Assembly: GCA_943356465.1 (NCBI GenBank) | Contig: CALREX010000004.1 | Coordinates: forward strand, 112,448 to 176,447 | Length of the DNA stretch: 64,000 bases | Direction of reading: 5' to 3' | Origin: Candidatus Peribacteria bacterium | Lineage (GTDB): Bacteria > Patescibacteriota > Gracilibacteria > UBA1369 > LOWO2-01-FULL-3 | Shown here: positions 1 to 64,000 of the stretch, piece after piece | Numbering within the stretch: position 1 is the first letter of the stretch | How the letters are laid out: each line of letters begins with the position of its first letter | Position numbers and translations under genes: made by a program | The notes under the pieces: model-generated | The model's input: the letters and a program-made list of their open reading frames with translations, nothing else | The model's database searches: none | Told to the model about the DNA's origin: nothing

Positions 1-17
1 ACATCACATACGCAGAT

Positions 18-1244
18 TTGATGAGATCAACATCAGAAATAGAAAAACAAATGCAAGATACAGCAGGAATTATTACTGCCTACATTTTCGAAATGGCCGC
101 AAAATCAAGCGATGGAAAACTTTCACCTGAAGCATTAGCGGAAATAAAATACAGCATAAATAAAAATGCAGTAAAAATGGCAGAGATGGCAATGAAGCAA
201 AAAGATGCACCGGAGCTTGTAGAAGCAATGAAATTCGTTCTCAAAATTGAAAAAATTGATAAGGTGAAAGTATTTGATACACTGTCAAAAATAATATTTG
301 GAAAATCTGATTTATCAGCTTATGCATGGACAGTTCTTTCATTTATGGATGAAAATTCACAGATTGAATTTGGCAAATTTTACATAGAAAAAAATAAATT
401 AAGTCCTGTAGATGCACAGAAATTTTTAGATACATGGAGTGTGCAGGGAAATATAAGCATTGAAACCATGAGAAAGATTCTTGCAAACTCAAAAATAGAC
501 ACAAAAGCATTTGAGCAAAAAGCTCAGGAATATGCCAGAAATTGGAAAGCAAAAAATGATTTTGTTGAGAAAGCAAAACAGATGGCTGAAGTATCTTATG
601 GTGCAACAAATCAAGCCACAGATATGATGACTCCGACAGGCGTTTTGACATTCATGGCAAATGTCTGGTCGGTCGGCACAATAGCGCTAAACGTAGGGAC
701 TACGGTGTTTTACGGAGGAAAGATAAATAATCCGGAATTTATAATAGGGTCACTTGCAGAAAACCCATGGTTCATCACCGGTATCGGCACATTGGCAGCA
801 ATAAAAGCTACAGAAAAGGGAGGTATTGGCTCTGCACTGAGATCAAAAGAGGAAGTGCAAAATCAGGAAGAAGCATCGGCTAAAAAAGAATTCAAATATT
901 TGGTCGCTGGAAATCTTGAACTTGAAGCATTTCTGAAATCAGGAAACACATACGAAGGATCGAGGAAATTCTTTGATTATTTGCAGTATGTTCGCAGAGA
1001 AAAAGGAAGTGAAGATATGCCATTTCCTGAAAAAGAGATGACAAAATCAGCATTTTTGAAATGGCTAAGCTCAAATTTTGCAAAAGCAAATTCAGCAGAA
1101 CAAGACAAGATTTTAATCGTAATGAAAGCACTGCAAAAAAACAAAATATCAGATAAAGAATTTTACAGACTTGCAGTCCCATTCGATAAATTGGCTATAG
1201 GAGGAATCGAAGCCGAAAAAAATTATCTTAAAGCACTCGCATAA
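18..1244 (+). CDS. hypothetical protein, possibly 5'-truncated by the window edge; first gene of a 4-gene block
   Basis: The frame is open back to the window edge, with no in-frame stop upstream of TTG18/ATG21. Stop TAA 1242-1244 abuts the ATG of the next gene. Two hydrophobic segments are present (GVLTFMANVWSVGTIALNVGTTVF, WFITGIGTLAAI). No family recognised. Confidence 0.6.
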   Translation: MMRSTSEIEKQMQDTAGIITAYIFEMAAKSSDGKLSPEALAEIKYSINKNAVKMAEMAMKQKDAPELVEAMKFVLKIEKIDKVKVFDTLSKIIFGKSDLSAYAWTVLSFMDENSQIEFGKFYIEKNKLSPVDAQKFLDTWSVQGNISIETMRKILANSKIDTKAFEQKAQEYARNWKAKNDFVEKAKQMAEVSYGATNQATDMMTPTGVLTFMANVWSVGTIALNVGTTVFYGGKINNPEFIIGSLAENPWFITGIGTLAAIKATEKGGIGSALRSKEEVQNQEEASAKKEFKYLVAGNLELEAFLKSGNTYEGSRKFFDYLQYVRREKGSEDMPFPEKEMTKSAFLKWLSSNFAKANSAEQDKILIVMKALQKNKISDKEFYRLAVPFDKLAIGGIEAEKNYLKALA

Positions 1245-3974
1245 ATGAAAAATAAAATACTACAAAAATCGATTATCACGCTGGTTATAGCATTTATATC
1301 CATAGTTTCATTTGGAGGGACAAATACATCTAAAACAGCATATGCAGTGGAACCTGCAAAAACAACAAAAGAACTTTGTGAAGGCCTAACCCCTGCAGGC
1401 ACATACAATCCGGATGGTTCGTGTTTTATTCCAAATGCAAAAGACTGTAGCACGCTCGGAGCGGATTATGAAGAAAAATCTCCGGCAGATGCAACAGGAA
1501 TAGTTTGTAAAAAATCAGCAGTCGGTTCAACCGCAAATGCAGAAAAGGAAAAAGTATTGAAAGAAAGGATGTATATAATTATTGAAATTCAACAATGGTT
1601 AAATACTGTTATTTGGCCTGTTCTTGTGATGATAGGGGATTTGATGAACAACAATATTCTTTTTGGGGCAGGCATGGACGAGAGACTTCGTGAAATATGG
1701 ATTCCGGTAAGGAATTTGATAAATCTGTTTTTTGTGCTGGCAATGGTTGCAATAGCAATCTACAACATTCTTGGAATCGGTGAGGACAACGATGCATATT
1801 CGATCAAACAAATTCTTCCAAAAATGATTATCGCAATAATCGCGGTAAATTTTTCATTCATCGGAATAAAAGTATTTCTGGACGGAATAAACGTGTTGAC
1901 CACATCTATTTTTGCACTACCGGATCAGGTAAAAGAAGGACTTGGAGACATAACTCAGCAAGAGGCAATGGTACAAAGATTTTGTCTTGGAACAATGGGC
2001 AAAACGATAGATAAGGTCGACATCACAGGCAATACAGAATCAGGACTGGATTTAGCTTCCTACAAAGTTGTTATCTTAAATTTTGCAGAAAAAAACACAT
2101 TTTTAATCCAACCAGAATATACGATTGAGCAATTAAAAGGAGATTTAGGATTATCAAATTTATCAGCAACAGAGTTAAACAAAATAACAAGTACGTATTT
2201 TAAATCAGAAGGACAATCAAAATTAGCAAAAGAATTTGTTGCAGCAGAAGAAAATCGCATCTGTACAAACGACGCAAAACTAACCCCTCGCGGAAAAGCA
2301 TTCCTTACAAAATACAACAGTTCAAATGCAGCGCTTGCAATGGCACTCAATATGTCGAAAATAGTTTTCTATCAGGAGATAGATATCACAACACTCACAG
2401 AATCGAATATTTCAAAATTATTCATAAACACAATATTTTCTGTAGCGATGTACTTGATATACGTCGTGTCATTCTTGGCACTTTTTATAGTACTTTTGGC
2501 TCGTCTTGTAGTTCTATGGCTCGGAGTCGTAGCCTCACCGGTTATAATCGTATCGATGGTATTGCCGGTATTTAAAGAAAAACTTGGATTTGGAGAACTT
2601 GTAGATAAATTCGTACAAAACGCAATAGCTCCGATCATGATAGCCCTTTCCATGACAGTTGGATGGATAATGCTTAGGGCAATACAAAATGTAAATATAT
2701 TAAGCAGTGATGCTGTAAAGATTACAAACGGAATTCCAGTAGCCGGACTAAACACGATTCAGGATTTGATAGTGGCATTGGGCACAGTAGGAGTCATCTG
2801 GATGGCTGTATCATCTGCTGCAAACAAATCAATCGCAGAACCTATCACCAAATCACTTTATGGAGCTTTGGGCCAGGCAGGCTCATTTGTTGGCAATATT
2901 GCATGGAAACATGCGCCTCTATTCCCAGTATCAATCCCTGGTCAACCTGATAAGATCATGGCAACACCTGAAATCCTTGGAAAAGTATTAGACAATGCGG
3001 AATATTCATATAAAAAGAAACAATTGGATAAAGCGGACATGGTATCTGAAGCTCTCGGCTTTAAAGAAAAAGGAGTAAAGCAATTTGACGACATTGTACA
3101 TGCAAAGAACACAAAAGAAGCTCTTGGCATAATGAGTAACCCAAACAATGAACGGGCTATAATAAACGGAAGCAAAGGAGAAATAGACGACAAGATCAAT
3201 GAGTTCAATAAAAGATATGGTGGTAAGTTTTTCAATGATCTTAATAATGGTGGACAGGAAAGTAGAAAGCTTAAAGATTTAATAGAAGCCTTAAATAAGG
3301 AGACTGATGAATCAAAGAAGAAAGATATCAGAGAGAAGATAGCCAAGCATCTAAAAACGTACGGTAATGAGATACAAAAAGAACAGGATGCAAGAGAAGC
3401 TGCAGAGGCGGGAACTTCACCTGCTGCAGGAACACCAGCAGCTGCACCACACGCCTTCACAGAACATGACAAGGTTGGAGGAGCGGATATTGGAGCGGCC
3501 AATGTCGCAAAAATGACAGATGCTACCGCAGCTTTAACAAAAGCATTACATGACAAAACTAAAGGAGAAGCAGACATAAAACCTCTACTTAAAGCCTTCG
3601 AAGTAAATGGTCATAAGCCTACAGCAGCAGAACTTAAGGCGTTCATAACAGATCCAGAATCAAAGAAAAGGCTTCAGGAGATATTCGGTGACGATGCAAA
3701 AATCAAGGCCGCAATCGATGCAGCAAAGACAGACAAAGTCGCTGGAGCACCGGAAAAACAATTCGCACAGGGAGGCGTTACCGCACAGCCTGGAACACAA
3801 GGCACAGCTCAATTACCTGGCACGCCTGCACAAACACAAACAGGAACATCAATTCCAGGTGCAGGAGTAGTTCAGTCAAACATAGCACGTGCAGGTGAAG
3901 AACGTAAGCAACCAAACGAACCGATAAAACCAGAAGATAAAAATCAGACTGGCACACAGACAGGAACGGTATAA
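1245..3974 (+). CDS. large polytopic membrane protein with signal-like N-terminus and long hydrophilic tail (function unknown; VirB6/TrbL-like topology only)
   Basis: 909-aa ORF. The N-terminal hydrophobic leader ends in AYA. A Cys-containing segment follows (CEGL..SCF..DCS..VCKK). There are two clusters of hydrophobic helices (roughly aa 115-215 and 390-530) separated by a soluble loop. The ~370-aa charged tail ends in A/G/T/Q/P low complexity. The ATG immediately follows the upstream stop. Confidence 0.75.
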   Translation: MKNKILQKSIITLVIAFISIVSFGGTNTSKTAYAVEPAKTTKELCEGLTPAGTYNPDGSCFIPNAKDCSTLGADYEEKSPADATGIVCKKSAVGSTANAEKEKVLKERMYIIIEIQQWLNTVIWPVLVMIGDLMNNNILFGAGMDERLREIWIPVRNLINLFFVLAMVAIAIYNILGIGEDNDAYSIKQILPKMIIAIIAVNFSFIGIKVFLDGINVLTTSIFALPDQVKEGLGDITQQEAMVQRFCLGTMGKTIDKVDITGNTESGLDLASYKVVILNFAEKNTFLIQPEYTIEQLKGDLGLSNLSATELNKITSTYFKSEGQSKLAKEFVAAEENRICTNDAKLTPRGKAFLTKYNSSNAALAMALNMSKIVFYQEIDITTLTESNISKLFINTIFSVAMYLIYVVSFLALFIVLLARLVVLWLGVVASPVIIVSMVLPVFKEKLGFGELVDKFVQNAIAPIMIALSMTVGWIMLRAIQNVNILSSDAVKITNGIPVAGLNTIQDLIVALGTVGVIWMAVSSAANKSIAEPITKSLYGALGQAGSFVGNIAWKHAPLFPVSIPGQPDKIMATPEILGKVLDNAEYSYKKKQLDKADMVSEALGFKEKGVKQFDDIVHAKNTKEALGIMSNPNNERAIINGSKGEIDDKINEFNKRYGGKFFNDLNNGGQESRKLKDLIEALNKETDESKKKDIREKIAKHLKTYGNEIQKEQDAREAAEAGTSPAAGTPAAAPHAFTEHDKVGGADIGAANVAKMTDATAALTKALHDKTKGEADIKPLLKAFEVNGHKPTAAELKAFITDPESKKRLQEIFGDDAKIKAAIDAAKTDKVAGAPEKQFAQGGVTAQPGTQGTAQLPGTPAQTQTGTSIPGAGVVQSNIARAGEERKQPNEPIKPEDKNQTGTQTGTV

Positions 3975-3984
3975 AATATAAACA

Positions 3985-6900
3985 ATGAATACAAAGCAAG
4001 ATCCACAAGCAGGAAAAACACAAGAATCTCTAGAAAGGGCGGAGGAAACTCGTATTCTCGATGAGATAAAAACGGCTGATGGTAAATCAGCGGAATTTTC
4101 ACATTCGGCAAAAATTGCACAAAAACTTGAAAAAGGCGAGCTGGATCTTACTCGTGACGAAAGAATGAAACTTCGTGACACACTGAAAGACAGAAATAAA
4201 ATGAAGGAAAAACCATACGAGCACTTCATGGAAGCGCTTGCAGATGGCAAATTCCCAAAAAAAGGAAAACGTGCGATGAGATTTTTAGAAGCGATTGAAG
4301 AACCGGATGAAAAAGGAAAATCGTTAGAAAAACAAACATATGCAGGAAAAGAAGAAAGAGAATATGCTGCAGAGCTTTTGAAAGACCTTGCGAAAGCCGA
4401 AAATCCACCACTTTCAGAAAGATCTGAAATGGCATCGCTTGCAAAATTGGAAGAAATGAGACAAGCACAACAAGCCGAAAAGATGGAAACAGATAAAAAA
4501 GGTGAAGAAGAAACAGGAAAAGTCCGCGCAAAAGTTGAAAGCACGGCAAAAGTAGACGAAAAAGAATTGTGGAAAGTAGACCGTCCACCTGAAGGGCTTA
4601 TCGAAAATCTTGAAGCAATAGAGACGAAGATGTTTGCTCTGATGGATGAGTCGAATGCAGCACACAAAAAAGGTGAATCGACAGAAGAACTTGATGCTGA
4701 AATAGACAGATTGGAACTTGAAAGATTGCCATTTAGACAGCAATACATAAACTATTTGAGAAAAGCAGGAGAAAGATTTGATGCAATCCAAAGACTGGCA
4801 AGTCGTGCAGGAATGGATATGGAGCAAATTTCCAGACTTTTGATGTGGTCTATCGAACATGATGGATCAAAGGGTGCAAAAGTAGATGCAAAAACCGGAA
4901 AAGTCGAAAAAGCAAAAGAAACGATACAAATAAAAAGCATTTATTTTACTCAAGAAAAAGATGACAAGGGCCCCGAGTTTCCAGGAGAACTGAAAGTCGA
5001 ATATGTAAATGAACAAGGAAAAACAGAAACCGCAGGATACACAAATTTCCTGAGAATGTTGGACGCACTTGAAGTTCACAAAGATATAAAAACAATAGTC
5101 GATCTAAACAAAGAAATAGCTAAAAATACAGGATATGAAGGCATAAAAGCTGGACAGGTTTACAGAACAAAAGTCCTTGTAGACCTTACCGAAGGCGGAG
5201 AAAAAGTTTACGAAGAGGTGGAATTCAAAATTGAACAAGTAGATGAATCAGGCAAAGAACCACTGATAGTACTCGATCGCAATGTCACAAAAACACCGCT
5301 GGCATGGCTTTCTGACTCAGTTGATCCATCGCTTTATTTTAAAAGAACTCAAAAGGAATTTTCCGCTGGGGAATTCGCAAAACTCGTAAAACAACATGGA
5401 TATTCGGTACACGTGGCACCTGAAGAAATGCAAGCAGCCATGGATAGAATGGCAAAAGCAAGAAGAGAAAGAGGCATGGAAATGAACGAAAGAGTAGCTC
5501 AGAGCCTGACAGGAAAGCCTGCTTCAGAAGTAAGCAAAAAAAGATATGAAAGTACTTTTGCGGCACCTGCTTCAACAAGTGGTGCAGTAAAAATTCCAAA
5601 TATAGGAGAAAGTTCACCTGTGGATTTTTATGATGCCGCTGCGGGAGGGAAAAGAGTCTTAGACGCAAAACTTACTGTAAAACCAAATCCACAAAAACCT
5701 GGAGAAAATATATTCGAAATTTCATATGCAGATACAGCAGAAAATGCCGCAAATCTGACAAGTTTATCAGGAATTCCTTTAGAAATGAAACGTGCAATCG
5801 GTCCTACATTTTTACCTGAACCACGGATTATACGACGTGAATTTTCGCCTTCTGCATTTATGGAACTCGCAGACAAAGGCGCAGTTGCACATGGACATGA
5901 AGAACATGGTCACGTTGAAGATCACGCACCTCATGCAGAAGAACATCATGAGGAAGAGCATGCACATGAACAACACGAAGAACATGGAGAAGAAGAAGGA
6001 CATGAAATGGCAAAACAACCATTTTATAAAGAAGCTGTAGCATTCGAAGAGGCATACAAAACAGGACTTCCGGCACACGGAACAACACAATCTTACGTAA
6101 GAACAGTTTGGAACAATACAAGATTTTTAAGTTTGGATGATCTATGGAAAATGGGCAAGACTTGTTATGAATATTACGAAAGAAGGTTTGAACAAAGACA
6201 AAAAAACAGATATGGAATAGTCGGTAAAGAACTTCCATTCTTTGGTTCGGAAATGCAACAGATTTCTCAGGCATCAAACAATGAACAAACAAACCATTTC
6301 AAGGAAGCACTTGAGAAAAGAGGTATTATCGCAATCAGAGAAAGACTAAGAATCACTTCAAATAAAGAAGAATTTAAAGCTTGTATCTTGGTACTCGTAG
6401 AAAAAGGAATGATGATGTGGCATGACGTGGCACTCTGGAAAAACATGAATAAATTCGTGAAACCAGGGAAAGAAGTACCGGTGCCTGAAAATGGCAACCC
6501 TTACACACATATCAGTATTTCAGACAATAGAACGGGATATGATTTTGTAGAGCCTGCCATAGACTCAATTTGGGGAGACGGTTATTTTGGAGAATGGTAT
6601 TCAGAAAACAAAAATCACTATGATAGCCATGCAAAAGGCTTCTACACTGAGGGTAAAGAGTTGGAAGGAGTCGACGGAGGACATGCCAGAAAACTATCTC
6701 AACTTCTACATCATCATAAAGAAGGAAATTTCGTTGACCCTATGGAATATGAAGGTTTGTTGTTGCATGCTATCGAAGCGGGAAAAGCAGGAATGGAAGA
6801 TAAAATTTATTACCTTGTAGAAGGAGTCGCGGCAAAAAACAAAAAAGGGGAAACAATTTTGACGCTTGATAGAATGGCTCACGTAAATGGAGAAATGCTT

Positions 6901-7806
6901 GGAAGATTTCCACTTTTGGAATACATGTGTGCAAATGCACCACGTCCGCCTGATGGACTGGAAACTTCAAGATTTACGTTTGAAGATTATGAAAGATGGG
7001 CCAAATGGTTTGATGCCGGACACGACCATCCGGGTCATCCAAATACTGAACCTACAAAAGCAGTGAACGATTTTCTATGGAAATATGCACTTCCAAGTGA
7101 TAACACTCAAAATCGTATCAATAAAGTGGCAAGATCTATTGAAAACGTAGACCATGATGATCTATACGCATACATTCCTCCTGCTACAGATGACGTACTT
7201 ACGGATATATGTAAAACAAACGTTGGAGGCAGAAAAGGAGCGACAATCGAAGGATATGCGAATGTATTCCCTGGATTTAGCCAATATATGAAATCGTTAA
7301 GCCAACATGGATATAAAGATAAACTTGCTGAAGCGGTGAAATCTTATGTCAGATTTGAAGGAATCATGACAAACAAATTTGAGAAGCAAGTAGATTCCGC
7401 ACATGACGCATTTCAGAGAATGGGAGATAAGACATTAAACAGTTCTACAATCTGTTCGGATGAACCGCCATCATTATTTATTGGTGAAATGAATCAGGTA
7501 ATAAAACAAATTGTAGCAGCTTATGGAGATTCAGAACTTAGCTCTATTCTAAGCGACATACAGGATCTTCGAGTAGGGGATATGAGTAATCCGGACGAGA
7601 AGAGAAAGCAAGATAGAAAAAATTATGCTTATCATGAATTCGGTAAAGTTTTCAGTAGAGTTACGGAATCAGATGGACAGGCAAAAATGCTGCAAATAAT
7701 GCAGAATGCAAGCTTAACAGGAATGGGATACATCCCCGCCGCGGAAAAAGCTCGTCGTAGAGCAGAACGACACGGCGAAGCTCCGGCAGGTGGTGGTCAT
7801 CATTAA
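3985..7806 (+). CDS. large hypothetical soluble protein (1273 aa) with charged N-terminal third and an internal His/Glu tract
   Basis: Uninterrupted 3.8-kb ORF starting 10 nt after the upstream stop. The N-terminal ~250 aa are K/E/A-rich and coiled-coil-like. A His/Glu tract lies at nt 5890-6006. The C-terminus ends in GGGHH. No P-loop or other catalytic motif recognised. Confidence 0.75.
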   Translation: MNTKQDPQAGKTQESLERAEETRILDEIKTADGKSAEFSHSAKIAQKLEKGELDLTRDERMKLRDTLKDRNKMKEKPYEHFMEALADGKFPKKGKRAMRFLEAIEEPDEKGKSLEKQTYAGKEEREYAAELLKDLAKAENPPLSERSEMASLAKLEEMRQAQQAEKMETDKKGEEETGKVRAKVESTAKVDEKELWKVDRPPEGLIENLEAIETKMFALMDESNAAHKKGESTEELDAEIDRLELERLPFRQQYINYLRKAGERFDAIQRLASRAGMDMEQISRLLMWSIEHDGSKGAKVDAKTGKVEKAKETIQIKSIYFTQEKDDKGPEFPGELKVEYVNEQGKTETAGYTNFLRMLDALEVHKDIKTIVDLNKEIAKNTGYEGIKAGQVYRTKVLVDLTEGGEKVYEEVEFKIEQVDESGKEPLIVLDRNVTKTPLAWLSDSVDPSLYFKRTQKEFSAGEFAKLVKQHGYSVHVAPEEMQAAMDRMAKARRERGMEMNERVAQSLTGKPASEVSKKRYESTFAAPASTSGAVKIPNIGESSPVDFYDAAAGGKRVLDAKLTVKPNPQKPGENIFEISYADTAENAANLTSLSGIPLEMKRAIGPTFLPEPRIIRREFSPSAFMELADKGAVAHGHEEHGHVEDHAPHAEEHHEEEHAHEQHEEHGEEEGHEMAKQPFYKEAVAFEEAYKTGLPAHGTTQSYVRTVWNNTRFLSLDDLWKMGKTCYEYYERRFEQRQKNRYGIVGKELPFFGSEMQQISQASNNEQTNHFKEALEKRGIIAIRERLRITSNKEEFKACILVLVEKGMMMWHDVALWKNMNKFVKPGKEVPVPENGNPYTHISISDNRTGYDFVEPAIDSIWGDGYFGEWYSENKNHYDSHAKGFYTEGKELEGVDGGHARKLSQLLHHHKEGNFVDPMEYEGLLLHAIEAGKAGMEDKIYYLVEGVAAKNKKGETILTLDRMAHVNGEMLGRFPLLEYMCANAPRPPDGLETSRFTFEDYERWAKWFDAGHDHPGHPNTEPTKAVNDFLWKYALPSDNTQNRINKVARSIENVDHDDLYAYIPPATDDVLTDICKTNVGGRKGATIEGYANVFPGFSQYMKSLSQHGYKDKLAEAVKSYVRFEGIMTNKFEKQVDSAHDAFQRMGDKTLNSSTICSDEPPSLFIGEMNQVIKQIVAAYGDSELSSILSDIQDLRVGDMSNPDEKRKQDRKNYAYHEFGKVFSRVTESDGQAKMLQIMQNASLTGMGYIPAAEKARRRAERHGEAPAGGGHH

Positions 7807-7890
7807 AAAACCACTTTAAAAAACAATCTTATCGAGTGTTGACTTTTTAGCCATAAAATGTTTTCATTGCAAGCCTAAATACCATAAGCA

Positions 7891-10419
7891 ATGGAAATGG
7901 ATCAAACCAAATTTCATTCAAATTACAGTGTCCAAACAGAAGGTGACGATTTAAGGCCTAACTTTCAGGAGATTACTGCTTTGGCTAGTGATATAGCGGC
8001 GGATTTAATAGGGGCGCTGCGCATAGCAGGCAGAAAATTTGTACTTAGAACAGTGGATACAGTAGATAGATTTGCCGATAAAAAAGAAGCACCCCATACT
8101 GTGACGGGCAGCATTGGCCAAATGGCAGCACAAGAAGCAAGACGTGCCATAGAATTGGCAAAAGAGTTAAAAATGATTGATAAAATAAATATAACAAAAC
8201 TGCCAAGATTACTGGACGATGATGAAAAAGATTTTCAATTAAAAGCAGATACAGTAGACATATTGGACTCAAGAATGGGTATAATTTCTCCATTTTATGA
8301 TCTTATAGTTTTTATTTCAAATAGAGGGTTTGACCAAAGAGTTGATCCAGCAAGACTTACAAAATTTTTTGAATCAGAAAAAATATTGAGACTACTTTTA
8401 AATCAAGTATTTAGCGAAGAAAATTCCAGATACAGAGGGCCAAATGTATTAGCAGTGGCAGGCTCAATGATAGGGGCTGTATCGGAAAAATTAAGATCAA
8501 TAGCAAACAAAACAAACAAGATACAAATAGATGACAAAACAAAGGAAGATCTTGATAGAAAACTCAATAAATTTAAAGAAAAATATAAACCTGAGAGCAA
8601 ATATACAGTCTCAGCATTTGTAGGAAAGCTAAAAGCACTATATCAGGACTATGATTTAGTTCCATGGCTTGAGGAACAAATACCATTTTTTATCGAAATG
8701 CTAAGGGGATATAAGATTGAAACAGCGGAAGATGGAAGTGAGTTAAAAAAAGTCACAGGCATTCAACACATAAAAAATATGGTGCATGGCGCATATGAAG
8801 ATAAAACAAAAACTCAGAATTTACATGAAGAATTTATTAGAACTCACATGGGTCGTTTTTTCATTACCATAAGACAGGCGGAAATTATGCGGACAAGAGT
8901 GAATACAAAAGAAATACCATGTTTCTTGATTGATACACAAGAATTAACAAAATTTTTCAGAAAATTAAAAAAGGTAAAAACACGTGAAATAGGGGAAGGA
9001 CAAATGATAGATATGATCATCAGAATCTGTCTTGAAGAAACACAAAAACATGGAAACACTCAAAACGGAATAACCATCATGGTACACAACGATACGACTG
9101 CAGAAACATTCACAATAAAAGACACAAAAGATATTCAAGGACAAATAACAGGAATAATAGATGAAGCGATAAATGTAAGTTCTCCTCACATAAACACACA
9201 AAATTTATTAGTAAATCCAGAGGGCAATCCTGAACGTATAATAAGTGAACATGAAAGAATATTTAATCAAAACGGAGAAATAAACCAAAGAGCATACAAT
9301 GCAATGCTGAGAAGTATATTTGAGCACAAAGAAGAAGATCAAGAAAAACCAGAAAGAATGGAGGTTATCAGATCACGTATCGGTGAACTATTTAATGAAG
9401 TAAACGAAATACTTAAAGATATTTTTGGTGAAACAGAAATAACAATACCAAAAGAAATAGAAGATATTCTTGGGGTAAATGATTATTCAGAACTTATAAA
9501 TGTATCGCTAAAAGAAAAAGATAAAAGGAAGAGATATGCTGCAAGGCTCAAGATAGAGCTTACTTGGCTTACATATAGAGCTTCCCACATGCCAAGGTTT
9601 GTTTTTAAAGACAGCGATGCCCAAAAAATACAACTAAAAATGGAAGCGACACAGGAAGATATACAAATTGATGATGACTGCGAAGTAAAAATAATAAAAT
9701 TTGTAGATTGCAAAGATAAAGATCCACAAATAATACAAGATAAAGTAGACGTTGATGAGTTGGATTATGATGACGGAGCAATAAGAATTGGTGAACTAAA
9801 ACTAATTCCAGCACAATTTGCAGGGCAGGATTGTTATTTATTACATAATGGTAATGACAAAACTCCTAAGGGATATATAAATCTCAAATCTTTAAGGAGC
9901 TTGGTAATAAACAGAATACGGGCAAGAAGTACGACTCTTGAAGAAATTTCAGACATGGCAAGAATGACATTTGTTGTAAAAGGCATGGAGCAACTAAAAG
10001 ATCTAAAGGAAGCCATTAGTACAACACATGCAAGTCTTGGAAGATTAATAGAAGTTGAAGACACATATACAGAAACTCAGGAAAATGGTGTGCAATTTAC
10101 AGGTGAAAATGAAAGCAAGTCAAAAGCATATAGAACATTGAAATATGTCTCATACGTACCAATTTTCAACGACGAAAAACTATATATAGTACAGTTTGAA
10201 ATGAGAGTAATCCTGCTGGAAGATGCAATCAAAGAAAAAAGTGAATATCATGAAATAGGACATAAAGCATATGAATCAAGGCGTGGTCTTGCATGCATCC
10301 CTATCATTGCGCCAAAGAGTATATTCCCTGAATTATACGAAGAAGAAAAAGATCCGGATGATCTCTCAGATGAAGTAAACATAAGAGTAAAAAGGGCTCT
10401 TACTAGTACGGCTTCTTAA
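7891..10419 (+). CDS. hypothetical 842-aa protein with C-terminal RelA/SpoT-like (RSH-fold) nucleotidyltransferase-like domain
   Basis: Long ORF, last of the co-directional block. The C-terminal ~110 aa follow the spacing of RSH synthetase motifs: R.R.RS..LEEISDMARMTFVV, AYRTLKYV, YIVQFEMRV, and HEIGHKAYESRR. Confidence 0.7.
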   Translation: MEMDQTKFHSNYSVQTEGDDLRPNFQEITALASDIAADLIGALRIAGRKFVLRTVDTVDRFADKKEAPHTVTGSIGQMAAQEARRAIELAKELKMIDKINITKLPRLLDDDEKDFQLKADTVDILDSRMGIISPFYDLIVFISNRGFDQRVDPARLTKFFESEKILRLLLNQVFSEENSRYRGPNVLAVAGSMIGAVSEKLRSIANKTNKIQIDDKTKEDLDRKLNKFKEKYKPESKYTVSAFVGKLKALYQDYDLVPWLEEQIPFFIEMLRGYKIETAEDGSELKKVTGIQHIKNMVHGAYEDKTKTQNLHEEFIRTHMGRFFITIRQAEIMRTRVNTKEIPCFLIDTQELTKFFRKLKKVKTREIGEGQMIDMIIRICLEETQKHGNTQNGITIMVHNDTTAETFTIKDTKDIQGQITGIIDEAINVSSPHINTQNLLVNPEGNPERIISEHERIFNQNGEINQRAYNAMLRSIFEHKEEDQEKPERMEVIRSRIGELFNEVNEILKDIFGETEITIPKEIEDILGVNDYSELINVSLKEKDKRKRYAARLKIELTWLTYRASHMPRFVFKDSDAQKIQLKMEATQEDIQIDDDCEVKIIKFVDCKDKDPQIIQDKVDVDELDYDDGAIRIGELKLIPAQFAGQDCYLLHNGNDKTPKGYINLKSLRSLVINRIRARSTTLEEISDMARMTFVVKGMEQLKDLKEAISTTHASLGRLIEVEDTYTETQENGVQFTGENESKSKAYRTLKYVSYVPIFNDEKLYIVQFEMRVILLEDAIKEKSEYHEIGHKAYESRRGLACIPIIAPKSIFPELYEEEKDPDDLSDEVNIRVKRALTSTAS
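9900..10290 (+). other. RelA/SpoT-like nucleotidyltransferase-like domain region within the 842-aa protein
   Basis: Pattern match by eye to the PF04607-type layout. A basic R/K-S segment is followed by D-x-x-R on a beta strand (DMARMTFVV, D at nt 9952). Then comes an aromatic-R-x-L (YRTL, cf GYRSLH), then E-x-R on a strand (FEMRV, cf EIQIRT), then H...H.AY (cf H..YK). Remote and unverified. Confidence 0.4.
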
Positions 10420-12154
10420 GAGTTGTAAGTTCCAAGAATTCTTTAAGAGTCATAGCTTCCTGTTTTTTTGTAGCATAATCTCTGACTGTCAAATTTTTTG
10501 CCTCAACCTCTTTTTCACCGACTACAATCATATAAGGAACTTTGCTCATTTCCGCATTTCTGATTTTTTTGCCAAGAGTTTCATTTGAGTCATCAACTTC
10601 ACATCGAAGCCCAGCATCAAAAAACTTTTTGTTCACTTCGTTTGCATAGTCATTGAATTTTTCCGAAACCGGCAGAAGAACTACTTGCACAGGCGCAAGC
10701 CACGCAGGGAAAGCTCCAGCATAATGCTCTGTAAGTATCGCAATAAATCTTTCAAGAGAGCCAAGAAGTGCACGATGTACTACTACAGGAGTATGAGATT
10801 TTCCGTCACTTCCTTCAAATTCCAATTGAAATCTCAGAGGCATTTGGAAATCAACCTGCACAGTTGCACATTGCCATTCACGTTTCAAGGAATCCTTGAT
10901 TCTGAAATCAATTTTTGGTCCATAAAAAGCACCATCACCGGCATTTATAGTGAAAGGGATTTTTGCCTTATTCAAAGCCTTTTCCAAAGCTTTTTCCGCA
11001 CTTGCCCATTGTTCTTCTGTTCCCATGGATTTTTCAGGCCTCGTTGAAAGACAAACTTCATAAGTAAAATCAAAAATATCTTCATAAATATATTTCGCAA
11101 AATCTATACAATTCAAAATCTCTTCTTCAAGCTGTTCATGCGCAACAAATATATGAGAATCATCCATGCAGAATTTTCTTACTCTAGTCATTCCACCCAA
11201 AGCTCCACGCACCTCATTCCTGTGCAGCATCGCAAAATCCGCTATTCTAAGAGGTAAATCACGATAACTCTTCATGTCCATTTTATAAATCAACATATGA
11301 GAAGGACAGTTCATAGGCTTTAGCGAAGCCTCTTTATCATCCATATTTACCTGAAACATATTCTCTTTATAGTGCTCCCAATGCCCGCTTTGTTCCCATA
11401 AAGCCTTATCATAAACAAGCGGAGTCACAACTTCTTTATAATTTCTCTTTCTATACTCGCTTCTCAAAAATGTCAAAAGCTCATTGAAAATAATAGTTCC
11501 TTTTGGAAGGAAGAAAACAGACCCTGGAGAAATATCGTGGAACTGAAAAAGTCCAAGTGCAGTTCCAAGCCTTCTATGGTCACGCTTTTTGGCTTCCTCA
11601 AGCTGTTTTAAGTGTTCGTCCAATTCTTCTTTTGTATTCCATGCTGTTCCATAAATTCTCTGAAGCATCGGATTTTTCTCATCACCTTTCCAATAAGCTC
11701 CTGCAATTTTCATCAGTTTCACAGCCCCGATTTCACCTGTACGATCAAGATGATGCCCGCGACACAAATCCACGAACATCACTTTACCGTCATTAGGCAT
11801 CACATTTTCATAAAAAGAAATTGTCTCGCCTGTTTCCTTCAGTCCTTCGACAAGCTCAATCTTGTATTTTTGGCCTGTAGCCTGTAAAAATTCGATAGCT
11901 TTATCGGCAGGCTCCTCTCTTCTGACAAATTTTTGATCCTGCTTAATAATATTTTTCATATCTTTTTCAAGAATAACAAGATCTTCCGGAATCAGAGTTC
12001 TTGGCAAATCAAAATCATAATAAAAACCATTTTCAATAGTAGGTCCTATTGCAAGTTTGGCATCAGGAAACATTCGCAGTACAGCTTGAGCCAAAACATG
12101 CGCGCACGAATGTCTCATAGCCTCGATGTCGACTTTTTTCTCAATTTTAGACAT
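10403..12154 (-). CDS. thrS: threonyl-tRNA synthetase (short form lacking N-terminal TGS domain)
   Basis: HSCAHVLAQAV editing-domain motif near the N-terminus, class II core motifs (HRRLG, FHDISPG, RVRKFCMDDSHIF), and a C-terminal anticodon-binding domain. 583 aa. The 3' end overlaps the convergent upstream gene by 17 nt. Confidence 0.95.
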   Translation of the reverse strand: MSKIEKKVDIEAMRHSCAHVLAQAVLRMFPDAKLAIGPTIENGFYYDFDLPRTLIPEDLVILEKDMKNIIKQDQKFVRREEPADKAIEFLQATGQKYKIELVEGLKETGETISFYENVMPNDGKVMFVDLCRGHHLDRTGEIGAVKLMKIAGAYWKGDEKNPMLQRIYGTAWNTKEELDEHLKQLEEAKKRDHRRLGTALGLFQFHDISPGSVFFLPKGTIIFNELLTFLRSEYRKRNYKEVVTPLVYDKALWEQSGHWEHYKENMFQVNMDDKEASLKPMNCPSHMLIYKMDMKSYRDLPLRIADFAMLHRNEVRGALGGMTRVRKFCMDDSHIFVAHEQLEEEILNCIDFAKYIYEDIFDFTYEVCLSTRPEKSMGTEEQWASAEKALEKALNKAKIPFTINAGDGAFYGPKIDFRIKDSLKREWQCATVQVDFQMPLRFQLEFEGSDGKSHTPVVVHRALLGSLERFIAILTEHYAGAFPAWLAPVQVVLLPVSEKFNDYANEVNKKFFDAGLRCEVDDSNETLGKKIRNAEMSKVPYMIVVGEKEVEAKNLTVRDYATKKQEAMTLKEFLELTTLKKPY

Positions 12155-12195
12155 AATACAACGTGTTTAGAAATTAACGCTGGTGGAAATATAGA

Positions 12196-13302
12196 ATGAA
12201 AATCACAAAACTTCAATTTGAAAATTTCAGAAACTACGAAAACTATTCGTATGTTTTTCCGACAGACAAAAATTTGATAGTGCTTACAGGAGAAAACGGA
12301 AAAGGAAAAACAAATTTCTTGGAAGGCATTTATATGCTTTCTTTAGGCCGTTCTTTCAGAAACTCAAAACTCGAAAGTTTGGTAAAATGGTCGGCGGAAT
12401 ACCTTAGATGTACAGGTGAAATAGAAGATGACGAAAACGAAAATCATACACTTGAGGTTTTCTATTCATCATCGCCAAAAAGAAAAAATCTCAAAAAAAA
12501 CGATGTGAATTTGAAAAACAGCGATTACATCGGTACTTTCACGACAGTTCTTTTCCATCCGGAAGACCTGAATATGCTTTACCTAAGCCCTTCTTTGAGG
12601 CGAAAATACATGGATATAATCCTTTCTCAAAGTGATAAAAGATATCTTTATGCACTTATGCAATATAGAAAGCTAATCAAACAAAGAGGTTCACTGCTAA
12701 AAGAAATTCACGCAGTACAAAAAGGTAGGACAAGCGGTGACGAAAAATCTCTAATGTCCGCACTGGATGCGTGGGACAAGCAACTTTCTGAGTACGGCTC
12801 AGAAATAATAATAAAAAGACTAAAATTCATAGAATTTCTAAACGACAAAGCAACAGAAATTTACCGAGAAATCTCAAAAGGAGATGAAGCTGTGGAAGTG
12901 AAATATATGAGTCGTATAAAAGAAATAGACATGTACGAAAGCATGCTTTTAGATCGTAGATATCAGGATATAAGAGATGAAAAAACATCTATAGGACCGC
13001 ATGTAGATGACATAAAATTCTTGATAAACGGCATAGATTTAGTGGAATTTGCATCAAGGGGAGAGTTTAGAACGCTACTTTTAGCGGTAAAAATATCAGA
13101 GATCGAATACCTGCGACAAAAAACGAAAAAACACCCTGTGCTTCTTCTGGATGACGTATTTTCAGAGCTTGATTTTGGCAGACAAACACACCTTCTAAAC
13201 GCTATATCCGGTTGTCAGGCAATTATCACTACAACAGACGCGGAAAAACTGGAGAAACTAGCCAAAAATAAGGCGGATATTGAGTTTGTAGAAATGGCTT
13301 AG
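12196..13302 (+). CDS. recF: DNA replication and repair protein RecF
   Basis: N-terminus MKITKLQFENFRNY, Walker A GENGKGKTNFLE, and C-terminal LLLDDVFSELD signature/Walker B. 368 aa. Confidence 0.9.
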   Translation: MKITKLQFENFRNYENYSYVFPTDKNLIVLTGENGKGKTNFLEGIYMLSLGRSFRNSKLESLVKWSAEYLRCTGEIEDDENENHTLEVFYSSSPKRKNLKKNDVNLKNSDYIGTFTTVLFHPEDLNMLYLSPSLRRKYMDIILSQSDKRYLYALMQYRKLIKQRGSLLKEIHAVQKGRTSGDEKSLMSALDAWDKQLSEYGSEIIIKRLKFIEFLNDKATEIYREISKGDEAVEVKYMSRIKEIDMYESMLLDRRYQDIRDEKTSIGPHVDDIKFLINGIDLVEFASRGEFRTLLLAVKISEIEYLRQKTKKHPVLLLDDVFSELDFGRQTHLLNAISGCQAIITTTDAEKLEKLAKNKADIEFVEMA

Positions 13303-13314
13303 ATATGCTATAAT
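13286..13314 (+). promoter_or_regulatory. candidate sigma70-type promoter for the PrsW-like gene
   Basis: TTGTAG (13286-13291), a 17-bp spacer, then extended -10 TGcTATAAT (13306-13314). It lies 26 nt upstream of the TTG start. Confidence 0.4.
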
Positions 13315-13339
13315 ATACAGATCAAATAAAAACAAAAAT

Positions 13340-14200
13340 TTGTCTTCAAACTCACTGCAAATCATAGGATCAGTTCTTCTGGCTCTTGTACCGGCCATTT
13401 TATGGGGATTTATATTCTTCAGGAAATCGCCTGAAAGAAAATCTTTGACGTTTATAACGTTTTTCGCCGGAGCTTTGGCAGTTTTTCCAATATTGATTTA
13501 CAAGTTTTTATGGCAATTTTTCCCATGGCTGAATGCATTCAAATTTGCAGAAGCCTACAGGCAAGACTTCATAGGCTTTTCAAATCTTATAATCCTGCCT
13601 TTAAGCGCAATCATCACTTTCATGATAGTTGGTGTGATAGAAGAAATTATGAAATTTGTATCAGTCAAAATCGTAGATGACAATGAATTTACAGACATAG
13701 ATGACAGTGTTGAATTTTTTATCATCGCCGCACTTGGATTTTCATTCGTTGAAAACATACTTTATTTTTATAGTATCTGGCTTAATCAAGGACTTAATCA
13801 CTTGCTTATGCCATTTTTATTCAGATCTTCATTTTCCACTCTCGCACATCTGATCTTCTCAGGAATTTTGGGTTACTACTACGGAATAGCTCACTTCGCG
13901 ACACCTATTCTTCAGGAAGAAATAAAAGAAAACAGATCACATTGGACAAAGTGGTTGCATAACCTACTAAGCATACGTAAAGAAAAATTATTTTATGAAG
14001 AACACATCTTCGAAGGACTTCTGATTTCAATAGGGCTTCACGCCATTTTCAACATCTTCCTGGAAATGAATCTGACATTCCTCATAGTCCCATTTTTACT
14101 TGGCGGCTACATCACGCTAAACTATCTCTTCAAGAAAAAAGAAAACCACAAAAAATACGGCAAACTTATTGAGAACGAAAGAAATGCCCCAAAAGCTTGA
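13340..14200 (+). CDS. PrsW-family intramembrane metalloprotease
   Basis: Multi-TM protein with the EExxK motif (VIEEIMKF), FSFVENILY, and His motifs ([18 protein letters not shown]) typical of PrsW/CAAX-like proteases. TTG start; there is no nearby in-frame ATG. Confidence 0.7.
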
Positions 14201-14253
14201 ACATTCCAAAAAAGCGTGTTAGAATTCTCGCTTGTGTAAATCAAAATAATTTC

Positions 14254-17166
14254 ATGCAGCGAGATAAGATCATAGTTAAGGGTGCAAAATTGCACAATTT
14301 AAAGAATATTGATGTGGAAATTCCACGCGATAAATTCACTGTGATCACAGGGCTTTCAGGCTCAGGTAAGTCATCTTTGGCGTTCGATACAATCTATGCT
14401 GAAGGACAAAGAAGATACGTGGAAAGTCTTTCAACATATGCCAGAAATTTCTTGCAATTGATGGAAAAACCGGATGTCGAATCTATAGAAGGACTTTCTC
14501 CTGCAATTTCAATCGATCAAAAAAGTGCACCAAGAAATCCAAGGTCAACTGTAGGGACAGTGACAGAAATTTATGATTTTTTAAGACTTCTTTTCGCAAA
14601 AATAGGAACACCACACTGTCCGATTTGCGGAAAGCCGATCGAAAGACAAACTCCTCAGCAAATTATGGAGGAAGTTATTTCAATGCCTGAAGATACAAAA
14701 ATACTCATACTTGCCCCGGTTATTCGGGACAGAAAAGGTCAACATACAAAAGCCCTTGATAAAGCCAAAAAAGAAGGATTTGTGAGAGTAAGAATTGATG
14801 GAGAAGTTTATTCTATTTTGGAAGTTCCAGAAATGGATGAGAACAAAAAACATAATATTGAAATAGTTGTAGATAGGCTTGTTGTCAAAGACATGAAGAA
14901 AAAAGTACAAAAACTTTCATCAGGGCAGGAGATAGATATGCCAAATCCAAATAGAACACGTTTATCTGACTCAATAGAAACAGCACTAAAAAATGGGGAA
15001 GGGCTTGTAATAGTGCTAAATAACGATACAGGAGAAGAAAAAGTGTATTCAGAACACTTTGCGTGTCCGACTTGTCACATAAATGTTCCTGAAATATCTC
15101 CAAGAAGCTTTTCGTTTAACAGCCCGCACGGAGCATGTGAAGAATGTCACGGACTTGGAACAAAGCTTGAAATAGATCCACAACTTCTTATTCCAAACAG
15201 AAAACTGACATTGGCGGAAGGAGCGATAATGCCTTGGTCTGCAACAACTTCACATTTGACATGGTACAACAAAATTCTTGAAAAAGTGGCTAAGGCAAAC
15301 GGATTTTCTATGAACAGCCCAATCGAGGAATTATCAAAAAAGGCAATGGAAATAGTCTTATACGGAGACAAAGATAAAAAATATACGGTAACTATAGGTC
15401 ATGTAGACGACGAAGATGAAGAGGAGGGGCATACATCAGGCAAATTCAAAGGAGAATATGAAACATCATTCGAAGGAGTTATTCCAAGCCTGGAGAGAAG
15501 ATTTATGGAAACAGAGTCTGAATACGTTAGGAAAAAAATAGAAGAATACATGAGAGTACTTCAGTGTCCTTCATGTAAAGGAAAAAGATTAAAACCTGAA
15601 ATACTTGCTGTGAAAATAAATGAATCTTCAATCATAGATATCACAGAATTTTCTGTAAAAAAAGCCATAAATTTCTTTGGTACACTATCTTTGAGTTCCA
15701 TGAAACAAGAAATAGCGAGACAGATTTTTCAGGAAATAAACAACAGACTTTATTTTTTGGAAAACGTTGGTTTGGCATACCTTACATTGGATAGAGCAGC
15801 AAATACGCTTTCAGGAGGTGAAGCGCAGAGAATACGACTTGCTACACAGATAGGATCGAAGCTCTCAGGCGTTATCTATGTACTTGATGAACCGAGTATC
15901 GGTTTACATCAAAACGACAACGATAAGCTCATAAAAACACTCATCTCGCTTAAAGAATTGGGAAACACAGTAATTGTCGTGGAACATGACATAGATACAA
16001 TGTTAGCGTCGGATTATATCCTTGATATAGGTCCAGGAGCTGGAAAACACGGAGGAAATGTAGTGGCACAGGGAACTCCTGAGGAAATAATGAAAAATCC
16101 AAATTCTCTTACAGGTAAATATCTCTCAGGAAAGGCAAAAATAGATATTCCTACTTCAAGAAGAAAAGGAAATGGAAAATCATTGGTATTGGTTGGAGCG
16201 ACAGAACATAATCTAAAAAACGTAACTGCAAAATTTCCACTTGGAACATTTATAGGGGTTACAGGTGTTTCCGGATCAGGAAAATCCACCCTCATAAATG
16301 ATATTCTTGTTCGTGCAGTCGCAAAAAGTCTATATGGATCAAAGGCGATGCCTGGAGCACATAAGGAAGTAAAAGGTCTGGAGCACTTGGACAAAATAAT
16401 AAACATAGATCAATCCCCGATAGGGCGTACGCCAAGATCAAATCCAGCAACTTATACAGGAGTCTTCACCGATATAAGAGACTTATTTGCACAAACACCG
16501 GAAGCAAAGCTTAGAGGATACAAATCAGGTCGTTTTAGCTTCAATGTTAAAGGTGGAAGATGCGAAGCATGTAGTGGAGATGGCATAAAGAGAATAGAAA
16601 TGCATTTTTTGCCGGATGTTTATGTGCCATGCGAGACATGTAAGGGGAAGAGATACAATGAAGAAGCTCTCGAAGTAAGATACAGAGGGAAAAACATATA
16701 TGAAGTGCTTGAAATGACTGCAGAAGAAGCACTGGAATTTTTCAATGCAATTCCATCTATAAAATCGAAGCTAAAAACACTATGCGAGGTTGGATTAAGC
16801 TATATTCACCTTGGCCAATCAGCCACAACGTTATCTGGAGGTGAAGCTCAGCGTATAAAATTAGCAACAGAGCTTTCAAAGCGCTCAACAGGGAAAACAA
16901 TCTATATACTTGATGAACCTACAACCGGTTTACATTTTGATGACGTAAGAAAGCTTCTAAATGTACTACAAAAGCTTGTGGAGAAAGAAAACACAGTTAT
17001 AGTAATAGAGCACAACCTGGATGTGATAAAATCAGTGGATTACATCATAGATATGGGGCCGGATGGAGGTGAAAATGGTGGAGAAATAGTTGCAGATGGT
17101 ACTCCTGAAGAAATTATAAAAGCAAAAAACTCCTACACAGGTATGTGGTTAAAGAAAATTATGTAG
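14254..17166 (+). CDS. uvrA: excinuclease ABC subunit A
   Basis: Canonical UvrA N-terminus from ATG 14254 ([24 protein letters not shown]), two ABC modules ([18 protein letters not shown], two LSGGEAQR signatures), and zinc-finger Cys pairs. The track ORF begins at TTG 14197, but those 19 extra residues are not UvrA-like. Confidence 0.95.
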
Positions 17167-17188
17167 TATTTTTTAAATTTGGAAATAG

Positions 17189-17228
17189 TTTAATAAACTT
17201 TAATAGAATTTAATTAAATTTATTAAAA
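17189..17228. repeat. array A of four phased 10-bp units TTTAATnnAn
   Basis: tttaataaac tttaatagaa tttaattaaa tttattaaaa. 35 of 40 positions are identical to array B, which lies 246 bp downstream. Confidence 0.7.
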
Positions 17229-17242
17229 TTGACTAATCTTCG

Positions 17243-17272
17243 TTGAGTTAAGCTGTCTTTTTTGGTTATAAT
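17243..17272 (+). promoter_or_regulatory. candidate promoter P1 just downstream of decamer array A
   Basis: TTGAGT (17243-17248), an 18-bp spacer, then TATAAT (17267-17272). It would give a ~200-nt leader or a separate short transcript. Confidence 0.3.
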
Positions 17273-17406
17273 AAAATGGATGTATGTAAATAGAATTGGG
17301 TAAAATTTAATCAAATTAAGGAAAATTAAAAAAAGTATTGAAAAATTAAAAGTAGTATGTTAAATTTGGGTCGCCCTAGAAAAGTTGCTTAAAAACAAGG
17401 AGGATA

Positions 17407-17435
17407 TTGTAAAGTCTGGTAGGAAATGATATAAT
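17407..17435 (+). promoter_or_regulatory. candidate promoter P2 for the excisionase-family HTH gene
   Basis: TTGTAA (17407-17412), a 17-bp spacer, then extended -10 TGaTATAAT (17427-17435). The predicted start site falls inside decamer array B. Confidence 0.4.
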
Positions 17436-17474
17436 TTAATAAACTTTAATAAAATTTAATAAAGTTCATTAAAT
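17435..17474. repeat. array B of four phased 10-bp units TTTAATnnAn
   Basis: tttaataaac tttaataaaa tttaataaag ttcattaaat. It lies directly between the -10 element and the HTH gene start at 17483. Confidence 0.7.
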
Positions 17475-17482
17475 TAACAACA

Positions 17483-17737
17483 ATGGAAGAGAAATTTCTT
17501 ACAACAGATCAGGTAGCACAAATCCTCCAAGTACATCCCTTCACAATATTAAAATTCCTGAAGGAAGGAAAACTGAATGGAATGAAATTGGGAAGAGTAT
17601 ATAGAATCAAGCAAAGCGATGTGGAAGCATTTATTGAAGAAAGGATGACAAATAAGCCAAGAAAAGAGAAAAAAGAAATTATTAGAGAAGATATGGGGAT
17701 TCAAGAGACGAAGGATGGGCACTATTTCATAATCTAA
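17483..17737 (+). CDS. excisionase-family (MerR-superfamily) helix-turn-helix DNA-binding protein
   Basis: LTTDQVAQILQVHPFTILKFLKEGKLNGMKLGRVYRIKQSDVEAFIEE matches the excisionase-family HTH layout. 84 aa with a basic/acidic tail. Confidence 0.7.
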   Translation: MEEKFLTTDQVAQILQVHPFTILKFLKEGKLNGMKLGRVYRIKQSDVEAFIEERMTNKPRKEKKEIIREDMGIQETKDGHYFII

Positions 17738-17748
17738 AGCCTTATAAA

Positions 17749-17922
17749 ATGATCATAAACTGTTTATCTTGTGGGAAATCAATATCAAGCCATGCAACAG
17801 CATGCCAATATTGTTCCTGCGATATTACAGAAGTGACACTACAAATGAATGGAATAAGAGAAACGGAAGGAATGAAGGACAAAGTGATGAATTTGATGTT
17901 TGGATTTGGAACTAACAAATAA
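17749..17922 (+). CDS. small zinc-ribbon protein (57 aa), absent from the supplied ORF track
   Basis: ATG 17749 to TAA 17920-17922, 11 nt after the HTH gene stop. CLSC(5-8) and CQYCSC(19-24) form a two-knuckle zinc-ribbon pattern. Followed by hairpins. Confidence 0.4.
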   Translation: MIINCLSCGKSISSHATACQYCSCDITEVTLQMNGIRETEGMKDKVMNLMFGFGTNK

Positions 17923-17997
17923 AATTATAGTTATCTAAAAATCTTCAATACCCTTTAGTTCGTTGCCCGCGAACTAAACAAAACCTAGAAAAGCCCC

Positions 17998-18030
17998 AAA
18001 AACCCTTTAGAATATAGAGGGTTTTTGTTT
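17998..18030. terminator. bidirectional intrinsic terminator between convergent units
   Basis: AAAAACCCT / AGGGTTTTT 9-bp stem with an 11-nt loop. The A-run sits on one side and the T-run on the other, so it can serve both strands. A second hairpin TTTAGTTCG/CGAACTAAA at 17954-17978 lacks a U-run. Confidence 0.6.
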
Positions 18031-18042
18031 ATAAGTTCATCT

Positions 18043-19194
18043 TTATTCATTTGCAGGACATTGCTTGCTGTTTACCAATTTTGTGCAGCCAAGAAGGTTT
18101 TCTAGTGGGGCAAGAGTCTCTATAAGAGTTTTATTTAGATTAGAAAGACTTTGTACAAATATGCCTACGCTGCTATCGCTAACTTCCTTATATTTTACAT
18201 AAAAATTTGAAGACATCTCTTCTCGTAGTTGAACACTGTCATAAGCTTTATCGGTCTGTTCTATAGCATTTGTAGCTTGTTCAGGAGTTACACCGCCACC
18301 GCCTTTTGGTGCGGATTTAGCAAGCCTATCTATTATTCTTGTAGCACCTTCTTTTGGAGGTAGATTGTTTATATTCAGAGCAACAATTCCGGAAAGATAT
18401 TGAGATAAACTTTGATTTGTAGCAGATTCTACTATTTTTTCAGCACCTTGACCGGCAGTTTTTTCTGCAGTTTTTGCGGCAGGAGCAACACCAAATAACG
18501 TGCTTATAAATTCATCCCATTTTTTTGAAACAGCTTCCCATGATGAATTTTCACATATTATATAAGATTTTTTTCTAGTCTGATATTTAGTCTCAAATTT
18601 TGCGAACATAACATCAAAATCTTTATCGGACATTAAATCATTTGCGGTATATTTTTCTTTCATTTCGGAATAAAGCTTTTCCTTAGGATAAAACAATTCT
18701 TCGGGATTTTGGGCCATCCTTGTGCTCAAAATGTCATAAGGCAAATTTATAGCGACTTCTTTGTTTACAATATTTCTAACATAATAAAGCTCTGCTCCAA
18801 GCTCATTATAGCCTTTTTTTAAACTTGGAAGTTTCGAAGTATTACATGTAAGAAAAGCATCACGTATATAAGTTCTCATCTTATCTCTTTGGCTTATCAT
18901 TCCTGCAATATCAGAGGCCTGGCATTTGTTTCTATATAAAACATCATTCCACATTTCTACTATCCCACCAGCAATTCCATCGGCAAAAATTGAAGCTCTC
19001 AGAAAAGCTGTAAAATCCAAATTGCCTTTCGCTAAACATTTTGCAGGACCCAAATTTCCTCCTTCAGTGGGCTGTAGATCCTTTTTATCCTCTGCGTATA
19101 CATAACTGCCACTACATAGCATGTTAAGCATAAGAACGCATAATACTGCGAAATTCCTTATTGTATGTCCGGCTTTTGTCCCCATTCTTGGCAT
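18043..19194 (-). CDS. secreted hypothetical protein (383 aa), last gene of the pilus/giant-protein block
   Basis: Signal-peptide-like N-terminus (IRNFAVLCVLMLNMLCSGSYVYA). Helical, charged body. C-terminus has CTKLVNSKQCPANE. Its start overlaps the upstream gene by 37 nt. Confidence 0.7.
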   Translation of the reverse strand: MPRMGTKAGHTIRNFAVLCVLMLNMLCSGSYVYAEDKKDLQPTEGGNLGPAKCLAKGNLDFTAFLRASIFADGIAGGIVEMWNDVLYRNKCQASDIAGMISQRDKMRTYIRDAFLTCNTSKLPSLKKGYNELGAELYYVRNIVNKEVAINLPYDILSTRMAQNPEELFYPKEKLYSEMKEKYTANDLMSDKDFDVMFAKFETKYQTRKKSYIICENSSWEAVSKKWDEFISTLFGVAPAAKTAEKTAGQGAEKIVESATNQSLSQYLSGIVALNINNLPPKEGATRIIDRLAKSAPKGGGGVTPEQATNAIEQTDKAYDSVQLREEMSSNFYVKYKEVSDSSVGIFVQSLSNLNKTLIETLAPLENLLGCTKLVNSKQCPANE

Positions 19195-21074
19195 ACGTTA
19201 TTGGTTTTTTCTAATAAATCTTTATAATTTGCGAATGTTTGACTCATGAAATTCAATTCTTTTATAAGTGTTTGTGCATAAAGTGCTGTATTCGTAGCCG
19301 GTTCAGAAGTTTCTATATTGCTAAGTTCTTTTTTCGCCGCTGCAGTAGATATCGCCAATTCTTTTTGTACATCACTGAAAATCTTATCCTGTGTGCTGGC
19401 GGCGGGAGCATTTTCTATCTGAAATTTTGTAACACTATCTACTTTTAAAGAACTGAACAAAAGAGGTTGATACCTGTCTATAAATTTTTTCCAACTTTCA
19501 AAAATATTTTTTCCCAAGATTATGTCACCGCCTGAAGGCGTTGGAATAGGGGCTTTTATAACTACAAATTTCATATCAAAAAGAGATCCCATGGCATTTT
19601 TACATTTTGCACTTTCAAGCATATTTCCTGTGGATTTATTTGGAATGAGAGAATGATCCAAAGTTTTCTTCAATATATCATTTATTTTTTTGACTTCACA
19701 AAGTACACAACTCTTACCTGGATAGTAGGTGGACAAAGTCTTTTTGATTAGCTTTATAGTGACACAAACAGATGCTTTAGCGGAAAAAGCTTTTGATGCA
19801 AATCCTACTCCTGCACCTGTCAAAGTGCTTGAAGAGTTATTTAGCAGGGAATTACCGACATCTCCAAGACTTGTAAATCCTGCATCTCCAAAAGTAGTGC
19901 CAAGACCTCCATAAGAGTCACCACCATCTGCAACATTCGGATCTTCCGGACACCAAGCATCAGCCCATTTATCTTTTGGAGCGGGTGATAGCGTTTCTTG
20001 CGTAGTATTTTGTGTAGGAACATTTAGATCTTTTGACTTCTCTCCAGGCGTACCTGCACCTTCGTTTCCATCACCTAACGATTTATCTTCACTTCCAGAT
20101 GGATTACCATTTGCATTGCCTGAGTCGACAGGATTCCCGGATGCCTGATCGGGAGCCTTGTTTGAAACTTCTTTTTCAAAATCATCCAAAGCGGAAGAAA
20201 TGTCATCTTTAACAGCACATAAATCTTTTTTTAGAACATCAACAGTTATCTTTTTATCACCAATAGGCGTAGTCGCAGTACCTGCTACTCCGACTGAGTC
20301 AGTCTTCTGTCCATCTGTGCCTCCACCTCCGGCATTTCCAATACCTCCTGTTCCACCATTCCCAGTTGAACCTCCACTACCATTAGCATTTTTATCCTTA
20401 AGATCTATTTTATAACCGGAAACAAAATCAGGGCCACCGGAAACATAATTTTCATTTTTATAATCATCTGCAGTAGGCAAATAAGGAGATTTCAAACCAT
20501 CAACATAAGGCTTACCTATAGTGTTTTGCACAACATCAATAAACAAAACTTCTTCAATTTTAGAAAGATCATAAATCAAATCAAATCCTGAATCGGAAAG
20601 ATCATTATTTGAAAAAATTTCACTTGGACGAATCGAAGCATCAACTTCTTGTTGCAGGTCATAAGATTCTTTCAAAATATCATAAGATTCTTTTACATTT
20701 TGCATTACAGCAAGAGCTCTCTCCTGAGTCATGCTTGGAGATTTATTGTAAGAGGTGTTAAGAATAGGCAGGATACTACCACCAACAACACTCTTGGCCT
20801 CCATTGTCGTAAGACCGTATTTTTTTGCTACATCCGTCAAAGCATTTTTTCCCGGAACTACAAAACGTTTTACATAAATCAAATTATACAAATCCTTTCC
20901 TTTTGATGAAGGTCCAAAAACATCTTTCCAGTCAAAGAAATTTCCAAAAGCTGTAATCTCATTCCACCAATTCAGTTCACCATAGGCAATATTTACCTGA
21001 TAAATCTTTAGACCTATCATTGAGATTATTAGTCCGGAAGCAATTCCTATAATGATTGGTAATATTTTTTTCAT
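19158..21074 (-). CDS. membrane-anchored hypothetical protein (638 aa) with Gly/Asn/Ser low-complexity linker
   Basis: N-terminal TM (ILPIIIGIASGLIISMIGL), a G-rich tract (GSGGSTGNGGTGGIGNAGGGG), a Cys-containing C-terminal domain, and a Cys 11 residues from the end. 2-nt gap to the upstream gene. Confidence 0.75.
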   Translation of the reverse strand: MKKILPIIIGIASGLIISMIGLKIYQVNIAYGELNWWNEITAFGNFFDWKDVFGPSSKGKDLYNLIYVKRFVVPGKNALTDVAKKYGLTTMEAKSVVGGSILPILNTSYNKSPSMTQERALAVMQNVKESYDILKESYDLQQEVDASIRPSEIFSNNDLSDSGFDLIYDLSKIEEVLFIDVVQNTIGKPYVDGLKSPYLPTADDYKNENYVSGGPDFVSGYKIDLKDKNANGSGGSTGNGGTGGIGNAGGGGTDGQKTDSVGVAGTATTPIGDKKITVDVLKKDLCAVKDDISSALDDFEKEVSNKAPDQASGNPVDSGNANGNPSGSEDKSLGDGNEGAGTPGEKSKDLNVPTQNTTQETLSPAPKDKWADAWCPEDPNVADGGDSYGGLGTTFGDAGFTSLGDVGNSLLNNSSSTLTGAGVGFASKAFSAKASVCVTIKLIKKTLSTYYPGKSCVLCEVKKINDILKKTLDHSLIPNKSTGNMLESAKCKNAMGSLFDMKFVVIKAPIPTPSGGDIILGKNIFESWKKFIDRYQPLLFSSLKVDSVTKFQIENAPAASTQDKIFSDVQKELAISTAAAKKELSNIETSEPATNTALYAQTLIKELNFMSQTFANYKDLLEKTNNVCQEWGQKPDIQ

Positions 21075-21076
21075 GT

Positions 21077-21748
21077 TTATTTACATTCTGCCGAAGTGGC
21101 ATCAATAAATTTTCCTGGGAATCTTAGTATTTGATTTTTTACTTTTGCCAAAGCGATCTTATATTTGACCATGCCATTTAAAATGCTCACGTACTTTTTA
21201 TGAGCCGGATAAGCTATTCGAAATTCATCATAAGCGGATATTGTTGCTTCCATTACAGTCCTGGCTTGTGTGTACTCTTTGTCAATCATCTCATCACGAG
21301 CGGTTTTTTGATCCAAAAGATTTTCGGCGGTAGGATTACTTGGAAGATTTTCAGTAGGCAAAAATCCTTTCATTTGATTTAACGTATCAACATAAGCAAG
21401 ATAAATATCCATCGCTTGCATTGAAATACAGTAAGTACTTACATTTTTTTCCCCGCATTTTTCAACATAATTCGATGAGGTAACATCCTTAGGAGGATTA
21501 AAATCGGGGTTTTTATAAAAATCCTCACCTCCATCAGTCATATCAGTTAGCATGGCAAGTTTATCATTGAAATACTCATTCATGGATTCATGATATTTGG
21601 CTTGCACAAAGAAAAAACTGGCAGTAGGAACTTTGAAGTCATAATAACCTTTTTTCCCTGTTTCAGCATAAATTGCATAACCTCCACTTATTAAAAATGT
21701 AGTTATTAGTGCTGAAACAAAACTGATTATTATATTTCTAAATTTCAT
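21077..21748 (-). CDS. secreted/anchored hypothetical protein (223 aa)
   Basis: N-terminal hydrophobic leader and a helical body. Internal Cys pair (EKCGEKNVSTYC). Ends in SAECK. 3-nt gap to the upstream gene. Confidence 0.7.
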   Translation of the reverse strand: MKFRNIIISFVSALITTFLISGGYAIYAETGKKGYYDFKVPTASFFFVQAKYHESMNEYFNDKLAMLTDMTDGGEDFYKNPDFNPPKDVTSSNYVEKCGEKNVSTYCISMQAMDIYLAYVDTLNQMKGFLPTENLPSNPTAENLLDQKTARDEMIDKEYTQARTVMEATISAYDEFRIAYPAHKKYVSILNGMVKYKIALAKVKNQILRFPGKFIDATSAECK

Positions 21749-21751
21749 TTT

Positions 21752-22345
21752 TTAATTTGTAACACATTTGTTTAAGAAACCGGGCGATTTATTTTTAAAT
21801 GTAGAGAAAAATCCATACATTTGTGAAATTTCAGAATTCAAGTCTTGAAGCCTGTTGTCGATAGCTTTATATTTTTCAATAAGCATTGTGGCTTTTTTTT
21901 GTGCACTATTACTCCTTACATAATCCATAAGTTTTTGCTTCGCCAGAGAAATATATGTGTCAGCAATTTCACGACATATTACATAATTTGTATATTCTTC
22001 ACTTTGTAAGTTTCCAAGAACATTTGAATTCAAGGTAACCATTCCAAAAACTAAATTAATTCTTCTTTTATATGCCATGTATTTTGCTATAGATGTGTTT
22101 AAAAGTGTTGTGTCAGAGCTTTTATTTTGAAAATTTGTTTCAAGAAATTTCAAAAATTCCAAAGTATCTATATCGTAAAGAGGAGTAAGCCTTTGCCTGC
22201 ATTCACTTAACGGAGCTGATTTCAGGGAAGTTTCAAGATTTTTTTTCATACCTGTAAGTTCAGGAGGAAAATCTTCAGCAAAAGAAATAGCGGATATTAA
22301 AATGCTTATAGTTAAAGCCAAAATGAGGAGTGAGGATTTTTTCAT
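21752..22345 (-). CDS. secreted hypothetical protein (197 aa)
   Basis: Clear signal peptide (LLILALTISILISAISFA). Helical body. Ends in NKCVTN. 4-nt gap after the giant gene stop. Confidence 0.7.
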   Translation of the reverse strand: MKKSSLLILALTISILISAISFAEDFPPELTGMKKNLETSLKSAPLSECRQRLTPLYDIDTLEFLKFLETNFQNKSSDTTLLNTSIAKYMAYKRRINLVFGMVTLNSNVLGNLQSEEYTNYVICREIADTYISLAKQKLMDYVRSNSAQKKATMLIEKYKAIDNRLQDLNSEISQMYGFFSTFKNKSPGFLNKCVTN

Positions 22346-22349
22346 AATT

Positions 22350-25300
22350 TTATTTTACAACATCAATTGAATTACTCTTAGAGAAAATATAATTATCATC
22401 TTTATTAGAGATAATTGTGAAAAATCTATCTGTCGGTAAAATCATACTGCTGTTTGAAATAGTAGATTTACAAGGGCAGGTATTGCATTCTCCAGGCACT
22501 ACATATATACCCGGAACAGATTCTTTCTTGGTAAATTCAGTCGTAACTTGTGATTTATCATCGCTTGGATCAAATATGTCAGTGCCATTTTTTAGCTCAG
22601 TTGCATCATCCGTGCCGCCGCCATCAGTATCTTTTGCTATCGGTTTATTTTCAAAACAGTTATAAACATCAAGAACTCTGCCGGCAAGAATAAACAAATC
22701 TCCACGTGTCATAGCCTTTTCAGGTGTCTTTGCCTCATCGGTGGTAACAATGAAATTGTTTTTTATAGCTTTATTCTGAGACAGGTATTTAGTAAGATTC
22801 TGTGCTGCTTGCATGAAATTTACATACCAAGGAATACCAATTCGAACTTTATCAACATTGATTACATTTTCCATTTGAAGAGCACCAAGAATAATTTTCA
22901 CAGCTTCAGCCAAATTTATTGTATTTTCAGGTTTGAAAGGATGTAAATTCTTCGCGTCACTTTCTCCACGATATCCATCTATAAGAGCCCTCAACGCCGC
23001 TTCTTTAATATATGGATAGAACCAATCCAGAGGCTGTTTGTATTGAATATCTGAGAATCCACCATGTGCTTCGTCAGCAGAATAAGGCTTGTATGCTTCA
23101 GGTCTTGGTTCTATACAAAGCATTTTCAAAAGAATTTTTACAAACTGACTTCTGTTCACCAAATCATCAGGTTTAAGATAAACACCATTCTCGGATTTTA
23201 TACCGTCTATAATATCTTTTTCATAAAGATCATTCGCTATTTTCTTTAGATCCGAAGATAAATTACCAAAATCCGCGAATGGAGAAACAAATGCATTAGC
23301 AGATTTTTCAAGTGTATTAGCATTTGAAGTCTTGGCAAAGGGAACATCTTTTGCTCCAACAATTTTTGCAGTAATAGTATTGTTTACATGTACTTCAGCC
23401 ACAACTTTTTCATCAACAATAAGATTCATAACAAGTGGATCTTTTGTGTAATCATTGGTTTTTTTCATTGCCTTAAGCCTATTATCCAGCACTGTGATAT
23501 TTCCGGAAGGTTCGATTGCGGCAAAAAGAATGTTATTTTTGCTGTCAACGATAGTTGCTCCACCTGGATTAAATTTATTATCAACAGGCAAAATTTTCAC
23601 ATCAATTCCATCGTTAGGATTCAAATCAATAACATTTGTTCCATATAAATTTGAAGAATTTATGTCAGTATTGGCATCTCCGACAATATAAACTGTGGCT
23701 TCAGTGTATCCATTTTTATCAATGATTGTTAGGCTTGTAGAAGCCATATTTGATTTATTTGCAGTGTTTATCTTTACTTCGTATCCGTCAGCAAGCTCAC
23801 CTATACTTCCGGTTTTTGGATTTATTTTTGCAATAATTTTCCCATTTTCATCTTCAATCAAAATCATGTCATCCAAAGAAAAATCTTTAATATTATAGGA
23901 TCCATCATCATCAGTTTTATATTTTCCATCTTTATCAGCAGAAGATGTTTTGATTTTTTCAAGTTTAGGAACAAGAGTAAGATTGCCATCCACAGATCTA
24001 TATACATAACGTTCTCTCATAAGACTGAAAGGAAACTTTGCCAAAGATGGATCAACTTTTCCCGAGGCTATAGGTGTTCTTTCCAGAGGTTTATCCAAAG
24101 AGATTTTTGGAGCAAAAACATTTATTGTTATCTTTTCAGATGACGAATTTCCTGAAGCATCAACAACATTTAAAATAGCATAATGCATACCGATATCCCC
24201 TTCATTTACAAAAGGTCCGATATTGAATTTTGGGTTACTCTTGTCATTTGTTGGATTGCCGTCACCGTCTTCATCGATAGATAGATTTACATCACTCCAT
24301 ATTAATTTCGGAAACTGAGTGACATTTTTCTTGTCACTTTCAAAAGGCAGCATCTCGATCGAATATTCTGTAACTTTCCCATTTGCATCAAAAGAATTCT
24401 CTGCATCAAGAACAAAACTTTGAAATATAGGGACATTGAAAGTCGTTTGAGATATCGCAGGCAAAGGTGGTTCTTTATCGGAACATAAAGGTGCCTCATA
24501 CATCGGATAGTAAGAGATGAAGTTCACTCCATTTTTCAAAATATAATCCGAAACAGCACTATTTGAAGATGAAACATATATGTCACCTTTCTTTGATTTA
24601 GGTGTTTCTTTATAATTTAATTTTAGATAAACCTCTCCTCCCATCGATAAAACAATATCTTTGTCGCTGTCGCCATCGCTATCAATGAAAAGAGTATTCA
24701 CAAAACTGCCAAGCTCCGAAGTATAATTCAAAACACTTTCATTTTTTCCATCAGCTACTATATAAAATCCTTTTGGCGCACCGCCGGAATCTGCAGACAC
24801 AGGATCGATTTTTGAGGCATCACTTGGCTCCAAAGCTATCATCTTTTCTTTCGTTTCATCAGTGAAAAGAGAACCTTTTATCTGTTGCTTATGGTCTACA
24901 GATAAATCTATTTTTTGTAAGGTATTATCAACAAATAGATTTTTTTTGCTTTCATCCTCAGCAATAAACTTCATAAATTCATCGTAGTTGTTTATCTTCG
25001 ACAAGACATCATTATTTGATTGATTCAAATCGTTTGCATAAGCCAACATGCTGTTTCTTATGGCATACATTTTTTCCATTTCAGGATAATCTGTAAATGA
25101 ATCAATATTTAAATCTTTTATATCTGAAAGTTTCTTATTAAAAATAGGATTATCTTTTTTCAAAACAGATTCTGTCGCAGTTAGATAAAATTTCTCAGGA
25201 TAATTTTTATCCAAATCTGCAGAAGAGACATATTTATTAATTTCATCACTGAAAATTTTAAGTTCATTATTAAGTTGAACAAAAACTTCAGGAATGGCCG

Positions 25301-28300
25301 TCTGTTTTTTAACAGCATCTTTAACGTCATCAAGAGCTTTCTTTGTAGTATCTTCAACACCGGAAACACCTTTTTTTACAGCTTCTTTGGCTTTTTCCGC
25401 CGCTGCCTCAGTAAGTTTCTTAACAAGATTATTTACAAATGTCTGGAATGGCAAACCTGTAAATTTATTAATTCCATCAACTATTTTCTTTGTTTGTTCA
25501 TTCATTTTATCAGCTCCAAGTTTTGCTATGTAGTAAATAAAACTTGTATCAATTCCAAAATTCAATTTTGCTTCTACTTTTATTTGATCTACATAATCAT
25601 ATTGAATAGCAGGCATTTGAAGTGAAAATTGCTTAAGAATAGGCAAGATGGATTGTGCAGACGGTTGAGTCAAAGTCTCTATCTCTGTAGCAAGACTTGT
25701 CTCAAGAATTGGAACAAGTCCTTTTTTCAAAAGACATAGAATCTTTATAACTTTTTTAAGACTTGCAACTATTTTTAATGTTGCATCAGGTAATTTTGGA
25801 ATTTTTGGAGGACGTGGTAGGTCAGGCAAATTCGGAAATGCAAGATTTGGAAGATCAGGAATATTTGGCATAACAAATTCAGGAAAATTTTTGATCCAGT
25901 CGGGAATATCAAATTTTGTATCTCCAAAAATTTTCGAAATATCAAGAGTGTAATCATCAGGAATAACCTCAGGAAGCGTTATTGTAGGAAGATTTGGTAA
26001 ATTTATAGACTCAGGTTTAAACACAATATCAGGCCATACGATATGTACACCTGTTTTTATTTGAGAAACATCAAAAACAATATCAGGCCATTTTGGCAGA
26101 GGAATTACAGGAGGATCCGGAATATTTACAAACAAGCTAAGCAAAAGACCAAGCTTACTAAATCTATCGCTTTTATTACACTCATTACAAGATTTTTCAT
26201 AATCTATTGATAGATCAAATATAGCATGCCAGTTTTTGAATGTTTTTATGGCATCCGCAATAGCCTTAGTCCATGATGCGGCTATTTTATTTTGACGTTT
26301 GATATATCCACCCATAAATTGCATTACGCTGTCCATATAACAAATAATCTGTGTCGCATACTTTGTTTCAAGACTTCTAAGTTTTAAAATCTCAGATGGC
26401 AATTTCGCAATTTTATCCAATTTATCCATCAAAGTCTTGATGGAAGTAACGTAGCTTTTTAAATTTACAGTTACTTTATCGCAAAGAGTTTTTCTATAAT
26501 TATTTTCATCACACTTCCAATACTGAGTGACTCTGTCGATTTCCTTGCCTTCAAAATCAACCCACAAAGAAGCCTGTCTCTTCCATTTTTCAATTTCAGC
26601 CTGTGTTAGGGCAGGAACTTTTATAAGTATTTCTTTTCCTTCAATTTGAATAAAAGGAATTGAATTTACAGCTCGTAGGAAATCATTTACGCTTTTTATC
26701 TTTTTAAAATTTTTACCTGCTGCAGCAAATTTTGCACCTAATTGCCCAAAATCAGGAATTATCAAATATATATCGGGGAAATCAAGAAGTTTATTGTAAA
26801 TTTCATCAGCCTCTTTATCCAGCCAGTTGGTAATAACACTAGGGAATCCAGGGATTCTTACATTTACTTTGCTTGCAGCAGAAATAGGCAATGTATCGCT
26901 TGAATAACTGTTCCCCATGGAGATAGCATCAGTACCTGTTGAAGCGTCTCCATTCGAAGTAACGGTTGAAGTGCCGATATCTGGATCGACAAATACATTT
27001 TTAGCTTTTGCAACAGCATCATTTATATCTTGAAGAAAATTCGGACATCCACCAAGCAAACTTGGAGGTATAGAAGTTGCATAACACATTCCGGCAGCAC
27101 CGGTAGGTCCTACACAAACAGCTGTTCCAAGTCCCATAGTTAAAGTAGGGGATATATACAAACGAACAGAAGAAACAGAATTTGAAGGAAGAAAAAATGC
27201 AAAATAAGGAGGATTTGGTGTTCCAAAAGAGATCACTGGATATCCCGGAGTTGCGCCACTTGGAGCCAAAAACGCATAATTATAAGGAATTGGCAAACAT
27301 CCTCCTCCGCTACACTTGAAATTGCTAAATGTCTGAGCTGCATTATAAACACTGTCCCCCATGCTCTTAAAATCAAGCTGTTTAATGGTCTGCCAAAGAT
27401 CCGGACAACCATTATTATCCTTGTCTGCAGAATTTGATTGAACCATTCCAGTCAAAGAATTTTTTATGGAATTTGGTATACCGCTTGTACCTATTGTCTT
27501 TATCAAATCTTTTGGAGATGGAAGTCCATTCTTTTTAAATTCTTTGTCATACTCATCTCCCAGCCCTTTTCCAGAGCTTTTTATAACTTTTTTCTCATAA
27601 TTCACATACTGATCTCCTATACCTTTAGAGTACAAATAAATAATATCGCCATTTGGATTTATACTCGGACGTACACGAATATCAGGATATTTGTCTTTTT
27701 CATATCCGCCAAAATCATATCCAATATCAAAATTTATAGAAGGGATTAAATCTACTGTGGATGTGTATTTTATTGTCCTCTTGCCATTTGCAGGGACAGA
27801 AATATTTTTTATTAACTTGGATCTCAGGCTCATTCCAGAATCTATCCACTCAAGTTTGTCAGTACAATTGGTGTCTGCACATTTAAGGCTGTCCTGTTGA
27901 AGAGTCATTGTCAAAGGAGTCAAATCTGAAACCATTACTCCATTTAGATTTGATCCTGATTTATTTTCAAGAGTGATTGTAAATTCTATCTTATCTCCTG
28001 AAGCAACAGTATTTCCATTCACATCCAAAGCTGTTTTTGTGGAAGAAGTAAACTCCGGAATCTTCGAGATAGGCTTGAATTTATATTGTTTATTGTCTTT
28101 TTTAAATTCATCGTTATCAAGAGCGCCAAATTCTACGAAATCTTGAGTTACTCCGTCAGGATTTGGAGATAGATTTTCCATGCCAGGCAAATAGACAAAA
28201 AGGTTATTCTTCATGTCGGTATCTGCGTTTATTCCATATCCGAAATTGAAAGAATTTCCATAATTTGTTTCTAGCCCTTTACATGATTTTCCGTCATTTT

Positions 28301-31300
28301 TGTTATAAAATATTCGAACATTTGCTGAAGCATCAGAAGTTACAAGATCATCACATCCATCTTTATTCATGTCATATCCTTTCATTTCATAAATTTTTCC
28401 GTCAATATTCAAATTTAAGGGCTTTCTCTCAAAGGTAGTGGCATTATTCATGTAAAGAGATACACATTTCTCATTTGCTTTACATGGTTCTTTCGGCCCG
28501 ACAACAAGATCATCATAACCGTCATTATTGGAATCTATCTTTGCTATACTATAAATTCCACTAGCTACATTTAAAATATATCCCTTGTCTCTGAATTTTT
28601 TATGTCCGCCTTCGTATTCCAAAAGTCTTACATGCCCATCTTCATAAGCCAATAAAATGTCATCTTTTCCGTCACCATTAAAATCAAAATTTATCATTTT
28701 ATAAACCTCATCTTCACCTTGAAAAAGAGGGGATCCTATATCTTTTGTATAGCCGCTAAACTTGCTGACCAAGTCTGTAAGCCAATTTTTGCCGACTCTA
28801 ACATTTGGATCTCCATAAATAATTCCATATTCAGATCCATAAGGAATACTTGATTCTCCGACAGAATTTCCTGCAGAAAAATAAAGCATATTTTTATTCT
28901 TATACTTGAATCCTGCTCCTGTATTTTCAGAGAAAGGAGTTGTCAAAGTATCTTTATCCAAGAGATAAAGTCCTTTAGGTTCACTTGTGGAAGCACGAGA
29001 AAAGAAAGAGGCAAAATCATATTTTGTATCTCCCGAAAGCAAAGTAAATTTCACTTCTTTTTCGCCTTTGAATTCTATGAGTGCAAAATCCTGTGAATCT
29101 TTTGTTATGACCAAGGAAAATTCATGTGCTTCGAATGTGTCATCTTTAAGAGGAAGTCTTAGTTCAAAAGATTTATCATTTATTGAAATTTTTCCATCAT
29201 TTGAAATTTTTACTTTCGTATCAATTCCTTGAGTCAAATAAAATCCATCGGATTTTTTTTCAAGTTTATAATCGCTGTCATCACTCAACATCGTCGCTTC
29301 TATATTTATATCTTTAGCCATTGCTATGCTTGCCTCAGCCAAAGTTTCTTTCGTATTAATATTTTCAAAAGAAATTTTCTGAGCATTTTGAGAGCTGTCA
29401 CTAACAGGCAAAACATTTGCACTAATATCATCAGACAAAATATCCACTTTTCCATATCCATCTATTGCTACAAGTTTTTTTGTATTGCTTGGTGTTTGAG
29501 TTTCTGCAGAAACTGCCTGTACATAGCCGTTTTGCAAGAATCCTTGTGCGATATTTTTTTCGGTTTCAGGATTTCCAAAGTCTCCTCCAAGTAATGAAAT
29601 ATACAAAGACTTTGCATTGAAGCCTGCCACTTTTTCGTAATTATATTTGTACGAAGTATCTTTTTGTTCTTCTTCTTTTTGCGCCTGTTCTTGCGTTTTT
29701 GGAATGTTCAGAATTATAGAACCAGAAGCAAATCCAGGAACATTCACATAAATTTCAGCATTACCAAAAGCCGTACTATAAGGCTGAAATACAGCCTCAG
29801 GAGCGCTTCCATTTGTCATTTTCACTGGAGCTGAAGGTACAAATTGTCCAAATGTAGAATTCAAAACTTTAAATTCTATAGGCCCACTGTAGCCGGAAAC
29901 AATTTCTCCATTTTTTGTTAATTGAGCCTTTATCGAATATTTATTTGCAGCAAGAGTAAGGCTTAGATTATCAACGATATTTATTATTTTTGCAGTTTCA
30001 GTGCCATTAACTTTTTCAAAATTATCATCAATCAAATAAGCGGAGATAGTAGACGATCCAACTGAATTTTTTGAATAAATATCAAAACTCACAGAACCTT
30101 CAAAAGAAGAAACCTGAATCCCATCTATATTTTGAAATTCATCAACTTTTGGATCTATGGAAATTTTATCATCTGTTTTTATTGTTGCCTTCGCATATGT
30201 ATTTACTTTTTTACCATTTTTATCTTTAAAGATGACATTCATCTTTGTCTTGGACTGGCCATTTGAGACAAGTACTGTGGAATCAGGAACCATTTCTATT
30301 GAAACAGCATCAAGAAATTCTGTGGCATTTCCACCCAAAGCATCAGCAAGTCCTTTATCATCGGGAATACTTTGTTCACCTGCTTTCTTTTCTTCTTTTC
30401 CTCCAATATCCAGAGGGTTTGGATTTATACAAACAGGTTTGAAATTTGGTTTTGAATCAAAGTATTTCAAAAATTTATCAACATCTTTCAAGAAATCTTT
30501 AAGATCAACAAACTCAAAATCACTTTCGCCATCTTTAGATGTAGTTGCATTTGGTGGCTGCGAATTACTTCCTCCTGCACCTGTTTGATCTGTCCCTCCA
30601 GGAAGAGAAGTTTTGCCTATTTCCACTCCGCCGTCGGCTTTTTTTACAAGACCGCCTTTTGAATTGAAATTTGTTTTGAAAGAATCTTTTGCTCCATTTA
30701 AGACCAAATAAGATGCTTCATATCCATTTACACTATCTCCAACATAACCATCTTTGTCAGGATTTAAATATCTAGAAAGAATATAATTATGTTTTTCATC
30801 CATTCCCAGTGCTCTCCACGAAAGTGCATCATAAATTTTTTGAGCCGATGCAGCATTTAAAATGAATCCATCGGGACTATCATCCTTCTCACCGTCAATA
30901 ATAATAGGCGATAAATATTTTGCCATTACTGCGTCATGTATCGCAATCAAGTCCTTATTTCCATCTGCCAAAATCTCAGATCCTGGTATTTTTGCTATTT
31001 GCCATGCTACGGCATCAAGTTTTACTTTTATCTGTGCAACATTTTCTGTATCAAAAACATTTGGATAATAAATTTTTTGAGTATTTCCATTTAATGCTTT
31101 ATCTGCGGGTTGGCTTACAAAAGCCACATAACGAGGATTATCAATAGGTAGATCTAAAGTGCTTTGAGCATTAACTTGGCTTAGGATGGTATAATTCGTA
31201 GGTTCATTGTGTATTACTGCGCTAGACAATTTTTTATCCGTACCATCTTTGTTTTTGTAAGCTGAAACAGAAACATTCAAAGTAATATCGGCTTTATAAT

Positions 31301-34097
31301 TATTTCCTGGAGCATCTTTTGGAATGATATAGTTTGTATTTTTTGAAAGCATTTTTCTGGAAATTTCAGAAAGCTTATTGCTTGCAATTCCATACTTACT
31401 GTCAGCTTCATCAAAATCATAAACTATAGTCTCTTTTACTCCGTCCTGTCCGGCTTTACCGTCTTTATCCAGCAAATCTTTCATTTCAAAATCAGCTACC
31501 CCATCATTGTCATTATCAATTCCATCAAAAAGTCCATATCTGTCAGAAAAATCTTTGAGAGTAACTATTTGATTATTAAAATTATTTACAATGATTTGTC
31601 CTGCATCAAGTTTGTCCAGATCAAGCCATGTTTCCTTCTTTCCTGGAGCTTTTGTCGGATCTTTATTGGCGATAGCCGCAGTGAAATTTTTAAAATTATT
31701 TAGCAAATGAGAATAAAATGATCCATCAGTGGTTTCCAAAGAAGGATAAGGTGTAAAACAAGAATTCAAATACGTTTCATCCAGATTTTTAAGATCAAAA
31801 TTTTCAGGGAATTGGAACATTTTCATATGATTTGAATATGTTCCAGTAAATTTTTCAGGGAAAATAAGTTGTGTATTTGGCTTAAAATGAGGCTGATTAT
31901 CCTCATAAGGCAAATCTATACTCTTAAGTCCCTTACTTCCTGCAGGATTAAGAAGAGGCATTAAAGTTTCAGGATAAAAACATCTGTCACTATTTTTTTG
32001 AGTATTCGTCATCGTACATCCGGCAGCAAGATCATTGTTTGAAAGGGGATCATACATCGTAAAAATAGCTCCCATTGTTGGATTATCAAAAACACTTGCT
32101 GGAATATCGCCTTCAAATCCAAGAATTGAAAGAAGAACATAAAGACGCGGATTTCCTAATGGAGCATAAAAATTTGTAGAATAAGTATCAGGCTCAGTAT
32201 CAGTTTTTCCTTTGGCAACAGATACGGAAAATGTAAAATTTTTATTTTGTTTTTGTCCTTCATGATAAAATTCAACACTTATATTCCCGGCTGCAGTTTT
32301 TATATCTGCACCGTGGATGTCATCGTTTGATGGCATAAGTAACTGATATCCAAGCTTCTCTATCTTACTGAAATATTTTTGATTACCCTCGTTAATGACG
32401 GATTTTACAGCATTGTAAGATTCTTCAGCGGCCTGATCCAGAGTATAAGAAGAACTGATTTCCTTGTCGTTGATTTTAGTTATTATGTCTCCTTCTTGAA
32501 GAGGACCAAAAAAATAATTTTTATAATCTATGCTTGCACGATTCGGATTTGGATAAAATGCAGGAATTCCATAATCCGGATTTGAAGCTATCACAGCACC
32601 GCTTGAAGCATTTCCATTTGTAAGTTTTTTTGCTTCATTTTCATTCAAAATCTGCGTGTTAATACCAAAGGTATGAACAGGTATTGCAGTCCTTGGATCA
32701 TCCGAACTCAGTGAACGGGTCAAAATAGAATATTCTTTGCTTCCTGGAACATATGATCCCAAATACACTCCACACTGTTTTGCATTCTGCAATAAATCAT
32801 AATTTATTCCATTCAAATAATGGCTTCCGTTAGCACCTGCGATATATTTTTCGAGATTATACCCATAGTCTATATTAGTACCACTAAAAGTAAGAGCTTG
32901 ACCTGGTTTTCCGCCAAAACTTCCTGAAAGTTTTATCTTAGTGACAAGAGGAAGGGGAGCCTGAATTTTCTCCACAATCTCATTTATTTTTTTCTCAATA
33001 GTGTCATTAAGGAATCTTAGATATGTTTTTGCATACTCATCTTTTGCCGCAACAAGTACAGCCGCAACATCTGCATCTTTTGAGCCATATCGGCCTGTAC
33101 CATCAATGAAATCATGAGCTTGTCCTATGTAGGAAGTAATCACTTTATAATACGGCAAAAGGAATTGATCGATAATCTGCTTCGAAGTAACGTCAGGCAA
33201 ATCCTTCAGAGAATCATCTGATTCTTTGACTCCAGCATCACCACTCGCATCCTTGGAAAGATCCTTTGCTAAGTACTTGTTGTATCTCATGTATGCCAAA
33301 TCTTCCCAGTACAACAAATATTTTAAATAAGATTTATAAACATCAGGATTTATAGACTCCTCTTCATGAGTAAAATCTCCATAAAATATTTTTTTATCAA
33401 AATTTGCATATTCAGGAATACCGGCATAGTACAAATGATTTTTATCAAAGAAATTTGCAAGTTCTTCCTGTCCTGCAATTCCACTAATGTCAGCTTTGAC
33501 TACTCCACCCCAGATTTCAGGCTTGGGGAAGGTCACATTCTGGTCATATTCAAAATTCAAAGTCTTCGTGTCGTATTTATAAGTTTTGTTTTCAAAGTCC
33601 GTATAGGGATACATACTTACAAATTTTTCTCCATTTTTATTAACAACAGGAAGGGGAACATTTCCTACAAGTACTACTCCTGCAAGCCTGTTTTTCTTTT
33701 TCCCGTTTCCCTTGAAATATAAATTTTCAAGTGCATTAGCCAAATCAGCAGTAGTTTGTTTATTTTTGTCGAATAACAAAATCTGAACATCGGTATATTC
33801 GTTGCTGCTTTGAAGGTCTTCTGTATAACGAACAATCCTTTCTCCCAAAGTATTCTCCTTTAGATTATCTGGATATTTATTTTTAAGTCCTGCGTAGGAA
33901 GTTAAGTCCTTATCAAGATCAGAATCAACAACTACAGTAATCAAATCATAAGTATCCTCGAAGCCGCCTGGCTTATCAGCCTTATCTATATTGGTAAGCG
34001 CATAAGCTGTGGGGGCGGACAATATTTCCGTAGACAAAAGCGCGAGTACAGTAAGCCCGCAAAAAAACTTCTGAAAATATATACGAATGAGGTTCAT
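22350..34097 (-). CDS. giant (3915 aa) secreted multi-domain surface protein with C-terminal SLH-like cell-wall anchor
   Basis: Single 11.7-kb ORF with a signal peptide (LTVLALLSTEILSAPTAYA). Motifs read along it: Asp-rich DNDNDG calcium-binding-like loop, Ig-like (Big/PKD-like) segments, FG-GAP/VCBS repeats, a DUF11-like repeat, a Cys/Gly/Pro hydrophobic module, a Pro-rich LPN/LPD periodic module, a long helical region, and three SLH-like motifs near the C-terminus. Confidence 0.9.
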   Translation of the reverse strand: MNLIRIYFQKFFCGLTVLALLSTEILSAPTAYALTNIDKADKPGGFEDTYDLITVVVDSDLDKDLTSYAGLKNKYPDNLKENTLGERIVRYTEDLQSSNEYTDVQILLFDKNKQTTADLANALENLYFKGNGKKKNRLAGVVLVGNVPLPVVNKNGEKFVSMYPYTDFENKTYKYDTKTLNFEYDQNVTFPKPEIWGGVVKADISGIAGQEELANFFDKNHLYYAGIPEYANFDKKIFYGDFTHEEESINPDVYKSYLKYLLYWEDLAYMRYNKYLAKDLSKDASGDAGVKESDDSLKDLPDVTSKQIIDQFLLPYYKVITSYIGQAHDFIDGTGRYGSKDADVAAVLVAAKDEYAKTYLRFLNDTIEKKINEIVEKIQAPLPLVTKIKLSGSFGGKPGQALTFSGTNIDYGYNLEKYIAGANGSHYLNGINYDLLQNAKQCGVYLGSYVPGSKEYSILTRSLSSDDPRTAIPVHTFGINTQILNENEAKKLTNGNASSGAVIASNPDYGIPAFYPNPNRASIDYKNYFFGPLQEGDIITKINDKEISSSYTLDQAAEESYNAVKSVINEGNQKYFSKIEKLGYQLLMPSNDDIHGADIKTAAGNISVEFYHEGQKQNKNFTFSVSVAKGKTDTEPDTYSTNFYAPLGNPRLYVLLSILGFEGDIPASVFDNPTMGAIFTMYDPLSNNDLAAGCTMTNTQKNSDRCFYPETLMPLLNPAGSKGLKSIDLPYEDNQPHFKPNTQLIFPEKFTGTYSNHMKMFQFPENFDLKNLDETYLNSCFTPYPSLETTDGSFYSHLLNNFKNFTAAIANKDPTKAPGKKETWLDLDKLDAGQIIVNNFNNQIVTLKDFSDRYGLFDGIDNDNDGVADFEMKDLLDKDGKAGQDGVKETIVYDFDEADSKYGIASNKLSEISRKMLSKNTNYIIPKDAPGNNYKADITLNVSVSAYKNKDGTDKKLSSAVIHNEPTNYTILSQVNAQSTLDLPIDNPRYVAFVSQPADKALNGNTQKIYYPNVFDTENVAQIKVKLDAVAWQIAKIPGSEILADGNKDLIAIHDAVMAKYLSPIIIDGEKDDSPDGFILNAASAQKIYDALSWRALGMDEKHNYILSRYLNPDKDGYVGDSVNGYEASYLVLNGAKDSFKTNFNSKGGLVKKADGGVEIGKTSLPGGTDQTGAGGSNSQPPNATTSKDGESDFEFVDLKDFLKDVDKFLKYFDSKPNFKPVCINPNPLDIGGKEEKKAGEQSIPDDKGLADALGGNATEFLDAVSIEMVPDSTVLVSNGQSKTKMNVIFKDKNGKKVNTYAKATIKTDDKISIDPKVDEFQNIDGIQVSSFEGSVSFDIYSKNSVGSSTISAYLIDDNFEKVNGTETAKIINIVDNLSLTLAANKYSIKAQLTKNGEIVSGYSGPIEFKVLNSTFGQFVPSAPVKMTNGSAPEAVFQPYSTAFGNAEIYVNVPGFASGSIILNIPKTQEQAQKEEEQKDTSYKYNYEKVAGFNAKSLYISLLGGDFGNPETEKNIAQGFLQNGYVQAVSAETQTPSNTKKLVAIDGYGKVDILSDDISANVLPVSDSSQNAQKISFENINTKETLAEASIAMAKDINIEATMLSDDSDYKLEKKSDGFYLTQGIDTKVKISNDGKISINDKSFELRLPLKDDTFEAHEFSLVITKDSQDFALIEFKGEKEVKFTLLSGDTKYDFASFFSRASTSEPKGLYLLDKDTLTTPFSENTGAGFKYKNKNMLYFSAGNSVGESSIPYGSEYGIIYGDPNVRVGKNWLTDLVSKFSGYTKDIGSPLFQGEDEVYKMINFDFNGDGKDDILLAYEDGHVRLLEYEGGHKKFRDKGYILNVASGIYSIAKIDSNNDGYDDLVVGPKEPCKANEKCVSLYMNNATTFERKPLNLNIDGKIYEMKGYDMNKDGCDDLVTSDASANVRIFYNKNDGKSCKGLETNYGNSFNFGYGINADTDMKNNLFVYLPGMENLSPNPDGVTQDFVEFGALDNDEFKKDNKQYKFKPISKIPEFTSSTKTALDVNGNTVASGDKIEFTITLENKSGSNLNGVMVSDLTPLTMTLQQDSLKCADTNCTDKLEWIDSGMSLRSKLIKNISVPANGKRTIKYTSTVDLIPSINFDIGYDFGGYEKDKYPDIRVRPSINPNGDIIYLYSKGIGDQYVNYEKKVIKSSGKGLGDEYDKEFKKNGLPSPKDLIKTIGTSGIPNSIKNSLTGMVQSNSADKDNNGCPDLWQTIKQLDFKSMGDSVYNAAQTFSNFKCSGGGCLPIPYNYAFLAPSGATPGYPVISFGTPNPPYFAFFLPSNSVSSVRLYISPTLTMGLGTAVCVGPTGAAGMCYATSIPPSLLGGCPNFLQDINDAVAKAKNVFVDPDIGTSTVTSNGDASTGTDAISMGNSYSSDTLPISAASKVNVRIPGFPSVITNWLDKEADEIYNKLLDFPDIYLIIPDFGQLGAKFAAAGKNFKKIKSVNDFLRAVNSIPFIQIEGKEILIKVPALTQAEIEKWKRQASLWVDFEGKEIDRVTQYWKCDENNYRKTLCDKVTVNLKSYVTSIKTLMDKLDKIAKLPSEILKLRSLETKYATQIICYMDSVMQFMGGYIKRQNKIAASWTKAIADAIKTFKNWHAIFDLSIDYEKSCNECNKSDRFSKLGLLLSLFVNIPDPPVIPLPKWPDIVFDVSQIKTGVHIVWPDIVFKPESINLPNLPTITLPEVIPDDYTLDISKIFGDTKFDIPDWIKNFPEFVMPNIPDLPNLAFPNLPDLPRPPKIPKLPDATLKIVASLKKVIKILCLLKKGLVPILETSLATEIETLTQPSAQSILPILKQFSLQMPAIQYDYVDQIKVEAKLNFGIDTSFIYYIAKLGADKMNEQTKKIVDGINKFTGLPFQTFVNNLVKKLTEAAAEKAKEAVKKGVSGVEDTTKKALDDVKDAVKKQTAIPEVFVQLNNELKIFSDEINKYVSSADLDKNYPEKFYLTATESVLKKDNPIFNKKLSDIKDLNIDSFTDYPEMEKMYAIRNSMLAYANDLNQSNNDVLSKINNYDEFMKFIAEDESKKNLFVDNTLQKIDLSVDHKQQIKGSLFTDETKEKMIALEPSDASKIDPVSADSGGAPKGFYIVADGKNESVLNYTSELGSFVNTLFIDSDGDSDKDIVLSMGGEVYLKLNYKETPKSKKGDIYVSSSNSAVSDYILKNGVNFISYYPMYEAPLCSDKEPPLPAISQTTFNVPIFQSFVLDAENSFDANGKVTEYSIEMLPFESDKKNVTQFPKLIWSDVNLSIDEDGDGNPTNDKSNPKFNIGPFVNEGDIGMHYAILNVVDASGNSSSEKITINVFAPKISLDKPLERTPIASGKVDPSLAKFPFSLMRERYVYRSVDGNLTLVPKLEKIKTSSADKDGKYKTDDDGSYNIKDFSLDDMILIEDENGKIIAKINPKTGSIGELADGYEVKINTANKSNMASTSLTIIDKNGYTEATVYIVGDANTDINSSNLYGTNVIDLNPNDGIDVKILPVDNKFNPGGATIVDSKNNILFAAIEPSGNITVLDNRLKAMKKTNDYTKDPLVMNLIVDEKVVAEVHVNNTITAKIVGAKDVPFAKTSNANTLEKSANAFVSPFADFGNLSSDLKKIANDLYEKDIIDGIKSENGVYLKPDDLVNRSQFVKILLKMLCIEPRPEAYKPYSADEAHGGFSDIQYKQPLDWFYPYIKEAALRALIDGYRGESDAKNLHPFKPENTINLAEAVKIILGALQMENVINVDKVRIGIPWYVNFMQAAQNLTKYLSQNKAIKNNFIVTTDEAKTPEKAMTRGDLFILAGRVLDVYNCFENKPIAKDTDGGGTDDATELKNGTDIFDPSDDKSQVTTEFTKKESVPGIYVVPGECNTCPCKSTISNSSMILPTDRFFTIISNKDDNYIFSKSNSIDVVK
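22660..23240 (-). other. three SLH-like (S-layer homology) motifs near the C-terminus of the giant protein
   Basis: FADFG..LYEKDIIDGIKSENGVYLKPDDLVNRSQFVKILL; FSDIQYKQPLDWFYPYIKEAALRALIDGYRG..FKPENTINLAEAVKIIL; and a weaker third motif ending in MTRGDLFILAGRVL. Confidence 0.6.
28320..28700 (-). other. FG-GAP/VCBS-type repeats (integrin-alpha-like beta-propeller blades) in the giant protein
   Basis: FDFNGDGKDDILLAYEDGHVRLL, IDSNNDGYDDLVVGP, and YDMNKDGCDDLVTSDASANVRIFYN, spaced about 50-60 aa apart. Confidence 0.65.
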
Positions 34098-34222
34098 AAA
34101 AACGGTTCTTCTAATTCAAAAATATACCATAAAAAACTCAACAAAAACAATTACCCAAAGCCAAAAAATCGACTTTTTGAAAAACTTTCAGTTGACGGAT
34201 TTTCCCAAGGTTTTTTACCACC

Positions 34223-34250
34223 AAAAAAGGCCTCCATAAGGAAGCCTTTT
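34223..34250 (-). terminator. hairpin plus U-run just downstream of the pilin gene (probable partial terminator/attenuator)
   Basis: The minus strand reads AAGGCTTCC-TTAT-GGAGGCCTT followed by TTTTGG, 23 nt after the pilin stop and about 125 nt before the giant gene start. Confidence 0.5.
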
Positions 34251-34272
34251 AGAAAGTGAGATCAGATCAGAA

Positions 34273-34788
34273 TTACTGAGTCAATATAGCATAACACCAC
34301 TCTGGAGCAGTTTCATTAGTAATCGCAGTTATAGTTCCAGCAATAGCGGCTGTACAAGTACTATTTGCTTTCTCCTTCTGCTCAACTTTAGCATAAAGTC
34401 CAAACTTATAAGAAGCGCTTGGATCTTTTTTGTAATAGTACCCACCACCATTACAAGTAGCAACAGCAGCATATACGGAATCTGTTGTCTGAGGATCGGT
34501 TGGCAACTTACCCCCAAACTCAGCTGCAAATGCAGGAATCCATGTAGTATTTGGAGCAAGATACCCAGTAGCAAGTCCGCTGGCTATACATCCAGTAGTG
34601 GAAGGATAATCCTTTCCTCCCAAATTAGCATTTACCAAAACTTTTTGTATTTTTTGTAAGTCAGCAATTCTTGCTACATCCCTTCCTTTCGCAGGTGCGC
34701 CAAGAATACTTGGTAGGAAAGCGACAGCCAAAATACCGATTATCGCAATAACAATCAAAAGCTCAATGAGGGTGAAACCTTTTTTCAT
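34273..34788 (-). CDS. type IV pilin / pseudopilin with prepilin-type N-terminal cleavage-methylation motif
   Basis: MKKGFTLIELLIVIAIIGILAV has a class III signal (G-1, F+1, E+5), followed by RDVARIADLQKI. Four Cys are consistent with two disulfides. 171 aa. Confidence 0.9.
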   Translation of the reverse strand: MKKGFTLIELLIVIAIIGILAVAFLPSILGAPAKGRDVARIADLQKIQKVLVNANLGGKDYPSTTGCIASGLATGYLAPNTTWIPAFAAEFGGKLPTDPQTTDSVYAAVATCNGGGYYYKKDPSASYKFGLYAKVEQKEKANSTCTAAIAGTITAITNETAPEWCYAILTQ

Positions 34789-34830
34789 AGGAAAATGAGT
34801 TAAATTTAAATAAAGGAATTTCTATTCACA

Positions 34831-34859
34831 AGCATAGTCTCAGTGCAAAAAAAATTCAA
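34831..34859 (-). promoter_or_regulatory. candidate internal promoter for the pilin gene
   Basis: The minus strand reads TTGAAT (34859-34854), a 17-bp spacer, then TATGCT (34836-34831), in the 78-bp gap between pilC and the pilin gene. Confidence 0.3.
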
Positions 34860-34866
34860 GATTATT

Positions 34867-36138
34867 TTATATTGCACCAGCGATATTTGAAAGTTTCATG
34901 ATTGGAAGCATGATCGCGGCAACAACAGTTCCTACTGTAACACCAATGAAAATCAAGATTACAGGTTCTATGATTTTTGAAATTCCTGCAACAGCAGTAT
35001 CCAGTTCATTTTCATAAAAATCCGCAACTTTCGCCATGATTTCATCAAGTTGAGCAGTCTTTTCTCCTACATCAATCATGCTGATCAGCATTGGAGGAAA
35101 AAGATCATTGTCATTTAGATTTTCAGCCAATGGAATACCTTGTTTTATGTCTTCCATCGCAAGGAGAAGCTTTTTTCTGAATACTTCATTCCCGATAGAA
35201 TTCGCCGTAATTTCCATAGTTTTCACTATAGAAATATTACTGTCCAAAAGATTACTCAAAGATCTGGCAAATCTCGCAAGATAAGCCTCTCTGAATAATT
35301 TTCCGAAAATAGGTATTGAAATCTTTGTTTTATCAATCGCATATTTTCCAAAATCAGTTTTACTGATAAGCATATAAGCTCCAACCAAAAGCAAAATACC
35401 GGCAACTAAAATAAATTTTTGATTTATGAAAAAATCACTCAATGCAACTACAATTTTTGTAATCAAAGGAAGCTCGGCTCCACTGGAAGTGAAAAGTTCC
35501 TGCAATTTTGGTATTACAAGTACCAACATGGCGATAACAACACCTATAAGCAAAGTAAAAACCACAGTAGGGTACATCATTGCGCCTTTTACTTTACCTG
35601 TAATAGCATGAGCTTTTTCAACATCTTTAGCCAGATTATCCAAAACTCTGGAAAGCTGTCCCGAAGCCTCTCCGGACTCAATCATTCCGATTTCCTGATC
35701 TGCAAAAATTTCTGGATAAGTCAGCATGGATTCAGACAAACTTTGTCCTGATTCGATATCACTCGCAATACCATTTATAACCATTTGAAGTTTTGGTTCG
35801 TTTGCACTCTGCGTAATAAGTGAATGCAAAGCCTTAACCATGGGCATTCCGGCATTTATCATAACTGAAAGAAGATGATAAAACGTAGCTTTTGCCTCAA
35901 GACTTATAGAAGAATGACTTATAAAATAATAATTTATCTTTCTGAAAGTATCGACTATAGGATTTCCGGTAAGAGAAACTTCACCAAAAGTTCTCTTTTC
36001 AAGTGTTATAATTCCGGTCTTATCTTCTTGAATATTCAAAACCACATTTTCGGCTTTATTTAGAGCCTTTTTGCCACTGGAAAGTTTGAATGATTCAGTT
36101 CCTTCGGTAGCGAAATTTGTTTTTGCAGTTTCTGCCAT
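34867..36138 (-). CDS. pilC: type IV pilus platform protein PilC (GspF family)
   Basis: Two GspF-type repeats with three TM segments (e.g. MMYPTVVFTLLIGVVIAMLVLVIPKL, IIEPVILIFIGVTVGTVVAAIMLPI). 423 aa. 1-nt gap after pilB. Confidence 0.9.
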   Translation of the reverse strand: MAETAKTNFATEGTESFKLSSGKKALNKAENVVLNIQEDKTGIITLEKRTFGEVSLTGNPIVDTFRKINYYFISHSSISLEAKATFYHLLSVMINAGMPMVKALHSLITQSANEPKLQMVINGIASDIESGQSLSESMLTYPEIFADQEIGMIESGEASGQLSRVLDNLAKDVEKAHAITGKVKGAMMYPTVVFTLLIGVVIAMLVLVIPKLQELFTSSGAELPLITKIVVALSDFFINQKFILVAGILLLVGAYMLISKTDFGKYAIDKTKISIPIFGKLFREAYLARFARSLSNLLDSNISIVKTMEITANSIGNEVFRKKLLLAMEDIKQGIPLAENLNDNDLFPPMLISMIDVGEKTAQLDEIMAKVADFYENELDTAVAGISKIIEPVILIFIGVTVGTVVAAIMLPIMKLSNIAGAI

Positions 36139-36139
36139 T

Positions 36140-37540
36140 TTATTCTGATTTACGTGCTACACGATATACTTCTTCAATAGTTGTTTTACCTTGAAGAGCC
36201 TTCACAATACCTGCCTGTTCAAGAGTGACCATGCCGTTTTCCTGAGCAGCTGCTTGTATATCAATCATACTGCCATTATCAGAAAGCAATTTTCTGATTT
36301 TATTATTCATTCTTAATACTTCATAAAGACCTATACGTCCTTGATATCCGATATGATTACATTCATCACATCCTACAGCATCATAAAATTTCATACCTTT
36401 AAGAAGTTCGGGTTCTATTTCTCCTTCAGCCTTCATTTCTGACATAGCCTTTTTTATCATCTCTAGAGTTTCCGGACTGACTACAGCCTCTTTTTTACAC
36501 TTTTGACAAACTTGCCTTACAAGTCTTTGTGCGATGATAAGTTCCAGAGAAGATATTAAAAGATATGGCTGTATACCCATATTTATAAGACGAGTCAAAG
36601 ATTCAACGGCGCTATTCGTATGAAGTGTTGAAAACACGAGATGTCCTGTAAGTGAAGCTTCAATAGCTGTATCAGCAGTTTCTTTGTCACGTATTTCTCC
36701 AACCATTATAATATTTGGATCTTGACGAAGTGCGGCCCTCATCCCCATCGCAAATGAATAATTGATGTCATGATGAACCTGACTTTGATTAAGGCCATCA
36801 AGCTGAATTTCCACCGGATCCTCAATAGTAAGAATATTTACATCAGTAGTGTTTAATTTACTTAGACAAGAATAAAGAGTGGTCGTCTTACCTGATCCGG
36901 TAGGACCTGTGTTTATAATAATTCCATTTGGGGCGGAAAGAGCGGCAGTAAGATTTTTGAGTGATGTTCCTGTGATTCCAAGTTCTGAAAGATCCGGAAT
37001 TTTTCTGGATTTATCCTGTATACGCATAACGATCTTTTCCCCGTTTACAGTAGGTAAAGTTGAAACACGGAGATCCATCTGTTTTCCTTCTTTTGTTGTA
37101 ACATCCGCACGTCCATCTTGAGGAATACGTTGTTCGTCAATTTTCAAATTCGACATGATTTTTATTCTCGAAACAACCGCAGGATGCAGATTTGTAGGAT
37201 ATTCAACTACATGTCGTAAAACTCCATCAATTCTATATCTCAAACGAACCCTGTTTTGTAGAGGTTCGATATGTATATCACTGGATCTCAAATCAAGTGC
37301 ATACGAAATCGCAAGCATAACCATTTGTGGAATGTTTGCGGCCAAAATAGCATCCTTCAGCTGTTTTAGCTTTTCGCTTTCAGGTGGTTGAGTAGCATCT
37401 TTGACTGGAGGAGCCACTACAGCAGTGACAGGTGCAACAACAGGAGCAGCCTGCAAAGGTTGTGGCTGGGTCACGACTGGAGTTACTGTAGGAACCGGTT
37501 GTTGATTGTTTGTATTATCCACTTTATCTGAAATATGCAT
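36140..37540 (-). CDS. pilB: type IV pilus assembly ATPase PilB (GspE family)
   Basis: SDIHIEP, Walker A GPTGSGKTTT, Asp box, Walker B IIMVGEIRD, His box TGHLVFSTLHTN, and a tetracysteine CQKC...CDEC. The N-terminus is a P/V/T/Q low-complexity tract. Confidence 0.9.
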   Translation of the reverse strand: MHISDKVDNTNNQQPVPTVTPVVTQPQPLQAAPVVAPVTAVVAPPVKDATQPPESEKLKQLKDAILAANIPQMVMLAISYALDLRSSDIHIEPLQNRVRLRYRIDGVLRHVVEYPTNLHPAVVSRIKIMSNLKIDEQRIPQDGRADVTTKEGKQMDLRVSTLPTVNGEKIVMRIQDKSRKIPDLSELGITGTSLKNLTAALSAPNGIIINTGPTGSGKTTTLYSCLSKLNTTDVNILTIEDPVEIQLDGLNQSQVHHDINYSFAMGMRAALRQDPNIIMVGEIRDKETADTAIEASLTGHLVFSTLHTNSAVESLTRLINMGIQPYLLISSLELIIAQRLVRQVCQKCKKEAVVSPETLEMIKKAMSEMKAEGEIEPELLKGMKFYDAVGCDECNHIGYQGRIGLYEVLRMNNKIRKLLSDNGSMIDIQAAAQENGMVTLEQAGIVKALQGKTTIEEVYRVARKSE

Positions 37541-38141
37541 TAATTTGTACCGAGAAATTTATGATTTCCTCTTTTTTACCGGAAAGATCACTGTTATTTT
37601 CAAAATTTAATCTCACTGAAGAAACATCCATAAGTCTCACTTTGTCAGCCAAAGATCCGGAAGTTTCTATGTAATGCAGAAATTTTTCAAAATTAGCCTT
37701 AGAGCTCCTTATGCTCATTCTAAGGGGCAAAATTGAGTAATTATCTTTTTTTACAACGCTTTGATATTCGATATTTGAAACTTCAAAAACACTATCTTTG
37801 GTAGAAAGCTTTTGCTCGAATGTATCAAATTTTCTTGTAAGTTCAGTATAAGCATCAGAGGAAGGAAATACTTCTATAAGATTTGCTTCTATTTCGGATT
37901 TTAGTTGATTTATAGAATTTTTTTTGGATTCGAATAAAGCTTTTTCATTTGCCCCTTGTTCCTTTAGAGCGGCAATATACGAAGTGTTTTTATCAACAAA
38001 AGTAGTTATTGTTGAATACTCCTGCCATTTTGTATAAGTAAAAAATCCGAATGCTATCAACAAAATTCCACATAAGATGGCATAAGACTTTACTTGAGCA
38101 TCTTCCCTTTTTGTAGCTAGTAAATAAGATAGATTTGGCAT
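37524..38141 (-). CDS. PilO-like bitopic membrane protein (205 aa)
   Basis: Short cytoplasmic N-terminus, one TM (SYAILCGILLIAFGFFTY), a coiled-coil, then a ~100-aa domain. Its position is immediately upstream of pilB, overlapping it by 17 nt. Assignment rests on topology and context only. Confidence 0.45.
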   Translation of the reverse strand: MPNLSYLLATKREDAQVKSYAILCGILLIAFGFFTYTKWQEYSTITTFVDKNTSYIAALKEQGANEKALFESKKNSINQLKSEIEANLIEVFPSSDAYTELTRKFDTFEQKLSTKDSVFEVSNIEYQSVVKKDNYSILPLRMSIRSSKANFEKFLHYIETSGSLADKVRLMDVSSVRLNFENNSDLSGKKEEIINFSVQINAYFR

Positions 38142-38143
38142 AA

Positions 38144-39346
38144 TTATTTTTTATCTTTTAGGTTTAATGAAAGTTTCAAACTTGCAGTATATCCATCATC
38201 AAGTGATCCGGATTTAGAGAAAGAACGCATCTCCGCATTACTGAAAAGAGTCGAATTATTTAAAGAATCTATCAAGTCAGTAATAAGTGTGAAATTTGTG
38301 GTATCAAATATTTTTGTTTCTCCATTGATGGAAAGTTTTTTCGATTCACTGTCGAAATCGTAGCTTGTATATCTGATGCCTCCAAGTTGGTTGTAGACAT
38401 CTTGATTATAGCTTGTGTCTACAGCCATTGTGCGCAAATTGATTTCATTTATTATGTCAGACCATCTTATTCTTTTATTTTTAATTTGTTGAATAACATT
38501 TAAATCATTGACGACAATTGAATTCACTTTATTCACAAGTTTGTATAAATCTTCATCTTTAAGGGAATCAAAATCAGTGGATTGAATAAGATTTTTCAAT
38601 TCAGAGTTTGAAATAAGTGCAACAATTTGTATGTAATTTTTGTAATCTCTCTTTGCCTGCATGTCAGTTGAATCTTTTAATTCTGCGGCTTTTGTATTCA
38701 ATTTATCAATAAGTTTTTGCTGAAAAAGAGTCATAGTATCTTGAGTAGATGCATCTGTCGTATAGAGCGGAGCATCAAATTCTTTTGAAAAAATATCTTT
38801 TGCAGCGATAAAACTTTTCTTCAGTTCAGGCTTTGCGCTGGCTATTTTTTCTCCTGCTGAAGATTTTTCTGCCTGAGTTGAAGTCTTGGTATTAAAAATT
38901 TCATAATTTTGAGCAAATGCATCTCCGTAGTATCCAAATTCATCAAGATATCCTTTTAACAAAAGATATTTGTTGAAATTAAGTTCAGTTTTAAGTGAAA
39001 TTATATCAGTATTGTCATTTGCTAGCTGTTTTGTAAGGCTTGTGTATCCCAAAGGGGATGAAACAAGGCTAAAAACATCTGTCAAAGTTACCACAAAAAA
39101 GACGATTGCAACCAAGAAAGCTCCTACAATCCCCACAAATCCATATTTTAAAATAGTTAGCAAGCCACTTTGTTGAGGAACAACATCTTTAAGCAGGGAA
39201 AAATCTATAGTTGGAGCATCTTCAAGAAGCTTGCCTTCAGGTGCATTGGATGACGTCAGGTTCTTAAGAATATCAGAACTTCCATCTTTTTTATCACCTT
39301 TAGAGTCCAAAGGGTTTACAAGATTTGGAGTTACCGAATTTTCCAT
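38144..39346 (-). CDS. pilus-cluster bitopic membrane protein (400 aa), function unknown
   Basis: Disordered ~60-aa N-terminus, one TM (YGFVGIVGAFLVAIVFFVVTL), and a ~315-aa external region. It is the first gene of the block, with a 2-nt gap to the next gene. Confidence 0.6.
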   Translation of the reverse strand: MENSVTPNLVNPLDSKGDKKDGSSDILKNLTSSNAPEGKLLEDAPTIDFSLLKDVVPQQSGLLTILKYGFVGIVGAFLVAIVFFVVTLTDVFSLVSSPLGYTSLTKQLANDNTDIISLKTELNFNKYLLLKGYLDEFGYYGDAFAQNYEIFNTKTSTQAEKSSAGEKIASAKPELKKSFIAAKDIFSKEFDAPLYTTDASTQDTMTLFQQKLIDKLNTKAAELKDSTDMQAKRDYKNYIQIVALISNSELKNLIQSTDFDSLKDEDLYKLVNKVNSIVVNDLNVIQQIKNKRIRWSDIINEINLRTMAVDTSYNQDVYNQLGGIRYTSYDFDSESKKLSINGETKIFDTTNFTLITDLIDSLNNSTLFSNAEMRSFSKSGSLDDGYTASLKLSLNLKDKK

Positions 39347-39377
39347 TTAGTTTTTGTATTTATTTTTATATCAAAAT

Positions 39378-39406
39378 ATTATACCAAATTTAAGGTAAAA
39401 CGTAAA
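39378..39406 (-). promoter_or_regulatory. candidate promoter of the pilus operon
   Basis: The minus strand reads TTTACG (39406-39401), a 17-bp spacer, then extended -10 TGgTATAAT (39386-39378). It lies ~30 nt upstream of the start at 39346. Confidence 0.35.
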
Positions 39407-39416
39407 GGGTAAAAGA

Positions 39417-39613
39417 CTATTTCGGAAATAACCACAGATTAGCAAAAAGCAGGAGGAATATTTCCTAGAACGCATTACGTTCTATTTCGGAAATAGAGGC
39501 AGATACACAAAAAAGAGGAAGGATATTTTTAGGTAACGCATTGCGTTCTATCTCGAAAATAACCACAGATTAGCAAAAAAACAGGAGGAATATTTCCTAG
39601 AACGCATTACGTT
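39417..39613. repeat. three tandem ~65-66-bp repeat units, each carrying two small hairpins
   Basis: Units are 39417-39481, 39482-39547 and 39548-39613, and the next 5 nt (ctatt) begin a fourth. Units 1 and 3 differ at only a few positions; unit 2 is diverged. Each contains AGAACGCATTACGTTCT-type and AGGAATATTTCCT-type palindromes. Confidence 0.85.
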
Positions 39614-39681
39614 CTATTCAGACTTAAGCTTGATTATTCACAAATGAAGTTTAAGTTCTAGGGAATGTTCCTCCTGTTTTT
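39577..39681 (-). terminator. long inverted repeat (27-nt arms, 51-nt loop) downstream of rplL; probable rplL terminator
   Basis: 39577-39603 (aaaaacaggaggaatatttcctagaac) pairs with 39655-39681 (gttctagggaatgttcctcctgttttt), with two transition mismatches. On the minus strand the stem is followed by a run of 7 T. Confidence 0.45.
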
Positions 39682-39697
39682 ATTGAGAATCTAGTGT

Positions 39698-40096
39698 TTA
39701 TTGTAGTTCAACCGAAGCTCCAACTTCCTCAAGTTTCTTTTTGATATCTTGAGCTTCTGCCATTTCAACGTTTTCTTTAACAGCTTTTGGAGCTGCATCA
39801 ACAAGATCCTTAGCCTCTTTAAGACCAAGACCTGTGATTTCACGAACAACTTTGATAACAGAAATTTTCTGTCCACCTGCTCCAGTAAGCATGACTGTTT
39901 TCTTAGCATCTCCAGCATCAGCATCACCGGCTGCTGCACCACCTGCTGCAGGACCTGCAACCATCATTGAAGCTGCTGCGCTAACACCGAATTTTTCTTC
40001 AAGTGCTTTTACAAGGTTTGAAAGTTCAAGAACTGGAAGTGTTTCAACCAATTCCATGATTTTTTGAGCATCCTTGCTTAGTTCTAAATCTGACAT
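39698..40096 (-). CDS. rplL: 50S ribosomal protein L7/L12
   Basis: The N-terminal dimerisation helix, Ala/Gly hinge ([15 protein letters not shown]) and C-terminal domain [19 protein letters not shown]...KKKLEEVGA are all present. Confidence 0.95.
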
Positions 40097-40132
40097 ATGT
40101 TTTATAGTTAAAATATTTGATAAATTGATTGC

Positions 40133-40636
40133 TTAAGCTGTTTGTTCTTGTTTGTCTTTAATAGCTTGAAGAACACGAACAAATCCTGAAATAGGAGCGT
40201 TGAATAGATAAACAAGTTTTGTAAGAAGTTCTTGTTTGCTTGGAAGAACAGCAAGCTGTTTAGTTTCCACGACAGACAATACTTTCCCTTCAAAAAGAGA
40301 ACCTCTAAGCTTCAAAGCTTTGTTTTTCTTGGCAAAATCATGAATAATTTTTGCCGCTCCTGCAACTTCTTCTTGTGAAGAAAAAGCAGCTCCAACAGGT
40401 CCTTCCATAACGCTATCAGGAATTTCATCGTATCCTGATTCCTTTGCTGCAAGCTTGATTAGCGTTTTCTTTGCAACATTGAAAGAAACTCCGGCTTCTC
40501 TTAGCTTTGTACGCAAATTTTTAAGATCTTTTACTGAAAGCCCTTGATAGTCAGCGAAAACCACTGCCTTTGCGGACTTGAATTGATTCTGAAGATCAGA
40601 CAGAACCTGCCCTTTTTCACCTTTTGTTTGTGACAT
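40133..40636 (-). CDS. rplJ: 50S ribosomal protein L10
   Basis: AVVFADYQGLSVKDLKNLRTKLREAG is the typical L10 N-terminal domain. The gene sits immediately upstream of rplL. Confidence 0.95.
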   Translation of the reverse strand: MSQTKGEKGQVLSDLQNQFKSAKAVVFADYQGLSVKDLKNLRTKLREAGVSFNVAKKTLIKLAAKESGYDEIPDSVMEGPVGAAFSSQEEVAGAAKIIHDFAKKNKALKLRGSLFEGKVLSVVETKQLAVLPSKQELLTKLVYLFNAPISGFVRVLQAIKDKQEQTA

Positions 40637-40790
40637 AGTTTTTTAAGATTAAAAAAAATCTCGATTGTCATTAGACTATCGAGAACAAAGAAGTTTAACT
40701 ATCGACTTAAATCTCATTTGTCTCGGCAGGTCTTAATTTGTGCGCCCGCTGTCTATGACTGGAGAAATCTACCATAAAAAGTATAAAAGT
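40637..40790 (-). promoter_or_regulatory. possible structured 5' leader of rplJ (L10-type autoregulatory leader candidate)
   Basis: Untranslated stretch upstream of rplJ containing a 7-bp hairpin TCTCGAT/ATCGAGA (40659-40684) and GC-richer segments (gcgcccgctgtc) unusual for this AT-rich DNA. No covariance check was possible. Confidence 0.25.
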
Positions 40791-40912
40791 CTAACGATTA
40801 AAATTGACAAAAGGGTGAAGATATTTTAAAACAGTAAATCGTGAGGCTGATGTTTTGCCAAGGGCAAATCTTTGGTCTATATTACTTATGCTTAAAAATT
40901 ACTAAAAAAGGA

Positions 40913-41824
40913 ATGTACATCCTTGAAGAAGTAAAAAATTTTGTAAAATCTCACAAAAAACCTCTCATTGTTGTTCTTGGGCCGACTGCTTCCGGGAAAA
41001 CGGATTTATCTTTACATATAGCCCATGCCATAAATGGCGAGATTATTTCAACGGATTCAAGGCAGTTATATAAAGGTTTGGAAATTGGTTCAGATATAAT
41101 TCCGGAAGAGAAACGTGAAGGAGTGCCACACCATATGCTTGGCATATCAGAGCCAAAAAACACGATAACTCTAGCGGAATATCAGGATATGGCGAATGCC
41201 GAAATAAAAAAAATTTTTAAAAGAAAAAACGTGCCTATGCTGGTTGGAGGAACTGGGCTTTATATAAGTGCAATAACAGAGGGATATAAACTCCCTCGAA
41301 TGCAACCTGACGCGAAACTTCGTGAACGTCTTAAAAAACAGGCAGAAAAACATGGAAATAAATATCTCTATAAAAAGTTACAAAAGCTTGATCCTGTAGC
41401 GGCAAAAAAAATTCATCAGAACAATATTATTTACGTCATAAGAGCCATAGAAATAAACATGGTAAAGAAAGAAAATAAAAAAGACAAAAAAATTGATCCA
41501 AAATATGATGTTTTTATGATAGGAATAGATTGGCCAAGAGAAAAATTATACGAAAGGATCGGTTTACGTGTAGATAATCAGCTGAAAAGGGGGCTTATAA
41601 ATGAGGTAAAGGATTTATTGAAAAAGGGGTATAATGATACCCTACCAGCTATATCATCTCTTGGTGCAAAGGAGATTATCCCTTACATAAAAGGAAAATC
41701 ATCTCTGGAGGAATGTACTGAATTACTCAAAAAAAACACAAGAAACTACGCAAAACGACAAATGACATGGTTTAGAAGGTATAAAAATATAAAATGGCTC
41801 AAGCCTGAGGACATAATTAAATAA
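40913..41824 (+). CDS. miaA: tRNA dimethylallyltransferase
   Basis: P-loop VVLGPTASGKT, SRQLYKGLEIGSD, HHMLG, and C-terminal YAKRQMTWFR. ATG 40913 is preferred over GTG 40841 because the extra 24 residues are hydrophobic and not MiaA-like. Confidence 0.9.
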   Translation: MYILEEVKNFVKSHKKPLIVVLGPTASGKTDLSLHIAHAINGEIISTDSRQLYKGLEIGSDIIPEEKREGVPHHMLGISEPKNTITLAEYQDMANAEIKKIFKRKNVPMLVGGTGLYISAITEGYKLPRMQPDAKLRERLKKQAEKHGNKYLYKKLQKLDPVAAKKIHQNNIIYVIRAIEINMVKKENKKDKKIDPKYDVFMIGIDWPREKLYERIGLRVDNQLKRGLINEVKDLLKKGYNDTLPAISSLGAKEIIPYIKGKSSLEECTELLKKNTRNYAKRQMTWFRRYKNIKWLKPEDIIK

Positions 41825-41831
41825 ACAAAAT

Positions 41832-42218
41832 ATGACAAAAAGAACAATAAAAGATTTGCAAATTCTAACTCGGAAATTGAGATCTGATAAAGGTTGTCCT
41901 TGGGACAAAAAACAAACTATAGAAAGTATGCTGAAATGTTTTTTAGACGAAACACAGGAGGTAAAAGATGCAGTTCGAAAAAAAGATTATAAAAATTTGA
42001 AAGAAGAACTTGGTGATGTGCTTTTTCAAATTTTAATGATTGCACAAATAGCAGAAGAGGAAGGACTTTTTGACATGGATGGTGTTGTAGAGGATATATA
42101 CAAAAAAATTGTATCCAGACATACATGGGTTTTTGGTAAAGACAAGGTAAATACTCCGGAGGAAGCTATTGCACAATGGCAAGAAAACAAAAGGAAAGAA
42201 AAAGATAATCTTAAATAA
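41832..42218 (+). CDS. mazG: MazG-family nucleoside triphosphate pyrophosphohydrolase
   Basis: GCPWDKKQT, the EExxE motif (LDETQEVKDA) and ELGDVLFQI are typical of the MazG fold. 128 aa. Confidence 0.8.
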   Translation: MTKRTIKDLQILTRKLRSDKGCPWDKKQTIESMLKCFLDETQEVKDAVRKKDYKNLKEELGDVLFQILMIAQIAEEEGLFDMDGVVEDIYKKIVSRHTWVFGKDKVNTPEEAIAQWQENKRKEKDNLK

Positions 42219-43880
42219 ATGTCAGTATTCGGCAAAAAATGGATCATAAAAAACTCAAACACTTCTATCAGTACGTTTCAAAAAATACTGGAAAATAGAG
42301 GAATTGTTGATGAAGACGAGAGATTGGAATGGAATGATCCATTTTTATTTTCTGATATGGAAAAAGCGGTAAAAAGAATATTTGATGCGATTGAAAAAAA
42401 AGAAAAAATAATAGTTTTTGGAGATTATGATGTTGATGGAATTACCGGCAGTTTGATTTTGTATAGCACGCTAAAAAAGATGAATGCAGTTGTGTCTTAC
42501 AGGCTTCCAAACAGGCTAAAAGACGGGTATGGGCTTTCAGAAAAATTTGTAGATGAATTTGTAAAGAAAGATATAAATCTGATTATTACAGTGGATTGTG
42601 GCATCTCATGTCGTTTGCAGATTGCAAAGGCAAAAGAAAATAATATAGATGTGATAATTACAGATCATCATACAATACCAAAAGAGGCTCCTGATGCAAT
42701 CGCAATAATCCATCCAAAATATGATGCATCATATCCTTTTAAAGATTTAACAGGATCAGGCGTAGCACTAAAAATGGCTCACGCACTTCTTTTGCGAACA
42801 GACAGTAAAGAATCAATAGAAGAAAAATTGAAAAATTTAGTCGATTTAGCAGCTTTAGGAACAGTAGCAGATTTGGGGCCGATTCGTGGAGAAAATAAAC
42901 TTATAGTAAAAGAAGGCCTAAAATCTCTCACAAATACTGCGTGGCCGGGACTCAAAAAAATATTAAAGCTTTCTGAGACGAAAGAAGATGATGAAATAGA
43001 TGGCAGCACAATAGGTTTCAAAATAGCACCACGTATAAATGCCGCAGGAAGAATAGGTGATCCATATACAGCTATGTCACTTCTTCTTCAGGAAGATGAC
43101 GGTGAAAAAGTGGAAAAATTTGGGAATGAACTCGAAAGTCTGAATATAAAAAGACAAGAAATGACAAAGATAGCGATGGAAGAGGCGGAACAAATATTTT
43201 CAAAGAATGGACTTGAGAACAAGATATTGCTTGCAGAAAGCCAAAATTGGCATGTCGGAATCCTTGGGCTTGTTGCGGGTAGATTAGTTGAAAAATACGC
43301 GAGACCTGTGATTTTAATGCAAGATTTTGGAGATACACTTGTAGGATCGGCAAGAAGTCCGGAATATTTCAATATAGTTGAAGCTCTTACACTTTTTGGC
43401 GATATTCTGCCCTCTTTTGGTGGGCATGCACAGGCAGCTGGATTCAACGTAAAGAAAGAAAATCTGGAAGAATTCAAGACAAAGTTAATATCATATGCAA
43501 ACAAAAAACTTGAAGGTAATGAGCTAAAACCATCTTTAGTAATAGATTGCCCTCTAAATCCAGACGAAATAAGTTTTGAATTTATAGAAAAGATGAATAA
43601 ATTAAAACCCTTCGGAATTGAAAATTTGAGGCCTATATTTATCATGGAGGGACTTGAACCATATTTTATAGATCAAGTTGGAAAAGGAAAAGATCATTTG
43701 AAATTTATGGTGAAAGCAAAAGAAAAAGAAGTGAACGTAATAGGCTTCAAAATGGGGGAATTCATGTCCGCCATGAGACAGCACAAAAAAATAGATTTGG
43801 TCTTTACGATCGAAAAAAATGTTTGGAACGATAAAGAAAAAATTCAATTCAAAGCACTAGACTTCAGAGAAAATAAATAG
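42219..43880 (+). CDS. recJ: single-stranded-DNA-specific exonuclease RecJ
   Basis: DHH family motifs: GDYDVDGITG, TVDCG, ITDHH, a DHHA1 region with GGHAQAAGF, and a C-terminal OB-like domain. The ATG abuts the mazG stop. Confidence 0.9.
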   Translation: MSVFGKKWIIKNSNTSISTFQKILENRGIVDEDERLEWNDPFLFSDMEKAVKRIFDAIEKKEKIIVFGDYDVDGITGSLILYSTLKKMNAVVSYRLPNRLKDGYGLSEKFVDEFVKKDINLIITVDCGISCRLQIAKAKENNIDVIITDHHTIPKEAPDAIAIIHPKYDASYPFKDLTGSGVALKMAHALLLRTDSKESIEEKLKNLVDLAALGTVADLGPIRGENKLIVKEGLKSLTNTAWPGLKKILKLSETKEDDEIDGSTIGFKIAPRINAAGRIGDPYTAMSLLLQEDDGEKVEKFGNELESLNIKRQEMTKIAMEEAEQIFSKNGLENKILLAESQNWHVGILGLVAGRLVEKYARPVILMQDFGDTLVGSARSPEYFNIVEALTLFGDILPSFGGHAQAAGFNVKKENLEEFKTKLISYANKKLEGNELKPSLVIDCPLNPDEISFEFIEKMNKLKPFGIENLRPIFIMEGLEPYFIDQVGKGKDHLKFMVKAKEKEVNVIGFKMGEFMSAMRQHKKIDLVFTIEKNVWNDKEKIQFKALDFRENK

Positions 43881-43896
43881 CTGGAAATTTTACTAC

Positions 43897-43922
43897 GGGT
43901 CATTTATACTTAGACCCTTTTT
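43897..43922 (+). terminator. intrinsic terminator after recJ
   Basis: GGGTC-(11 nt)-GACCC followed by TTTTT. Confidence 0.55.
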
Positions 43923-43942
43923 AATGTTCCACAATGAAGGTA

Positions 43943-43971
43943 TTGACATACGCAGAAAAATGTTTTAGAAT
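43943..43971 (+). promoter_or_regulatory. near-consensus sigma70-type promoter for the nrnA-like gene
   Basis: TTGACA (43943-43948), a 17-bp spacer, then TAGAAT (43966-43971). It lies 25 nt upstream of the ATG at 43996. Confidence 0.5.
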
Positions 43972-43995
43972 GTATAGATTACGATTAAATAAAAA

Positions 43996-45399
43996 ATGAC
44001 GATAAATACACAAAAACAAGTAGTAGAGCTGATAAAAAGAAGCAAAAAAATTCTAATATTGCCTTCAGCTCCTGTTGACGGCGATTCATTAGGAAGCGCT
44101 ATATCATTATATATTGCACTAAAAAAATTACAAAAAGAAGTTACCGTGATATGTAGCGAACATATTCCGGAAGTTTTGCAATTTTTGCCAAATACAAAAA
44201 TTATAAGTAACAAAATGATTTCTTCAGGTGATTTTATAATAACTGTTGATTGCAAAAATATAAAAATAGAAAATATAAAAAGCGAAAATGAGAATGGAAA
44301 AATAAATATTATTGTAACTCCAAAAGACGGAAGATTATCCGAAGAAAATATTTCTTTTTCTTCCGGTGGAATAGATTACGATTTAATAATTACTGTAGAT
44401 ACAGCAGAACTCACACAACTAAGAGATGTATATGAAAAAAATATAGAAATTTTCCATCAGGTCCCTGTCATAAATATTGATCATCATGTTTCAAACTCTC
44501 ATTTTGGAAAATTAAATTTCGTAGATATCATGGCATCTTCAACGACTGAAATGCTACTTCCAATACTTGAGGAACTTTCAGCAGAAGAGAAAATAAATCT
44601 TATAGATGAAGATATAGCTACACTTCTTTTGGCTGGAATAATCACAGATACAGGAAGCTTCCAGAATGCGAATACTACTCCGAAAGCATTTGCACGCGCA
44701 GCACAACTAATATCGTATGGAGCGCGTCAGCAAGAGATAATTCAGCATGTATACAAGACAAAACAACTGAGCCAGCTTAAACTTTGGGGTAGAGTACTTT
44801 CGAAAATACAAATAGATGAAAAACACAGAATAGTTTGGTCTGTGGTTAGTAGACAGGATTTTAAAGATACGGAAAGTTTTGATGATCAAACAGGTGATAT
44901 TATAGATGAATTAATGACAAATGCACCTGGTGCAGAAGTAATATTACTTCTGAAAGAAAAAGAAGATGGCACGGTTTCGGCCAGTGTAAGGACAACAAAT
45001 CCATCTGTAGATGCGGCAAAAATTGCAGAGGCGTTTGGCGGTGGCGGGCATACTCAAGCAGCAGGATTTAGAATTTCAAATATGAATTTAATGGATGCAG
45101 AATACAAAATAATAAATTTTGTGAAAACATTCCAAGAAGACAGATTGGGCGTGATTTCTGAAAGAGAAGAATCAAAAATAATAGATGTTGAAGGACTTAT
45201 AAATCAGGCCAAAGAAGCTGAAAAAGCACAGGAGATAATCAAGACCGCAGTACTTCCAAAAGCTTCATCGGAACAAGAAAAAGAGTCAAAGAAAAAAATA
45301 AAATCCAATGAAAATGAACAATCTTCAAAAAAAGAATTCAATCCAAAAGCACCAAAAGAAAAACCTACTTCCGGTGTAGCATACCGCTTTGAGGATTAA
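43996..45399 (+). CDS. nrnA: DHH/DHHA1 phosphoesterase (NrnA-like oligoribonuclease/pAp phosphatase) with ~100-aa K/E-rich C-terminal tail
   Basis: DGDSLGSA, NIDHHVSN, DTGSF and GGGGHTQAAGF motifs. The tail is rich in K/E/S (EKESKKKIKSNENEQSSKK). Confidence 0.75.
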   Translation: MTINTQKQVVELIKRSKKILILPSAPVDGDSLGSAISLYIALKKLQKEVTVICSEHIPEVLQFLPNTKIISNKMISSGDFIITVDCKNIKIENIKSENENGKINIIVTPKDGRLSEENISFSSGGIDYDLIITVDTAELTQLRDVYEKNIEIFHQVPVINIDHHVSNSHFGKLNFVDIMASSTTEMLLPILEELSAEEKINLIDEDIATLLLAGIITDTGSFQNANTTPKAFARAAQLISYGARQQEIIQHVYKTKQLSQLKLWGRVLSKIQIDEKHRIVWSVVSRQDFKDTESFDDQTGDIIDELMTNAPGAEVILLLKEKEDGTVSASVRTTNPSVDAAKIAEAFGGGGHTQAAGFRISNMNLMDAEYKIINFVKTFQEDRLGVISEREESKIIDVEGLINQAKEAEKAQEIIKTAVLPKASSEQEKESKKKIKSNENEQSSKKEFNPKAPKEKPTSGVAYRFED

Positions 45400-46291
45400 A
45401 AATAAATTGCAGGGGAATGAGTCCGATAGCCCAAATCACTTCATATAAAACGCATAGCAGTGTTGTTGTTTTATTGAAGTATTGGCCGGATAGAACTATG
45501 GAAAAGCCTACGTTGAAATACGCAAAAATAATAATATTTGTAACAATAAAGCTTTTTTGCTTTTTCCATATGGAAAGAATAATGGCAATAACATGTAAAA
45601 TAAAAGAAAATGCCAAAACGAAAATAAACAAAGAATAAGATCTGGCAAGATTCGAAAGAATCAAATTAGCAAAAGGAGCAATAACGCAGATATTAAATAA
45701 AAATAGATGTATAGAGATTATAGGGGCTGATTTTTCTATAACAAAATCAGCAAATTTTGGTAGAAATTTTCTTGATAGAAATGCTAGCAAAAAAGGCAAA
45801 AACACTATTATTCCCAAGAAAATCATCATATGTAAAACATCCAATTGCACATTAACACCGATAGAATATAAAAGGACAAGCGGCAATGTAATCGGAGTAA
45901 TAAGATTTGTTATAACCGAGATAATCATACCAAGTTTTATATTTCCATTTAGAACAAGCAAAAGTCCTGGAGTAGCCATTGCTGAAGGTGTAGCGGCAAG
46001 AAGCATTACGGCGGTTCTGTAATCTTCCGGAATATATCTAAGAAAAACAAAAGCAATCAACGGAATCCCTATCATTTTCATCAGACTGATAAATATGATA
46101 TATGAAGGTTTTTTCAAACTTACAATAATTTCCGACGGTTTTATTTTTAATGCTGAAATATATAAAAGAATTACAAGTCCCAGAGTTATGTACCATCTCA
46201 TTAGCATTGGAATCAAATCTCCATCAACGAAACGACCGACAAAAAGTCCGACAAAAAGTCCGGAGGAAACTACGACTCCAAAATACTTCAT
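45365..46291 (-). CDS. bile acid:sodium symporter (BASS/SBF)-family membrane transporter
   Basis: ~9-10 TM segments. MKMIGIPLIAFVF and LLAATPSAMATPGLLL resemble SBF-family signature regions. The 3' end overlaps the convergent nrnA-like gene by 35 nt. Confidence 0.55.
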   Translation of the reverse strand: MKYFGVVVSSGLFVGLFVGRFVDGDLIPMLMRWYITLGLVILLYISALKIKPSEIIVSLKKPSYIIFISLMKMIGIPLIAFVFLRYIPEDYRTAVMLLAATPSAMATPGLLLVLNGNIKLGMIISVITNLITPITLPLVLLYSIGVNVQLDVLHMMIFLGIIVFLPFLLAFLSRKFLPKFADFVIEKSAPIISIHLFLFNICVIAPFANLILSNLARSYSLFIFVLAFSFILHVIAIILSIWKKQKSFIVTNIIIFAYFNVGFSIVLSGQYFNKTTTLLCVLYEVIWAIGLIPLQFIFNPQSGMLHRK

Positions 46292-46524
46292 TTGATGGGA
46301 GGTTTAGTTGTAGGGGGTTCAACATTTGGAGCATGATCTGGAAGAATATTGCCATTTGGATTTACAGAAACAGTATTATTATCTGAAACAGTAATATCAA
46401 CACTGGAATATTCCCCTGCATTTTTAACAAGAGAATAAATAAAACTTCCTACAGCAATAGCAATAGCAATCAATGCAGCTGTAATTCCAACTAAATAACC
46501 TTTTGAATAAACTTGTTTTGCCAT
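46288..46524 (-). CDS. small bitopic membrane protein (78 aa)
   Basis: One TM (LVGITAALIAIAIAVGSFIY) and a Pro-rich end. It shares an ATGA start/stop overlap with the transporter gene and lies downstream of the SLH gene. Confidence 0.45.
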   Translation of the reverse strand: MAKQVYSKGYLVGITAALIAIAIAVGSFIYSLVKNAGEYSSVDITVSDNNTVSVNPNGNILPDHAPNVEPPTTKPPIK

Positions 46525-46548
46525 TTTTTTAATTTAAAAATTTACAAA

Positions 46549-47862
46549 TTAAAACGCACTTGTTTTTCCGTCTCTCTTGTCCAAAATAGTATCACTGTTT
46601 CTTTCATATTTGAAAGTTTTATTAACTTCAGTGCTATAATAATAATCTGTGGGACCAGTACCAACACCGATAGCATCAGTTTCTATAATTGTCTTATCAG
46701 AAAGTTTATCTAGTGCCGCCATCCCTTTTCCTTCAACCAAAATCTTCGCATAAATTTCATTTAAAATATCTGTATAGTCTGCATTTCCAGATGCTGATTC
46801 TTTATATTCAAAAGTCGCAAGCATAGCTTTTATATATTGCTGCAATTTGAATCCCAAAACACCACCACCAAATTCTGTATAAGCCACCAAAACTTTTCCG
46901 GTATTCAGATATACATACCAATCAACAGTCCTTGCATTAGGATATAAAACCTCAATTGCAGAAAGTCCATGAAGTTTAAATTCCGTATATTGTGCTCCAG
47001 GGAAAGCAAGTTTTAAATTTGCAAAATATTGAAGACTTGTCATATTAGCTTCATTTTTATCCAAAGTGACCCAAACTCTCCCTGAATTCGGATAAATTTT
47101 TGCGGGAGAGAATTGCAAGAATTCCTTATCCATTCTGTAAAAAATAACTTCATTTTTATTTTCTATGGCAGTCCATGTTTTATCATCATATTTTATTTGG
47201 AACGGAAGATTTTTCCCTGTAAAAGTTGTCCAGTTTGTATAAAGAGGAAAAGATTCACCATTTTTAGTCACAACAATCATCATACGATAAACAACCTCGG
47301 CAAAAGCTTGGCGCGTCATTGGTTGCTCGGCATGAAGATTGCCATAATCATCGGATAAAACTATATTGTGATCTTTTGCATAAAGCGCATAAATTGCATA
47401 CCAATCATCTTTTGTCGTATCAAGAAACACATTGCTAGTAGGCTTCTCTGGTACTTTGGCATTTCCTGCAATTTCTATAATTTTAAGAGTTTCGGCAAGA
47501 TTGATATTATTTGCAGGTTTGAATTTTCCATCTTTATATCCGGCAAGAAGTCCGGATTCTTTACTTGCCATGACAAAAGGAAAAAACCAATCACTCTTTT
47601 TTACATCAGGGAAAGATCCTTCAAATGTTTTATCATATGGAATATTGAAAGCCTTCACTATCATTTTTGTAGCTTCGGCTCTATTTACAAGTTCATCCGG
47701 CTTGAAAGTCCCATCTTGATAACCGCTTATTATACCTTTATCTACGAGGTATTTGATCGCAACAAAATGTTCATTGTCATTTTTTACGTCTGGAAATCCA
47801 TCGGCAAAGACAACGTTTGAAGAAATCAAAAACAGACAAAAAGAAATCAAAAACTTTTTCAT
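46549..47862 (-). CDS. secreted protein with three N-terminal SLH domains
   Basis: Signal peptide followed by three SLH motifs: FPDVKNDNEHFVAIKYLVDKGIISGYQDGTFKPDELVNRAEATKMIV, FPDVKKSDWFFPFV..GYKDGKFKP..INLAETLKII, and FLDTTKDDWYAIYA...MTRQAFAEVVYRM. A ~250-aa C-terminal domain of unknown function follows. Confidence 0.8.
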   Translation of the reverse strand: MKKFLISFCLFLISSNVVFADGFPDVKNDNEHFVAIKYLVDKGIISGYQDGTFKPDELVNRAEATKMIVKAFNIPYDKTFEGSFPDVKKSDWFFPFVMASKESGLLAGYKDGKFKPANNINLAETLKIIEIAGNAKVPEKPTSNVFLDTTKDDWYAIYALYAKDHNIVLSDDYGNLHAEQPMTRQAFAEVVYRMMIVVTKNGESFPLYTNWTTFTGKNLPFQIKYDDKTWTAIENKNEVIFYRMDKEFLQFSPAKIYPNSGRVWVTLDKNEANMTSLQYFANLKLAFPGAQYTEFKLHGLSAIEVLYPNARTVDWYVYLNTGKVLVAYTEFGGGVLGFKLQQYIKAMLATFEYKESASGNADYTDILNEIYAKILVEGKGMAALDKLSDKTIIETDAIGVGTGPTDYYYSTEVNKTFKYERNSDTILDKRDGKTSAF

Positions 47863-47931
47863 AGGAAACTTTTATTCAAACTAAATATACACCAAATAAA
47901 ACGCAATTCAATCGCTACAGTTACAAAACTT

Positions 47932-49278
47932 CTAAGAATAGATAAGTTCTCCGGGTGTATATCTATCAAGATTTTTTTCTCCGATAAGTTTTACAAGTTT
48001 TGAAACTACGTTTTCCATTTTTACAGTTTCCTGAACTCCTTTTTTCATATCTCTGATTATCGCAACACCTTCACGAACCTCAGTGATTCCAATAATGACA
48101 GAGTAAGGAACTTTAAATTTATCGGCTATTCTAAGCTGTATATTGATAGATCCTTTTCCAAGTGCTCCCATAGTTTTTATTCCGGCTTCTCTCATGTCAT
48201 CTATAAGGTTTAGACATTTTTTCTTTGCCTCATTCCCAAGCTGAGCTACAAAAACATGAAGTTCATCTTTTGAAGGAACGCGTATTTTTTCACGTTTCAT
48301 GTTTGCAATAATCCTTTCGATCCCTGCCGCATATCCAACTGCAGGAGTACTCTGTCCACCCATAAGTTCGATAAGTCCGTCATATCTTCCTCCACCTCCA
48401 ACAGCATTTTGAGCACCCTCGGCTTTATCCCAAAATTCAAAAACTGTCTTTGAATAGTAATCAAGTCCTCGAACAAGTCTCGGATTTTCTATATAAGGAA
48501 TACGCATTTCATCTAGATAACCTTTCAATTCTTCGTGAAACTCAAGGGATTCTTTATCAAGATAATCTTTCATTTGCGGAGCCATTTGTGCCAAAATTTG
48601 GCAATCCTCAGCCTTACAGTCAAGAAGCCTAAGTGGATTTATTCCAAGTCTGACTTTGCAATCCTCGCAAAGAGATCTTTCTTTGCCGGCATAATAATCC
48701 TGCAAAACACTTGAATATTTTTTTCTTGCCTCTGGGGTCCCGATTGTATTTAATTGCAAACTGAAAAAATCAGCAATTCCAAGATCTCCGTGAATTTTGA
48801 TTGCCAACTGAATAAGCTGAGCATCAAGAGCGGGATCACTCTCTCCGATAATTTCAAAACCAAATTGCCAGAATTGTCGATATCTTCCTTTTTGTGGACG
48901 ATCATATCTAAAATGTGGCTCAATATAGAACAAAAGCACAGGTTGTGGCAATTGATTCATGTTATTTTGAATATAACTTCGTACAACAGGTGCAGTACTT
49001 TCAGGCTTAAGCGTAAGACTTCGGCCCTTCTTATCTTCAAAAGTGTACATTTCTTTGGAAACTATATCGCTTCCAGCCCCTATACTGCGTTTAAAAACTT
49101 CTGTAAATTCAAAAATTGGTGTCGTTATACGCCTGAAACCAGCCTGTCTTGCTCTATGTCTTACAACTTTTTTGATATAAGTATAAAAATCCTGATCCGC
49201 AGGCAAAATATCATGCACTCCCTTCGGATTTTGGAATGGCTCGTACTTTTTCTTTGGAATTTCCTCAGGTTTAGACAT
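47932..49278 (-). CDS. hisS: histidyl-tRNA synthetase
   Basis: GVHDILP, RYDRPQKGRYRQFWQFGFEIIG (motif 2), GGGGRYDGL (motif 3), and a C-terminal anticodon-binding domain. Confidence 0.95.
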   Translation of the reverse strand: MSKPEEIPKKKYEPFQNPKGVHDILPADQDFYTYIKKVVRHRARQAGFRRITTPIFEFTEVFKRSIGAGSDIVSKEMYTFEDKKGRSLTLKPESTAPVVRSYIQNNMNQLPQPVLLFYIEPHFRYDRPQKGRYRQFWQFGFEIIGESDPALDAQLIQLAIKIHGDLGIADFFSLQLNTIGTPEARKKYSSVLQDYYAGKERSLCEDCKVRLGINPLRLLDCKAEDCQILAQMAPQMKDYLDKESLEFHEELKGYLDEMRIPYIENPRLVRGLDYYSKTVFEFWDKAEGAQNAVGGGGRYDGLIELMGGQSTPAVGYAAGIERIIANMKREKIRVPSKDELHVFVAQLGNEAKKKCLNLIDDMREAGIKTMGALGKGSINIQLRIADKFKVPYSVIIGITEVREGVAIIRDMKKGVQETVKMENVVSKLVKLIGEKNLDRYTPGELIYS

Positions 49279-49374
49279 AAAATAAAAAATTAAGACAATA
49301 GCTGTCTTCTATCTTAACACAATTTATTGATCTTTCAATGCGGAAAATAAAAACAGGATTTTGACAGTGAAATA

Positions 49375-49403
49375 TTGACAGCCTACATCAAAAGTGTGAA
49401 AAT
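49375..49403 (+). promoter_or_regulatory. candidate promoter for the methyltransferase-kinase fusion gene
   Basis: TTGACA (49375-49380; a second TTGACA is at 49361), a 17-bp spacer, then TGtGAAAAT (49395-49403). It lies 19 nt before the ATG at 49422. Confidence 0.3.
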
Positions 49404-49421
49404 ACGCTCTAAAATAACGCA

Positions 49422-51545
49422 ATGACAGTATCAGATCCAAAAACAGGTCAAGAGTATCTAGCTGAAATAGATTCATCAGGTGATGAAAAAGCTGGAGTTT
49501 TAAGACATATAAATTCACTGGGAAGAAGGGATAAAATTGTCGAAATAGGTCCGGGAGGAGGAGCGGCATTGAAAATAATAATGATGAAAATTGCTGAGTT
49601 GGATGAAGAATCCAGACCATTGGTTTCAATATTAGACATATCATCGGAAGTATTACGAAGAATAGAAGGCTTATTGGCAGATGCTGGAATAGACACAGGA
49701 TATGAAACAAAAGAAGGAGATATTTCAAAACAACTTCCATACGAAGATTCCAGTGTTCAGGCGGTAAATTTATCATCAGTATTACATGAATGTTTTTCAT
49801 ATGGCGGAGGAGAAGAAGGAATGCAGACATTTATCAAAGAATTAAACAGAATACTGACAATAAGCGGAGTAGTGGTATATAGAGATATGAATGGAGTAAA
49901 TCTTAAAAAACCTGCGTCATTTAGACTGAAAACAGAACTAAGCAAAAAGTTTTTAGAAATATTCTTCGCAAAATATTTTGATAAAACACATACAAAATAC
50001 AAGAAACCAAATTATCATTATTTAGATAATTTAAGCGTTGATGATGATTCAGATGGAAGAAAGAATGTAAAATGCGATGCTGGACTTGCGCATGAATTCA
50101 AAAGACATCTTATAATATTCACTACGACATTCTTGCCAGATACGATATATTCATTGGAAACATTGGAAGTCGGGATACAAAGAATCTCATTTGCAAAAGA
50201 GAAAGGAAAGAAAAAATTTATAGCATTTTTACAAGAAAATAAAATTGCATACAAGGATACAGATGATGGAATTGAAGTCTCAGTGCAAGCATTGGAAAAA
50301 TTTAAAGTACACATAGAAAAAGAAATATCAGGCTTATTTTCAGATTGTGAAATAATTCAGGAAGACGAAAAGGATATAGAAATCTTATCTCAATTTTTTA
50401 GGGACAATGATATAACTCATTCACGAAATGACAAACAAATAACCATAGGTTTAAAAGATTTGGTATTAGTATATTCAAAATTTAAACGAGTTATATACGG
50501 AAAAAATATAAAAGTGGCATTAAAAAATAAGAAACAAGAAAAATTATTGGAATGGTTTGAAAGGGAAGGAGAAGAAAGTTATTTTTATGGAGATCAGGCA
50601 GATGTAATAATAAAATTTTTAGAATATTCTATTACGGAAGATGATGAAAGTTCAATGCTTGGGTATACATGTCTTATACCAATTGGGTTAGACGAGATAC
50701 AGATAACACAAAGACAAAGTTACACATCATATATTTTGGGCCAAGTAGAGGATATTGAAGGATCATATCAAGACGGAAAGAACACAATAACTTTTGTAAA
50801 AAGACCAATAGAATACGTAATCCCAACATTATTAACACTTTACAAAAAAACAGGAGACATAAGAATACTTACATTACTTAAAAAAATAATACATATGATA
50901 GAAGCAACATTGCCATCGCCCAGCGATGAACAAGCATTCACAGCAAAACAAACAGGTGTAGACGGACAAGATATAAAATCAGAAGAAGAAATATATGGTT
51001 TAATAGGAGGTATAGCCTCGGGTAAATCCACAGCGGCAGATTTTTTCAAAGAATTAGGTTTCGAAGTAATGGAGTTATCCGCATTTATAAGAGATAAAAT
51101 CCAGGCGGCAGGTATCGAATTTCCTACAAGAGATCACTATTTTGATATGGGCAACGCAATGAGAAGAGAAGGTGGGAATGATGTATTGTCTGGACTATGT
51201 ATTGAGCAAATAGAACAAAAAGGAGCGAAAAAAGTCGTAATTTCCGGGATAAGAACACCGGAAGACATCCTAAGATTTAAACAAAGATTCCCTTCATTTA
51301 AAGCAGTTGCAGTCGATACACCACTTGATGTCAGAATAAAAAGGATTAAAGACAGAATGAGAGATATAGATCCAACAGATAGAGACAAAATGATTGCAGA
51401 TATAAACAGGGAGTGGGATGACGTAGTGGACGAAGGATGCAAATTGAGGGATACCATTGCAACAGCAGACATAAGAGTAGATGGATCACAAAGTATAGAG
51501 GCAATGAGGAAACAATGTATTGCATTGGTAAGCCAAAACGGATAG
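49422..51545 (+). CDS. fusion protein: N-terminal class I SAM-dependent methyltransferase-like domain, unknown middle, C-terminal P-loop nucleotide kinase (dephospho-CoA kinase/UPF0200-like)
   Basis: Motif I IVEIGPGGGAA with ILDIS downstream, and VNLSSVLHE. C-terminal IYGLIGGIASGKSTAADFFKELGFEV, followed by VVISGIRTPEDILRFKQ. Confidence 0.7.
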   Translation: MTVSDPKTGQEYLAEIDSSGDEKAGVLRHINSLGRRDKIVEIGPGGGAALKIIMMKIAELDEESRPLVSILDISSEVLRRIEGLLADAGIDTGYETKEGDISKQLPYEDSSVQAVNLSSVLHECFSYGGGEEGMQTFIKELNRILTISGVVVYRDMNGVNLKKPASFRLKTELSKKFLEIFFAKYFDKTHTKYKKPNYHYLDNLSVDDDSDGRKNVKCDAGLAHEFKRHLIIFTTTFLPDTIYSLETLEVGIQRISFAKEKGKKKFIAFLQENKIAYKDTDDGIEVSVQALEKFKVHIEKEISGLFSDCEIIQEDEKDIEILSQFFRDNDITHSRNDKQITIGLKDLVLVYSKFKRVIYGKNIKVALKNKKQEKLLEWFEREGEESYFYGDQADVIIKFLEYSITEDDESSMLGYTCLIPIGLDEIQITQRQSYTSYILGQVEDIEGSYQDGKNTITFVKRPIEYVIPTLLTLYKKTGDIRILTLLKKIIHMIEATLPSPSDEQAFTAKQTGVDGQDIKSEEEIYGLIGGIASGKSTAADFFKELGFEVMELSAFIRDKIQAAGIEFPTRDHYFDMGNAMRREGGNDVLSGLCIEQIEQKGAKKVVISGIRTPEDILRFKQRFPSFKAVAVDTPLDVRIKRIKDRMRDIDPTDRDKMIADINREWDDVVDEGCKLRDTIATADIRVDGSQSIEAMRKQCIALVSQNG

Positions 51546-51570
51546 AATCAAAACTTAAAAACCCATAATA

Positions 51571-52086
51571 ATGGCAAAATATTTTTCACAAGAAGGATTA
51601 ACTTACCATCAAGAAAAATTAACTGGACTACAAAAACAAGCTCAAACAACAGGACAACAGATTGGTGAGGAAGCGGGGATGAATTGTGATTGGCATGACA
51701 ACTTTGGATTCGAAGAGGCTCGAAGACAATTTGAATTAGATTCACAAAGGGTTACAGAATTATCAAGAACCATTGCTGAAGGACAAATAATTGAAACAAT
51801 TGAGCAAAACATACGTACATCCATAGGTAATACGATAAAAATCTTGGAAGACGATACAGTTGAAAGGGAAGTAACGATCGGAGCATGGGGTGAAAGTGAT
51901 CCACAAAATGGATTGGTGTCATACGAATCTCCACTTGGAAAAGCATTAATTGGTGCTGAAGTAGGGGATATAAAAACTATGAATATAGGCGGAAAAACAA
52001 GGATAATAGAAATACTAGAGATATTTCCACCATCATACAAATATAAAGGATTAATAAAGATATTGTTTAAAAAAACTAATTCTTAA
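51571..52086 (+). CDS. greA: GreA-family transcript cleavage factor
   Basis: N-terminal coiled-coil with an acidic tip region (DWHDNFGFEEA). C-terminal SYESPLGKALIGAEVGDIKTMNIGGKTRIIEILEI is typical of the GreA C-terminal domain. Confidence 0.8.
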   Translation: MAKYFSQEGLTYHQEKLTGLQKQAQTTGQQIGEEAGMNCDWHDNFGFEEARRQFELDSQRVTELSRTIAEGQIIETIEQNIRTSIGNTIKILEDDTVEREVTIGAWGESDPQNGLVSYESPLGKALIGAEVGDIKTMNIGGKTRIIEILEIFPPSYKYKGLIKILFKKTNS

Positions 52087-52096
52087 AACAATATCC

Positions 52097-53137
52097 TCAA
52101 TAAATCTCAAACGATGTAGTAGGCACGATATTTGTACAAGCCTTATATTTGGCAGGATTTAGTTTATATAAAAAATATCCAGCTGACGCAATCATGGCTG
52201 CATTATCTGTGCAATAAGAAATAGACCTGGGAAATCTAAATTTTACATCAATTGGAAGCGCATTAGTAAGTGCATTTCGAATTCTTGTATTCGCAGAAAC
52301 TCCACCGGCAAGCATAACTTCTTTTACTTTAGGATTTTGTTTTAGGGCTTCAAGCACTTTATATACAAAAACATCTGTTACAGCTTCCTGAAAAGAGGCA
52401 GACATATCAGCCTTAAATTGTTCATCAATATTTGTATGTTTTTGAACTTCTCTCAAAACAGCAGTCTTAAGTCCTGAAAAACTAAAATTTAAACTATCTT
52501 TTTCCAAGAACGATCGCGGAAGTTTAAAACGTTTCGTGTTCCCATTTACAGCCATTTTCGAAATAGCAGGTCCACCAGGATAACCAAGACCAAGAATCCT
52601 GGCAACTTTATCAAAAGCTTCTCCGGCAGCATCATCCAAAGTTTCTCCGAGAACTTTAAATTTATTATGTCCTCGCATTAAAATCATATCATTATGCCCG
52701 CCGGAAACAGTCAAAACAAGAGCAGGAAAAGCAATATCATCTGAGATTTTAGACTCATTTTCATCAAGCCCATAAAGCCAATTCGAATAAATATGTCCAA
52801 CAATATGTTGCACAGGAATAAGAATTTTATTTTTTACAAAAGAAATAACACTCGCAGTCTGAGTCCCTATAATTAAAGAGCTTACAAGCCCGGGCCCATG
52901 AGTAATGGCTATAGCATCAATATCATCCCAATCACATTTTGCCTTTTTTAAAGCTTCATCAAGAACAGGAACCATTTTTAGAACATGCTCTCGTGCCGCA
53001 ACTTCAGGCACGACTCCTCCTGTCAAAGCATGCAAAGGAATTTGTGAATAAATAACATTTCCAAAAACTTTTCGCCCATCTTCAACTATAGCAACTGATG
53101 TTTCATCGCACGATGTTTCTATGCCAAGTATTTTCAT
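52097..53137 (-). CDS. tsaD: tRNA N6-adenosine threonylcarbamoyltransferase
   Basis: MKILGIETSCDETSVAIV, the HxxGH motif (VQHIVGHIYS), LTVSGGHN and GYPGGP. Confidence 0.95.
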   Translation of the reverse strand: MKILGIETSCDETSVAIVEDGRKVFGNVIYSQIPLHALTGGVVPEVAAREHVLKMVPVLDEALKKAKCDWDDIDAIAITHGPGLVSSLIIGTQTASVISFVKNKILIPVQHIVGHIYSNWLYGLDENESKISDDIAFPALVLTVSGGHNDMILMRGHNKFKVLGETLDDAAGEAFDKVARILGLGYPGGPAISKMAVNGNTKRFKLPRSFLEKDSLNFSFSGLKTAVLREVQKHTNIDEQFKADMSASFQEAVTDVFVYKVLEALKQNPKVKEVMLAGGVSANTRIRNALTNALPIDVKFRFPRSISYCTDNAAMIASAGYFLYKLNPAKYKACTNIVPTTSFEIY

Positions 53138-53937
53138 GTAAGTATTCTATCGTATATTGCACTTATAGCAACTCTAGGTAAAGCTTGCACAGCATCAGGA
53201 TGAAAATGTTTGCCACTGCCATTTTGAATTGCCTGAAAAGCTTGATCCAGAGTTTTTATTGTCCTTCCAGGCCTTGGACGAACCATAGCGTCAATCGCAT
53301 CAGCAACACTCAATGCAGCAATCTCGATAGACATAGGTGCTCCATTTTGAATAGGATACCCGGTTCCATCACATCTAAAATGATGATTCAAAACTAAATC
53401 TGTAATATTTTTAGGAAATCTAAAATATTCAGCAACACGTGCACCAATAAGAGGATGCAACTTAATTCTTGGCTTTTGGTCAGGAGGCGGCACTCCATCA
53501 AATGCAACAATTCGATGCATCTCAGGATCTAATTTCCCAATATCATGAAGACGTCCACCAAGCATTACATTATTTTTTACATGAGTATCAAGTCCCATTG
53601 CTGAAGCAATATGGAACCCAATAATTCCTACTCTTTCCAAATGTCCACCTAAATCTAAATCAGAACATATTTCACCTGCGGCCGAAGTGATAGATCTAGG
53701 TAAATCAGTATTGATTTTATTCCGTGAATGCGGTGGAAAATCAACGCCACTTTGCTTCAGCATATCACTAACCCTCGATCTCACTCCATAAGAAACACAA
53801 TCAATCAATGCCGGATCTCGTTTCACAATATCGGCAACAACAGAAATAGCCCTTTCAGAAAGTTCTTGATCATTTATAGCAACATCCTCACCTGCGACAT
53901 GGATTTGATCTGAATGCCTTAACATAATAAATTTCAT
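53134..53937 (-). CDS. stand-alone HD-GYP domain protein
   Basis: GGRLHDIGKL (HD) and HHFRCDGTGYP (the HHExxDGxGYP-type motif). No receiver or sensor domain is visible. Shares a 4-nt ATGA overlap with tsaD. Confidence 0.8.
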   Translation of the reverse strand: MKFIMLRHSDQIHVAGEDVAINDQELSERAISVVADIVKRDPALIDCVSYGVRSRVSDMLKQSGVDFPPHSRNKINTDLPRSITSAAGEICSDLDLGGHLERVGIIGFHIASAMGLDTHVKNNVMLGGRLHDIGKLDPEMHRIVAFDGVPPPDQKPRIKLHPLIGARVAEYFRFPKNITDLVLNHHFRCDGTGYPIQNGAPMSIEIAALSVADAIDAMVRPRPGRTIKTLDQAFQAIQNGSGKHFHPDAVQALPRVAISAIYDRILT

Positions 53938-54000
53938 TACTGGATGTAAAGTCTACAATAAACCTCGAAAAATACAAGAAAATAAGGTATAATTATACAG

Positions 54001-55341
54001 ATGAAAGCCACCTCAATAGAAATAATAGAAATACTAAAAAAAGCCGGTTATGAGGCTTATTGGGCGGGCGGATGTGTTCGCGATATGTTGCTTGGGATAG
54101 AACCAAAGGATTTTGATATTGTTACTTCTGCAAAACCCGAAGAAATAGAAGATTTGCTTGAACATACGATACCAGTTGGTAAAAAATTCGGAGTTATTTT
54201 AGCAATACAAAATAGTCATCATTTTGAAATTGCAACATTCAGATCGGACAGTGGATATAGCGACGGACGTCGTCCAGATGCAGTAATTTTCACAAATGCA
54301 AAAGAAGATGCACTTCGTCGCGACTTCACTATCAATGCACTTTTTTATGATCCTACTCAGGATAAAATTTATGATTATATAAACGGACAGGAAGATTTGG
54401 AAAAAGGATTAATAAAATTTATAGGTAATCCGGAACAAAGAATTCTGGAAGATAACCTTAGAATTCTGCGAGCTGTACGTTTTAGAAATGCATTAAATAT
54501 GCAGTATCACCCGGACACTTATCAGGCAATAAAAAAACACGTGCATCTGATAAAAAATATTTCAACTGAAAGAATCAGAGATGAATTAAACAAGATGATA
54601 ATGGGAAAAAACGCAGGTCGTGCCTTTGAAGAACTTTTTGAAATAGGAGCTTTGGAGATTCTAATCCCGGAACTTTGCAAACTAAAAGGGCTTGCTCAGC
54701 CTCCACAATATCACTTGGAAGGCGATGTTTGGGATCATTCCATAAAAGCATTGGATTCTTTGACACAGGAGGAAATAGATCCAAATCCACTTCCGGAAAA
54801 TCCTCCAACAATAGCACTAAAATGGGCGGCATTTTTACACGACATCGGGAAATACGACACATTTGCAATAAAAGATGACAGAATAAAATATGAAGGACAT
54901 CAGGAAATGAGTGCAAAACTTGTGAAAAAAATTCTAACAAGACTTAAATTCCCAATCAAAACAGTAAATAGAGTTCAGTGGCTTGTCCTTCACCACATGA
55001 TGGTGGTTCCTATTTTGGAAATGCCCGATTCAAGACGTCGGCATTGGTTTTTACTTCCGGAATTTGAAGATTTACTGGAAGTATTTCGCGCAGACTGCAT
55101 GGGGATAATTCCACTTGATCTAAAGGAATATGAACAAATCAAAAAACTTTATAAACACGAAATTGCACATTTAAAACTTCTTCCCAAAAAACTTATCACA
55201 GGCGAAGATATAATGAAAAATTTAAAAATTAAATCTGGCGAGAGAGTTGGAGAAATACTAAGCGATATAAGAGAAAAACAACTCGAAGGAAAAATAAAGA
55301 CAAAACAAGACGCACTTGATTATCTGAAAAATCTTCAATAA
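54001..55341 (+). CDS. cca: CCA-adding enzyme / poly(A) polymerase family tRNA nucleotidyltransferase with HD domain
   Basis: GGCVRDMLLG..DFDIVT, FRSDSGYSDGRRPD, RDFTINAL and a C-terminal FLHDIGK. Confidence 0.9.
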   Translation: MKATSIEIIEILKKAGYEAYWAGGCVRDMLLGIEPKDFDIVTSAKPEEIEDLLEHTIPVGKKFGVILAIQNSHHFEIATFRSDSGYSDGRRPDAVIFTNAKEDALRRDFTINALFYDPTQDKIYDYINGQEDLEKGLIKFIGNPEQRILEDNLRILRAVRFRNALNMQYHPDTYQAIKKHVHLIKNISTERIRDELNKMIMGKNAGRAFEELFEIGALEILIPELCKLKGLAQPPQYHLEGDVWDHSIKALDSLTQEEIDPNPLPENPPTIALKWAAFLHDIGKYDTFAIKDDRIKYEGHQEMSAKLVKKILTRLKFPIKTVNRVQWLVLHHMMVVPILEMPDSRRRHWFLLPEFEDLLEVFRADCMGIIPLDLKEYEQIKKLYKHEIAHLKLLPKKLITGEDIMKNLKIKSGERVGEILSDIREKQLEGKIKTKQDALDYLKNLQ

Positions 55342-55343
55342 AT

Positions 55344-56531
55344 TTATATCAATTTTTTAGACTTCAAAATCTTTAGATATTCTGCTTTCATATAAACTGC
55401 AGTTCCAATACCAATAAGCCCAGCACCTGCATCAAAAAGCCATCCGGCGAAAGGTATAATGCCAACAATATAATAAAATAAAAGTCCTAGAGCAGACCAC
55501 AAAAATAGAGTGAATTCATTTATTTTTTTATTTTCTGCAAATTTTCCAATGTATCCCCCAAGCCAAACTGCAGCAAAAATCTTGCCAAAATAAAGTAAAA
55601 TCAAACCTGCAACAAAAGCAATCATTCCAAGTGGAATACCAACCATTGTAAATACAAGAATAATTCCTCCAATAAAACACGAAATAAGGGCAATAACTCC
55701 TATCCCCATAGATTTAAAAATATTTTGCTTCGCAAATTCAGCCGCTTTAACAAGATAGTTTTTAAAGAAAGCACACAGCAAAGCCAAAATAACCAAGGCG
55801 GATATATAACTGAAAATTTTATCCATTACAATGTCACGAGTTTTTTCTCCAAAATTTTCTTTGTTTTCAGATTTATTAAATTTTATTTTTCCTGCAACAA
55901 TATTATTTGGAATCTTAGATTCAACTAATGAAGAATAACTAAAATTACCTGCGACTTTTGCAGTATATGAAACAGCAATATTATCTTGTACGACAATATC
56001 TACATCACGATCAATTTTACCGTTTAACATCAAAGTCCCGATAACCCCACGAAGATCCTCTTTGATTTCTCCATCAACAGTTACAAGTCCAGCAGTGCTT
56101 ATAAGACTTCCTCCAACAACTGAATTTTTGCCAACATCAATTTGTCCTCCAAGAGCAACTAAATCATCACCAACATTGCCAAAAATACTTACCTGTCCGC
56201 CAAGAACACGCACATCACCTCCTACATTTCCAACAACATTTACTTTACCACCTGCGACAACAAGATCCTCCTGAATATTTCCTGTAATCACAACATTGCC
56301 GCCGGCAATATATAAATCACCGAAAATATCTCCTTTTATGTCAGCACTTCCGGCAACAAAATAAGCATCATCTAAAATATTTTCATTTACGAGCAGGTTT
56401 TCTCCTGCACTTAAAACCGCAGCACTTACAGGCAAACTTAACAAAGATGAAAAGATAAAAAAACTAAGAAAGGAAAAAATAATTTTAGAAAAATTTTTCA
56501 TAAGTAAAAGATTAAATTCTTCATAAATCAT
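55344..56531 (-). CDS. membrane protein: signal peptide, bactofilin-like (polymer-forming, beta-helix) repeats, C-terminal multi-TM domain
   Basis: About seven imperfect ~19-20-aa repeats of the form G(D/N)I..DL.V.GG.V.V.G, followed by 5-6 hydrophobic helices. The start may instead be M11 (nt 56501). Confidence 0.65.
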   Translation of the reverse strand: MIYEEFNLLLMKNFSKIIFSFLSFFIFSSLLSLPVSAAVLSAGENLLVNENILDDAYFVAGSADIKGDIFGDLYIAGGNVVITGNIQEDLVVAGGKVNVVGNVGGDVRVLGGQVSIFGNVGDDLVALGGQIDVGKNSVVGGSLISTAGLVTVDGEIKEDLRGVIGTLMLNGKIDRDVDIVVQDNIAVSYTAKVAGNFSYSSLVESKIPNNIVAGKIKFNKSENKENFGEKTRDIVMDKIFSYISALVILALLCAFFKNYLVKAAEFAKQNIFKSMGIGVIALISCFIGGIILVFTMVGIPLGMIAFVAGLILLYFGKIFAAVWLGGYIGKFAENKKINEFTLFLWSALGLLFYYIVGIIPFAGWLFDAGAGLIGIGTAVYMKAEYLKILKSKKLI

Positions 56532-56580
56532 ATTTGAAAATAGTATCTATAGCCAAAGAAAAGAATTGACACGATAGGCT

Positions 56581-57975
56581 TTACCGCTCTAATAAAGCCA
56601 CACATTCGATATGATAAGTATGAGGGAACATATCTACAGGTTGAACTTCTTTGATCTTATATCCATATTCAATTAACCATGCACAGTCTCGAGCGAGTGT
56701 TGAAGGATTACATGAAACATAGATCAATTGATTTGGGGAGAAATCATTTATAAGCTTTGCGGTTTTTTGAGTAATACCAATTCTTGGTGGATCGATAACT
56801 ATAAGAGAAGGAGGTTCTTTAATATCTTTCAAAAGGCTATCAACATCACCGGTAAAAAAATCTATATTAAAAATTTTATTTTTCAAAGCATTTTCTCTTG
56901 CGACTTTTACAGCATCTTCAACAAGTTCAATTCCATAAACTTGATTCGCATATTTTGAAAGAAAAAGCCCTATTGTGCCTGTCCCGCAGAACAAATCAAA
57001 TATCGTCTTTTGCGGCTTATTTACAGCCATTCTGACAACTTGATTATACAGAACTTCAGCTTGAAAAGTATTAACTTGAAAAAATGCCTGCGGCAAAATT
57101 TCAAAAACCATTTCATTTCCATTTTCAAGAATCATTTTTTCGGTAAGAGATTTTTTCCCGTAAAGTAAAAATTCTTTGGAAGTTTTTGGCACACCTTTTT
57201 TCGCAATAACCATTGTCCAATAAACAGATGTGATTTTTTTCTCCTCATCTTTGAAATCTTCAGAAGACAAAACATCTGCATAATTTTGCATGATTTTTTC
57301 TGCATTTTTTGGTAAATCATCAGAGGTTACAAGATTGATCATAACCTCATTAGTGCGCTTTCCTTCACGAATATATAAGGCTTTCAAAAAACCTGATCCA
57401 TCGGTGTATTTGAAAGGTTCAAATCCTGTTTCAACAAAAAAATCACGTGTTTTATTTACAATCCTCGCTGAAAATTCAGATTCGAGATGGCACTCATGCA
57501 AATCCAAAATATCAAATCTTCTGTTTGGTAAGTGCATACCAAGCGCAAATTTCATTTCACCATCATATCCAAAAGAAAACTCCATCTTATTGCGATAATA
57601 ATAGATATTTTCACTTCCTATAATTTTAGAAATATTTACATTTTTGATTTTTCCAATTCGCTCAAAAGCGTCTTTGACCTGTTGCTCTTTGAGTTTTAGC
57701 TGGTTTTCATATGGCATAGATTGAAGCTGACATCCGCCACAAGTTCCAAAATATTTACATTTTGCTTCACATCTGTCTTTTGATGGCGAAATCATTTCTA
57801 CAAATTGTGCCTCAAGAAAATTTGATTTTATTTTTGTCAAACTCGCACGCACTTTATCTCCAGGCATTGTATTGTCGACGAAACAAGTAATGCCATTATA
57901 TTTTCCAATTCCTTTTCCTCCAAAAGCTATAGAAGAAATTTCAACCTCAATAATTTGTCCTTTTGTAAGTTGCAT
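56581..57975 (-). CDS. rlmD: 23S rRNA (uracil-C5)-methyltransferase, RlmD/RumA family
   Basis: N-terminal TRAM domain, an Fe-S Cys cluster (CKYFGTCGGCQLQ), SAM motif DLFCGTGTIGL, DPPRIG, and a catalytic Cys region (YVSCNPSTLARD). Confidence 0.85.
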   Translation of the reverse strand: MQLTKGQIIEVEISSIAFGGKGIGKYNGITCFVDNTMPGDKVRASLTKIKSNFLEAQFVEMISPSKDRCEAKCKYFGTCGGCQLQSMPYENQLKLKEQQVKDAFERIGKIKNVNISKIIGSENIYYYRNKMEFSFGYDGEMKFALGMHLPNRRFDILDLHECHLESEFSARIVNKTRDFFVETGFEPFKYTDGSGFLKALYIREGKRTNEVMINLVTSDDLPKNAEKIMQNYADVLSSEDFKDEEKKITSVYWTMVIAKKGVPKTSKEFLLYGKKSLTEKMILENGNEMVFEILPQAFFQVNTFQAEVLYNQVVRMAVNKPQKTIFDLFCGTGTIGLFLSKYANQVYGIELVEDAVKVARENALKNKIFNIDFFTGDVDSLLKDIKEPPSLIVIDPPRIGITQKTAKLINDFSPNQLIYVSCNPSTLARDCAWLIEYGYKIKEVQPVDMFPHTYHIECVALLER

Positions 57976-57993
57976 AGCCAGGATTCTATCACA

Positions 57994-58812
57994 CTATGCC
58001 CTTGGCGCAAATTCTGGTGTTTCAAATTTTATTACAGATTGAGCACGAGTTTGTCCTTTTTGGTCATACTCAAGCTCAGGAAATATTTCCCAGAAGAATT
58101 TTACTGCAGCATCTTTTTCTCCAGTAGGAAGTGTTTCTACATGCATTTTATTATACATTTCATAAATTTTTCCATATTCACATTTGTAGTAAAGATTGTA
58201 AACTTCTTTTGCAATAGCATCGGAATTTCCTCCTTTCGACATTCTGCTCAAAAAGTCAGAAAACTCAGCCAAAGCTTTATCATATTTTTCTGTAGCTTTA
58301 GGCCCATCCGGTCCATCTTCAACAACACCAATAGCTCTCAAATAAACTTCTACAAGGCCCTCATTTGGAACAGTATTTTTTCTGTGAGCAGTTTCATGTG
58401 CAATAACATGAGCAAGCCTATGTGCAGGATGAAGAAGCATGATGGGATCGATTTTAGTACCTTCAGCACTGGCTTCGCCGACTTTATTTCCTGGTAAAGA
58501 TTGAAAAAACACATCATTTGGATCCGGTTTTACACAAGCAGGAAGTAATTTTAAAGCTTCCTGTAGGTTTTTTAAAGCAGCATCAGGATTAGGGATTTCA
58601 ACATCTGAAATTGTAACTGATTTAGATCTATCACTATCGTCAAAAGCTTTATCAAGTATAGCAAACACATTTTTAAAGCCTAATGATTCAGGAACTTTAG
58701 TTTCATCAGCACTCTTAGGTACTCTACCAAGAGGACGCATTTGCTCTCCATCCGGTAGGGTATCATTGAAATCGTTCGAAGCTTTCCCTGTATTTGGCCT
58801 TAGATCTGCCAT
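57994..58812 (-). CDS. hypothetical protein with HExxH zinc-metallopeptidase-like motif
   Basis: AHVIAHETAH contains HETAH. Amino-acid composition is normal, unlike the F/S/C-rich opposite-strand ORF. No signal peptide is evident. Confidence 0.55.
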   Translation of the reverse strand: MADLRPNTGKASNDFNDTLPDGEQMRPLGRVPKSADETKVPESLGFKNVFAILDKAFDDSDRSKSVTISDVEIPNPDAALKNLQEALKLLPACVKPDPNDVFFQSLPGNKVGEASAEGTKIDPIMLLHPAHRLAHVIAHETAHRKNTVPNEGLVEVYLRAIGVVEDGPDGPKATEKYDKALAEFSDFLSRMSKGGNSDAIAKEVYNLYYKCEYGKIYEMYNKMHVETLPTGEKDAAVKFFWEIFPELEYDQKGQTRAQSVIKFETPEFAPRA

Positions 58813-58875
58813 AGAAATTAAAACATATTATTATCATACAATTATACCAAAAAACGGGCTTAAACTCAATCAATA

Positions 58876-61104
58876 TCACTCTCCGTCAAAATGTTGCTGG
58901 AAAAACCATTTGATCAAATCCCAATTTTGTTCGAGTGGAAGTAGTGTATATGCATGATTTTCACCTTCACAGCTGGGTATAGAGCCGCCAGCAGCAGAGG
59001 ATTGATCGATAGAGGCCTGACAATCTTCTTTTGTTATATAAGGGGGAACAAAGAAAATATTTCCAGAGGACATAACATCATTAGAAACAATTTTATAATT
59101 TTGATATTTGAAATAATATTTGATAGCCTCATCGATAGAGACATCAGTTTCTGTCTTTCCCAGTACAGCTCTTGCAATCTTATAAACCGTATCTGCATCT
59201 CCAAAACCAAAATTCTGTGCTTTTTTTTGAATCGCCTGCAGAATCATTTGTTGTCTTTCTGCGCGCGCAAAATCAGAAGTGGTATGTCTGCTTCTTGCAA
59301 GTCTTAGAGCTTCTTTTCCACCCAAATGGTAATCTCCGGGTTCATAATGCAAAGTTCCCTCTTTGCCATTATCTATAGTCTTATAAGTCGGATCTACAAC
59401 AGCCTGATCTAGATGAATATCTATTCCACCTATCAAATCAATCACCTCAATAAAAGCATACATATCTATAACTATATATTTATCGAGTGTATATCCAGTA
59501 AGATTGCTGATCAATTTTTTCAGCTCAGGCATGCCATAAAAAAATGCATAAGCATTTATTTTTCGACCATTATAAAAAAGATCCCTAGGGATGCTGATCA
59601 TTTTTATCTCTTTTGAAGTTTCGTCCAGATGAGCAAATATCAAGGTGTCAGTAAGATCACCATTTTTACCTACGATAAGAACATTAAAAGTTTTATCAGC
59701 ATGAGAAACTTTATTATTAAAAGACGAAAGGTCTTTAGGGATCTCTAAAGTTTTTTTTTTGGAATCAGGTTCGAAAAAAAGAAGATTCTGCGAATTTGTT
59801 CCATCAGGTTGAACAATATTTACGACGCCTGTTGTCTTCTCAACAACAATAGAGCTAAGCACCTTATCACTCTTTGTCATAAGGTCGAAATAGTATCTGC
59901 TATTATCTTCACGAGGTTCTGAAATTTGCAGTCCGGCAGCCTCAAGAGCTATCATAAATCCTTTGTCTGAAAGAGTGTTTTTTACGTCTTCAAGGACTTG
60001 TTTTGACTTCTTCTCTATAGAAGTACTTGTATCAAGCTTTTCAATAAAAGGAAGAAGATCGGATTTTACATCTAAAGTGATCTTAGAAGAATCATCACTT
60101 TTATTTACCAATGAAACGTCCAAAGTTTTAAAATCAATAACAATTTCTCCAATAACTTCACTGGTCATATTATTGACGAAATATGTATATTTGAAATCTT
60201 TTTCTTTTGGAGTCCTATCGATTTTTGATTTTATTTCAGACAGTTTTGCCTTCATCGTCTCGGTGTCGGATGCGGATTCAATATCAGTTCGTGATTTATT
60301 TATACTATCGATTGTTTGCTTCCACTGCGGACCATTTGCATTGATGAAATTCACAAGATCTGTAAAAAATTCATCGGAATTTGCATAAAAAACTTCTCTT
60401 TTCTCATTTACAGTTTTTCTCATAAGTTTGCCGTCTTCTTTTGAGAGATAGAAAAATATTGCATTAAATTCAAGAGGCGTCTGACCTTGATACAGCAAAG
60501 ACAAAGAATATCCATTTGGATCTTCCACGAATTTTGAGAATGAAAGTCCATAAGTATTCATCGCAGATACAAGCGCTGCACTAGTATTTATTTTTTCAAG
60601 AAAAGATTTATTTAAATTAAGATGTGTTTCTATATTTTCCTTCTTAGACAGGTAGTCTACATATTGAAAAAGAGCCAGTTGAAGCCTGTTTGTGTTTTTA
60701 TTTTCATCGCTGGAAGAGTCATTTATTGTCTCAGAAGATGAATAGTCTGTTACAGGCATTCCGATATATTGGCGGACTTCATTTAGGTTTCCACCGATCT
60801 TAGCGGTGATTTCTTTTATCTGCCCAATCTCTGTTATAAGGGAAGTATCATGACTTTGTAAAAACGAAAAATTTCCGATTGTTGTTTGAATTTGTACATA
60901 TTGAACTACAAAAAGAACAACCAAAATAAACAGAAAAATATTTCTGAAAGAAAAAAATCTCTTTTTATGTCCAGAGTAATCAATTCCGGCATTTTTTTCA
61001 GCAACTACATACAATCCTTTTTCACTTTTGCTAAAACCATCAGTCAAATTTTTTTTTGTATCGCTGATTTTTACTTCACTCATCTTTGTCTCTCTTTTTT
61101 GCAT
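58876..61104 (-). CDS. LytR-CpsA-Psr (LCP) family cell-wall glycopolymer transferase with long N-terminal extension
   Basis: TM FLFILVVLFVVQYV. The C-terminal LCP core contains NVLIVGKNGDLTDTLIFAHLD, MISIPRDL and a conserved Arg region (LRLARSRH). Confidence 0.8.
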   Translation of the reverse strand: MQKRETKMSEVKISDTKKNLTDGFSKSEKGLYVVAEKNAGIDYSGHKKRFFSFRNIFLFILVVLFVVQYVQIQTTIGNFSFLQSHDTSLITEIGQIKEITAKIGGNLNEVRQYIGMPVTDYSSSETINDSSSDENKNTNRLQLALFQYVDYLSKKENIETHLNLNKSFLEKINTSAALVSAMNTYGLSFSKFVEDPNGYSLSLLYQGQTPLEFNAIFFYLSKEDGKLMRKTVNEKREVFYANSDEFFTDLVNFINANGPQWKQTIDSINKSRTDIESASDTETMKAKLSEIKSKIDRTPKEKDFKYTYFVNNMTSEVIGEIVIDFKTLDVSLVNKSDDSSKITLDVKSDLLPFIEKLDTSTSIEKKSKQVLEDVKNTLSDKGFMIALEAAGLQISEPREDNSRYYFDLMTKSDKVLSSIVVEKTTGVVNIVQPDGTNSQNLLFFEPDSKKKTLEIPKDLSSFNNKVSHADKTFNVLIVGKNGDLTDTLIFAHLDETSKEIKMISIPRDLFYNGRKINAYAFFYGMPELKKLISNLTGYTLDKYIVIDMYAFIEVIDLIGGIDIHLDQAVVDPTYKTIDNGKEGTLHYEPGDYHLGGKEALRLARSRHTTSDFARAERQQMILQAIQKKAQNFGFGDADTVYKIARAVLGKTETDVSIDEAIKYYFKYQNYKIVSNDVMSSGNIFFVPPYITKEDCQASIDQSSAAGGSIPSCEGENHAYTLLPLEQNWDLIKWFFQQHFDGE

Positions 61105-61224
61105 ATTTGCAGTTTAAGCCTTGTTATTCTAGAAAAAACACACAGATGTTGCAATGGGAAAAGATTTGCATGGCAGTATATCAATAATGTAAAGTAAAAA
61201 AAATAAACCATTCACCTCAACCAA

Positions 61225-61653
61225 ATGGAATCAAAAAGCGGGTTTAAATCATTACCGCTGTCGATGAAGATATTTTTTATAATAATGACAGTTTTAACAT
61301 TGTTATCGTTCTTATATCTTGAAAAGAATTCCATATTTATAATAGGCTTTGTTCTAAGAGGCGTTCTGGCAAAAATAGCTATAGCGCTGGTAAATATTTT
61401 TGTCCCGACAATACTTCTAATAGCAATGTTAAAAAGATATTCATGGACCGCAAAATATGCGACCTTTTACTTTGGATTTTTAATATTAAACAGTGTAATT
61501 GGTATAATCAGCTATACTTTGATAATGCCGGATGGACTTTTTAAATATCTATGGTCGTCAATTGCAATCGGCGCATCACCAAATATTGCACTCATAATAT
61601 TTTTGATTATTTTTTGGCGCGGTAGAAATTATTTTACGAAAAATTATGAATAG
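61225..61653 (+). CDS. small 4-TM membrane protein
   Basis: Four hydrophobic helices. The stop overlaps the next gene start by 8 nt. Confidence 0.55.
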   Translation: MESKSGFKSLPLSMKIFFIIMTVLTLLSFLYLEKNSIFIIGFVLRGVLAKIAIALVNIFVPTILLIAMLKRYSWTAKYATFYFGFLILNSVIGIISYTLIMPDGLFKYLWSSIAIGASPNIALIIFLIIFWRGRNYFTKNYE

Positions 61654-63073
61654 CGGAAAAACAATTCGGGTCATTACAATAACGCTATCTCTGATAATGG
61701 AGATGATTTTCCCGCTTGGAAATCAAGGATTCACAGCAAACGCAGATAGCTGCGACAACTCAGGTGCGAAATCGGAATATAACGGTTGCAAGACCTCGGC
61801 ATCACAGGAAAAAAACAGTTGTATAGAATCCTGTAAATGGTATTTGCAAGATCCATGTTATGGCGAATGTCAGAGCAACTACAATCAATGTTCAGGTGAA
61901 TGCAATTCTTCCTACAATACAGCAATAAGCGGTTGTTCAGAAACATACAACAGTCAACTATGCTCAAACAACGACAATGATAATTCAAATGAAAATCCTC
62001 CACCAAACAATCAATCTAGCAAAGAGCCAAAAAATTGCAATGGTGAACAAAATAATCTTGATGCGGCTCACAAAAAAGTGGCTGAGGCATGCAAAGGAAT
62101 TAACTATCCGGAAAGACTTTTAACAGACAAAGGACAAGAACCAAATGATATGATGGATTCGTTATGCAAAAGTTTAGATGAACAAGTAGCTAGAGATCAG
62201 GCCACATTGGATCGCGCACAGAAGTTACTTGACTGGGACAAATCGGAAAAAAGATTTTTTGAGGAAACTGTAATACCAAATATAAAAGAAGGACACGAAA
62301 AACTTTTGGATGATTATGAAAAACTGGAAAAAGATATTGAAGAAAAAAAAGAACTTCTCGATAAATCTTCAGAACATTTTAGCGAAATAAAAGCCGAATC
62401 AACGCAGGCATGGATTGAAGCAATTGCTGGAGCTGGAGGGCCGGCGGGGTTGTTTTTGGATGTAGGAATCTTGATAGGAAGGCTTTCGAAAGGATCACCA
62501 GTAAAGCATATAGGCATAAGGGTAGGTATAGACGCCGCAGAACATCCTGTGGAAAAAGGACTAGAAAAGATAGGAGAAATATTATTTGGAGAAACTACGC
62601 ATATGGGGCTGGGGCTTAATAAAGTTCCAGAAACACTGCTCGGCCATGTGGAATTTTCACCGCTTTCATTTGTTGGGATCGCATATGATGGACTGGAATT
62701 ACAGGAACTAAAAAATCTAACTGCTGATGCGGAAAAAGATTATAATCAAAAACTAAGCTGGTATGAAGATGCTCTGACAGCAATGAACGGTTTTAAAAAC
62801 AGGGATGATTATGCAAAATTAATGGGTATGGAAAAGAAACTGGAAGAAATTAATCAAAAAATCAGATTGCTCGATATAGAAATAAATAGCCTTGAAAAAC
62901 AAATTCCTGTAATGAAACACACGCTTGGAATATCAAAAGAATTATCCGACAAATGTCAAAAAGATAAACAAAACGAAGCAAATACAGTCGCTCAGCAGGA
63001 GAGATGTAGGAGCGCACTTAAAGAAGAACAAACGGCAAAAAGTAAACTCAAGGAATGTGAGGCGGCAAAATAG
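61646..63073 (+). CDS. secreted Cys-rich / coiled-coil hypothetical protein
   Basis: Hydrophobic leader. 13 Cys occur within ~75 residues (CDNS..CKTS..CIESC..CYGEC..CSGEC..GCSE..LC), followed by an N/D/P-rich linker. Long coiled-coil stretches flank a hydrophobic Gly-rich segment (AIAGAGGPAGLFLDVGILIG). Confidence 0.65.
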   Translation: MNSGKTIRVITITLSLIMEMIFPLGNQGFTANADSCDNSGAKSEYNGCKTSASQEKNSCIESCKWYLQDPCYGECQSNYNQCSGECNSSYNTAISGCSETYNSQLCSNNDNDNSNENPPPNNQSSKEPKNCNGEQNNLDAAHKKVAEACKGINYPERLLTDKGQEPNDMMDSLCKSLDEQVARDQATLDRAQKLLDWDKSEKRFFEETVIPNIKEGHEKLLDDYEKLEKDIEEKKELLDKSSEHFSEIKAESTQAWIEAIAGAGGPAGLFLDVGILIGRLSKGSPVKHIGIRVGIDAAEHPVEKGLEKIGEILFGETTHMGLGLNKVPETLLGHVEFSPLSFVGIAYDGLELQELKNLTADAEKDYNQKLSWYEDALTAMNGFKNRDDYAKLMGMEKKLEEINQKIRLLDIEINSLEKQIPVMKHTLGISKELSDKCQKDKQNEANTVAQQERCRSALKEEQTAKSKLKECEAAK

Positions 63074-63075
63074 TC

Positions 63076-63390
63076 ATGTGCTATAATCCTCATATGAACA
63101 AATACGAAAATCTTAGCAAACCACAGGCGGAGTTTGATTTTCACGATAAAGGGATTTTGAATGAAAACAGTATAAAAAGACTTACAGATGATTTTCTTCA
63201 TGAGTGCATGCGCAGAAAATATACTAAAGTCATTTTCATCACAGGGAAAGGATTGCATTCAAAAAAAGGAATGCCGGTAATAAAACCATTTTTACGACAA
63301 TACTTAAGTACTTTATCTTTTGTAGGTAGAGTTTACGAAGGGCGCTTTGATAGAGGTGGTACAGGAACTTTGGAGGTGACGTTGAAATGA
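63076..63390 (+). CDS. Smr (MutS2 C-terminal-like) domain protein
   Basis: DFHDKG...VIFITGKGLHSKKGMPVIKP...L fits the Smr domain pattern. 104 aa. The start could be ATG 63094. Confidence 0.7.
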   Translation: MCYNPHMNKYENLSKPQAEFDFHDKGILNENSIKRLTDDFLHECMRRKYTKVIFITGKGLHSKKGMPVIKPFLRQYLSTLSFVGRVYEGRFDRGGTGTLEVTLK

Positions 63391-63463
63391 AGGTAATAAT
63401 CTCTAGACATTCCTTATAATGTATATTATAAGGAGGTCTATGTATATGAAAATATAATGATTC

Positions 63464-64000
63464 ATGATTGAAGATAATCGAAGAAAAGTACACATACCAG
63501 AATTACCACCACGAAGACCTGCCTTTATGGGTGATCCAAGACAGGATCGACTTTTGGATAGACCAATAAGCAGGATTCCGATAGCAACAATAATGGCATT
63601 AACCAAAGCGAAAACTAACGACAGACGATCAAGTGACACATCGTTGGAAGATAATGATCCTATAGAATTGGCACCCAATCATATATTTCTTTATAAACCA
63701 GGGAAATTATCCGTCTTCGGAGGCAATCAAGAAGACTTTTTTAAATTTATGAAATCCAGACCTCAAGTTATTTTAGTTTTGAATATTCGCAAAAGTTGTC
63801 CAATACCAGCCAGTTGGGTTTCAGCTTTAAAAGATCTTAAACAAGAATATTCTTGTTTTAATTTCATCAGGCTTCATGATATAGATGCAGAAGATTCCAG
63901 CGCAATGATATACGTCGACGGACAGTTACAAAAGGATAAAATAAATCTTTCTCATAGTCGACAATTATGTCTGACTGACGAAGCTTTAATTGAATTAATT
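63464..64000 (+). CDS. partial CDS (runs off window): possible thioredoxin-fold, phosducin/TXNDC9-like protein without CxxC
   Basis: 179 codons from ATG 63464 to the window end are open, which is unusual in stop-rich AT DNA. The ORF is absent from the track because it has no stop. QVILVLNIRKSCPIPASWVSALKDLKQEYSCFNFIRL resembles the beta-alpha-beta core of a thioredoxin fold. Confidence 0.5.
   Translation, partial: MIEDNRRKVHIPELPPRRPAFMGDPRQDRLLDRPISRIPIATIMALTKAKTNDRRSSDTSLEDNDPIELAPNHIFLYKPGKLSVFGGNQEDFFKFMKSRPQVILVLNIRKSCPIPASWVSALKDLKQEYSCFNFIRLHDIDAEDSSAMIYVDGQLQKDKINLSHSRQLCLTDEALIELI

Follow-up and report, generated by a model that had tools for sequence, protein, structure and literature searches.

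A very divergent RelA/SpoT-type synthetase domain at the end of an 842-residue protein from a Peregrinibacteria-type bacterium

An uncultured lake-water bacterium of the Peregrinibacteria type encodes an 842-aa protein whose last ~200 residues are a RelA/SpoT-type pyrophosphokinase domain that is very divergent and has kept its catalytic residues. RelA/SpoT-type (RSH) enzymes run the stringent response, and they also act as toxins in toxin-antitoxin modules, in secretion systems and in phage defence. The open reading frame lies at 7891..10419 (plus strand, stop codon included) of the window, by which we mean the whole 64,000-nt stretch of DNA analysed, and the 842-aa sequence was found only in three DNA runs from lake-water metagenomes. 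We give a probability of about one half to the reading that the protein is the cell's own cytoplasmic alarmone-type ((p)ppGpp/(p)ppApp-like) synthetase, specific to the Peregrinibacteria/Gracilibacteria (CPR) and gated by its N-terminal region together with membrane-associated proteins encoded upstream. The features of the locus are as follows.

18..1244, plus strand: 3' part of the gene for a ~525-aa soluble cluster protein; its product matches residues 117-525 of the L003 homologue, which means that the window opens inside the gene
1245..3974, plus strand: gene for a 909-aa cluster protein, which looks like a polytopic membrane protein because it has an N-terminal signal-peptide-like segment and about 6 hydrophobic segments
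3985..7806, plus strand: gene for a soluble 1273-aa cluster protein with an acidic/His-rich linker at nt 5893-6006
7891..10419, plus strand: gene for the 842-aa protein, the terminal gene of the cluster, whose 3' end overlaps the convergent thrS by 17 nt
7891..9660, plus strand: N-terminal ~590 aa, mostly alpha-helical with small beta insertions and no known domain
9796..9867, plus strand: conserved beta-hairpin LIPAxFxGxxCxLL (residues 636-659; model strands E15-20 and E23-28) preceding the catalytic core
9868..10290, plus strand: core RSH synthetase (pyrophosphokinase) fold, residues ~660-800, in the order beta1-alpha-beta2-alpha-beta3-beta4-beta5-alpha-alpha
9886..9921, plus strand: phosphate-binding motif K666-S-L-R-S670-L-V-I-N674-R-I-R677, aligned to RelP RVKSFESIVNKLMR
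9952..9972, plus strand: strand beta2, D688-M-A-R691-M-T693-F, with the invariant D688 as predicted Mg2+ ligand
10108..10140, plus strand: acceptor (G-loop) segment N740-x-x-K-S-x-x-Y747-R-T-L, aligned to NPKPNGYQSIH of RelA
10198..10206, plus strand: E770-M-R772 on strand beta5, aligned to E-I-Q of EIQIRT, with E770 invariant
10261..10284, plus strand: H791-K-A-Y794-E-S-R-R798, aligned to H-W-K-Y-K of RelA
10291..10416, plus strand: C-terminal extension with a family-specific motif (P808 in 56 of 57 domains; I-F-P-E-x-Y) and two extra strands
10403..12154, minus strand: thrS ORF, convergent to the gene for the 842-aa protein

Taken singly, the protein escapes detection. Neither the full length nor its C-terminal 242 aa matched Pfam RelA_SpoT at E<=10, and searches of Pfam, PADLOC, NCBIfam and PDB sequences with the protein or its C-terminus alone returned nothing. 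A 6-sequence profile likewise gave no match in the PDB, and the close homologues P0002 and P0003 scored 12.7-14.1 bits against RelA_SpoT, for which the curated cut-off is 27 bits. Detection required a 57-sequence family profile; since the window protein itself lies below detection in Pfam and the PDB, its link to RSH enzymes depends on the family. This family comprises 62 clusters among 1.84 billion representatives. Its complete members are nearly all ~750-990 aa long with the domain at the C-terminus, and those that are named all carry the label 'hypothetical protein'; on most members of the family Pfam and NCBIfam make no call. When the C-terminal alignment was used in a word-indexed protein search, one fragment only came back, and a scan of GTDB, with search patterns that were too specific, 3 loci only.

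With the family at hand, 27 of 57 C-terminal domains matched Pfam RelA_SpoT (best E 1.8e-7), and no other Pfam family had more than one match. Three members reach the curated 27-bit cut-off of RelA_SpoT (PF04607), at 28.8, 27.9 and 31.9 bits, and these same three match the C-terminal profile of the window protein at E 1e-18 to 5e-39. Searched against PDB sequences, the family profile found B. subtilis RelP first (E=1.4e-5), with RelQ and Rel next, and hhalign against E. coli RelA gave E=9e-5 with all five motifs colinear.

An AlphaFold (AF2) model of the C-terminal domain (pLDDT 87.7, pTM 0.82) has the five-stranded mixed sheet and flanking helices of the RSH synthetase fold. When this model was compared with the PDB by Foldseek, the top 40 matches were all RelP, RelQ or Rel (best E=6.4e-7, probability 1.0), with other nucleotidyltransferases such as TdT ranking below them, and in a BFVD search the top viral fold matches were phage RelA/SpoT proteins. 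The best local superposition on RSH entries was 2.9 A over 125 columns, and the TM-scores to RelP and RelQ were only 0.4-0.5. An RSH synthetase domain had been proposed in the first-pass annotation from the letters of the DNA, and it is borne out by these profile and structural matches to RelA/SpoT synthetases, with family profile, hhalign and Foldseek all pointing to RSH. The folded domain turned out to be larger than first thought, spanning residues ~636-835 (nt 9796-10395), and for that reason the preceding part of unknown sequence is ~620-660 aa long and not ~680 aa. Within the hairpin that opens the domain, L638 is kept in 48 and C648 in 43 of the 57 domains; the final ~8 residues of the protein are disordered.

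Across 53 full-length homologues of 17-57% identity, no column is invariant except K666, D688, E770 and H791. These correspond to the Lys that binds phosphate, the Mg-Asp, the catalytic Glu and the His of HxxY. Re-translation of nt 9886-10290 (KSLRSLVINRIRARSTTLEEISDMARMTFVV ... AYRTLKYV ... YIVQFEMRV ... HEIGHKAYESRR) agrees with the motif order and spacing reported earlier and places Asp688 at nt 9952-9954, as had been said, with Glu770 at 10198-10200 and His791 at 10261-10263. The Asp and the Glu are present in 57/57 C-terminal domains, which are 20-69% identical to the window protein, and they align to the catalytic/Mg2+ Asp and Glu of RelP (D107/E174) and RelSeq (D264/E323). In RelP, RelSeq and FaRel2 the counterparts of the four invariant residues and of S670 and Y747 bind phosphates and Mg2+ and stack the acceptor base (PMC7983052, PMC11782079).

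The reference for the triphosphate motif, R-x-K-x-x-x-S-x-x-x-K-x-x-R, is given by R64, K66, S70, K74 and R77 of FaRel2 (PMC11782079, PMC7983052). Here the first Lys (K666) is kept in 57/57, the Ser (S670) in 50/57 and the last Arg (R677) in 35/57, the Arg two residues before K666 is not conserved (G/D/N/S/R), and position 674 is Lys in 46/57 and in RelP but Asn in the window protein. An 'R.R.RS' string had been taken for the ATP-binding segment; only its R677 belongs to the homologous motif, which runs from K666 to R677 (nt 9886-9921) and starts 14 nt upstream of the start given for it before. On beta2, R691 (50/57) and T693 (48/57) stand in for the canonical Gly and Arg of D-x-x-G-x-R. Y747, Tyr in 52/57 and Phe in 3/57, is the predicted base-stacking residue, by analogy with the G-loop Tyr of RelSeq (Y308), which stacks the acceptor base (PMC7983052). 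The EMRV that stands in place of EIQIRT is no one-off degeneration of the window protein: the family consensus is E-I-R-x-x-L, with Arg at the canonical Gln position in 45/57. Lastly, the H791 helix keeps Y794 in 49/57 and R798 in 50/57, and the final Lys of HxxYK is Glu in most members.

The substituted positions include the adenine clamp. Judged by the motif register of the profile and hhalign alignments, and not by a ligand-bound structure, FaRel2 R64, G93, R95 and Q147 are replaced family-wide, by a variable residue, Arg (50/57), Thr (48/57) and Arg (45/57), respectively. The donor-base pocket is thus remodelled, so that the donor need not be ATP. With the clamp altered throughout the family, the donor or the product may differ from the ATP and the (p)ppGpp/(p)ppApp of the classical reaction.

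The best matches to the domain, by both sequence profile and structure, are RelP (YwaC/SAS2) and RelQ (YjbM/SAS1) of Firmicutes. Common to all of them are the beta-alpha core, a phosphate motif with Lys and Ser, the Mg-binding Asp of beta2, a stacking Tyr ahead of beta4, the beta5 Glu and the HxxY helix; identity is ~15%. RelP and RelQ are homotetramers of ~210-230-aa single-domain chains, whereas here the domain ends a protein of 842 aa, which sets it apart from stand-alone synthetases of ~200-250 aa (RelQ/RelP/RelV). It also lacks their Arg residues in R-x-K and D-x-x-G-x-R and their Gln in E-I-Q, and it has the C-terminal extension and the N-terminal LIPAxFxGxxCxLL hairpin, which the small alarmone synthetases aligned to do not have. 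Long RSH enzymes (Rel/RelA/SpoT) resemble the protein in being multidomain, of similar length and with one SYNTH domain, and the five motifs align with E. coli RelA, but they carry SYNTH at residues ~200-400 and not at the C-terminus, and the 842-aa protein lacks their N-terminal HD (pseudo)hydrolase domain and their TGS, helical, zinc-finger and RRM/ACT regulatory domains.

What precedes the domain has no detectable relative. No HD, TGS or other Pfam domain was found in the window protein or in the 53 homologues, across which the N-terminal region gave no consistent Pfam match. A model of the N-terminal 645 aa (AF2, pLDDT 71.7) retrieved nothing but helical-repeat noise from the PDB (best E=0.07, prob 0.15). 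Weak secondary HMM matches had raised the idea of a degenerate second copy of the domain in this region, which we rejected, as the hhalign probability was <2% for every segment. The context is therefore new, as the first-pass annotation had suggested, and by architecture the protein is neither a long RSH, nor a SAS, nor a toxSAS. Its N-terminal part is presumably a regulatory or partner-binding region.

The gene closes a conserved cluster, flanked by ribosomal/ssb genes on one side and by thrS on the other, whose products are, in order, a protein with 1 TM segment, one of ~525 aa, a polytopic membrane protein of ~900 aa, one of ~1300 aa and the 842-aa protein. On every contig that reaches far enough to show the flank, the gene is found downstream of rpsF, which comes with ssb or rpsR, and of the cluster, and/or beside a convergent thrS, and this position holds in genomes whose copies are only ~20-30% identical; the gene downstream of a family member is convergent thrS or PrsW. 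Within the cluster, conservation is highest in the C-terminal ~600 aa of the 1273-aa protein (41-48% identity), and the gene for the 842-aa protein evolves fastest (22-29% against 38-48% for its neighbours), which fits an effector or a sensor at least as well as a housekeeping enzyme. The neighbours have no consistent Pfam family, no relatives among PDB sequences and no plasmid or phage matches; their relatives are lineage-specific hypothetical proteins only. No P-loop is conserved across the cluster proteins, Walker-A-like matches being confined to one homologue (L009_1107), and a precomputed 'faint' TrbL_3 match on the membrane protein of one homologue was not reproduced at E<=10 in seven homologues. 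Apart from the target, no canonical Rel/SpoT was found in the 64-kb window (tblastn with E. coli RelA, and a scan of all ORFs with the family-profile HMM), ten further large ORFs of the window have no RSH or HD domain, and no HD hydrolase partner was seen in the protein or in the checked parts of the window.

We favour a housekeeping role over that of a mobile element or toxin because the position is conserved, no small ORF adjoins, PADLOC, plasmid and phage searches gave no matches, and the nearest relatives are RelP, RelQ and Rel. By homology, residues ~636-835 would form a highly diverged yet catalytically competent RSH synthetase domain that binds NTP and Mg2+ through K666, S670, R677 and D688. 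The beta,gamma-pyrophosphate would then be transferred to the 3'-OH of an acceptor ribose, the base of which stacks against Y747. E770 would complete the metal/catalytic centre, H791 would support the site, and the ~620-aa helical N-terminal region and the upstream membrane-associated proteins of the operon would gate this activity. Points that weigh against an alarmone synthetase are the missing Pfam and PDB matches of the window protein itself, the remodelled donor pocket, Asn674 and the lack of an HD partner in the checked window.

A rather unlikely alternative is that the protein is exported or injected as an alarmone-synthetase toxin (Tas1/Apk1-like) against a host bacterium, its N-terminus serving as a delivery or recognition module and the membrane proteins as a CPR-specific delivery machine. 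CPR bacteria of the Peregrinibacteria/Gracilibacteria branch are thought to be epibionts or predators, a lifestyle that would suit such a weapon, as would the rapid evolution of the gene. The C-terminal SYNTH domain behind a large non-catalytic region is also the layout of exported synthetases with N-terminal secretion domains (Tas1/Apk1, SaEAS and the LXG-, MuF- and XopAD-fused EAS; PMC12691689), and in every case a polytopic membrane protein with a signal peptide and a 1-TM protein are encoded alongside in the cluster. Unlike those proteins, however, the 842-aa protein has no known targeting domain, no signal peptide or TM segment and no hydrophobic N-terminus, and LXG, PAAR/Rhs, MuF, XopAD and DUF4157 were found neither in it nor in its 53 homologues; a targeting mode of a new kind may nevertheless be at work. 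No immunity-like small gene adjoins, the location is conserved and core-like, and the cluster lacks both a conserved P-loop ATPase and a reproducible TrbL_3 match. Moreover, the C-terminal domain is never exchanged for another toxin among 62 relatives, and the module is thus not polymorphic.

We consider it improbable that the protein is a translation-targeting toxSAS or a CapRel-like fused toxin-antitoxin or defence protein with its N-terminus as cis antitoxin or phage sensor. FaRel, FaRel2, PhRel and CapRel-SJ46 belong to the same superfamily, the catalytic set and the stacking Tyr are intact, and in a single polypeptide the large non-catalytic part could autoinhibit in cis as it does in CapRel (PMC11782079, PMC9712102). 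The convergent thrS is only suggestive of a link to the targets of FaRel2, which are tRNA-Gly and tRNA-Thr (bioRxiv 10.1101/2024.07.05.602228). Against this, the domain order is reversed relative to CapRel, in which a C-terminal pZFD follows an N-terminal toxSYNTH, and the protein is 2-4 times larger. FaRel2, CapRel and Tas1 are absent from the sequence-profile matches listed and from the 50 fold matches listed, and housekeeping SAS and Rel lead both lists. The 'toxSAS-like' shading of the first-pass annotation also finds no backing in the context, as there is no small antitoxin- or immunity-like ORF at the window locus or at homologous loci, no PADLOC match and no mobile-element, prophage or defence-island signature, and the core-like position is conserved across very diverged genomes, which is unlike defence islands.

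More doubtful still is a catalytically dead RSH-fold pseudoenzyme, retained for nucleotide binding or as a structural module much like the inactive domains of RelA and SpoT. The replaced donor-site residues, among them the Asn that the window protein has for Lys at 674, and the sub-threshold Pfam result of this protein would fit such a loss. Yet the four predicted catalytic and phosphate-binding residues are the sole invariant positions in ~850 aligned residues of 53 homologues, a pattern expected from selection on catalysis, and the substitutions at R691, T693 and R772 are family-wide and themselves conserved, which suggests a remodelled rather than a decayed pocket. A chance motif resemblance, or another Pol-beta-type nucleotidyltransferase, as the empty single-sequence searches and the low TM-scores might have hinted, is effectively refuted by the convergence of four independent methods on RSH (E 1e-4 to 1e-7), with profile, hhalign and Foldseek matches and Pfam scores that pass the cut-off.

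The domain widens the RSH superfamily to the CPR, in a new architecture and with its donor pocket remodelled, and it does so in a family that had been left unannotated. It also gives a first foothold on the function of a conserved operon of large 'dark-matter' proteins, apparently a lineage trait. Tentatively, the five-gene cluster might be a membrane machine specific to the Peregrinibacteria/Gracilibacteria lineage and so far unrecognised, whose output is the RSH-like enzyme, either as an effector delivered to the host or as a converter of a membrane or host-contact signal into a nucleotide messenger, though we hold this to be unlikely. Delivery of the protein would point to a new weapon between bacteria and a new route for delivering it; synthesis of an alarmone would reveal how bacteria that are reduced and depend on a host signal stress or contact with that host.

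The first-pass annotation had placed a possible RelA/SpoT-type nucleotidyltransferase at 9900–10290, at the C-terminal end of an 842-aa protein. Translation of 9886–10290 reproduced its motif strings in the order given, with the putative catalytic Asp at nt 9952 as written. The order and positions of the motifs thus stood, but the reported start did not, as the homologous phosphate-binding motif begins slightly upstream. The folded domain spans about residues 636–835.

Positions of the gene and its predicted catalytic residues
7891..10419, + strand, ORF of the RelA/SpoT homologue (RSH)-like protein, 842 aa
9886, + strand, K666, first residue of the phosphate-binding motif
9952–9954, + strand, codon of Asp688
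10198–10200, + strand, codon of Glu770
10261–10263, + strand, codon of His791

Standard annotation is blind to this protein taken alone. Neither the whole protein nor its C-terminus gave a meaningful Pfam match, PDB sequences and NCBIfam gave no match, and PADLOC gave nothing beyond a marginal Cas5d match (E=0.015). A word-indexed search returned five relatives at 50–59% identity, the two named in their source both being 'hypothetical protein' of Candidatus Peregrinibacteria. In two of the five, a sub-threshold RelA_SpoT match (12.7–14.1 bits) lay exactly over the predicted region, and the Asp and Glu, whose conservation had been proposed as a check, were invariant in all five. Scanning 1.84 billion representatives exhaustively with a profile turned up 62 proteins at E≤1e-3, almost all of them 750–990 aa long and matching end to end, and C-terminal domains were extracted from 57 of them. 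With this family in hand the RSH signal was clear, whereas the window protein alone had given none: 27 of the 57 domains matched Pfam RelA_SpoT at E≤1 (best 1.8e-7), three members exceeded the curated 27-bit cut-off (28.8, 27.9 and 31.9 bits), and no other Pfam family was matched by more than one. Against all PDB sequences, the family profile found B. subtilis RelP (YwaC) at E=1.4e-5, followed by B. subtilis RelQ (YjbM), S. aureus RelP, RelSeq and S. aureus Rel, and hhalign with E. coli RelA residues 200–420 (E=9e-5) placed all five synthetase motifs in register. The suggested profile relation to RelA_SpoT was therefore borne out via the family.

An AlphaFold2 model of residues 624–842, with the 57-sequence alignment as input, was confident (pLDDT 87.7, pTM 0.82) and has the core topology beta-alpha-beta-alpha-beta-beta-beta-alpha-alpha. 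Its first 40 Foldseek matches in the PDB were RelP, RelQ and Rel structures (E down to 6.4e-7, probability 1.0, TM 0.4–0.5; best local fit 2.9 Å over 125 columns), which bears out the RSH synthetase fold; the more distant Pol-beta-type transferases, e.g. TdT, ranked only after these. Among predicted viral structures, the top matches were phage 'RelA/SpoT family' proteins. With profile and structural matches found and the Asp and Glu invariant, both objections foreseen at first reading (no match to the fold, unconserved catalytic residues) fall away. The C-terminal domain is an RSH synthetase homologue with its catalytic set preserved.

Across 53 full-length homologues (17–57% identity to the window protein), only K666, D688, E770 and H791 are invariant among ~850 columns; position 747 is Tyr in 52, and position 670 Ser in 50, of the 57 family domains. 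In the PDB-profile and RelA alignments, K666 occupies the Lys position and S670 the Ser position of R-x-K-x-x-x-S; D688 is equivalent to the Mg2+-binding Asp (RelP D107, RelSeq D264, FaRel2 D90), Y747 to the base-stacking Tyr (RelSeq Y308), E770 to the catalytic Glu (RelP E174, RelSeq E323) and H791 to the His of H-x-x-Y-K, with the roles of the residues as given in PMC7983052 and PMC11782079. Since this conservation is typical of purifying selection on catalysis, we infer from sequence that the protein is probably an active enzyme, one that would take pyrophosphate from an NTP and attach it to a 3'-OH acceptor.

The predicted donor-base pocket is another matter. The Arg two residues before the motif Lys is not conserved in the 57 domains, D-x-x-G-x-R has Arg in place of its Gly (50/57) and Thr in place of its final Arg (48/57), and the Gln of E-I-Q is Arg in 45/57. 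Their counterparts in FaRel2, namely R64, G93, R95 and Q147, clamp the adenine of the ATP donor (PMC11782079). The second phosphate-binding Lys of RelP and most of the family is Asn in the window protein. The 'EMRV instead of EIQIRT' substitution is real but does not signify decay: because the donor-pocket replacements are family-wide, it represents conserved remodelling.

The domain had also been thought to sit in a new context, and it does. The N-terminal ~620 aa show no recurring Pfam family across the 53 homologues, and a mostly helical model of residues 1–645 (pLDDT 71.7) matched nothing in the PDB significantly (best E 0.07). A search of this region for a hidden repeat of the C-terminal domain was negative. 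The protein has no hydrophobic N-terminus and no TM segment, and its architecture is unlike those of long RSH, small alarmone synthetases (SAS) and known exported synthetases.

The RSH-like gene closes a run of closely packed genes on one strand, with junctions at 1244/1245 (abutting), 3974/3985 (10-nt gap) and 7806/7891 (84-nt gap). The upstream genes (18–7806, +) have homologues at seven related loci (L003, L007, L009, L010, L011, L013, L015).

Upstream genes in the window
from 18, cut by the window start, + strand, ~525-aa soluble protein
within 18–7806, + strand, 909-aa polytopic membrane protein with signal-peptide-like N-terminus
ending at 7806, + strand, 1273-aa protein, next to the RSH-like gene

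On every contig reaching far enough upstream the order recurs, which gives six more separate places (L012 duplicates L011 and is not counted), even where the RSH-like protein is only ~20–30% identical to the window's; one of the places is in a MAG labelled Gracilibacteria. One exception is a 4.4-kb contig with an M20 peptidase gene upstream.

Gene order of the cluster
1, rpsF, then ssb or rpsR (seen in L003, L009, L013)
2, ~170–185-aa protein with one TM segment (in L010 a 79-aa ORF without TM)
3, ~510–555-aa soluble protein
4, extra ~400–460-aa protein, sometimes present
5, ~615–910-aa polytopic membrane protein, signal-peptide-like N-terminus
6, ~1030–1410-aa soluble protein
7, RSH-like protein
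8, convergent thrS (PrsW gene instead in L011; L010 and L013 contigs end before this gene)

For the neighbours, no Pfam match proved reproducible, and neither NCBIfam nor PDB, plasmid or phage searches gave a relative. They share no conserved P-loop (Walker-A-like matches in one homologue only), and the cluster includes no VirB4-type ATPase. A precomputed 'faint' Pfam match of one membrane-protein homologue (L013, 4987–6834) to TrbL_3 (VirB6/TrbL-like) did not reappear when seven homologues were run through hmmscan at E≤10. The RSH-like gene and a convergent ORF carrying threonyl-tRNA-synthetase Pfam domains share 17 nt at their 3' ends (10403–10419); the convergent arrangement is kept in L001, L003, L009, L014 and L015. 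Among L009–L011 the RSH-like gene is the fastest-diverging of the cluster (22–29% identity vs 38–48% for the two large neighbours), and despite this its four predicted catalytic residues are invariant. The cluster, confined to Peregrinibacteria, Gracilibacteria and other Patescibacteria, is vertically inherited, lineage-restricted and membrane-associated. The window sequence comes from lake-water metagenomes, and no RNA data holding it were found.

In the 1273-aa protein, an acidic, histidine-rich linker, GHEEHGHVEDHAPHAEEHHEEEHAHEQHEEHGEEEGHE (residues 637–674; 5893–6006, +), directly precedes a highly conserved C-terminal ~600 aa containing an invariant D-H-D-D motif (residues 1056–1059); the linker/D-H-D-D region may bind metal. 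Elsewhere in the window, a 3915-aa ORF (22350–34097, −) has an FG-GAP-like repeat as its only Pfam match at E≤1e-4; it adjoins a gene for a type II/IV secretion ATPase (T2SSE, 36140–37540, −) and may encode a pilus-associated surface or adhesin protein. Two ORFs of 383 and 638 aa (18043–21074, −) lack Pfam matches, and like-sized ORFs (379–383 aa; 627 aa where complete) occupy the corresponding place downstream of uvrA and an HTH_17 gene in L001, L002 and L003. Two neighbouring genes for DHH/DHHA1 phosphoesterases (42219–45399, +) encode a RecJ-like 553-aa protein with an OB domain and a 467-aa protein that, lacking that domain, is a possible nanoRNase or pAp-type phosphodiesterase; they bear on the RSH-like protein only as a conceivable nucleotide-degrading activity.

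We favour, with a probability of about one half, a cell-autonomous nucleotide-signal synthetase, because the gene holds a conserved, core-like position, has no immunity or antitoxin gene and no mobile or defence signatures, and its product most resembles RelP, RelQ and Rel. The main alternative, a delivered effector comparable to those exported alarmone synthetases that have N-terminal targeting modules (PMC12691689), is doubtful: the membrane-protein partners, the C-terminal position of the synthetase domain and the fast evolution count in its favour, but any known targeting signal, an immunity gene and toxin polymorphism are all lacking. A tRNA-targeting toxSAS (toxic SAS) or CapRel-like role is improbable, the architecture here being unlike that of toxSAS/CapRel. 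A pseudoenzyme appears quite improbable beside the invariant catalytic set, and chance resemblance of the motifs is scarcely credible beside the profile and Foldseek matches.

The enzyme superfamily is already known; in literature covering little of the subscription journals, we found no earlier description of this subfamily. Its architecture, remodelled donor pocket, gene cluster and restriction to a CPR branch all look new, and the cell-autonomous synthetase that we favour would be regulated by its N-terminal region and its cluster partners.

What the first reader, a model, noticed from the sequence alone, without database searches (positions are those of the whole stretch)
18043..39346. Type IV pilus genes, a 3915-aa SLH-anchored surface protein and four secreted proteins form one 21-kb co-directional block
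Ten consecutive minus-strand genes lie here. They are a 400-aa bitopic protein, a PilO-like protein, PilB, PilC and a single prepilin-motif pilin, then the giant protein and four leader-bearing proteins of 197, 223, 638 and 383 aa. Junctions are very tight. The pilus genes are separated by a 2-nt gap, a 17-nt overlap and a 1-nt gap. The giant gene and its four followers are separated by gaps of 4, 3 and 2 nt and a 37-nt overlap. Only the pilin is flanked by real intergenic DNA. None of the five downstream proteins has a prepilin motif, so they are not minor pilins. PilD, PilT and PilM are not in the window. In reduced-genome episymbionts, type IV pili are implicated in host contact and DNA uptake. 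A wall-anchored adhesin-like giant encoded directly behind the pilin suggests an integrated attachment apparatus whose components are otherwise uncharacterised.
Basis: partly seen in the sequence, partly recalled or inferred. Interest (0 to 1): 0.8.

Follow-up and report, generated by a model that had tools for sequence, protein, structure and literature searches.

The report
Giant wall-anchored protein five-gene cassette
Beside the type IV pilus genes of an uncultured Peregrinibacteria (CPR) bacterium lies a five-gene operon for a 3915-residue wall-anchored protein and four unknown secreted proteins; the operon is kept intact in every code-11 relative examined, but its tie to the pilus rests on gene neighbourhood alone.

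Summary

The block looks like three units.
- A pilus-assembly operon: 400-aa protein, weak PilO-like, PilB, PilC.
- A pilin gene followed by a conserved terminator-like hairpin.
- A five-gene operon: the giant plus four leader-bearing, cysteine-containing proteins. It is preceded by an invariant extended -10-like element.

The giant plus its four partners was present, in the same order, in 50 of 50 related code-11 loci that reached far enough. The giant belongs to a family of at least 386 sequence clusters. Its non-repetitive architecture is conserved and ends in SLH repeats. None of its conserved cores, nor any of the four partners, matched Pfam, NCBIfam or PDB sequences.

A prepilin gene lies directly upstream in 22 of 28 informative loci of the closer clade, and in 0 of 19 more distant loci. 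The unrelated uvrA neighbour is kept about as often (26 of 35), so adjacency does not prove a functional link.

Best reading: an autonomous wall-anchored surface complex, possibly used together with pili. Its function is inferred, not shown.

The parts
39378..39406 (-). Promoter-like site (TTTACG, 17 nt, TG-TATAAT) in front of the 400-aa gene
   Evidence: Consensus scan, 10 of 12 matches plus a TG extension. The region as a whole has no more promoter-like sites than its shuffles, so this is a candidate only.
38144..39346 (-). 400-aa bitopic membrane protein, first gene of the pilus-assembly operon. Its position and topology resemble PilN; no family match.
   Evidence: ORF. One hydrophobic stretch at residues 60-100. 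No Pfam or NCBIfam hit. 2-nt gap to the next gene.
37524..38141 (-). 205-aa bitopic protein, weakly PilO-like
   Evidence: PF04350 PilO at E 0.003, 18.1 bits, below the cut-off of 22. No PDB sequence match. Overlaps pilB by 17 nt.
36140..37540 (-). PilB-type assembly ATPase
   Evidence: PF00437 T2SSE, 1.3e-128, full length.
34867..36138 (-). PilC-type platform protein
   Evidence: PF00482 T2SSF, 6.5e-56, two repeats. Three hydrophobic segments.
34273..34788 (-). Type IV pilin, the only prepilin gene in the window (MKKGFTLIELLIVIAIIG...)
   Evidence: N_methyl 3.4e-8. GspG/PilA-type matches. Six-frame motif scan. It evolves fast: 43-46% identity in relatives whose PilC is 87% identical.
34223..34250 (-). 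Terminator-like hairpin after the pilin (AAAAGGCUUCC-UUAU-GGAGGCCUUUU followed by U's)
   Evidence: Fold at -21.6 kcal/mol, z -2.7. G+C-rich stem plus T-run hairpins with different stem sequences stand at the same place in L004, L007, L011 and L014. The hairpin is kept in the alignment of four close relatives.
34121..34129 (-). TGGTATATT, an extended -10-like element 23 nt before the giant's ATG, inside a conserved 125-nt spacer
   Evidence: Invariant in the window, L004, L006 and L007. The spacer is 80% identical overall, while the giant is 71-74% identical in protein. Reading it as a promoter is inference; the consensus scan missed it because it has no -35 box.
22350..34097 (-). Giant protein, 3915 aa (about 429 kDa mature), with a Sec-type leader. 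Non-repetitive multidomain surface protein.
   Evidence: ORF and translation. Orthologues of 3878-5034 aa, 38% mean column identity over the full length. No tandem repeats. Family of 386 clusters at 50% identity.
32658..33950 (-). Giant residues about 50-480: conserved N-terminal domain with GVVLVGD-P-PVV, PYTDF and PEIWHGV motifs
   Evidence: 48% mean column identity. No Pfam or PDB match. The AF2 model is confident only for a beta-alpha-beta core. Foldseek found nothing significant; gingipain RgpB scored E 0.39.
28248..28850 (-). Giant residues about 1750-1950: FG-GAP repeat region (fold not modelled here; FG-GAP repeats form beta-propellers elsewhere)
   Evidence: PF13517, 8.7e-10. Found in 9 of 11 and 10 of 11 relatives.
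27843..28025 (-). Giant residues 2025-2085: DUF11-type repeat
   Evidence: TIGR01451, 1.4e-6, above its cut-off. PF01345, 1.1e-4.
25398..27350 (-). Giant residues 2250-2900: signature module, Cys- and Pro-rich (CSGGGCLPIPYN, PKWPDIVFD-SQIK-G--IVWPDIVF-PEP, LPDLPRPPKIP). It is the best-conserved part of the protein.
   Evidence: 49% mean column identity with 72 invariant columns, including relatives at 26% overall identity. No PDB or Pfam match. Defines the family in the exhaustive search.
22902..23027 (-). Giant residues about 3691-3732: the one SLH repeat detectable in this protein, within an SLH-like region of about residues 3620-3810
   Evidence: PF00395, 22.5 bits against a cut-off of 20.8. 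Strong in relatives, to 1.3e-27.
21752..22345 (-). 197-aa secreted protein (partner 1), three invariant Cys including one at the C-terminus
   Evidence: Alignment of 20 orthologues. No family or PDB match. 4-nt gap after the giant.
21077..21748 (-). 223-aa secreted protein (partner 2). Possible distant paralogue of partner 1.
   Evidence: Alignment of 23 sequences including the distant group. hhalign against partner 1: probability 65%, E 6e-5. No family or PDB match.
19158..21074 (-). 638-aa secreted protein (partner 3): two conserved domains joined by a low-complexity Gly/Asn/Asp-rich linker, five invariant Cys including a CxxC
   Evidence: Alignment of 22 sequences. No family or PDB match.
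18043..19194 (-). 383-aa secreted protein (partner 4), predicted all-helical, five invariant Cys. Overlaps partner 3 by 37 nt.
   Evidence: Alignments. 28 homologues, all named hypothetical where a source names them. AF2 gives an all-helical model with pLDDT 58. No Foldseek or PDB match. The slot-4 protein of the distant group is homologous: hhalign 95.5%, E 1.4e-8.

Best explanation
The 21-kb block is three adjacent units, not one apparatus.

1. A type IV pilus assembly operon: the 400-aa bitopic protein, a weak PilO-like protein, PilB and PilC.
2. A pilin gene that ends in an intrinsic-terminator-like hairpin.
3. A five-gene operon with its own conserved promoter-like element.

The third unit encodes five proteins that all carry Sec-type leaders.
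- The giant is a 429-kDa non-repetitive multidomain protein. In order, it has a conserved N-terminal alpha/beta domain, a variable Ig-like region, FG-GAP repeats, a DUF11 repeat, a 650-residue Cys/Pro-rich signature module, further conserved domains with no family match, and C-terminal SLH repeats.
- The four partners are cysteine-containing proteins of unknown fold. Their genes touch or overlap, so they are probably made in fixed proportion to the giant.

The most likely mechanism has four steps.
- All five proteins are exported through Sec.
- The giant is tethered by its SLH end to secondary cell-wall polymer.
- The four partners bind to it, possibly through disulfides, to form a defined extracellular complex on the cell wall.
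- In this clade of Peregrinibacteria the cassette sits beside the pilin gene, so pili and the complex may be used together in cell-to-cell contact. The cassette does not depend on that neighbourhood.

Shown here: gene order, conservation, leaders, domains, SLH, the hairpin and the conserved spacer.
Inferred: co-translation, complex formation, disulfide links, wall anchoring in vivo, and any role in host contact.
For: Cassette autonomy and conservation:
- Giant, p197, p223, p638 and p383 occur in the same order in 50 of 50 unique code-11 loci with at least 4.5 kb downstream. All four were recognised by HMM in 42. In the other 8, leader-bearing ORFs fill the same slots, and the slot-4 protein is homologous by hhalign.
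- Junctions inside the cassette run from -95 to +106 nt and are mostly a few nt or overlaps. The pilin-to-giant spacer is 103-165 nt in eight of the nine relatives measured (691 nt in L026) and 175 nt in the window.

Family:
- 386 clusters at 50% identity share the module. Complete members are about 3500-6000 aa, and the module lies at about residues 2000-4500.
- Distant members show the same Pfam pattern.
- The giant is conserved along its full length, with 38% mean column identity, and has no tandem repeats.

Export and anchoring:
- N-terminal hydrophobic segments with small-residue cleavage sites.
- SLH in this protein and in relatives.
- The window also holds another SLH protein and an LCP-family enzyme.

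Cysteines:
- Invariant Cys in all four partners.
- A Cys within the last 16 residues in 20/20, 19/23, 16/22 and 18/18 orthologues. The mature window proteins have 3, 3, 7 and 6 Cys.

Separate transcription:
- The hairpin is conserved in place with different stems in relatives.
- The spacer is 80% identical and carries an invariant TGGTATATT.

Pilin link, clade-limited:
- 22 of 28 loci against 0 of 19.
Against: - No expression, protein or imaging data were available.
- Both structure models were poor (pLDDT 58 and 40). Fold searches gave nothing, so no biochemical activity can be assigned.
- Complex formation is inferred only from co-occurrence and tight junctions.
- The SLH signal in this particular protein is marginal, with one repeat at 22.5 bits.
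- The promoter call rests on an invariant 9-mer in four close relatives.
- The pilin is retained next to the giant even where PilB/PilC are replaced upstream by other genes. That fits a real functional tie and argues against full autonomy.
- In code-25 relatives the giant has no recognisable partners next to it, so the partners may not be obligatory.
Confidence: 0.6

Rival explanations
1. This is the first reader's model, an integrated pilus-adhesin apparatus. The giant and its four partners work physically with the type IV pilus. They could be a non-pilin tip or base complex, by analogy with PilY1 and its four core minor pilins, or the portal through which the pilus crosses the wall and S-layer. 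They would be co-expressed with the pilin by read-through of an attenuating terminator.
For: - A prepilin gene lies directly upstream and co-directional in 22 of 28 informative loci of the clade, down to 33% module identity.
- The pilin stays with the giant where the PilC-pilin junction is broken by other genes in L004, L007, L011, L019 and L024.
- Several relatives carry 2-3 tandem pilins in front of the giant.
- Terminators after major pilin genes are often leaky; this rests on my own knowledge and was not tested here.
- The count of one large FG-GAP-repeat protein plus four small proteins parallels PilY1 plus four minor pilins.
Against: - The cassette is complete without any adjacent pilin in 5 loci of the clade and in all of the distant group. 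Overall, 0 of 19 loci outside the clade have a pilin.
- uvrA and HTH_17 adjacency is just as conserved.
- None of the five proteins has a class III signal.
- There is no PilY1/PilC-type domain.
- A C-terminal SLH anchor places the giant on the wall, not on a filament tip.
- The conserved promoter-like element and the terminator separate the units.
Confidence: 0.2
2. The giant plus four is a core structural component of the cell envelope, such as an S-layer-associated scaffold or wall organiser. It would have no specific role in host contact, and its place beside the pilin would be inherited gene order.
For: - Sequence and architecture are conserved across hundreds of clusters and along the whole length. 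There are no repeats, and the protein evolves far more slowly than the neighbouring pilin: 71-77% against 43-46% identity in the closest relatives. This pattern fits a structural machine better than a host-specific adhesin.
- It carries SLH anchoring.
- The flanking housekeeping genes are equally syntenic.
Against: - FG-GAP repeats, Ig-like domains (Big_1, Invasin_D3), DUF11 and bacterial TSP3 repeats are typical of adhesive or ligand-binding surface proteins.
- The Ig-like region varies in length between relatives, with up to about 220 inserted residues, as expected for an exposed binding part.
- Published work attributes host contact to giant surface proteins in the sister lineage, but only by inference (PMC8080830).
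Confidence: 0.15
3. The giant is an exported enzyme platform. Its N-terminal alpha/beta domain would be a gingipain/caspase-fold (clan CD) protease or another hydrolase, followed by a PDZ-like segment. It would process or attack host surface material, with the four partners as cofactors or inhibitors.
For: - The N-terminal motifs (VVLVGD-P-PVV, PYTDF, PEIWHGV) resemble those I recall from peptidase C25. This is memory, not a test.
- Weak PDZ hits at residues 531-564, and a clear PDZ_6 hit (3.3e-8) at the equivalent place in one distant member.
- The AF2 core is a beta-alpha-beta sandwich.
- Foldseek lists RgpB gingipain and the Raptor caspase-like domain among its top 50.
Against: - The Foldseek matches are not significant (E 0.24-1.1).
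- No Pfam C25, C11, C13 or C14 hit in the window protein or in 22 relatives.
- The profile search against PDB sequences found nothing.
- No His/Cys dyad could be placed with confidence.
Confidence: 0.05

Closest known systems
Giant surface proteins of the Absconditabacteria/Gracilibacteria/Peregrinibacteria clade, as described for Vampirococcus lugosii (PMC8080830) and Peribacteria (PMC4736985)
   Same: They are very large exported proteins with integrin/FG-GAP, DUF11 and Ig-like domains, found in genomes that also encode type IV pili and S-layer components. Those papers propose a role in host recognition by inference. The giant family found here reaches code-25 genomes of that clade.
   Different: Those papers list such proteins one by one. 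They do not describe a fixed five-gene cassette, the 650-residue signature module, the four partner families or the pilin neighbourhood. I found no paper that does.
PilY1 plus the four core minor pilins (FimU/PilV/PilW/PilX) of type IVa pili (PMC7541494)
   Same: One large non-pilin protein with repeats of a kind that form beta-propellers (PilY1 has a C-terminal propeller) and four small proteins are encoded together beside pilus genes. That complex primes and tips the pilus and mediates adhesion.
   Different: The four small proteins here have ordinary Sec leaders and no class III signal. There is no PilY1/PilC domain. The giant is three times larger and ends in a wall anchor. The cassette also occurs without pilus genes nearby.
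SLH-anchored surface proteins of monoderm bacteria (S-layer proteins; cellulosome anchoring scaffoldins such as OlpB/SdbA)
   Same: They have a Sec leader and SLH repeats for non-covalent attachment to secondary cell-wall polymer, and they act as large platforms that hold other secreted proteins. The comparison with these proteins rests on my own knowledge.
   Different: There are no cohesin or dockerin modules. Only one marginal SLH repeat is detectable in this protein. The partner proteins are unrelated to any known family.
Repetitive giant adhesins (Bap/LapA/SiiE type, RTX adhesins)
   Same: Similar size, Ig-like domains, calcium-binding-type repeats (TSP3 in relatives) and surface location.
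   Different: There are no tandem repeat arrays. The protein has a Sec leader at the N-terminus rather than a C-terminal type I secretion signal. The order of its unique domains is conserved across the family.

Membership tests
Type IV pilus system (type IVa-like) | PilB-type assembly ATPase | tested here: met
   PF00437, 1.3e-128, full length.
Type IV pilus system (type IVa-like) | PilC-type polytopic platform protein | tested here: met
   PF00482, 6.5e-56, two repeats.
Type IV pilus system (type IVa-like) | Pilin with a class III signal peptide (G-F-T-L-I-E, hydrophobic N-terminal helix) | tested here: met
   PF07963 and TIGR02532. Matches to solved pilins and GspG.
Type IV pilus system (type IVa-like) | Prepilin peptidase PilD | tested here: not met
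   No Peptidase_A24 among the window ORFs of at least 110 aa. It may lie elsewhere on the 190-kb contig, which was not available.
Type IV pilus system (type IVa-like) | Alignment proteins PilM/PilN/PilO | tested here: inconclusive
   PilO scores 18.1 bits, below the cut-off of 22. The 400-aa bitopic protein has no match. No PilM.
Type IV pilus system (type IVa-like) | Retraction ATPase PilT | tested here: not met
   There is only one T2SSE protein in the window.
SLH-anchored cell-wall proteins | SLH repeats (usually three in tandem) | tested here: inconclusive
   One repeat at 22.5 bits against a cut-off of 20.8 in this protein. SLH is clear in 7 of 11 and 8 of 11 relatives, to 1.3e-27. The number of repeats in this protein is unresolved.
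SLH-anchored cell-wall proteins | N-terminal Sec signal peptide | tested here: met
   Hydrophobic segment at residues 3-29 followed by AYA-L. Judged by inspection; no dedicated predictor was available.
SLH-anchored cell-wall proteins | Pyruvylated secondary cell-wall polymer (CsaB) in the same organism | not testable with these tools
   Only 64 kb of the genome is available. An LCP-family enzyme and a second SLH protein are in the window.
Minor pilins with a PilY1-type tip complex | Class III signal on the small proteins | tested here: not met
   No such motif in any of the four. The six-frame scan finds only the one pilin.
Minor pilins with a PilY1-type tip complex | PilY1/PilC C-terminal propeller domain in the large protein | tested here: not met
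   No such Pfam hit in the window giant or in 22 relatives. FG-GAP repeats are present instead.
Repetitive giant adhesins (Bap/RTX type) | Long arrays of near-identical tandem repeats | tested here: not met
   Tandem Repeats Finder reports only trivial 30-40-nt repeats.
Peptidase C25 / clan CD (gingipain-like) N-terminal domain | Caspase-like fold with a His/Cys dyad | tested here: inconclusive
   No Pfam or PDB sequence match. The AF2 model has pLDDT 40, with only a beta-alpha-beta core confident. Foldseek gives RgpB at E 0.39.

The most novel reading that the evidence does not exclude
The giant and its four disulfide-rich partners form a previously unrecognised, lineage-wide cell-surface machine of Peregrinibacteria and their relatives. 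It would be a defined wall-anchored organelle built around the 650-residue Cys/Pro-rich module, and it would cooperate with type IV pili to capture, hold or breach host cells. If so, it is a dedicated episymbiont contact apparatus with no counterpart among known secretion or adhesion systems.
Probability: 0.15. Interest if true: 0.85.

Novelty: new variant of a known kind. Interest (0 to 1): 0.55.

Why it matters
How CPR/Patescibacteria cells recognise and hold their hosts is largely unknown outside Saccharibacteria.

This work turns a one-genome curiosity into a defined object that can be searched for:
- a five-gene cassette present in every related code-11 locus examined;
- a giant-protein family of hundreds of clusters, recognisable by one signature module;
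- four orphan protein families that travel with it.

That gives clear targets for metaproteomics, metatranscriptomics, structure prediction with deep alignments, and cryo-ET of enrichment cultures.

The work also shows that the attractive link to the pilus rests only on gene neighbourhood, and that neighbourhood is no better conserved than the one with uvrA. Future work should therefore test the link rather than assume it.

Tried and rejected
Searches that found nothing useful:
- Pfam and NCBIfam on the four small proteins and the 400-aa protein gave nothing above noise.
- Profiles of 11-23 orthologues for each small protein and for four segments of the giant, searched against all PDB sequences, gave nothing credible. 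The only hit below E 0.001 was a 56-residue match of p197 to glycogen phosphorylase at 24 bits, which I judged to be helical noise.
- Rfam found nothing in 17000-41000.
- A structured leader in the pilin-giant spacer is not supported. RNAalifold finds A-U-rich pairs with almost no covariation, and only the terminator hairpin is kept.
- Pfam at E up to 0.1 on the unknown block at 18-10419 gave nothing.

Structure prediction:
- AF2 of p383 with 25 sequences gave pLDDT 58, all helical. Foldseek against PDB had a best E of 1.5.
- AF2 of giant residues 30-720 with 9 sequences gave pLDDT 40. Foldseek had a best E of 0.12.
- The tool rules limited the alignments to hits from the word-indexed search, so they were too shallow.

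Homology tests between the proteins:
- p197 against p223 is only weak (65%). The other pairs are unrelated.
- The small proteins are not related to the giant's module.
- A search for the four partners next to code-25 giants found nothing, even with filters off and E up to 10.

Tool failures and limits:
- The first homology search with the whole giant timed out.
- Word-indexed searches with giant segments returned only 2 and 8 hits, because proline-rich and other common words swamped the candidate list.
- The consensus terminator scan missed the pilin hairpin; folding found it.

Full report
**1. The observation**

- In the pilus part: a 2-nt gap, a 17-nt overlap and a 1-nt gap.
- Around the pilin: 78 nt before it and 175 nt after it.
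- In the giant part: gaps of 4, 3 and 2 nt and a 37-nt overlap.

PilB (T2SSE, 1.3e-128), PilC (T2SSF, 6.5e-56) and the pilin (N_methyl, a weak GspG-type match, solved pilins) are secure. The 'PilO-like' call is weak, at 18.1 bits against a cut-off of 22. The 400-aa bitopic protein matches nothing.

A six-frame scan finds a single prepilin motif in the whole window. The remaining window ORFs are housekeeping or unknown genes, and none is PilD, PilT or PilM. Upstream of the block on the same strand are rplJ and rplL. Downstream, and convergent, are an HTH_17 gene and uvrA.

The hairpin after the pilin is real. It has an 11-bp stem, a 4-nt loop and a U tail, with dG -21.6 kcal/mol and z -2.7.

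**2. Which organism**

The signature module of the giant (residues 2250-2900) retrieved 29 loci from species-representative genomes. Nearly all are named Peregrinibacteria or Peribacteria MAGs. A further 67 loci came from metagenomes. The window therefore comes from a Peregrinibacteria-type CPR bacterium that uses the standard stop codons. The exact contig occurs in two public assemblies of one study.

**3. The five downstream proteins**

Each has one N-terminal hydrophobic segment followed by a small-residue site: AYA-L, SFA-E, IYA-E, AYG-E and VYA-E. None has a class III motif.

The four small proteins have no Pfam, NCBIfam or PDB sequence relatives, even with profiles built from 18-23 orthologues.
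- All carry invariant cysteines.
- The mature window proteins have 3, 3, 7 and 6 Cys.
- Nearly every orthologue has a Cys within its last 16 residues.

This fits extracytoplasmic, disulfide-bonded proteins. The odd cysteine counts hint at intermolecular links, but that is inference.

p197 and p223 may be distant paralogues (hhalign 65%). No other pair is related, and none resembles the giant's module. AF2 predicts p383 as all-helical, but with low confidence (pLDDT 58). Foldseek finds nothing for it.

**4. The giant**

Pfam sees only FG-GAP repeats (residues 1805-1866), one DUF11 repeat (2025-2085) and a faint PDZ (531-564). SLH appears only when the C-terminus is scanned alone, at 22.5 bits. 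Relatives carry clear SLH repeats, down to 1.3e-27, together with Ig-like domains (Big_1, Invasin_D3, Glyco_hydro2_C5) and bacterial TSP3 repeats.

The protein has no tandem repeats. Orthologues align along its whole length at 38% mean column identity.
- Conserved cores lie at residues 100-400, 1700-2000, 2300-2850, 3100-3500 and 3600-3800.
- Length-variable stretches lie at 1200-1700 (the Ig-like region), near 3100 and near 3800.

Apart from the FG-GAP (1700-2000) and SLH (3600-3800) regions, the conserved cores match no Pfam family, and profiles of residues 30-1230 and 2250-3600 match no PDB sequence.

An exhaustive HMMER search with the module found 386 representative clusters (314 at E up to 1e-10). 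Complete members are about 3500-6000 aa long, with the module at about residues 2000-4500. Eleven distant members show the same domain pattern.

The N-terminal domain has motifs that remind me of peptidase C25. The AF2 model was too poor to test this (pLDDT 40), and the gingipain match in Foldseek is not significant (E 0.39).

**5.

After removing duplicates there are 68 code-11 loci and 12 loci that give a long ORF only if UGA is read as sense.

*Giant plus four partners.* Every one of the 50 code-11 loci with at least 4.5 kb downstream has four co-directional leader-bearing genes in the same order.
- In 42 of them all four genes are recognised by HMM.
- In the other 8, which are mainly the distant group, two or three are recognised.
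- The slot-4 protein of that distant group is homologous to p383 by profile comparison (95.5%, E 1.4e-8).
- Junctions inside the cassette are a few nucleotides or overlaps in the relatives as well.
- Code-25 loci have the giant but no recognisable partners next to it.

*The pilin.* I ranked loci by module identity to the window.
- At 33% identity or more, 22 of 28 informative loci have a prepilin gene directly upstream and co-directional. One more has it three genes away, and five have none.
- Below 30% identity, none of 19 loci has one.

*PilB and PilC.* They lie upstream of the pilin only in the window and in five relatives. Elsewhere toxin-antitoxin-like or other genes take that place, yet the pilin stays next to the giant.

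*Control.* In the same clade the convergent HTH_17 gene and uvrA follow p383 in 27 and 26 of 35 loci. These unrelated neighbours are kept about as often as the pilin. Conservation of adjacency therefore cannot, by itself, show a functional tie.

**6. Transcription signals**

Hairpins with G+C-rich stems and T runs follow the pilin in relatives, with different stem sequences.

Between the hairpin and the giant's start codon, the 125-nt spacer is about 80% identical among four relatives whose giants are 71-74% identical in protein. It contains an invariant TGGTATATT 23 nt before the ATG, which looks like an extended -10 box. No structured leader is supported.

A promoter-like site with a TG extension precedes the 400-aa gene.

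The sequence therefore suggests three units: the assembly operon, the pilin, and the giant operon. Partial read-through of the hairpin cannot be excluded without RNA data.

**7. Interpretation**

The unit that evolution keeps together is the giant plus its four partners. The most economical mechanism has three steps.
- All five proteins are exported through Sec.
- The giant is tethered to the wall by its SLH end.
- The four partners assemble on it into a defined extracellular complex.

Its FG-GAP, Ig-like, DUF11 and TSP3 elements, and the variable Ig-like region, fit a ligand-binding surface structure. Its strong conservation and lack of repeats fit a machine or scaffold better than a fast-evolving adhesin. 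By contrast the neighbouring pilin evolves much faster: 43-46% identity where PilC is 87% identical.

A working partnership with pili is possible in this clade. It is supported only by neighbourhood and is not required by the cassette. Published work on this clade notes giant surface proteins and pili in general terms, and proposes host attachment by inference (PMC8080830, PMC4736985). I found no description of this cassette.

**8. Verdict**

I rate it a new variant of a known kind, namely giant wall-anchored surface proteins of CPR bacteria. Interest is moderate (0.55). It offers a well-defined, lineage-wide target for the open question of how these episymbionts contact their hosts, but there is no functional evidence yet.

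Noticed in passing
window 18-10419 (+): Four large co-directional ORFs (408 aa; 909 aa with a leader and about five hydrophobic segments; 1273 aa; 842 aa) have no Pfam hit even at E up to 0.1. This is another uncharacterised block.
   Followed up: partly
window 46549-47862 (-) and 58876-61104 (-): There is a separate 437-aa leader-bearing protein with strong SLH repeats (1.6e-27) and a 742-aa LytR_cpsA_psr (LCP) protein. Both fit an envelope that uses SLH anchoring to secondary wall polymers.
   Followed up: no
window 61646-63073 (+): A 475-aa leader-bearing protein with 16 cysteines and no Pfam match. It recalls the cysteine-rich exported proteins noted for Peribacteria (PMC4736985).
   Followed up: no
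L078-L098 (18 metagenome loci; e.g. L088:2870-15208 region): Giant homologues of about 4110 aa form one long ORF only if UGA is read as sense (code 25). The family therefore extends into Gracilibacteria/Absconditabacteria-type genomes. There it lacks the four partners and any adjacent pilin.
   Followed up: partly
L007:1465-2026 (= L034) and L004:61-2423: Small minus-strand genes sit between PilC and the pilins in L007, or replace PilB/PilC upstream of the pilin in L004. By eye, the L007 genes look toxin-antitoxin-like and the L004 genes NYN-like; none was tested. They break the pilC-pilin junction but leave the pilin-giant junction intact.
   Followed up: no
L007, L011/L044, L015, L019, L026, L048, L061, L066 (upstream of the giant): Several relatives carry two or three tandem prepilin genes in front of the giant, where the window has one.
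   Followed up: no
window 34098-34222 (-): The spacer between the pilin hairpin and the giant's start is more conserved among close relatives than the flanking coding DNA (80% mean identity). It has long invariant blocks besides the -10-like element, for example GTCAAYTGAAAGTTTT and GATTTTTTGGCTTTGG. Their role is unknown, and there is no Rfam match.
   Followed up: partly
window 49324-49830 (-) / 49422-51545 (+): A 168-aa minus-strand ORF overlaps the start of a 707-aa plus-strand ORF that has a methyltransferase domain. One of the two is probably not a gene.
   Followed up: no

What the first reader, a model, noticed from the sequence alone, without database searches (positions are those of the whole stretch)
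22350..34097. Mosaic architecture of the 3915-aa protein
Reading N to C I see the following. A signal peptide, then a region with LAGVVLVGNVPLPVV...SMYPYTD that loosely recalls the strand-loop layout of C25/caspase-like folds (very uncertain). A PDZ-like GDIITKIND segment. A DNDNDGVADF Asp-rich loop (nt ~31440-31540). At least two Ig-like segments (nt ~29700-30320). Three FG-GAP/VCBS blades (28320-28700). A DUF11-like repeat (27900-28040). Two unusual modules described separately. A long helical stretch. A PKD-like segment (24100-24440). Three SLH-like motifs (22660-23240). Finally a Cys-containing ~80-aa end (PGECNTCPCKS). The SLH anchor sits at the C-terminus with adhesion-type folds distal to it. 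This would project more than 3000 residues away from the wall.
Basis: partly seen in the sequence, partly recalled or inferred. Interest (0 to 1): 0.7.

Follow-up and report, generated by a model that had tools for sequence, protein, structure and literature searches.

The report
Giant wall-anchored protein in pilus operon
This 3915-residue gene is real and belongs to a large, uncharacterised family of giant wall-anchored surface proteins in ultra-small (CPR) bacteria, almost always encoded between type IV pilus genes and four unknown secreted proteins, so it probably helps these bacteria attach to other cells.

Summary
The 3915-aa ORF (22350-34097, minus strand) is a genuine gene. It has no internal repeats. 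It aligns end to end at 71% identity with orthologues from two independent MAGs.

Profile searches confirm these reader calls: the signal peptide, two Ig-like domains, FG-GAP blades, a DUF11 repeat, a triple SLH wall anchor and a conserved CxxCPC tail. The PDZ call has weak, family-level support only. The C25/caspase and PKD calls are not supported.

The protein is not a one-off mosaic. At least 382 cluster representatives share its central module, most of them 3300-6100 aa long. 81 of the best 150 align along the whole length. The hosts are Peregrinibacteria, Peribacteria and Gracilibacteria.

- Upstream lie PilM-like?/PilO-like/PilB/PilC/pilin genes; 29 of 33 informative metagenome loci have PilB/PilC there.
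- Downstream lie four conserved secreted proteins of unknown family, found in about 45 of 67 genome loci.

Only about 21% of residues fall in recognised domains. The 400-aa N-terminal domain and the 650-aa-plus central module match nothing in Pfam or PDB.

Best reading: a wall-anchored surface complex working with type IV pili in host contact. This function is inferred, not shown.

The parts
22350..34097 (-). Giant ORF, 3915 aa, including the stop codon
   Evidence: Identical protein on two assemblies. 71% identity over aa 1-3915 to the L005 and L007 orthologues.
33999..34097 (-). Sec signal peptide, aa 1-33, with cleavage site AYA|L
   Evidence: Read from the sequence. Hydrophobic peak at aa 11. 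PVAYA is conserved in homologues. No prepilin motif.
32748..33965 (-). Conserved N-terminal domain, aa about 45-450, unknown family. Motifs PLPVVxKxG, PYTDF, EIW(H/G)G, FDKNH, RYNK, KQCxxYLGS.
   Evidence: Present in about 100 of 150 relatives. Invariant columns. No Pfam or PDB hit. AF2 model poor, with a beta-alpha-beta core only. Fold search not significant.
32217..32648 (-). PDZ-like segment, aa 484-627 (contains GDIITKIND)
   Evidence: Below threshold in Pfam, 17 bits. PDZ_2 at 6.6e-11 in 2 of 21 relatives. Family profile against HtrA-type PDZ 9pno/2l97, E 3e-4. Top weak fold hits are PDZ domains.
31488..31526 (-). Asp-rich DxDxDG-type loop (DGIDNDNDGVADF), aa 858-870; putative Ca2+ site
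   Evidence: Sequence. Conserved in the family. Ca binding is inferred from the motif type.
30648..31280 (-). Conserved region, aa 940-1150, unknown family (HxEPT...LPxDxPRY...DxKHxY...GYE)
   Evidence: Covered by about 90 of 150 relatives. Conservation. No Pfam or PDB hit.
29700..30311 (-). Two Ig-like (Big_1/invasin-type) domains, aa 1263-1466
   Evidence: mapped to these residues.
28698..29615 (-). Conserved beta-rich region, aa 1495-1800, unknown family (ends in ...GxGFxxxNK...GDP)
   Evidence: No Pfam hit.
28203..28700 (-). FG-GAP/VCBS propeller blades, aa 1800-1965, with three DxNxDGxDD loops
   Evidence: FG-GAP_3 49.9 bits and FG-GAP 30 bits. 21 of 21 relatives hit. Integrin alpha-6/alpha-4, E 7e-8.
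27828..28040 (-). DUF11 / TIGR01451 repeat, aa about 2020-2090
25398..27350 (-). Central conserved module, aa 2250-2900; the best-conserved part of the protein. It contains: a Cys/Pro-rich beta part (CSGGGCLPIPYNxAF...SPTLT), a RIPGFPSVITNW motif, long helices, an SCxxC motif, PKWPDIVFD, an invariant proline-rich stretch LPDLPxLxxPxLPDLPRPPKIP, and an amphipathic KILCLLKxGL helix.
   Evidence: 382 cluster representatives match. 131-144 of 150 relatives cover it. 45 invariant columns at 32-44% identity. No PDB sequence hit. AF2 pLDDT 56, reaching 70-86 for a hairpin plus three long helices at aa 2480-2620. No fold match.
24738..25397 (-). Mostly helical, less conserved stretch, aa 2901-3120
24063..24737 (-).
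   Evidence: Conserved. No PKD in Pfam in 51 members. ColH PKD-like only at E 0.06, on aa 3228-3263.
23298..24062 (-). Conserved beta-rich region, aa 3346-3600, unknown family
   Evidence: Weak internal similarity to aa about 1537-1604.
22755..23264 (-). Triple SLH (S-layer homology) wall-binding domain, aa 3612-3781
22533..22652 (-). Short TSP3-like Asp-rich segment, aa 3816-3855
   Evidence: TSP3_bac hits 36 of 52 relatives at this position. Mapping. The segment is shortened in this protein.
22353..22532 (-). Conserved C-terminal domain with CxxCPC, aa 3856-3915
   Evidence: Covered by 80-103 of 150 relatives. No known family.
21752..22345 (-). Accessory gene 1 (197 aa). Secreted, helical, with a conserved Cys near the C-terminus.
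   Evidence: 4-nt gap after the giant gene. Syntenic in 45 loci. Alignment A8. No Pfam or NCBIfam hit.
21077..21748 (-). Accessory gene 2 (223 aa). Secreted; a weak paralogue of accessory gene 1.
   Evidence: Syntenic in 47 loci. A9. hhalign probability 75%, E 2.6e-5.
19158..21074 (-). Accessory gene 3 (638 aa). N-terminal hydrophobic segment, Gly/Asn-rich middle, Cys-rich conserved C-terminal half.
   Evidence: Syntenic in 46 loci. A10. No PDB hit.
18043..19194 (-). Accessory gene 4 (383 aa). Secreted, with conserved Cys residues.
   Evidence: Syntenic in 38 loci. A11. No PDB hit.
34273..34788 (-). Type IV (pseudo)pilin gene immediately upstream of the giant gene
   Evidence: N_methyl 33.2 bits. 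TIGR02532. A prepilin gene lies upstream of the giant gene in relatives.
34867..39346 (-). Pilus assembly genes: PilC/T2SSF (34867-36138), PilB/T2SSE (36140-37540), PilO-like (37524-38141), and a 400-aa protein of unknown family (38144-39346)
   Evidence: Same order and strand in 42 of 42 metagenome loci that hold PilB, PilC and the giant gene. Promoter-like site at 39406-39378 (a consensus match only).

Best explanation
The ORF encodes a Sec-exported giant cell-surface protein of a Peregrinibacteria-type CPR bacterium.

Shown:
- It is an orthologue of a large, colinear family of 3.3-6.1 k-aa proteins in Peregrinibacteria, Peribacteria and Gracilibacteria.
- Its C-terminus carries a triple SLH domain, TSP3-like Asp loops and a CxxCPC tail.
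- N-terminal to these lie a family-specific central module, DUF11, FG-GAP blades, two Ig-like domains, a PDZ-like segment and a family-specific N-terminal domain.
- The gene lies in a conserved locus: 400-aa protein, PilO-like, PilB, PilC, pilin(s), giant gene, then four secreted proteins.

Inferred:
- The SLH triplet binds a secondary cell-wall polymer non-covalently and fixes the C-terminal end at the wall.
- The conserved central module and the four co-encoded secreted proteins assemble into a surface complex. Conserved cysteines near each C-terminus may link them.
- The Ca-stabilised beta-rich domains and the N-terminal head contact the surface of a host or prey cell.
- The complex is co-expressed with, and works alongside, retractile type IV pili. 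The pili make first contact and pull, and the giant complex holds.
For: - Real gene and conserved family.
- Secretion signal and lack of TM segments.
- SLH anchor. A second canonical SLH protein and an LCP-family wall-polymer ligase lie in the same window.
- Adhesion-type folds.
- Ca-type Asp loops.
- Five-gene cassette, tightly packed or overlapping, in the same order in 38-47 (about 45) of 67 genome loci, down to 23-30% identity.
- T4P linkage. 29 of 33 loci with at least 6 kb of upstream sequence have PilB/PilC, and 42 of 42 loci holding PilB, PilC and the giant gene share strand and order.
- Literature context: type IV pili are needed for host attachment in cultured Patescibacteria, and giant surface proteins are proposed host-attachment factors in Vampirococcus (PMC8080830; PMC10633639; PMC11880426).
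Against: - No experiment or expression data bear on this.
- About 79% of the protein, and all four partners, have no recognisable domain. The 'adhesin' reading therefore rests on a minority of the chain.
- Strong conservation is more typical of a structural or machine component than of a fast-evolving adhesin. The central module has 45 invariant columns at 32-44% identity, and the gene appears once in each of the 67 genome loci found.
- SLH motif 2 of this protein lacks the Arg of the TRAE motif (NLAE).
- csaB (polymer pyruvylation) could not be looked for outside the window.
- Some distant members (L058, L060, L064, L067) have no pilin gene upstream.
- About 22 relatives have a second SLH triplet at roughly 30% of their length, which does not fit a simple projecting fibre.
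Confidence: 0.55

Rival explanations
1. The giant protein and its four partners are an integral structural part of the type IV pilus apparatus of these monoderm, S-layer-bearing bacteria. Examples would be a wall/S-layer portal or collar through which the pilus passes (the job a secretin does in diderms), or a priming/tip complex standing in for minor pilins plus PilY1.
For: - The position between the major pilin and the end of the operon is conserved across the class.
- No minor pilin genes are present in the locus.
- There are four small partner proteins plus one large propeller-containing protein. This is numerically like four core minor pilins plus PilY1 (my own comparison).
- The central module is highly conserved, with long helices that could oligomerise.
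- Two wall-attachment points in larger relatives fit a wall-embedded structure.
Against: - Neither the giant protein nor the partners has a prepilin leader; all have Sec-type xYA| sites.
- No similarity to PilY1, secretins or PilQ in Pfam, NCBIfam or PDB.
- A few distant family members keep the five-gene cassette without an upstream pilin.
- Monoderm T4P systems studied so far need no such component (general knowledge).
Confidence: 0.2
2. It is the lattice-forming S-layer protein, or the main envelope scaffold, of these bacteria.
For: - SLH triplet.
- The Ig-like domains resemble those of Geobacillus-type S-layer proteins (4uj7/4uj8).
- One conserved copy per locus or genome.
- Gracilibacteria are predicted to have a periodic surface layer (PMC6851277).
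Against: - About 430 kDa is several times larger than typical S-layer proteins (general knowledge).
- The same window encodes a conventional 437-aa protein with strong N-terminal SLH repeats (95.6 bits). That is a better S-layer candidate.
- Operon linkage to pilus genes is not expected for an S-layer gene.
Confidence: 0.1
3. The N-terminal domain is a C25/clan CD-type cysteine protease, making this a wall-anchored surface protease.
For: - Beta-alpha-beta core in the AF2 model.
- Nearly invariant His221 (FDKNH) and Cys442 (KQC).
- RgpB appears in the fold search at rank 35, E 0.9.
Against: - No Peptidase_C25 or other clan CD hit in Pfam for 40 members, and no PDB sequence hit at E up to 10.
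- No significant fold match.
- His221 lies inside a predicted helix (H173-191 of the model, pLDDT about 70-80), not after a beta-strand.
- The His-Cys spacing of about 220 residues is unlike clan CD enzymes.
- The second family His (EIWHG) is Gly in this protein.
Confidence: 0.04
4. The ORF is an assembly chimera or a collapsed repeat.
For: None found. Giant ORFs in metagenome assemblies are a known risk.
Against: - Identical protein in MEGAHIT and Logan assemblies.
- A single full-length alignment at 71% identity to orthologues from two other MAGs.
- 81 colinear relatives.
- No protein, tandem or direct DNA repeats.
- Even GC content.
Confidence: 0.01

Closest known systems
SLH-anchored multidomain surface proteins of Firmicutes (for example Clostridium thermocellum anchoring scaffoldins with a C-terminal SLH triplet, Bacillus anthracis Sap/BSL proteins, Paenibacillus alvei SpaA)
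   Same: A Sec signal and a triple SLH module. The family profile aligns over all three repeats of SpaA (6cwc) and of Sap (3pyw/6bt4). Extracellular beta-sandwich domains sit outside the anchor.
   Different: It is about 3-10 times larger. About 79% of it is unrelated, family-specific sequence. It is embedded in a pilus operon with four dedicated partner genes. It occurs in CPR bacteria. Some relatives have two SLH triplets.
Giant non-fimbrial adhesins (SiiE, LapA/MpIBP-type RTX adhesins, Bap)
   Same: Multi-thousand-residue surface proteins with Ig-like domains and Ca-binding Asp-rich loops. The family profile touches the Bap Ca-binding region 7c7r/7c7u.
   Different: Those are built from long arrays of near-identical repeats and leave through type I secretion with RTX/C-terminal signals. 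This protein has no internal repeats, has a Sec signal and has an SLH anchor.
PilY1/PilC tip adhesins of type IVa pili
   Same: A large propeller-containing protein encoded next to pilin genes, and Ca-binding loops.
   Different: No sequence similarity was detected. The FG-GAP blades here are integrin-type, not the PilY1 propeller. The protein is wall-anchored by SLH. The partners are not pilins.
Giant membrane/surface proteins reported in Vampirococcus lugosii and other Gracilibacteria-group CPR (PMC8080830; PMC6851277)
   Same: The same broad lineage, the same size class (up to 4163 aa reported), and the same proposed role in host recognition together with type IV pili.
   Different: Those papers, as far as I read them, list large proteins by generic domains. 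They do not define this family, its central module or the conserved pilus-giant-four-gene locus. Homology to the Vampirococcus proteins was not tested.
Integrin alpha-type FG-GAP/VCBS propellers
   Same: Three blades with DxNxDGxDD Ca loops, and a family profile hit to integrin alpha-6/alpha-4 blades.
   Different: Only three canonical blades are detectable. A full seven-bladed propeller is not shown.

Membership tests
SLH domain (PF00395) triplet | Profile score at or above the Pfam gathering threshold | tested here: met
   21.2-21.3 bits against 20.8 for this protein, which is marginal. 39 of 52 orthologous C-termini hit, best 7.3e-30.
SLH domain (PF00395) triplet | Three consecutive repeats of about 55 aa forming the pseudo-trimer seen in solved structures | tested here: met
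   The family profile aligns to residues 6-155 of the SpaA SLH trimer (6cwc, E 6.4e-7) and to Sap (3pyw, 6bt4). This maps to giant aa 3612-3781.
SLH domain (PF00395) triplet | TRAE-type polymer-binding motif in the repeats | tested here: inconclusive
   The family consensus is RxEF / TIxRAEA / TRGE. This protein has NRSQF, NLAE and TRGD, so the Arg is present in repeats 1 and 3 only. Binding was not tested.
SLH domain (PF00395) triplet | Pyruvylated secondary cell-wall polymer (CsaB) in the same organism | not testable with these tools
   Only 64 kb of the genome is available. An LCP-family ligase and a second SLH protein are in the window.
FG-GAP / VCBS beta-propeller | FG-GAP profile above threshold with Ca-binding DxDxDG loops | tested here: met
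   FG-GAP_3 49.9 against 26.9, and FG-GAP 30 against 22.1. Three loops at aa 1805, 1855 and 1909. Integrin alpha E 7e-8.
FG-GAP / VCBS beta-propeller | A closed seven-bladed propeller | not tested
   Only three canonical blades are seen. No structure model was made for this region.
DUF11 / TIGR01451 repeat | Profile score above the curated cut-off | tested here: met
   DUF11 26.7 against 24.6. TIGR01451 28.2 against 24.
Bacterial Ig-like (Big_1 / invasin D3 type) | Profile or structure-sequence match at aa 1263-1466 | tested here: met
   This protein alone is sub-threshold at 14.5 bits. Orthologues hit Invasin_D3 at 6.5e-17 and Big_1 at 1.9e-13. The family profile hits 4uj7 at E 1.9e-7, mapped to aa 1263-1466.
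PDZ domain | Profile score above the Pfam threshold | tested here: inconclusive
   17 bits against 27 in this protein. 2 of 21 relatives are significant. Family profile against PDZ structures gives E 2.6e-4 to 5e-4. Fold hits are weak, probability 0.6-0.8.
Peptidase C25 / clan CD (caspase-like) | Sequence or fold similarity to gingipain or caspase catalytic domains | tested here: not met
   No Pfam hit in 40 members and no PDB hit at E up to 10. Fold search best for RgpB is E 0.9 on a model of pLDDT 42.7.
Peptidase C25 / clan CD (caspase-like) | His then Cys catalytic dyad, each directly after a beta-strand | tested here: not met
   Conserved His221 lies in a predicted helix, and Cys442 is about 220 residues away.
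PKD domain | PKD profile match at aa 3220-3332 | tested here: not met
   No PKD family in 51 members. ColH PKD-like 4u6t only at E 0.063.
Type IV pilin / minor pilin | Class III signal peptide (G|FTLxE) at the N-terminus | tested here: not met
   The giant protein and all four partners have Sec-type signals. Only the upstream 171-aa gene has N_methyl/TIGR02532.
PilY1/PilC tip adhesin | Similarity to the PilY1 C-terminal propeller | tested here: not met
   No such family in the Pfam or NCBIfam scans and no PDB hit.
RTX / type I secreted giant adhesins | Tandem near-identical repeats, RTX nonapeptides and no Sec signal | tested here: not met
   No internal repeats. No RTX family hit. A Sec signal is present.

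The most novel reading that the evidence does not exclude
The giant protein and its four dedicated secreted partners are a previously unrecognised, class-wide component of the type IV pilus system of Gracilibacteria-group CPR bacteria. It could be a wall/S-layer-embedded portal or base/tip complex that replaces secretin, minor pilins and PilY1. Alternatively, the conserved proline-rich/amphipathic central module could be a device that engages or breaches the host envelope once the pilus has retracted.
Probability: 0.2. Interest if true: 0.85.

Novelty: new variant of a known kind. Interest (0 to 1): 0.62.

Why it matters
CPR/Patescibacteria make up a large share of bacterial diversity and appear to live attached to other cells. 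How they recognise and hold their hosts is largely unknown. Outside Saccharibacteria almost nothing is genetically defined.

This analysis turns an isolated giant ORF into a defined, testable system:
- A family with hundreds of members across Peregrinibacteria, Peribacteria and Gracilibacteria, including oral GN02 and code-25 lineages.
- A fixed domain order.
- Two large domains with no relatives in Pfam or PDB.
- Four obligate partner genes.
- A near-constant position behind the pilin gene of a type IV pilus operon.

It names concrete targets for structure prediction, proteomics, cryo-ET and, where cultures exist, genetics. If the complex proves to be part of the pilus machine or of the host-contact organelle, it would explain how monoderm, S-layer-bearing ultra-small bacteria couple pili to attachment.

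Tried and rejected
- The search for homologous proteins with the full 3915-aa protein timed out.
- With aa 2001-2333 it returned nothing, not even the query itself.
- With the central-module alignment it returned only 5 short fragments. The word index seems not to return proteins longer than about 1100 aa. The family was instead found with the exhaustive representative search.
- A whole-protein scan of genome contigs found nothing.
A closer 256-aa alignment worked.
- phmmer of the whole protein against PDB found nothing.
- AF2 of the N-terminal 687 aa with 9 sequences gave pLDDT 42.7, and its fold search had no hit at E up to 0.001.
- AF2 of the central module with 15 sequences gave pLDDT 56.4, and its fold search had a best E of 2. 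Both models are too weak to assign folds.
- Profile-against-PDB searches of the N-terminal domain, the central module and accessory proteins 3 and 4 found nothing meaningful.
- hhalign found no paralogy of accessory proteins 3 and 4 with protein 2.
- Rfam and tRNA scans of the window were empty.
- Promoter/terminator scans were at background level. Only one plausible promoter-like site lies upstream of the operon.
- Literature searches found context but no description of this family.
- Rejected readings: C25 protease, PKD domain, pilin-like partners, RTX adhesin, and assembly chimera.
Full report
**The object**

The window holds one uninterrupted ORF on the minus strand, 22350..34097, 3915 aa, with an ATG start.
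- GC content is even across it, 33-36%.
- The protein has no internal repeats by self-BLAST.
- The DNA has no direct repeats and only one trivial 41-nt tandem array.
- Exactly the same protein was called on two assemblies: ENA k141_156933, 46 kb, and Logan ERR5863126_6079.
- It aligns in a single segment over aa 1-3915, at 71% identity, with the orthologues of two other MAGs. These are L005 (Ca. Peregrinibacteria C24_metabat.bin.136, 3995 aa) and L007 (SO_2016_GW1 bin 4, 3878 aa).

An assembly chimera or a collapsed repeat is therefore excluded for practical purposes.

Scanning the whole protein against Pfam gave only FG-GAP_3 above threshold. NCBIfam gave the DUF11-type repeat TIGR01451. Scanning ten overlapping 460-aa segments raised these to:
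- FG-GAP_3 49.9 bits and FG-GAP 30 bits.
- DUF11 26.7 bits (cut-off 24.6).
- One SLH stretch at 21.2 bits (cut-off 20.8).
- PDZ stayed sub-threshold (17 bits against 27), as did Invasin_D3 (14.5 bits).

I then built family alignments from orthologous loci and tested each region at family level.

*C-terminal 400 aa (52 sequences).* SLH hits 39 of 52, best 7e-30. Bacterial TSP3 repeats hit 36 of 52. The family profile aligns to the entire three-repeat SLH domain of SpaA (6cwc residues 6-155, E 6e-7) and to Sap. This maps to giant aa 3612-3781.

*aa 451-2249 (21 sequences).*
- FG-GAP_3 hits 21 of 21, Glyco_hydro2_C5 15, Invasin_D3 12, Big_1 12 and DUF11 9. PDZ_2 hits 2, best 6.6e-11.
- PDB profile hits were GH2 Ig-like domains (6.6e-10), integrin alpha (7e-8), S-layer-protein Ig domains 4uj7 (1.9e-7), FdeC (1.4e-5) and HtrA-type PDZ (about 3e-4).
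- Mapping puts the PDZ hit on aa 484-627, the Ig-like pair on aa 1263-1466 and the integrin hit on aa 1849-1965.

*aa 2901-3599 (51 sequences).* No PKD family in any member. The only PKD-related PDB hit is ColH 4u6t at E 0.06.

*N-terminal domain (40 sequences).* No Peptidase_C25 or any other meaningful Pfam family, and no PDB hit even at E 10.
- An AF2 model from nine sequences was poor (pLDDT 42.7). It had a confident beta-alpha-beta core only.
- Its fold search had no hit at E up to 0.001. PDZ domains topped the weak list, and RgpB gingipain appeared at rank 35, E 0.9.
- The nearly invariant His221 (FDKNH) sits in a predicted helix, about 220 residues before the conserved Cys442. This is unlike a clan CD dyad.

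So the signal peptide, Asp loop, Ig-like pair, FG-GAP blades, DUF11, three SLH motifs and Cys tail are confirmed. PDZ is plausible. C25 and PKD are not supported.

**Not a mosaic but a family**

I ran an exhaustive HMMER search with aa 2100-3299 against 1.84 billion cluster representatives.
- It found 382 proteins at E up to 1e-3, of which 209 were at E up to 1e-30.
- Almost all are 3300-6100 aa long, with the match at a similar relative position.
- Of the best 150, 81 align with the query from before aa 120 to beyond aa 3850, and 63 of these are strictly colinear by a simple test.
- Coverage along the query is highest for the central module (131-144 of 150). It is also high for the N-terminal domain (about 100), aa 950-1150, aa 1500-2250, and aa 3200-3915 including the CxxCPC tail.
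- Where sources name these proteins, they come from Ca. Gracilibacteria, Peregrinibacteria or Patescibacteria. They are called 'S-layer homology domain-containing' or 'FG-GAP-like repeat-containing' protein.

A pattern scan of GTDB species representatives with a 256-aa alignment found 67 loci. They are in Peregrinibacteria, Peribacteria, Gracilibacteria and unclassified Patescibacteria, plus one MAG labelled Nitrospirota and one labelled only 'uncultured bacterium'. They include genomes with in-frame TGA (code 25), such as oral GN02-872.

Only about 21% of the residues lie in recognised domains. The rest is family-specific.

The central module (aa 2250-2900, extending to about 3200) is the best-conserved part.
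- It has 45 invariant columns among sequences only 32-44% identical to the query.
- It carries paired cysteines, RIPGFPSVITNW, SCxxC, PKWPDIVFD, an invariant proline-rich run (LPDLPxLxxPxLPDLPRPPKIP) and an amphipathic KILCLLKxGL helix.
- It has no PDB relative by sequence.
- A 15-sequence AF2 model reached pLDDT 56 overall. It reached 70-86 for a beta-hairpin plus three long helices at aa 2480-2620.
- The model has no fold match; the best E was 2.

**Gene context**

On the same strand, upstream of the giant gene, lie:
- a 400-aa protein with no family,
- a weak PilO-like protein,
- PilB (T2SSE, 429 bits),
- PilC (T2SSF, 188 bits),
- a prepilin (N_methyl; also TIGR02532).

Downstream follow four ORFs of 197, 223, 638 and 383 aa. 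They are separated by 4, 3 and 2 nt, with a final 37-nt overlap. Each has a Sec-type signal ending in xYA, and none has a prepilin motif. None matches Pfam, NCBIfam or PDB. The first two are weak paralogues (hhalign 75%, E 2.6e-5). All carry conserved cysteines close to their C-termini.

In the 67 genome loci, the four downstream genes follow the giant gene in the same order in 38-47 loci. This holds at identities down to 23-30%, with conserved sizes.

A prepilin gene lies directly upstream wherever close or moderately distant relatives show that region. It is absent in a few distant ones: L058, L060, L064, L067, L027.

A metagenome scan with the N-terminal domain gave 80 more loci.
- Of 33 loci with at least 6 kb of upstream sequence, 29 have PilB/PilC.
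- All 42 loci holding PilB, PilC and the giant gene share strand and order.
- With at least 9 kb upstream, 19-20 of 24 also have the 400-aa and PilO-like genes.

One relative (L003) has the gene split by a stop codon into 525 + 4495 aa while remaining colinear.

The conserved unit is thus a roughly ten-gene locus: 400-aa protein, PilO-like, PilB, PilC, pilin(s), giant gene, and four secreted partners.

**Mechanism**

Shown:
- secretion signal,
- SLH triplet,
- adhesion-type and Ca-loop domains,
- family conservation,
- operon structure.

Inferred:
- The SLH triplet fixes the C-terminal end to a wall polymer. The window also encodes a conventional 437-aa SLH protein and an LCP-family ligase, so the SLH system is in use.
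- The central module and the four partners form a surface complex.
- The N-terminal part contacts a host cell.
- The complex works together with retractile type IV pili.

The last point fits what is known of cultured Patescibacteria and what has been proposed for giant proteins of Vampirococcus (PMC8080830; PMC10633639; PMC11880426).

Two observations pull away from a simple 'long adhesive fibre'. First, the family is conserved like a machine part rather than like an adhesin. Second, about 22 larger relatives carry a second SLH triplet at roughly 30% of their length, implying two wall attachments.

I therefore keep a substantial rival: that the giant protein and its partners are a structural part of the pilus apparatus, as a wall/S-layer portal or as a substitute for minor pilins/PilY1. 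Against this stand the Sec-type signals, the lack of any similarity to known pilus parts, and the few cassette-only relatives.

The S-layer-protein and protease readings are weaker. The artefact reading is excluded.

**Comparison and novelty**

The closest known kinds are SLH-anchored multidomain surface proteins of Firmicutes and giant Ig/Ca-loop adhesins.
- Membership of the SLH, FG-GAP, DUF11 and Big-type Ig families is met at domain level.
- Membership of the C25, PKD, pilin, PilY1 and RTX-adhesin families is not met.

The following were not described in the papers I could search:
- the family as a whole,
- its two large orphan domains,
- its four dedicated partners,
- its fixed place in a type IV pilus operon.

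That search is limited and is not proof of absence. I rate it a new variant of a known kind, with moderate-to-high interest. The gene itself is 'another giant CPR surface protein'. The conserved pilus-giant-partner locus, however, is a concrete and testable handle on how a whole CPR class contacts its hosts.

Noticed in passing
window 46549-47862 (-): A 437-aa protein with strong N-terminal SLH repeats (95.6 bits). It is a conventional candidate S-layer or wall-associated protein in the same genome.
   Followed up: partly
window 58876-61104 (-): A 742-aa protein with a LytR_cpsA_psr (LCP) domain. This is the enzyme family that ligates secondary wall polymers to peptidoglycan, so it is relevant to SLH anchoring.
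   Followed up: no
window 18-10419 (+): Four consecutive large ORFs (408, 909, 1273 and 842 aa). None has a Pfam hit, and the three largest have no NCBIfam hit either. This is another block of orphan, possibly surface, proteins.
   Followed up: partly
L003 10001-11578 and 11627 onward: In a syntenic relative, the giant gene is split by a stop codon and a 48-nt gap into 525-aa and 4495-aa ORFs that stay colinear with the window protein. This could be a pseudogene, a sequencing error or a genuine two-gene form.
   Followed up: partly
family proteins such as P0068, P0083, P0064, P0089 (about 22 members of 4800 aa or more): A second SLH triplet sits at about 30% of the protein length, in addition to the one at about 93%. 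This implies two wall-attachment points in that sub-clade.
   Followed up: partly
L059, L061-L063, L066, L069: Family members in Gracilibacteria have in-frame TGA codons (genetic code 25). They include oral GN02-872, so the family spans both genetic codes.
   Followed up: partly
window 18043-22345 (-) and orthologues: All four accessory proteins, and the giant protein, have conserved cysteines within the last 5-45 residues (KCVTN, AECK, VCQEW, GCTxxxxxxQC, CxxCPC). These are possible intermolecular disulfides.
   Followed up: no
window 17483-17737 (+): An 84-aa ORF just beyond the cassette looks by eye like an excisionase/MerR-type helix-turn-helix protein (…LTTDQVAQILQVHPFTILKFLKEGKL…). It was not scanned.
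   Followed up: no
giant aa about 1537-1604 against aa about 3417-3600 (window about 29286-29489 and 23298-23849): Weak cross-matches between family profiles suggest an ancient duplication of one beta-rich domain within the protein. The scores are not significant.
   Followed up: no
L039 and L040, about 1370-1813: In two GW2011 Peregrinibacteria, a 124-aa hydrophobic protein is inserted between the pilin gene and the giant gene.
   Followed up: no
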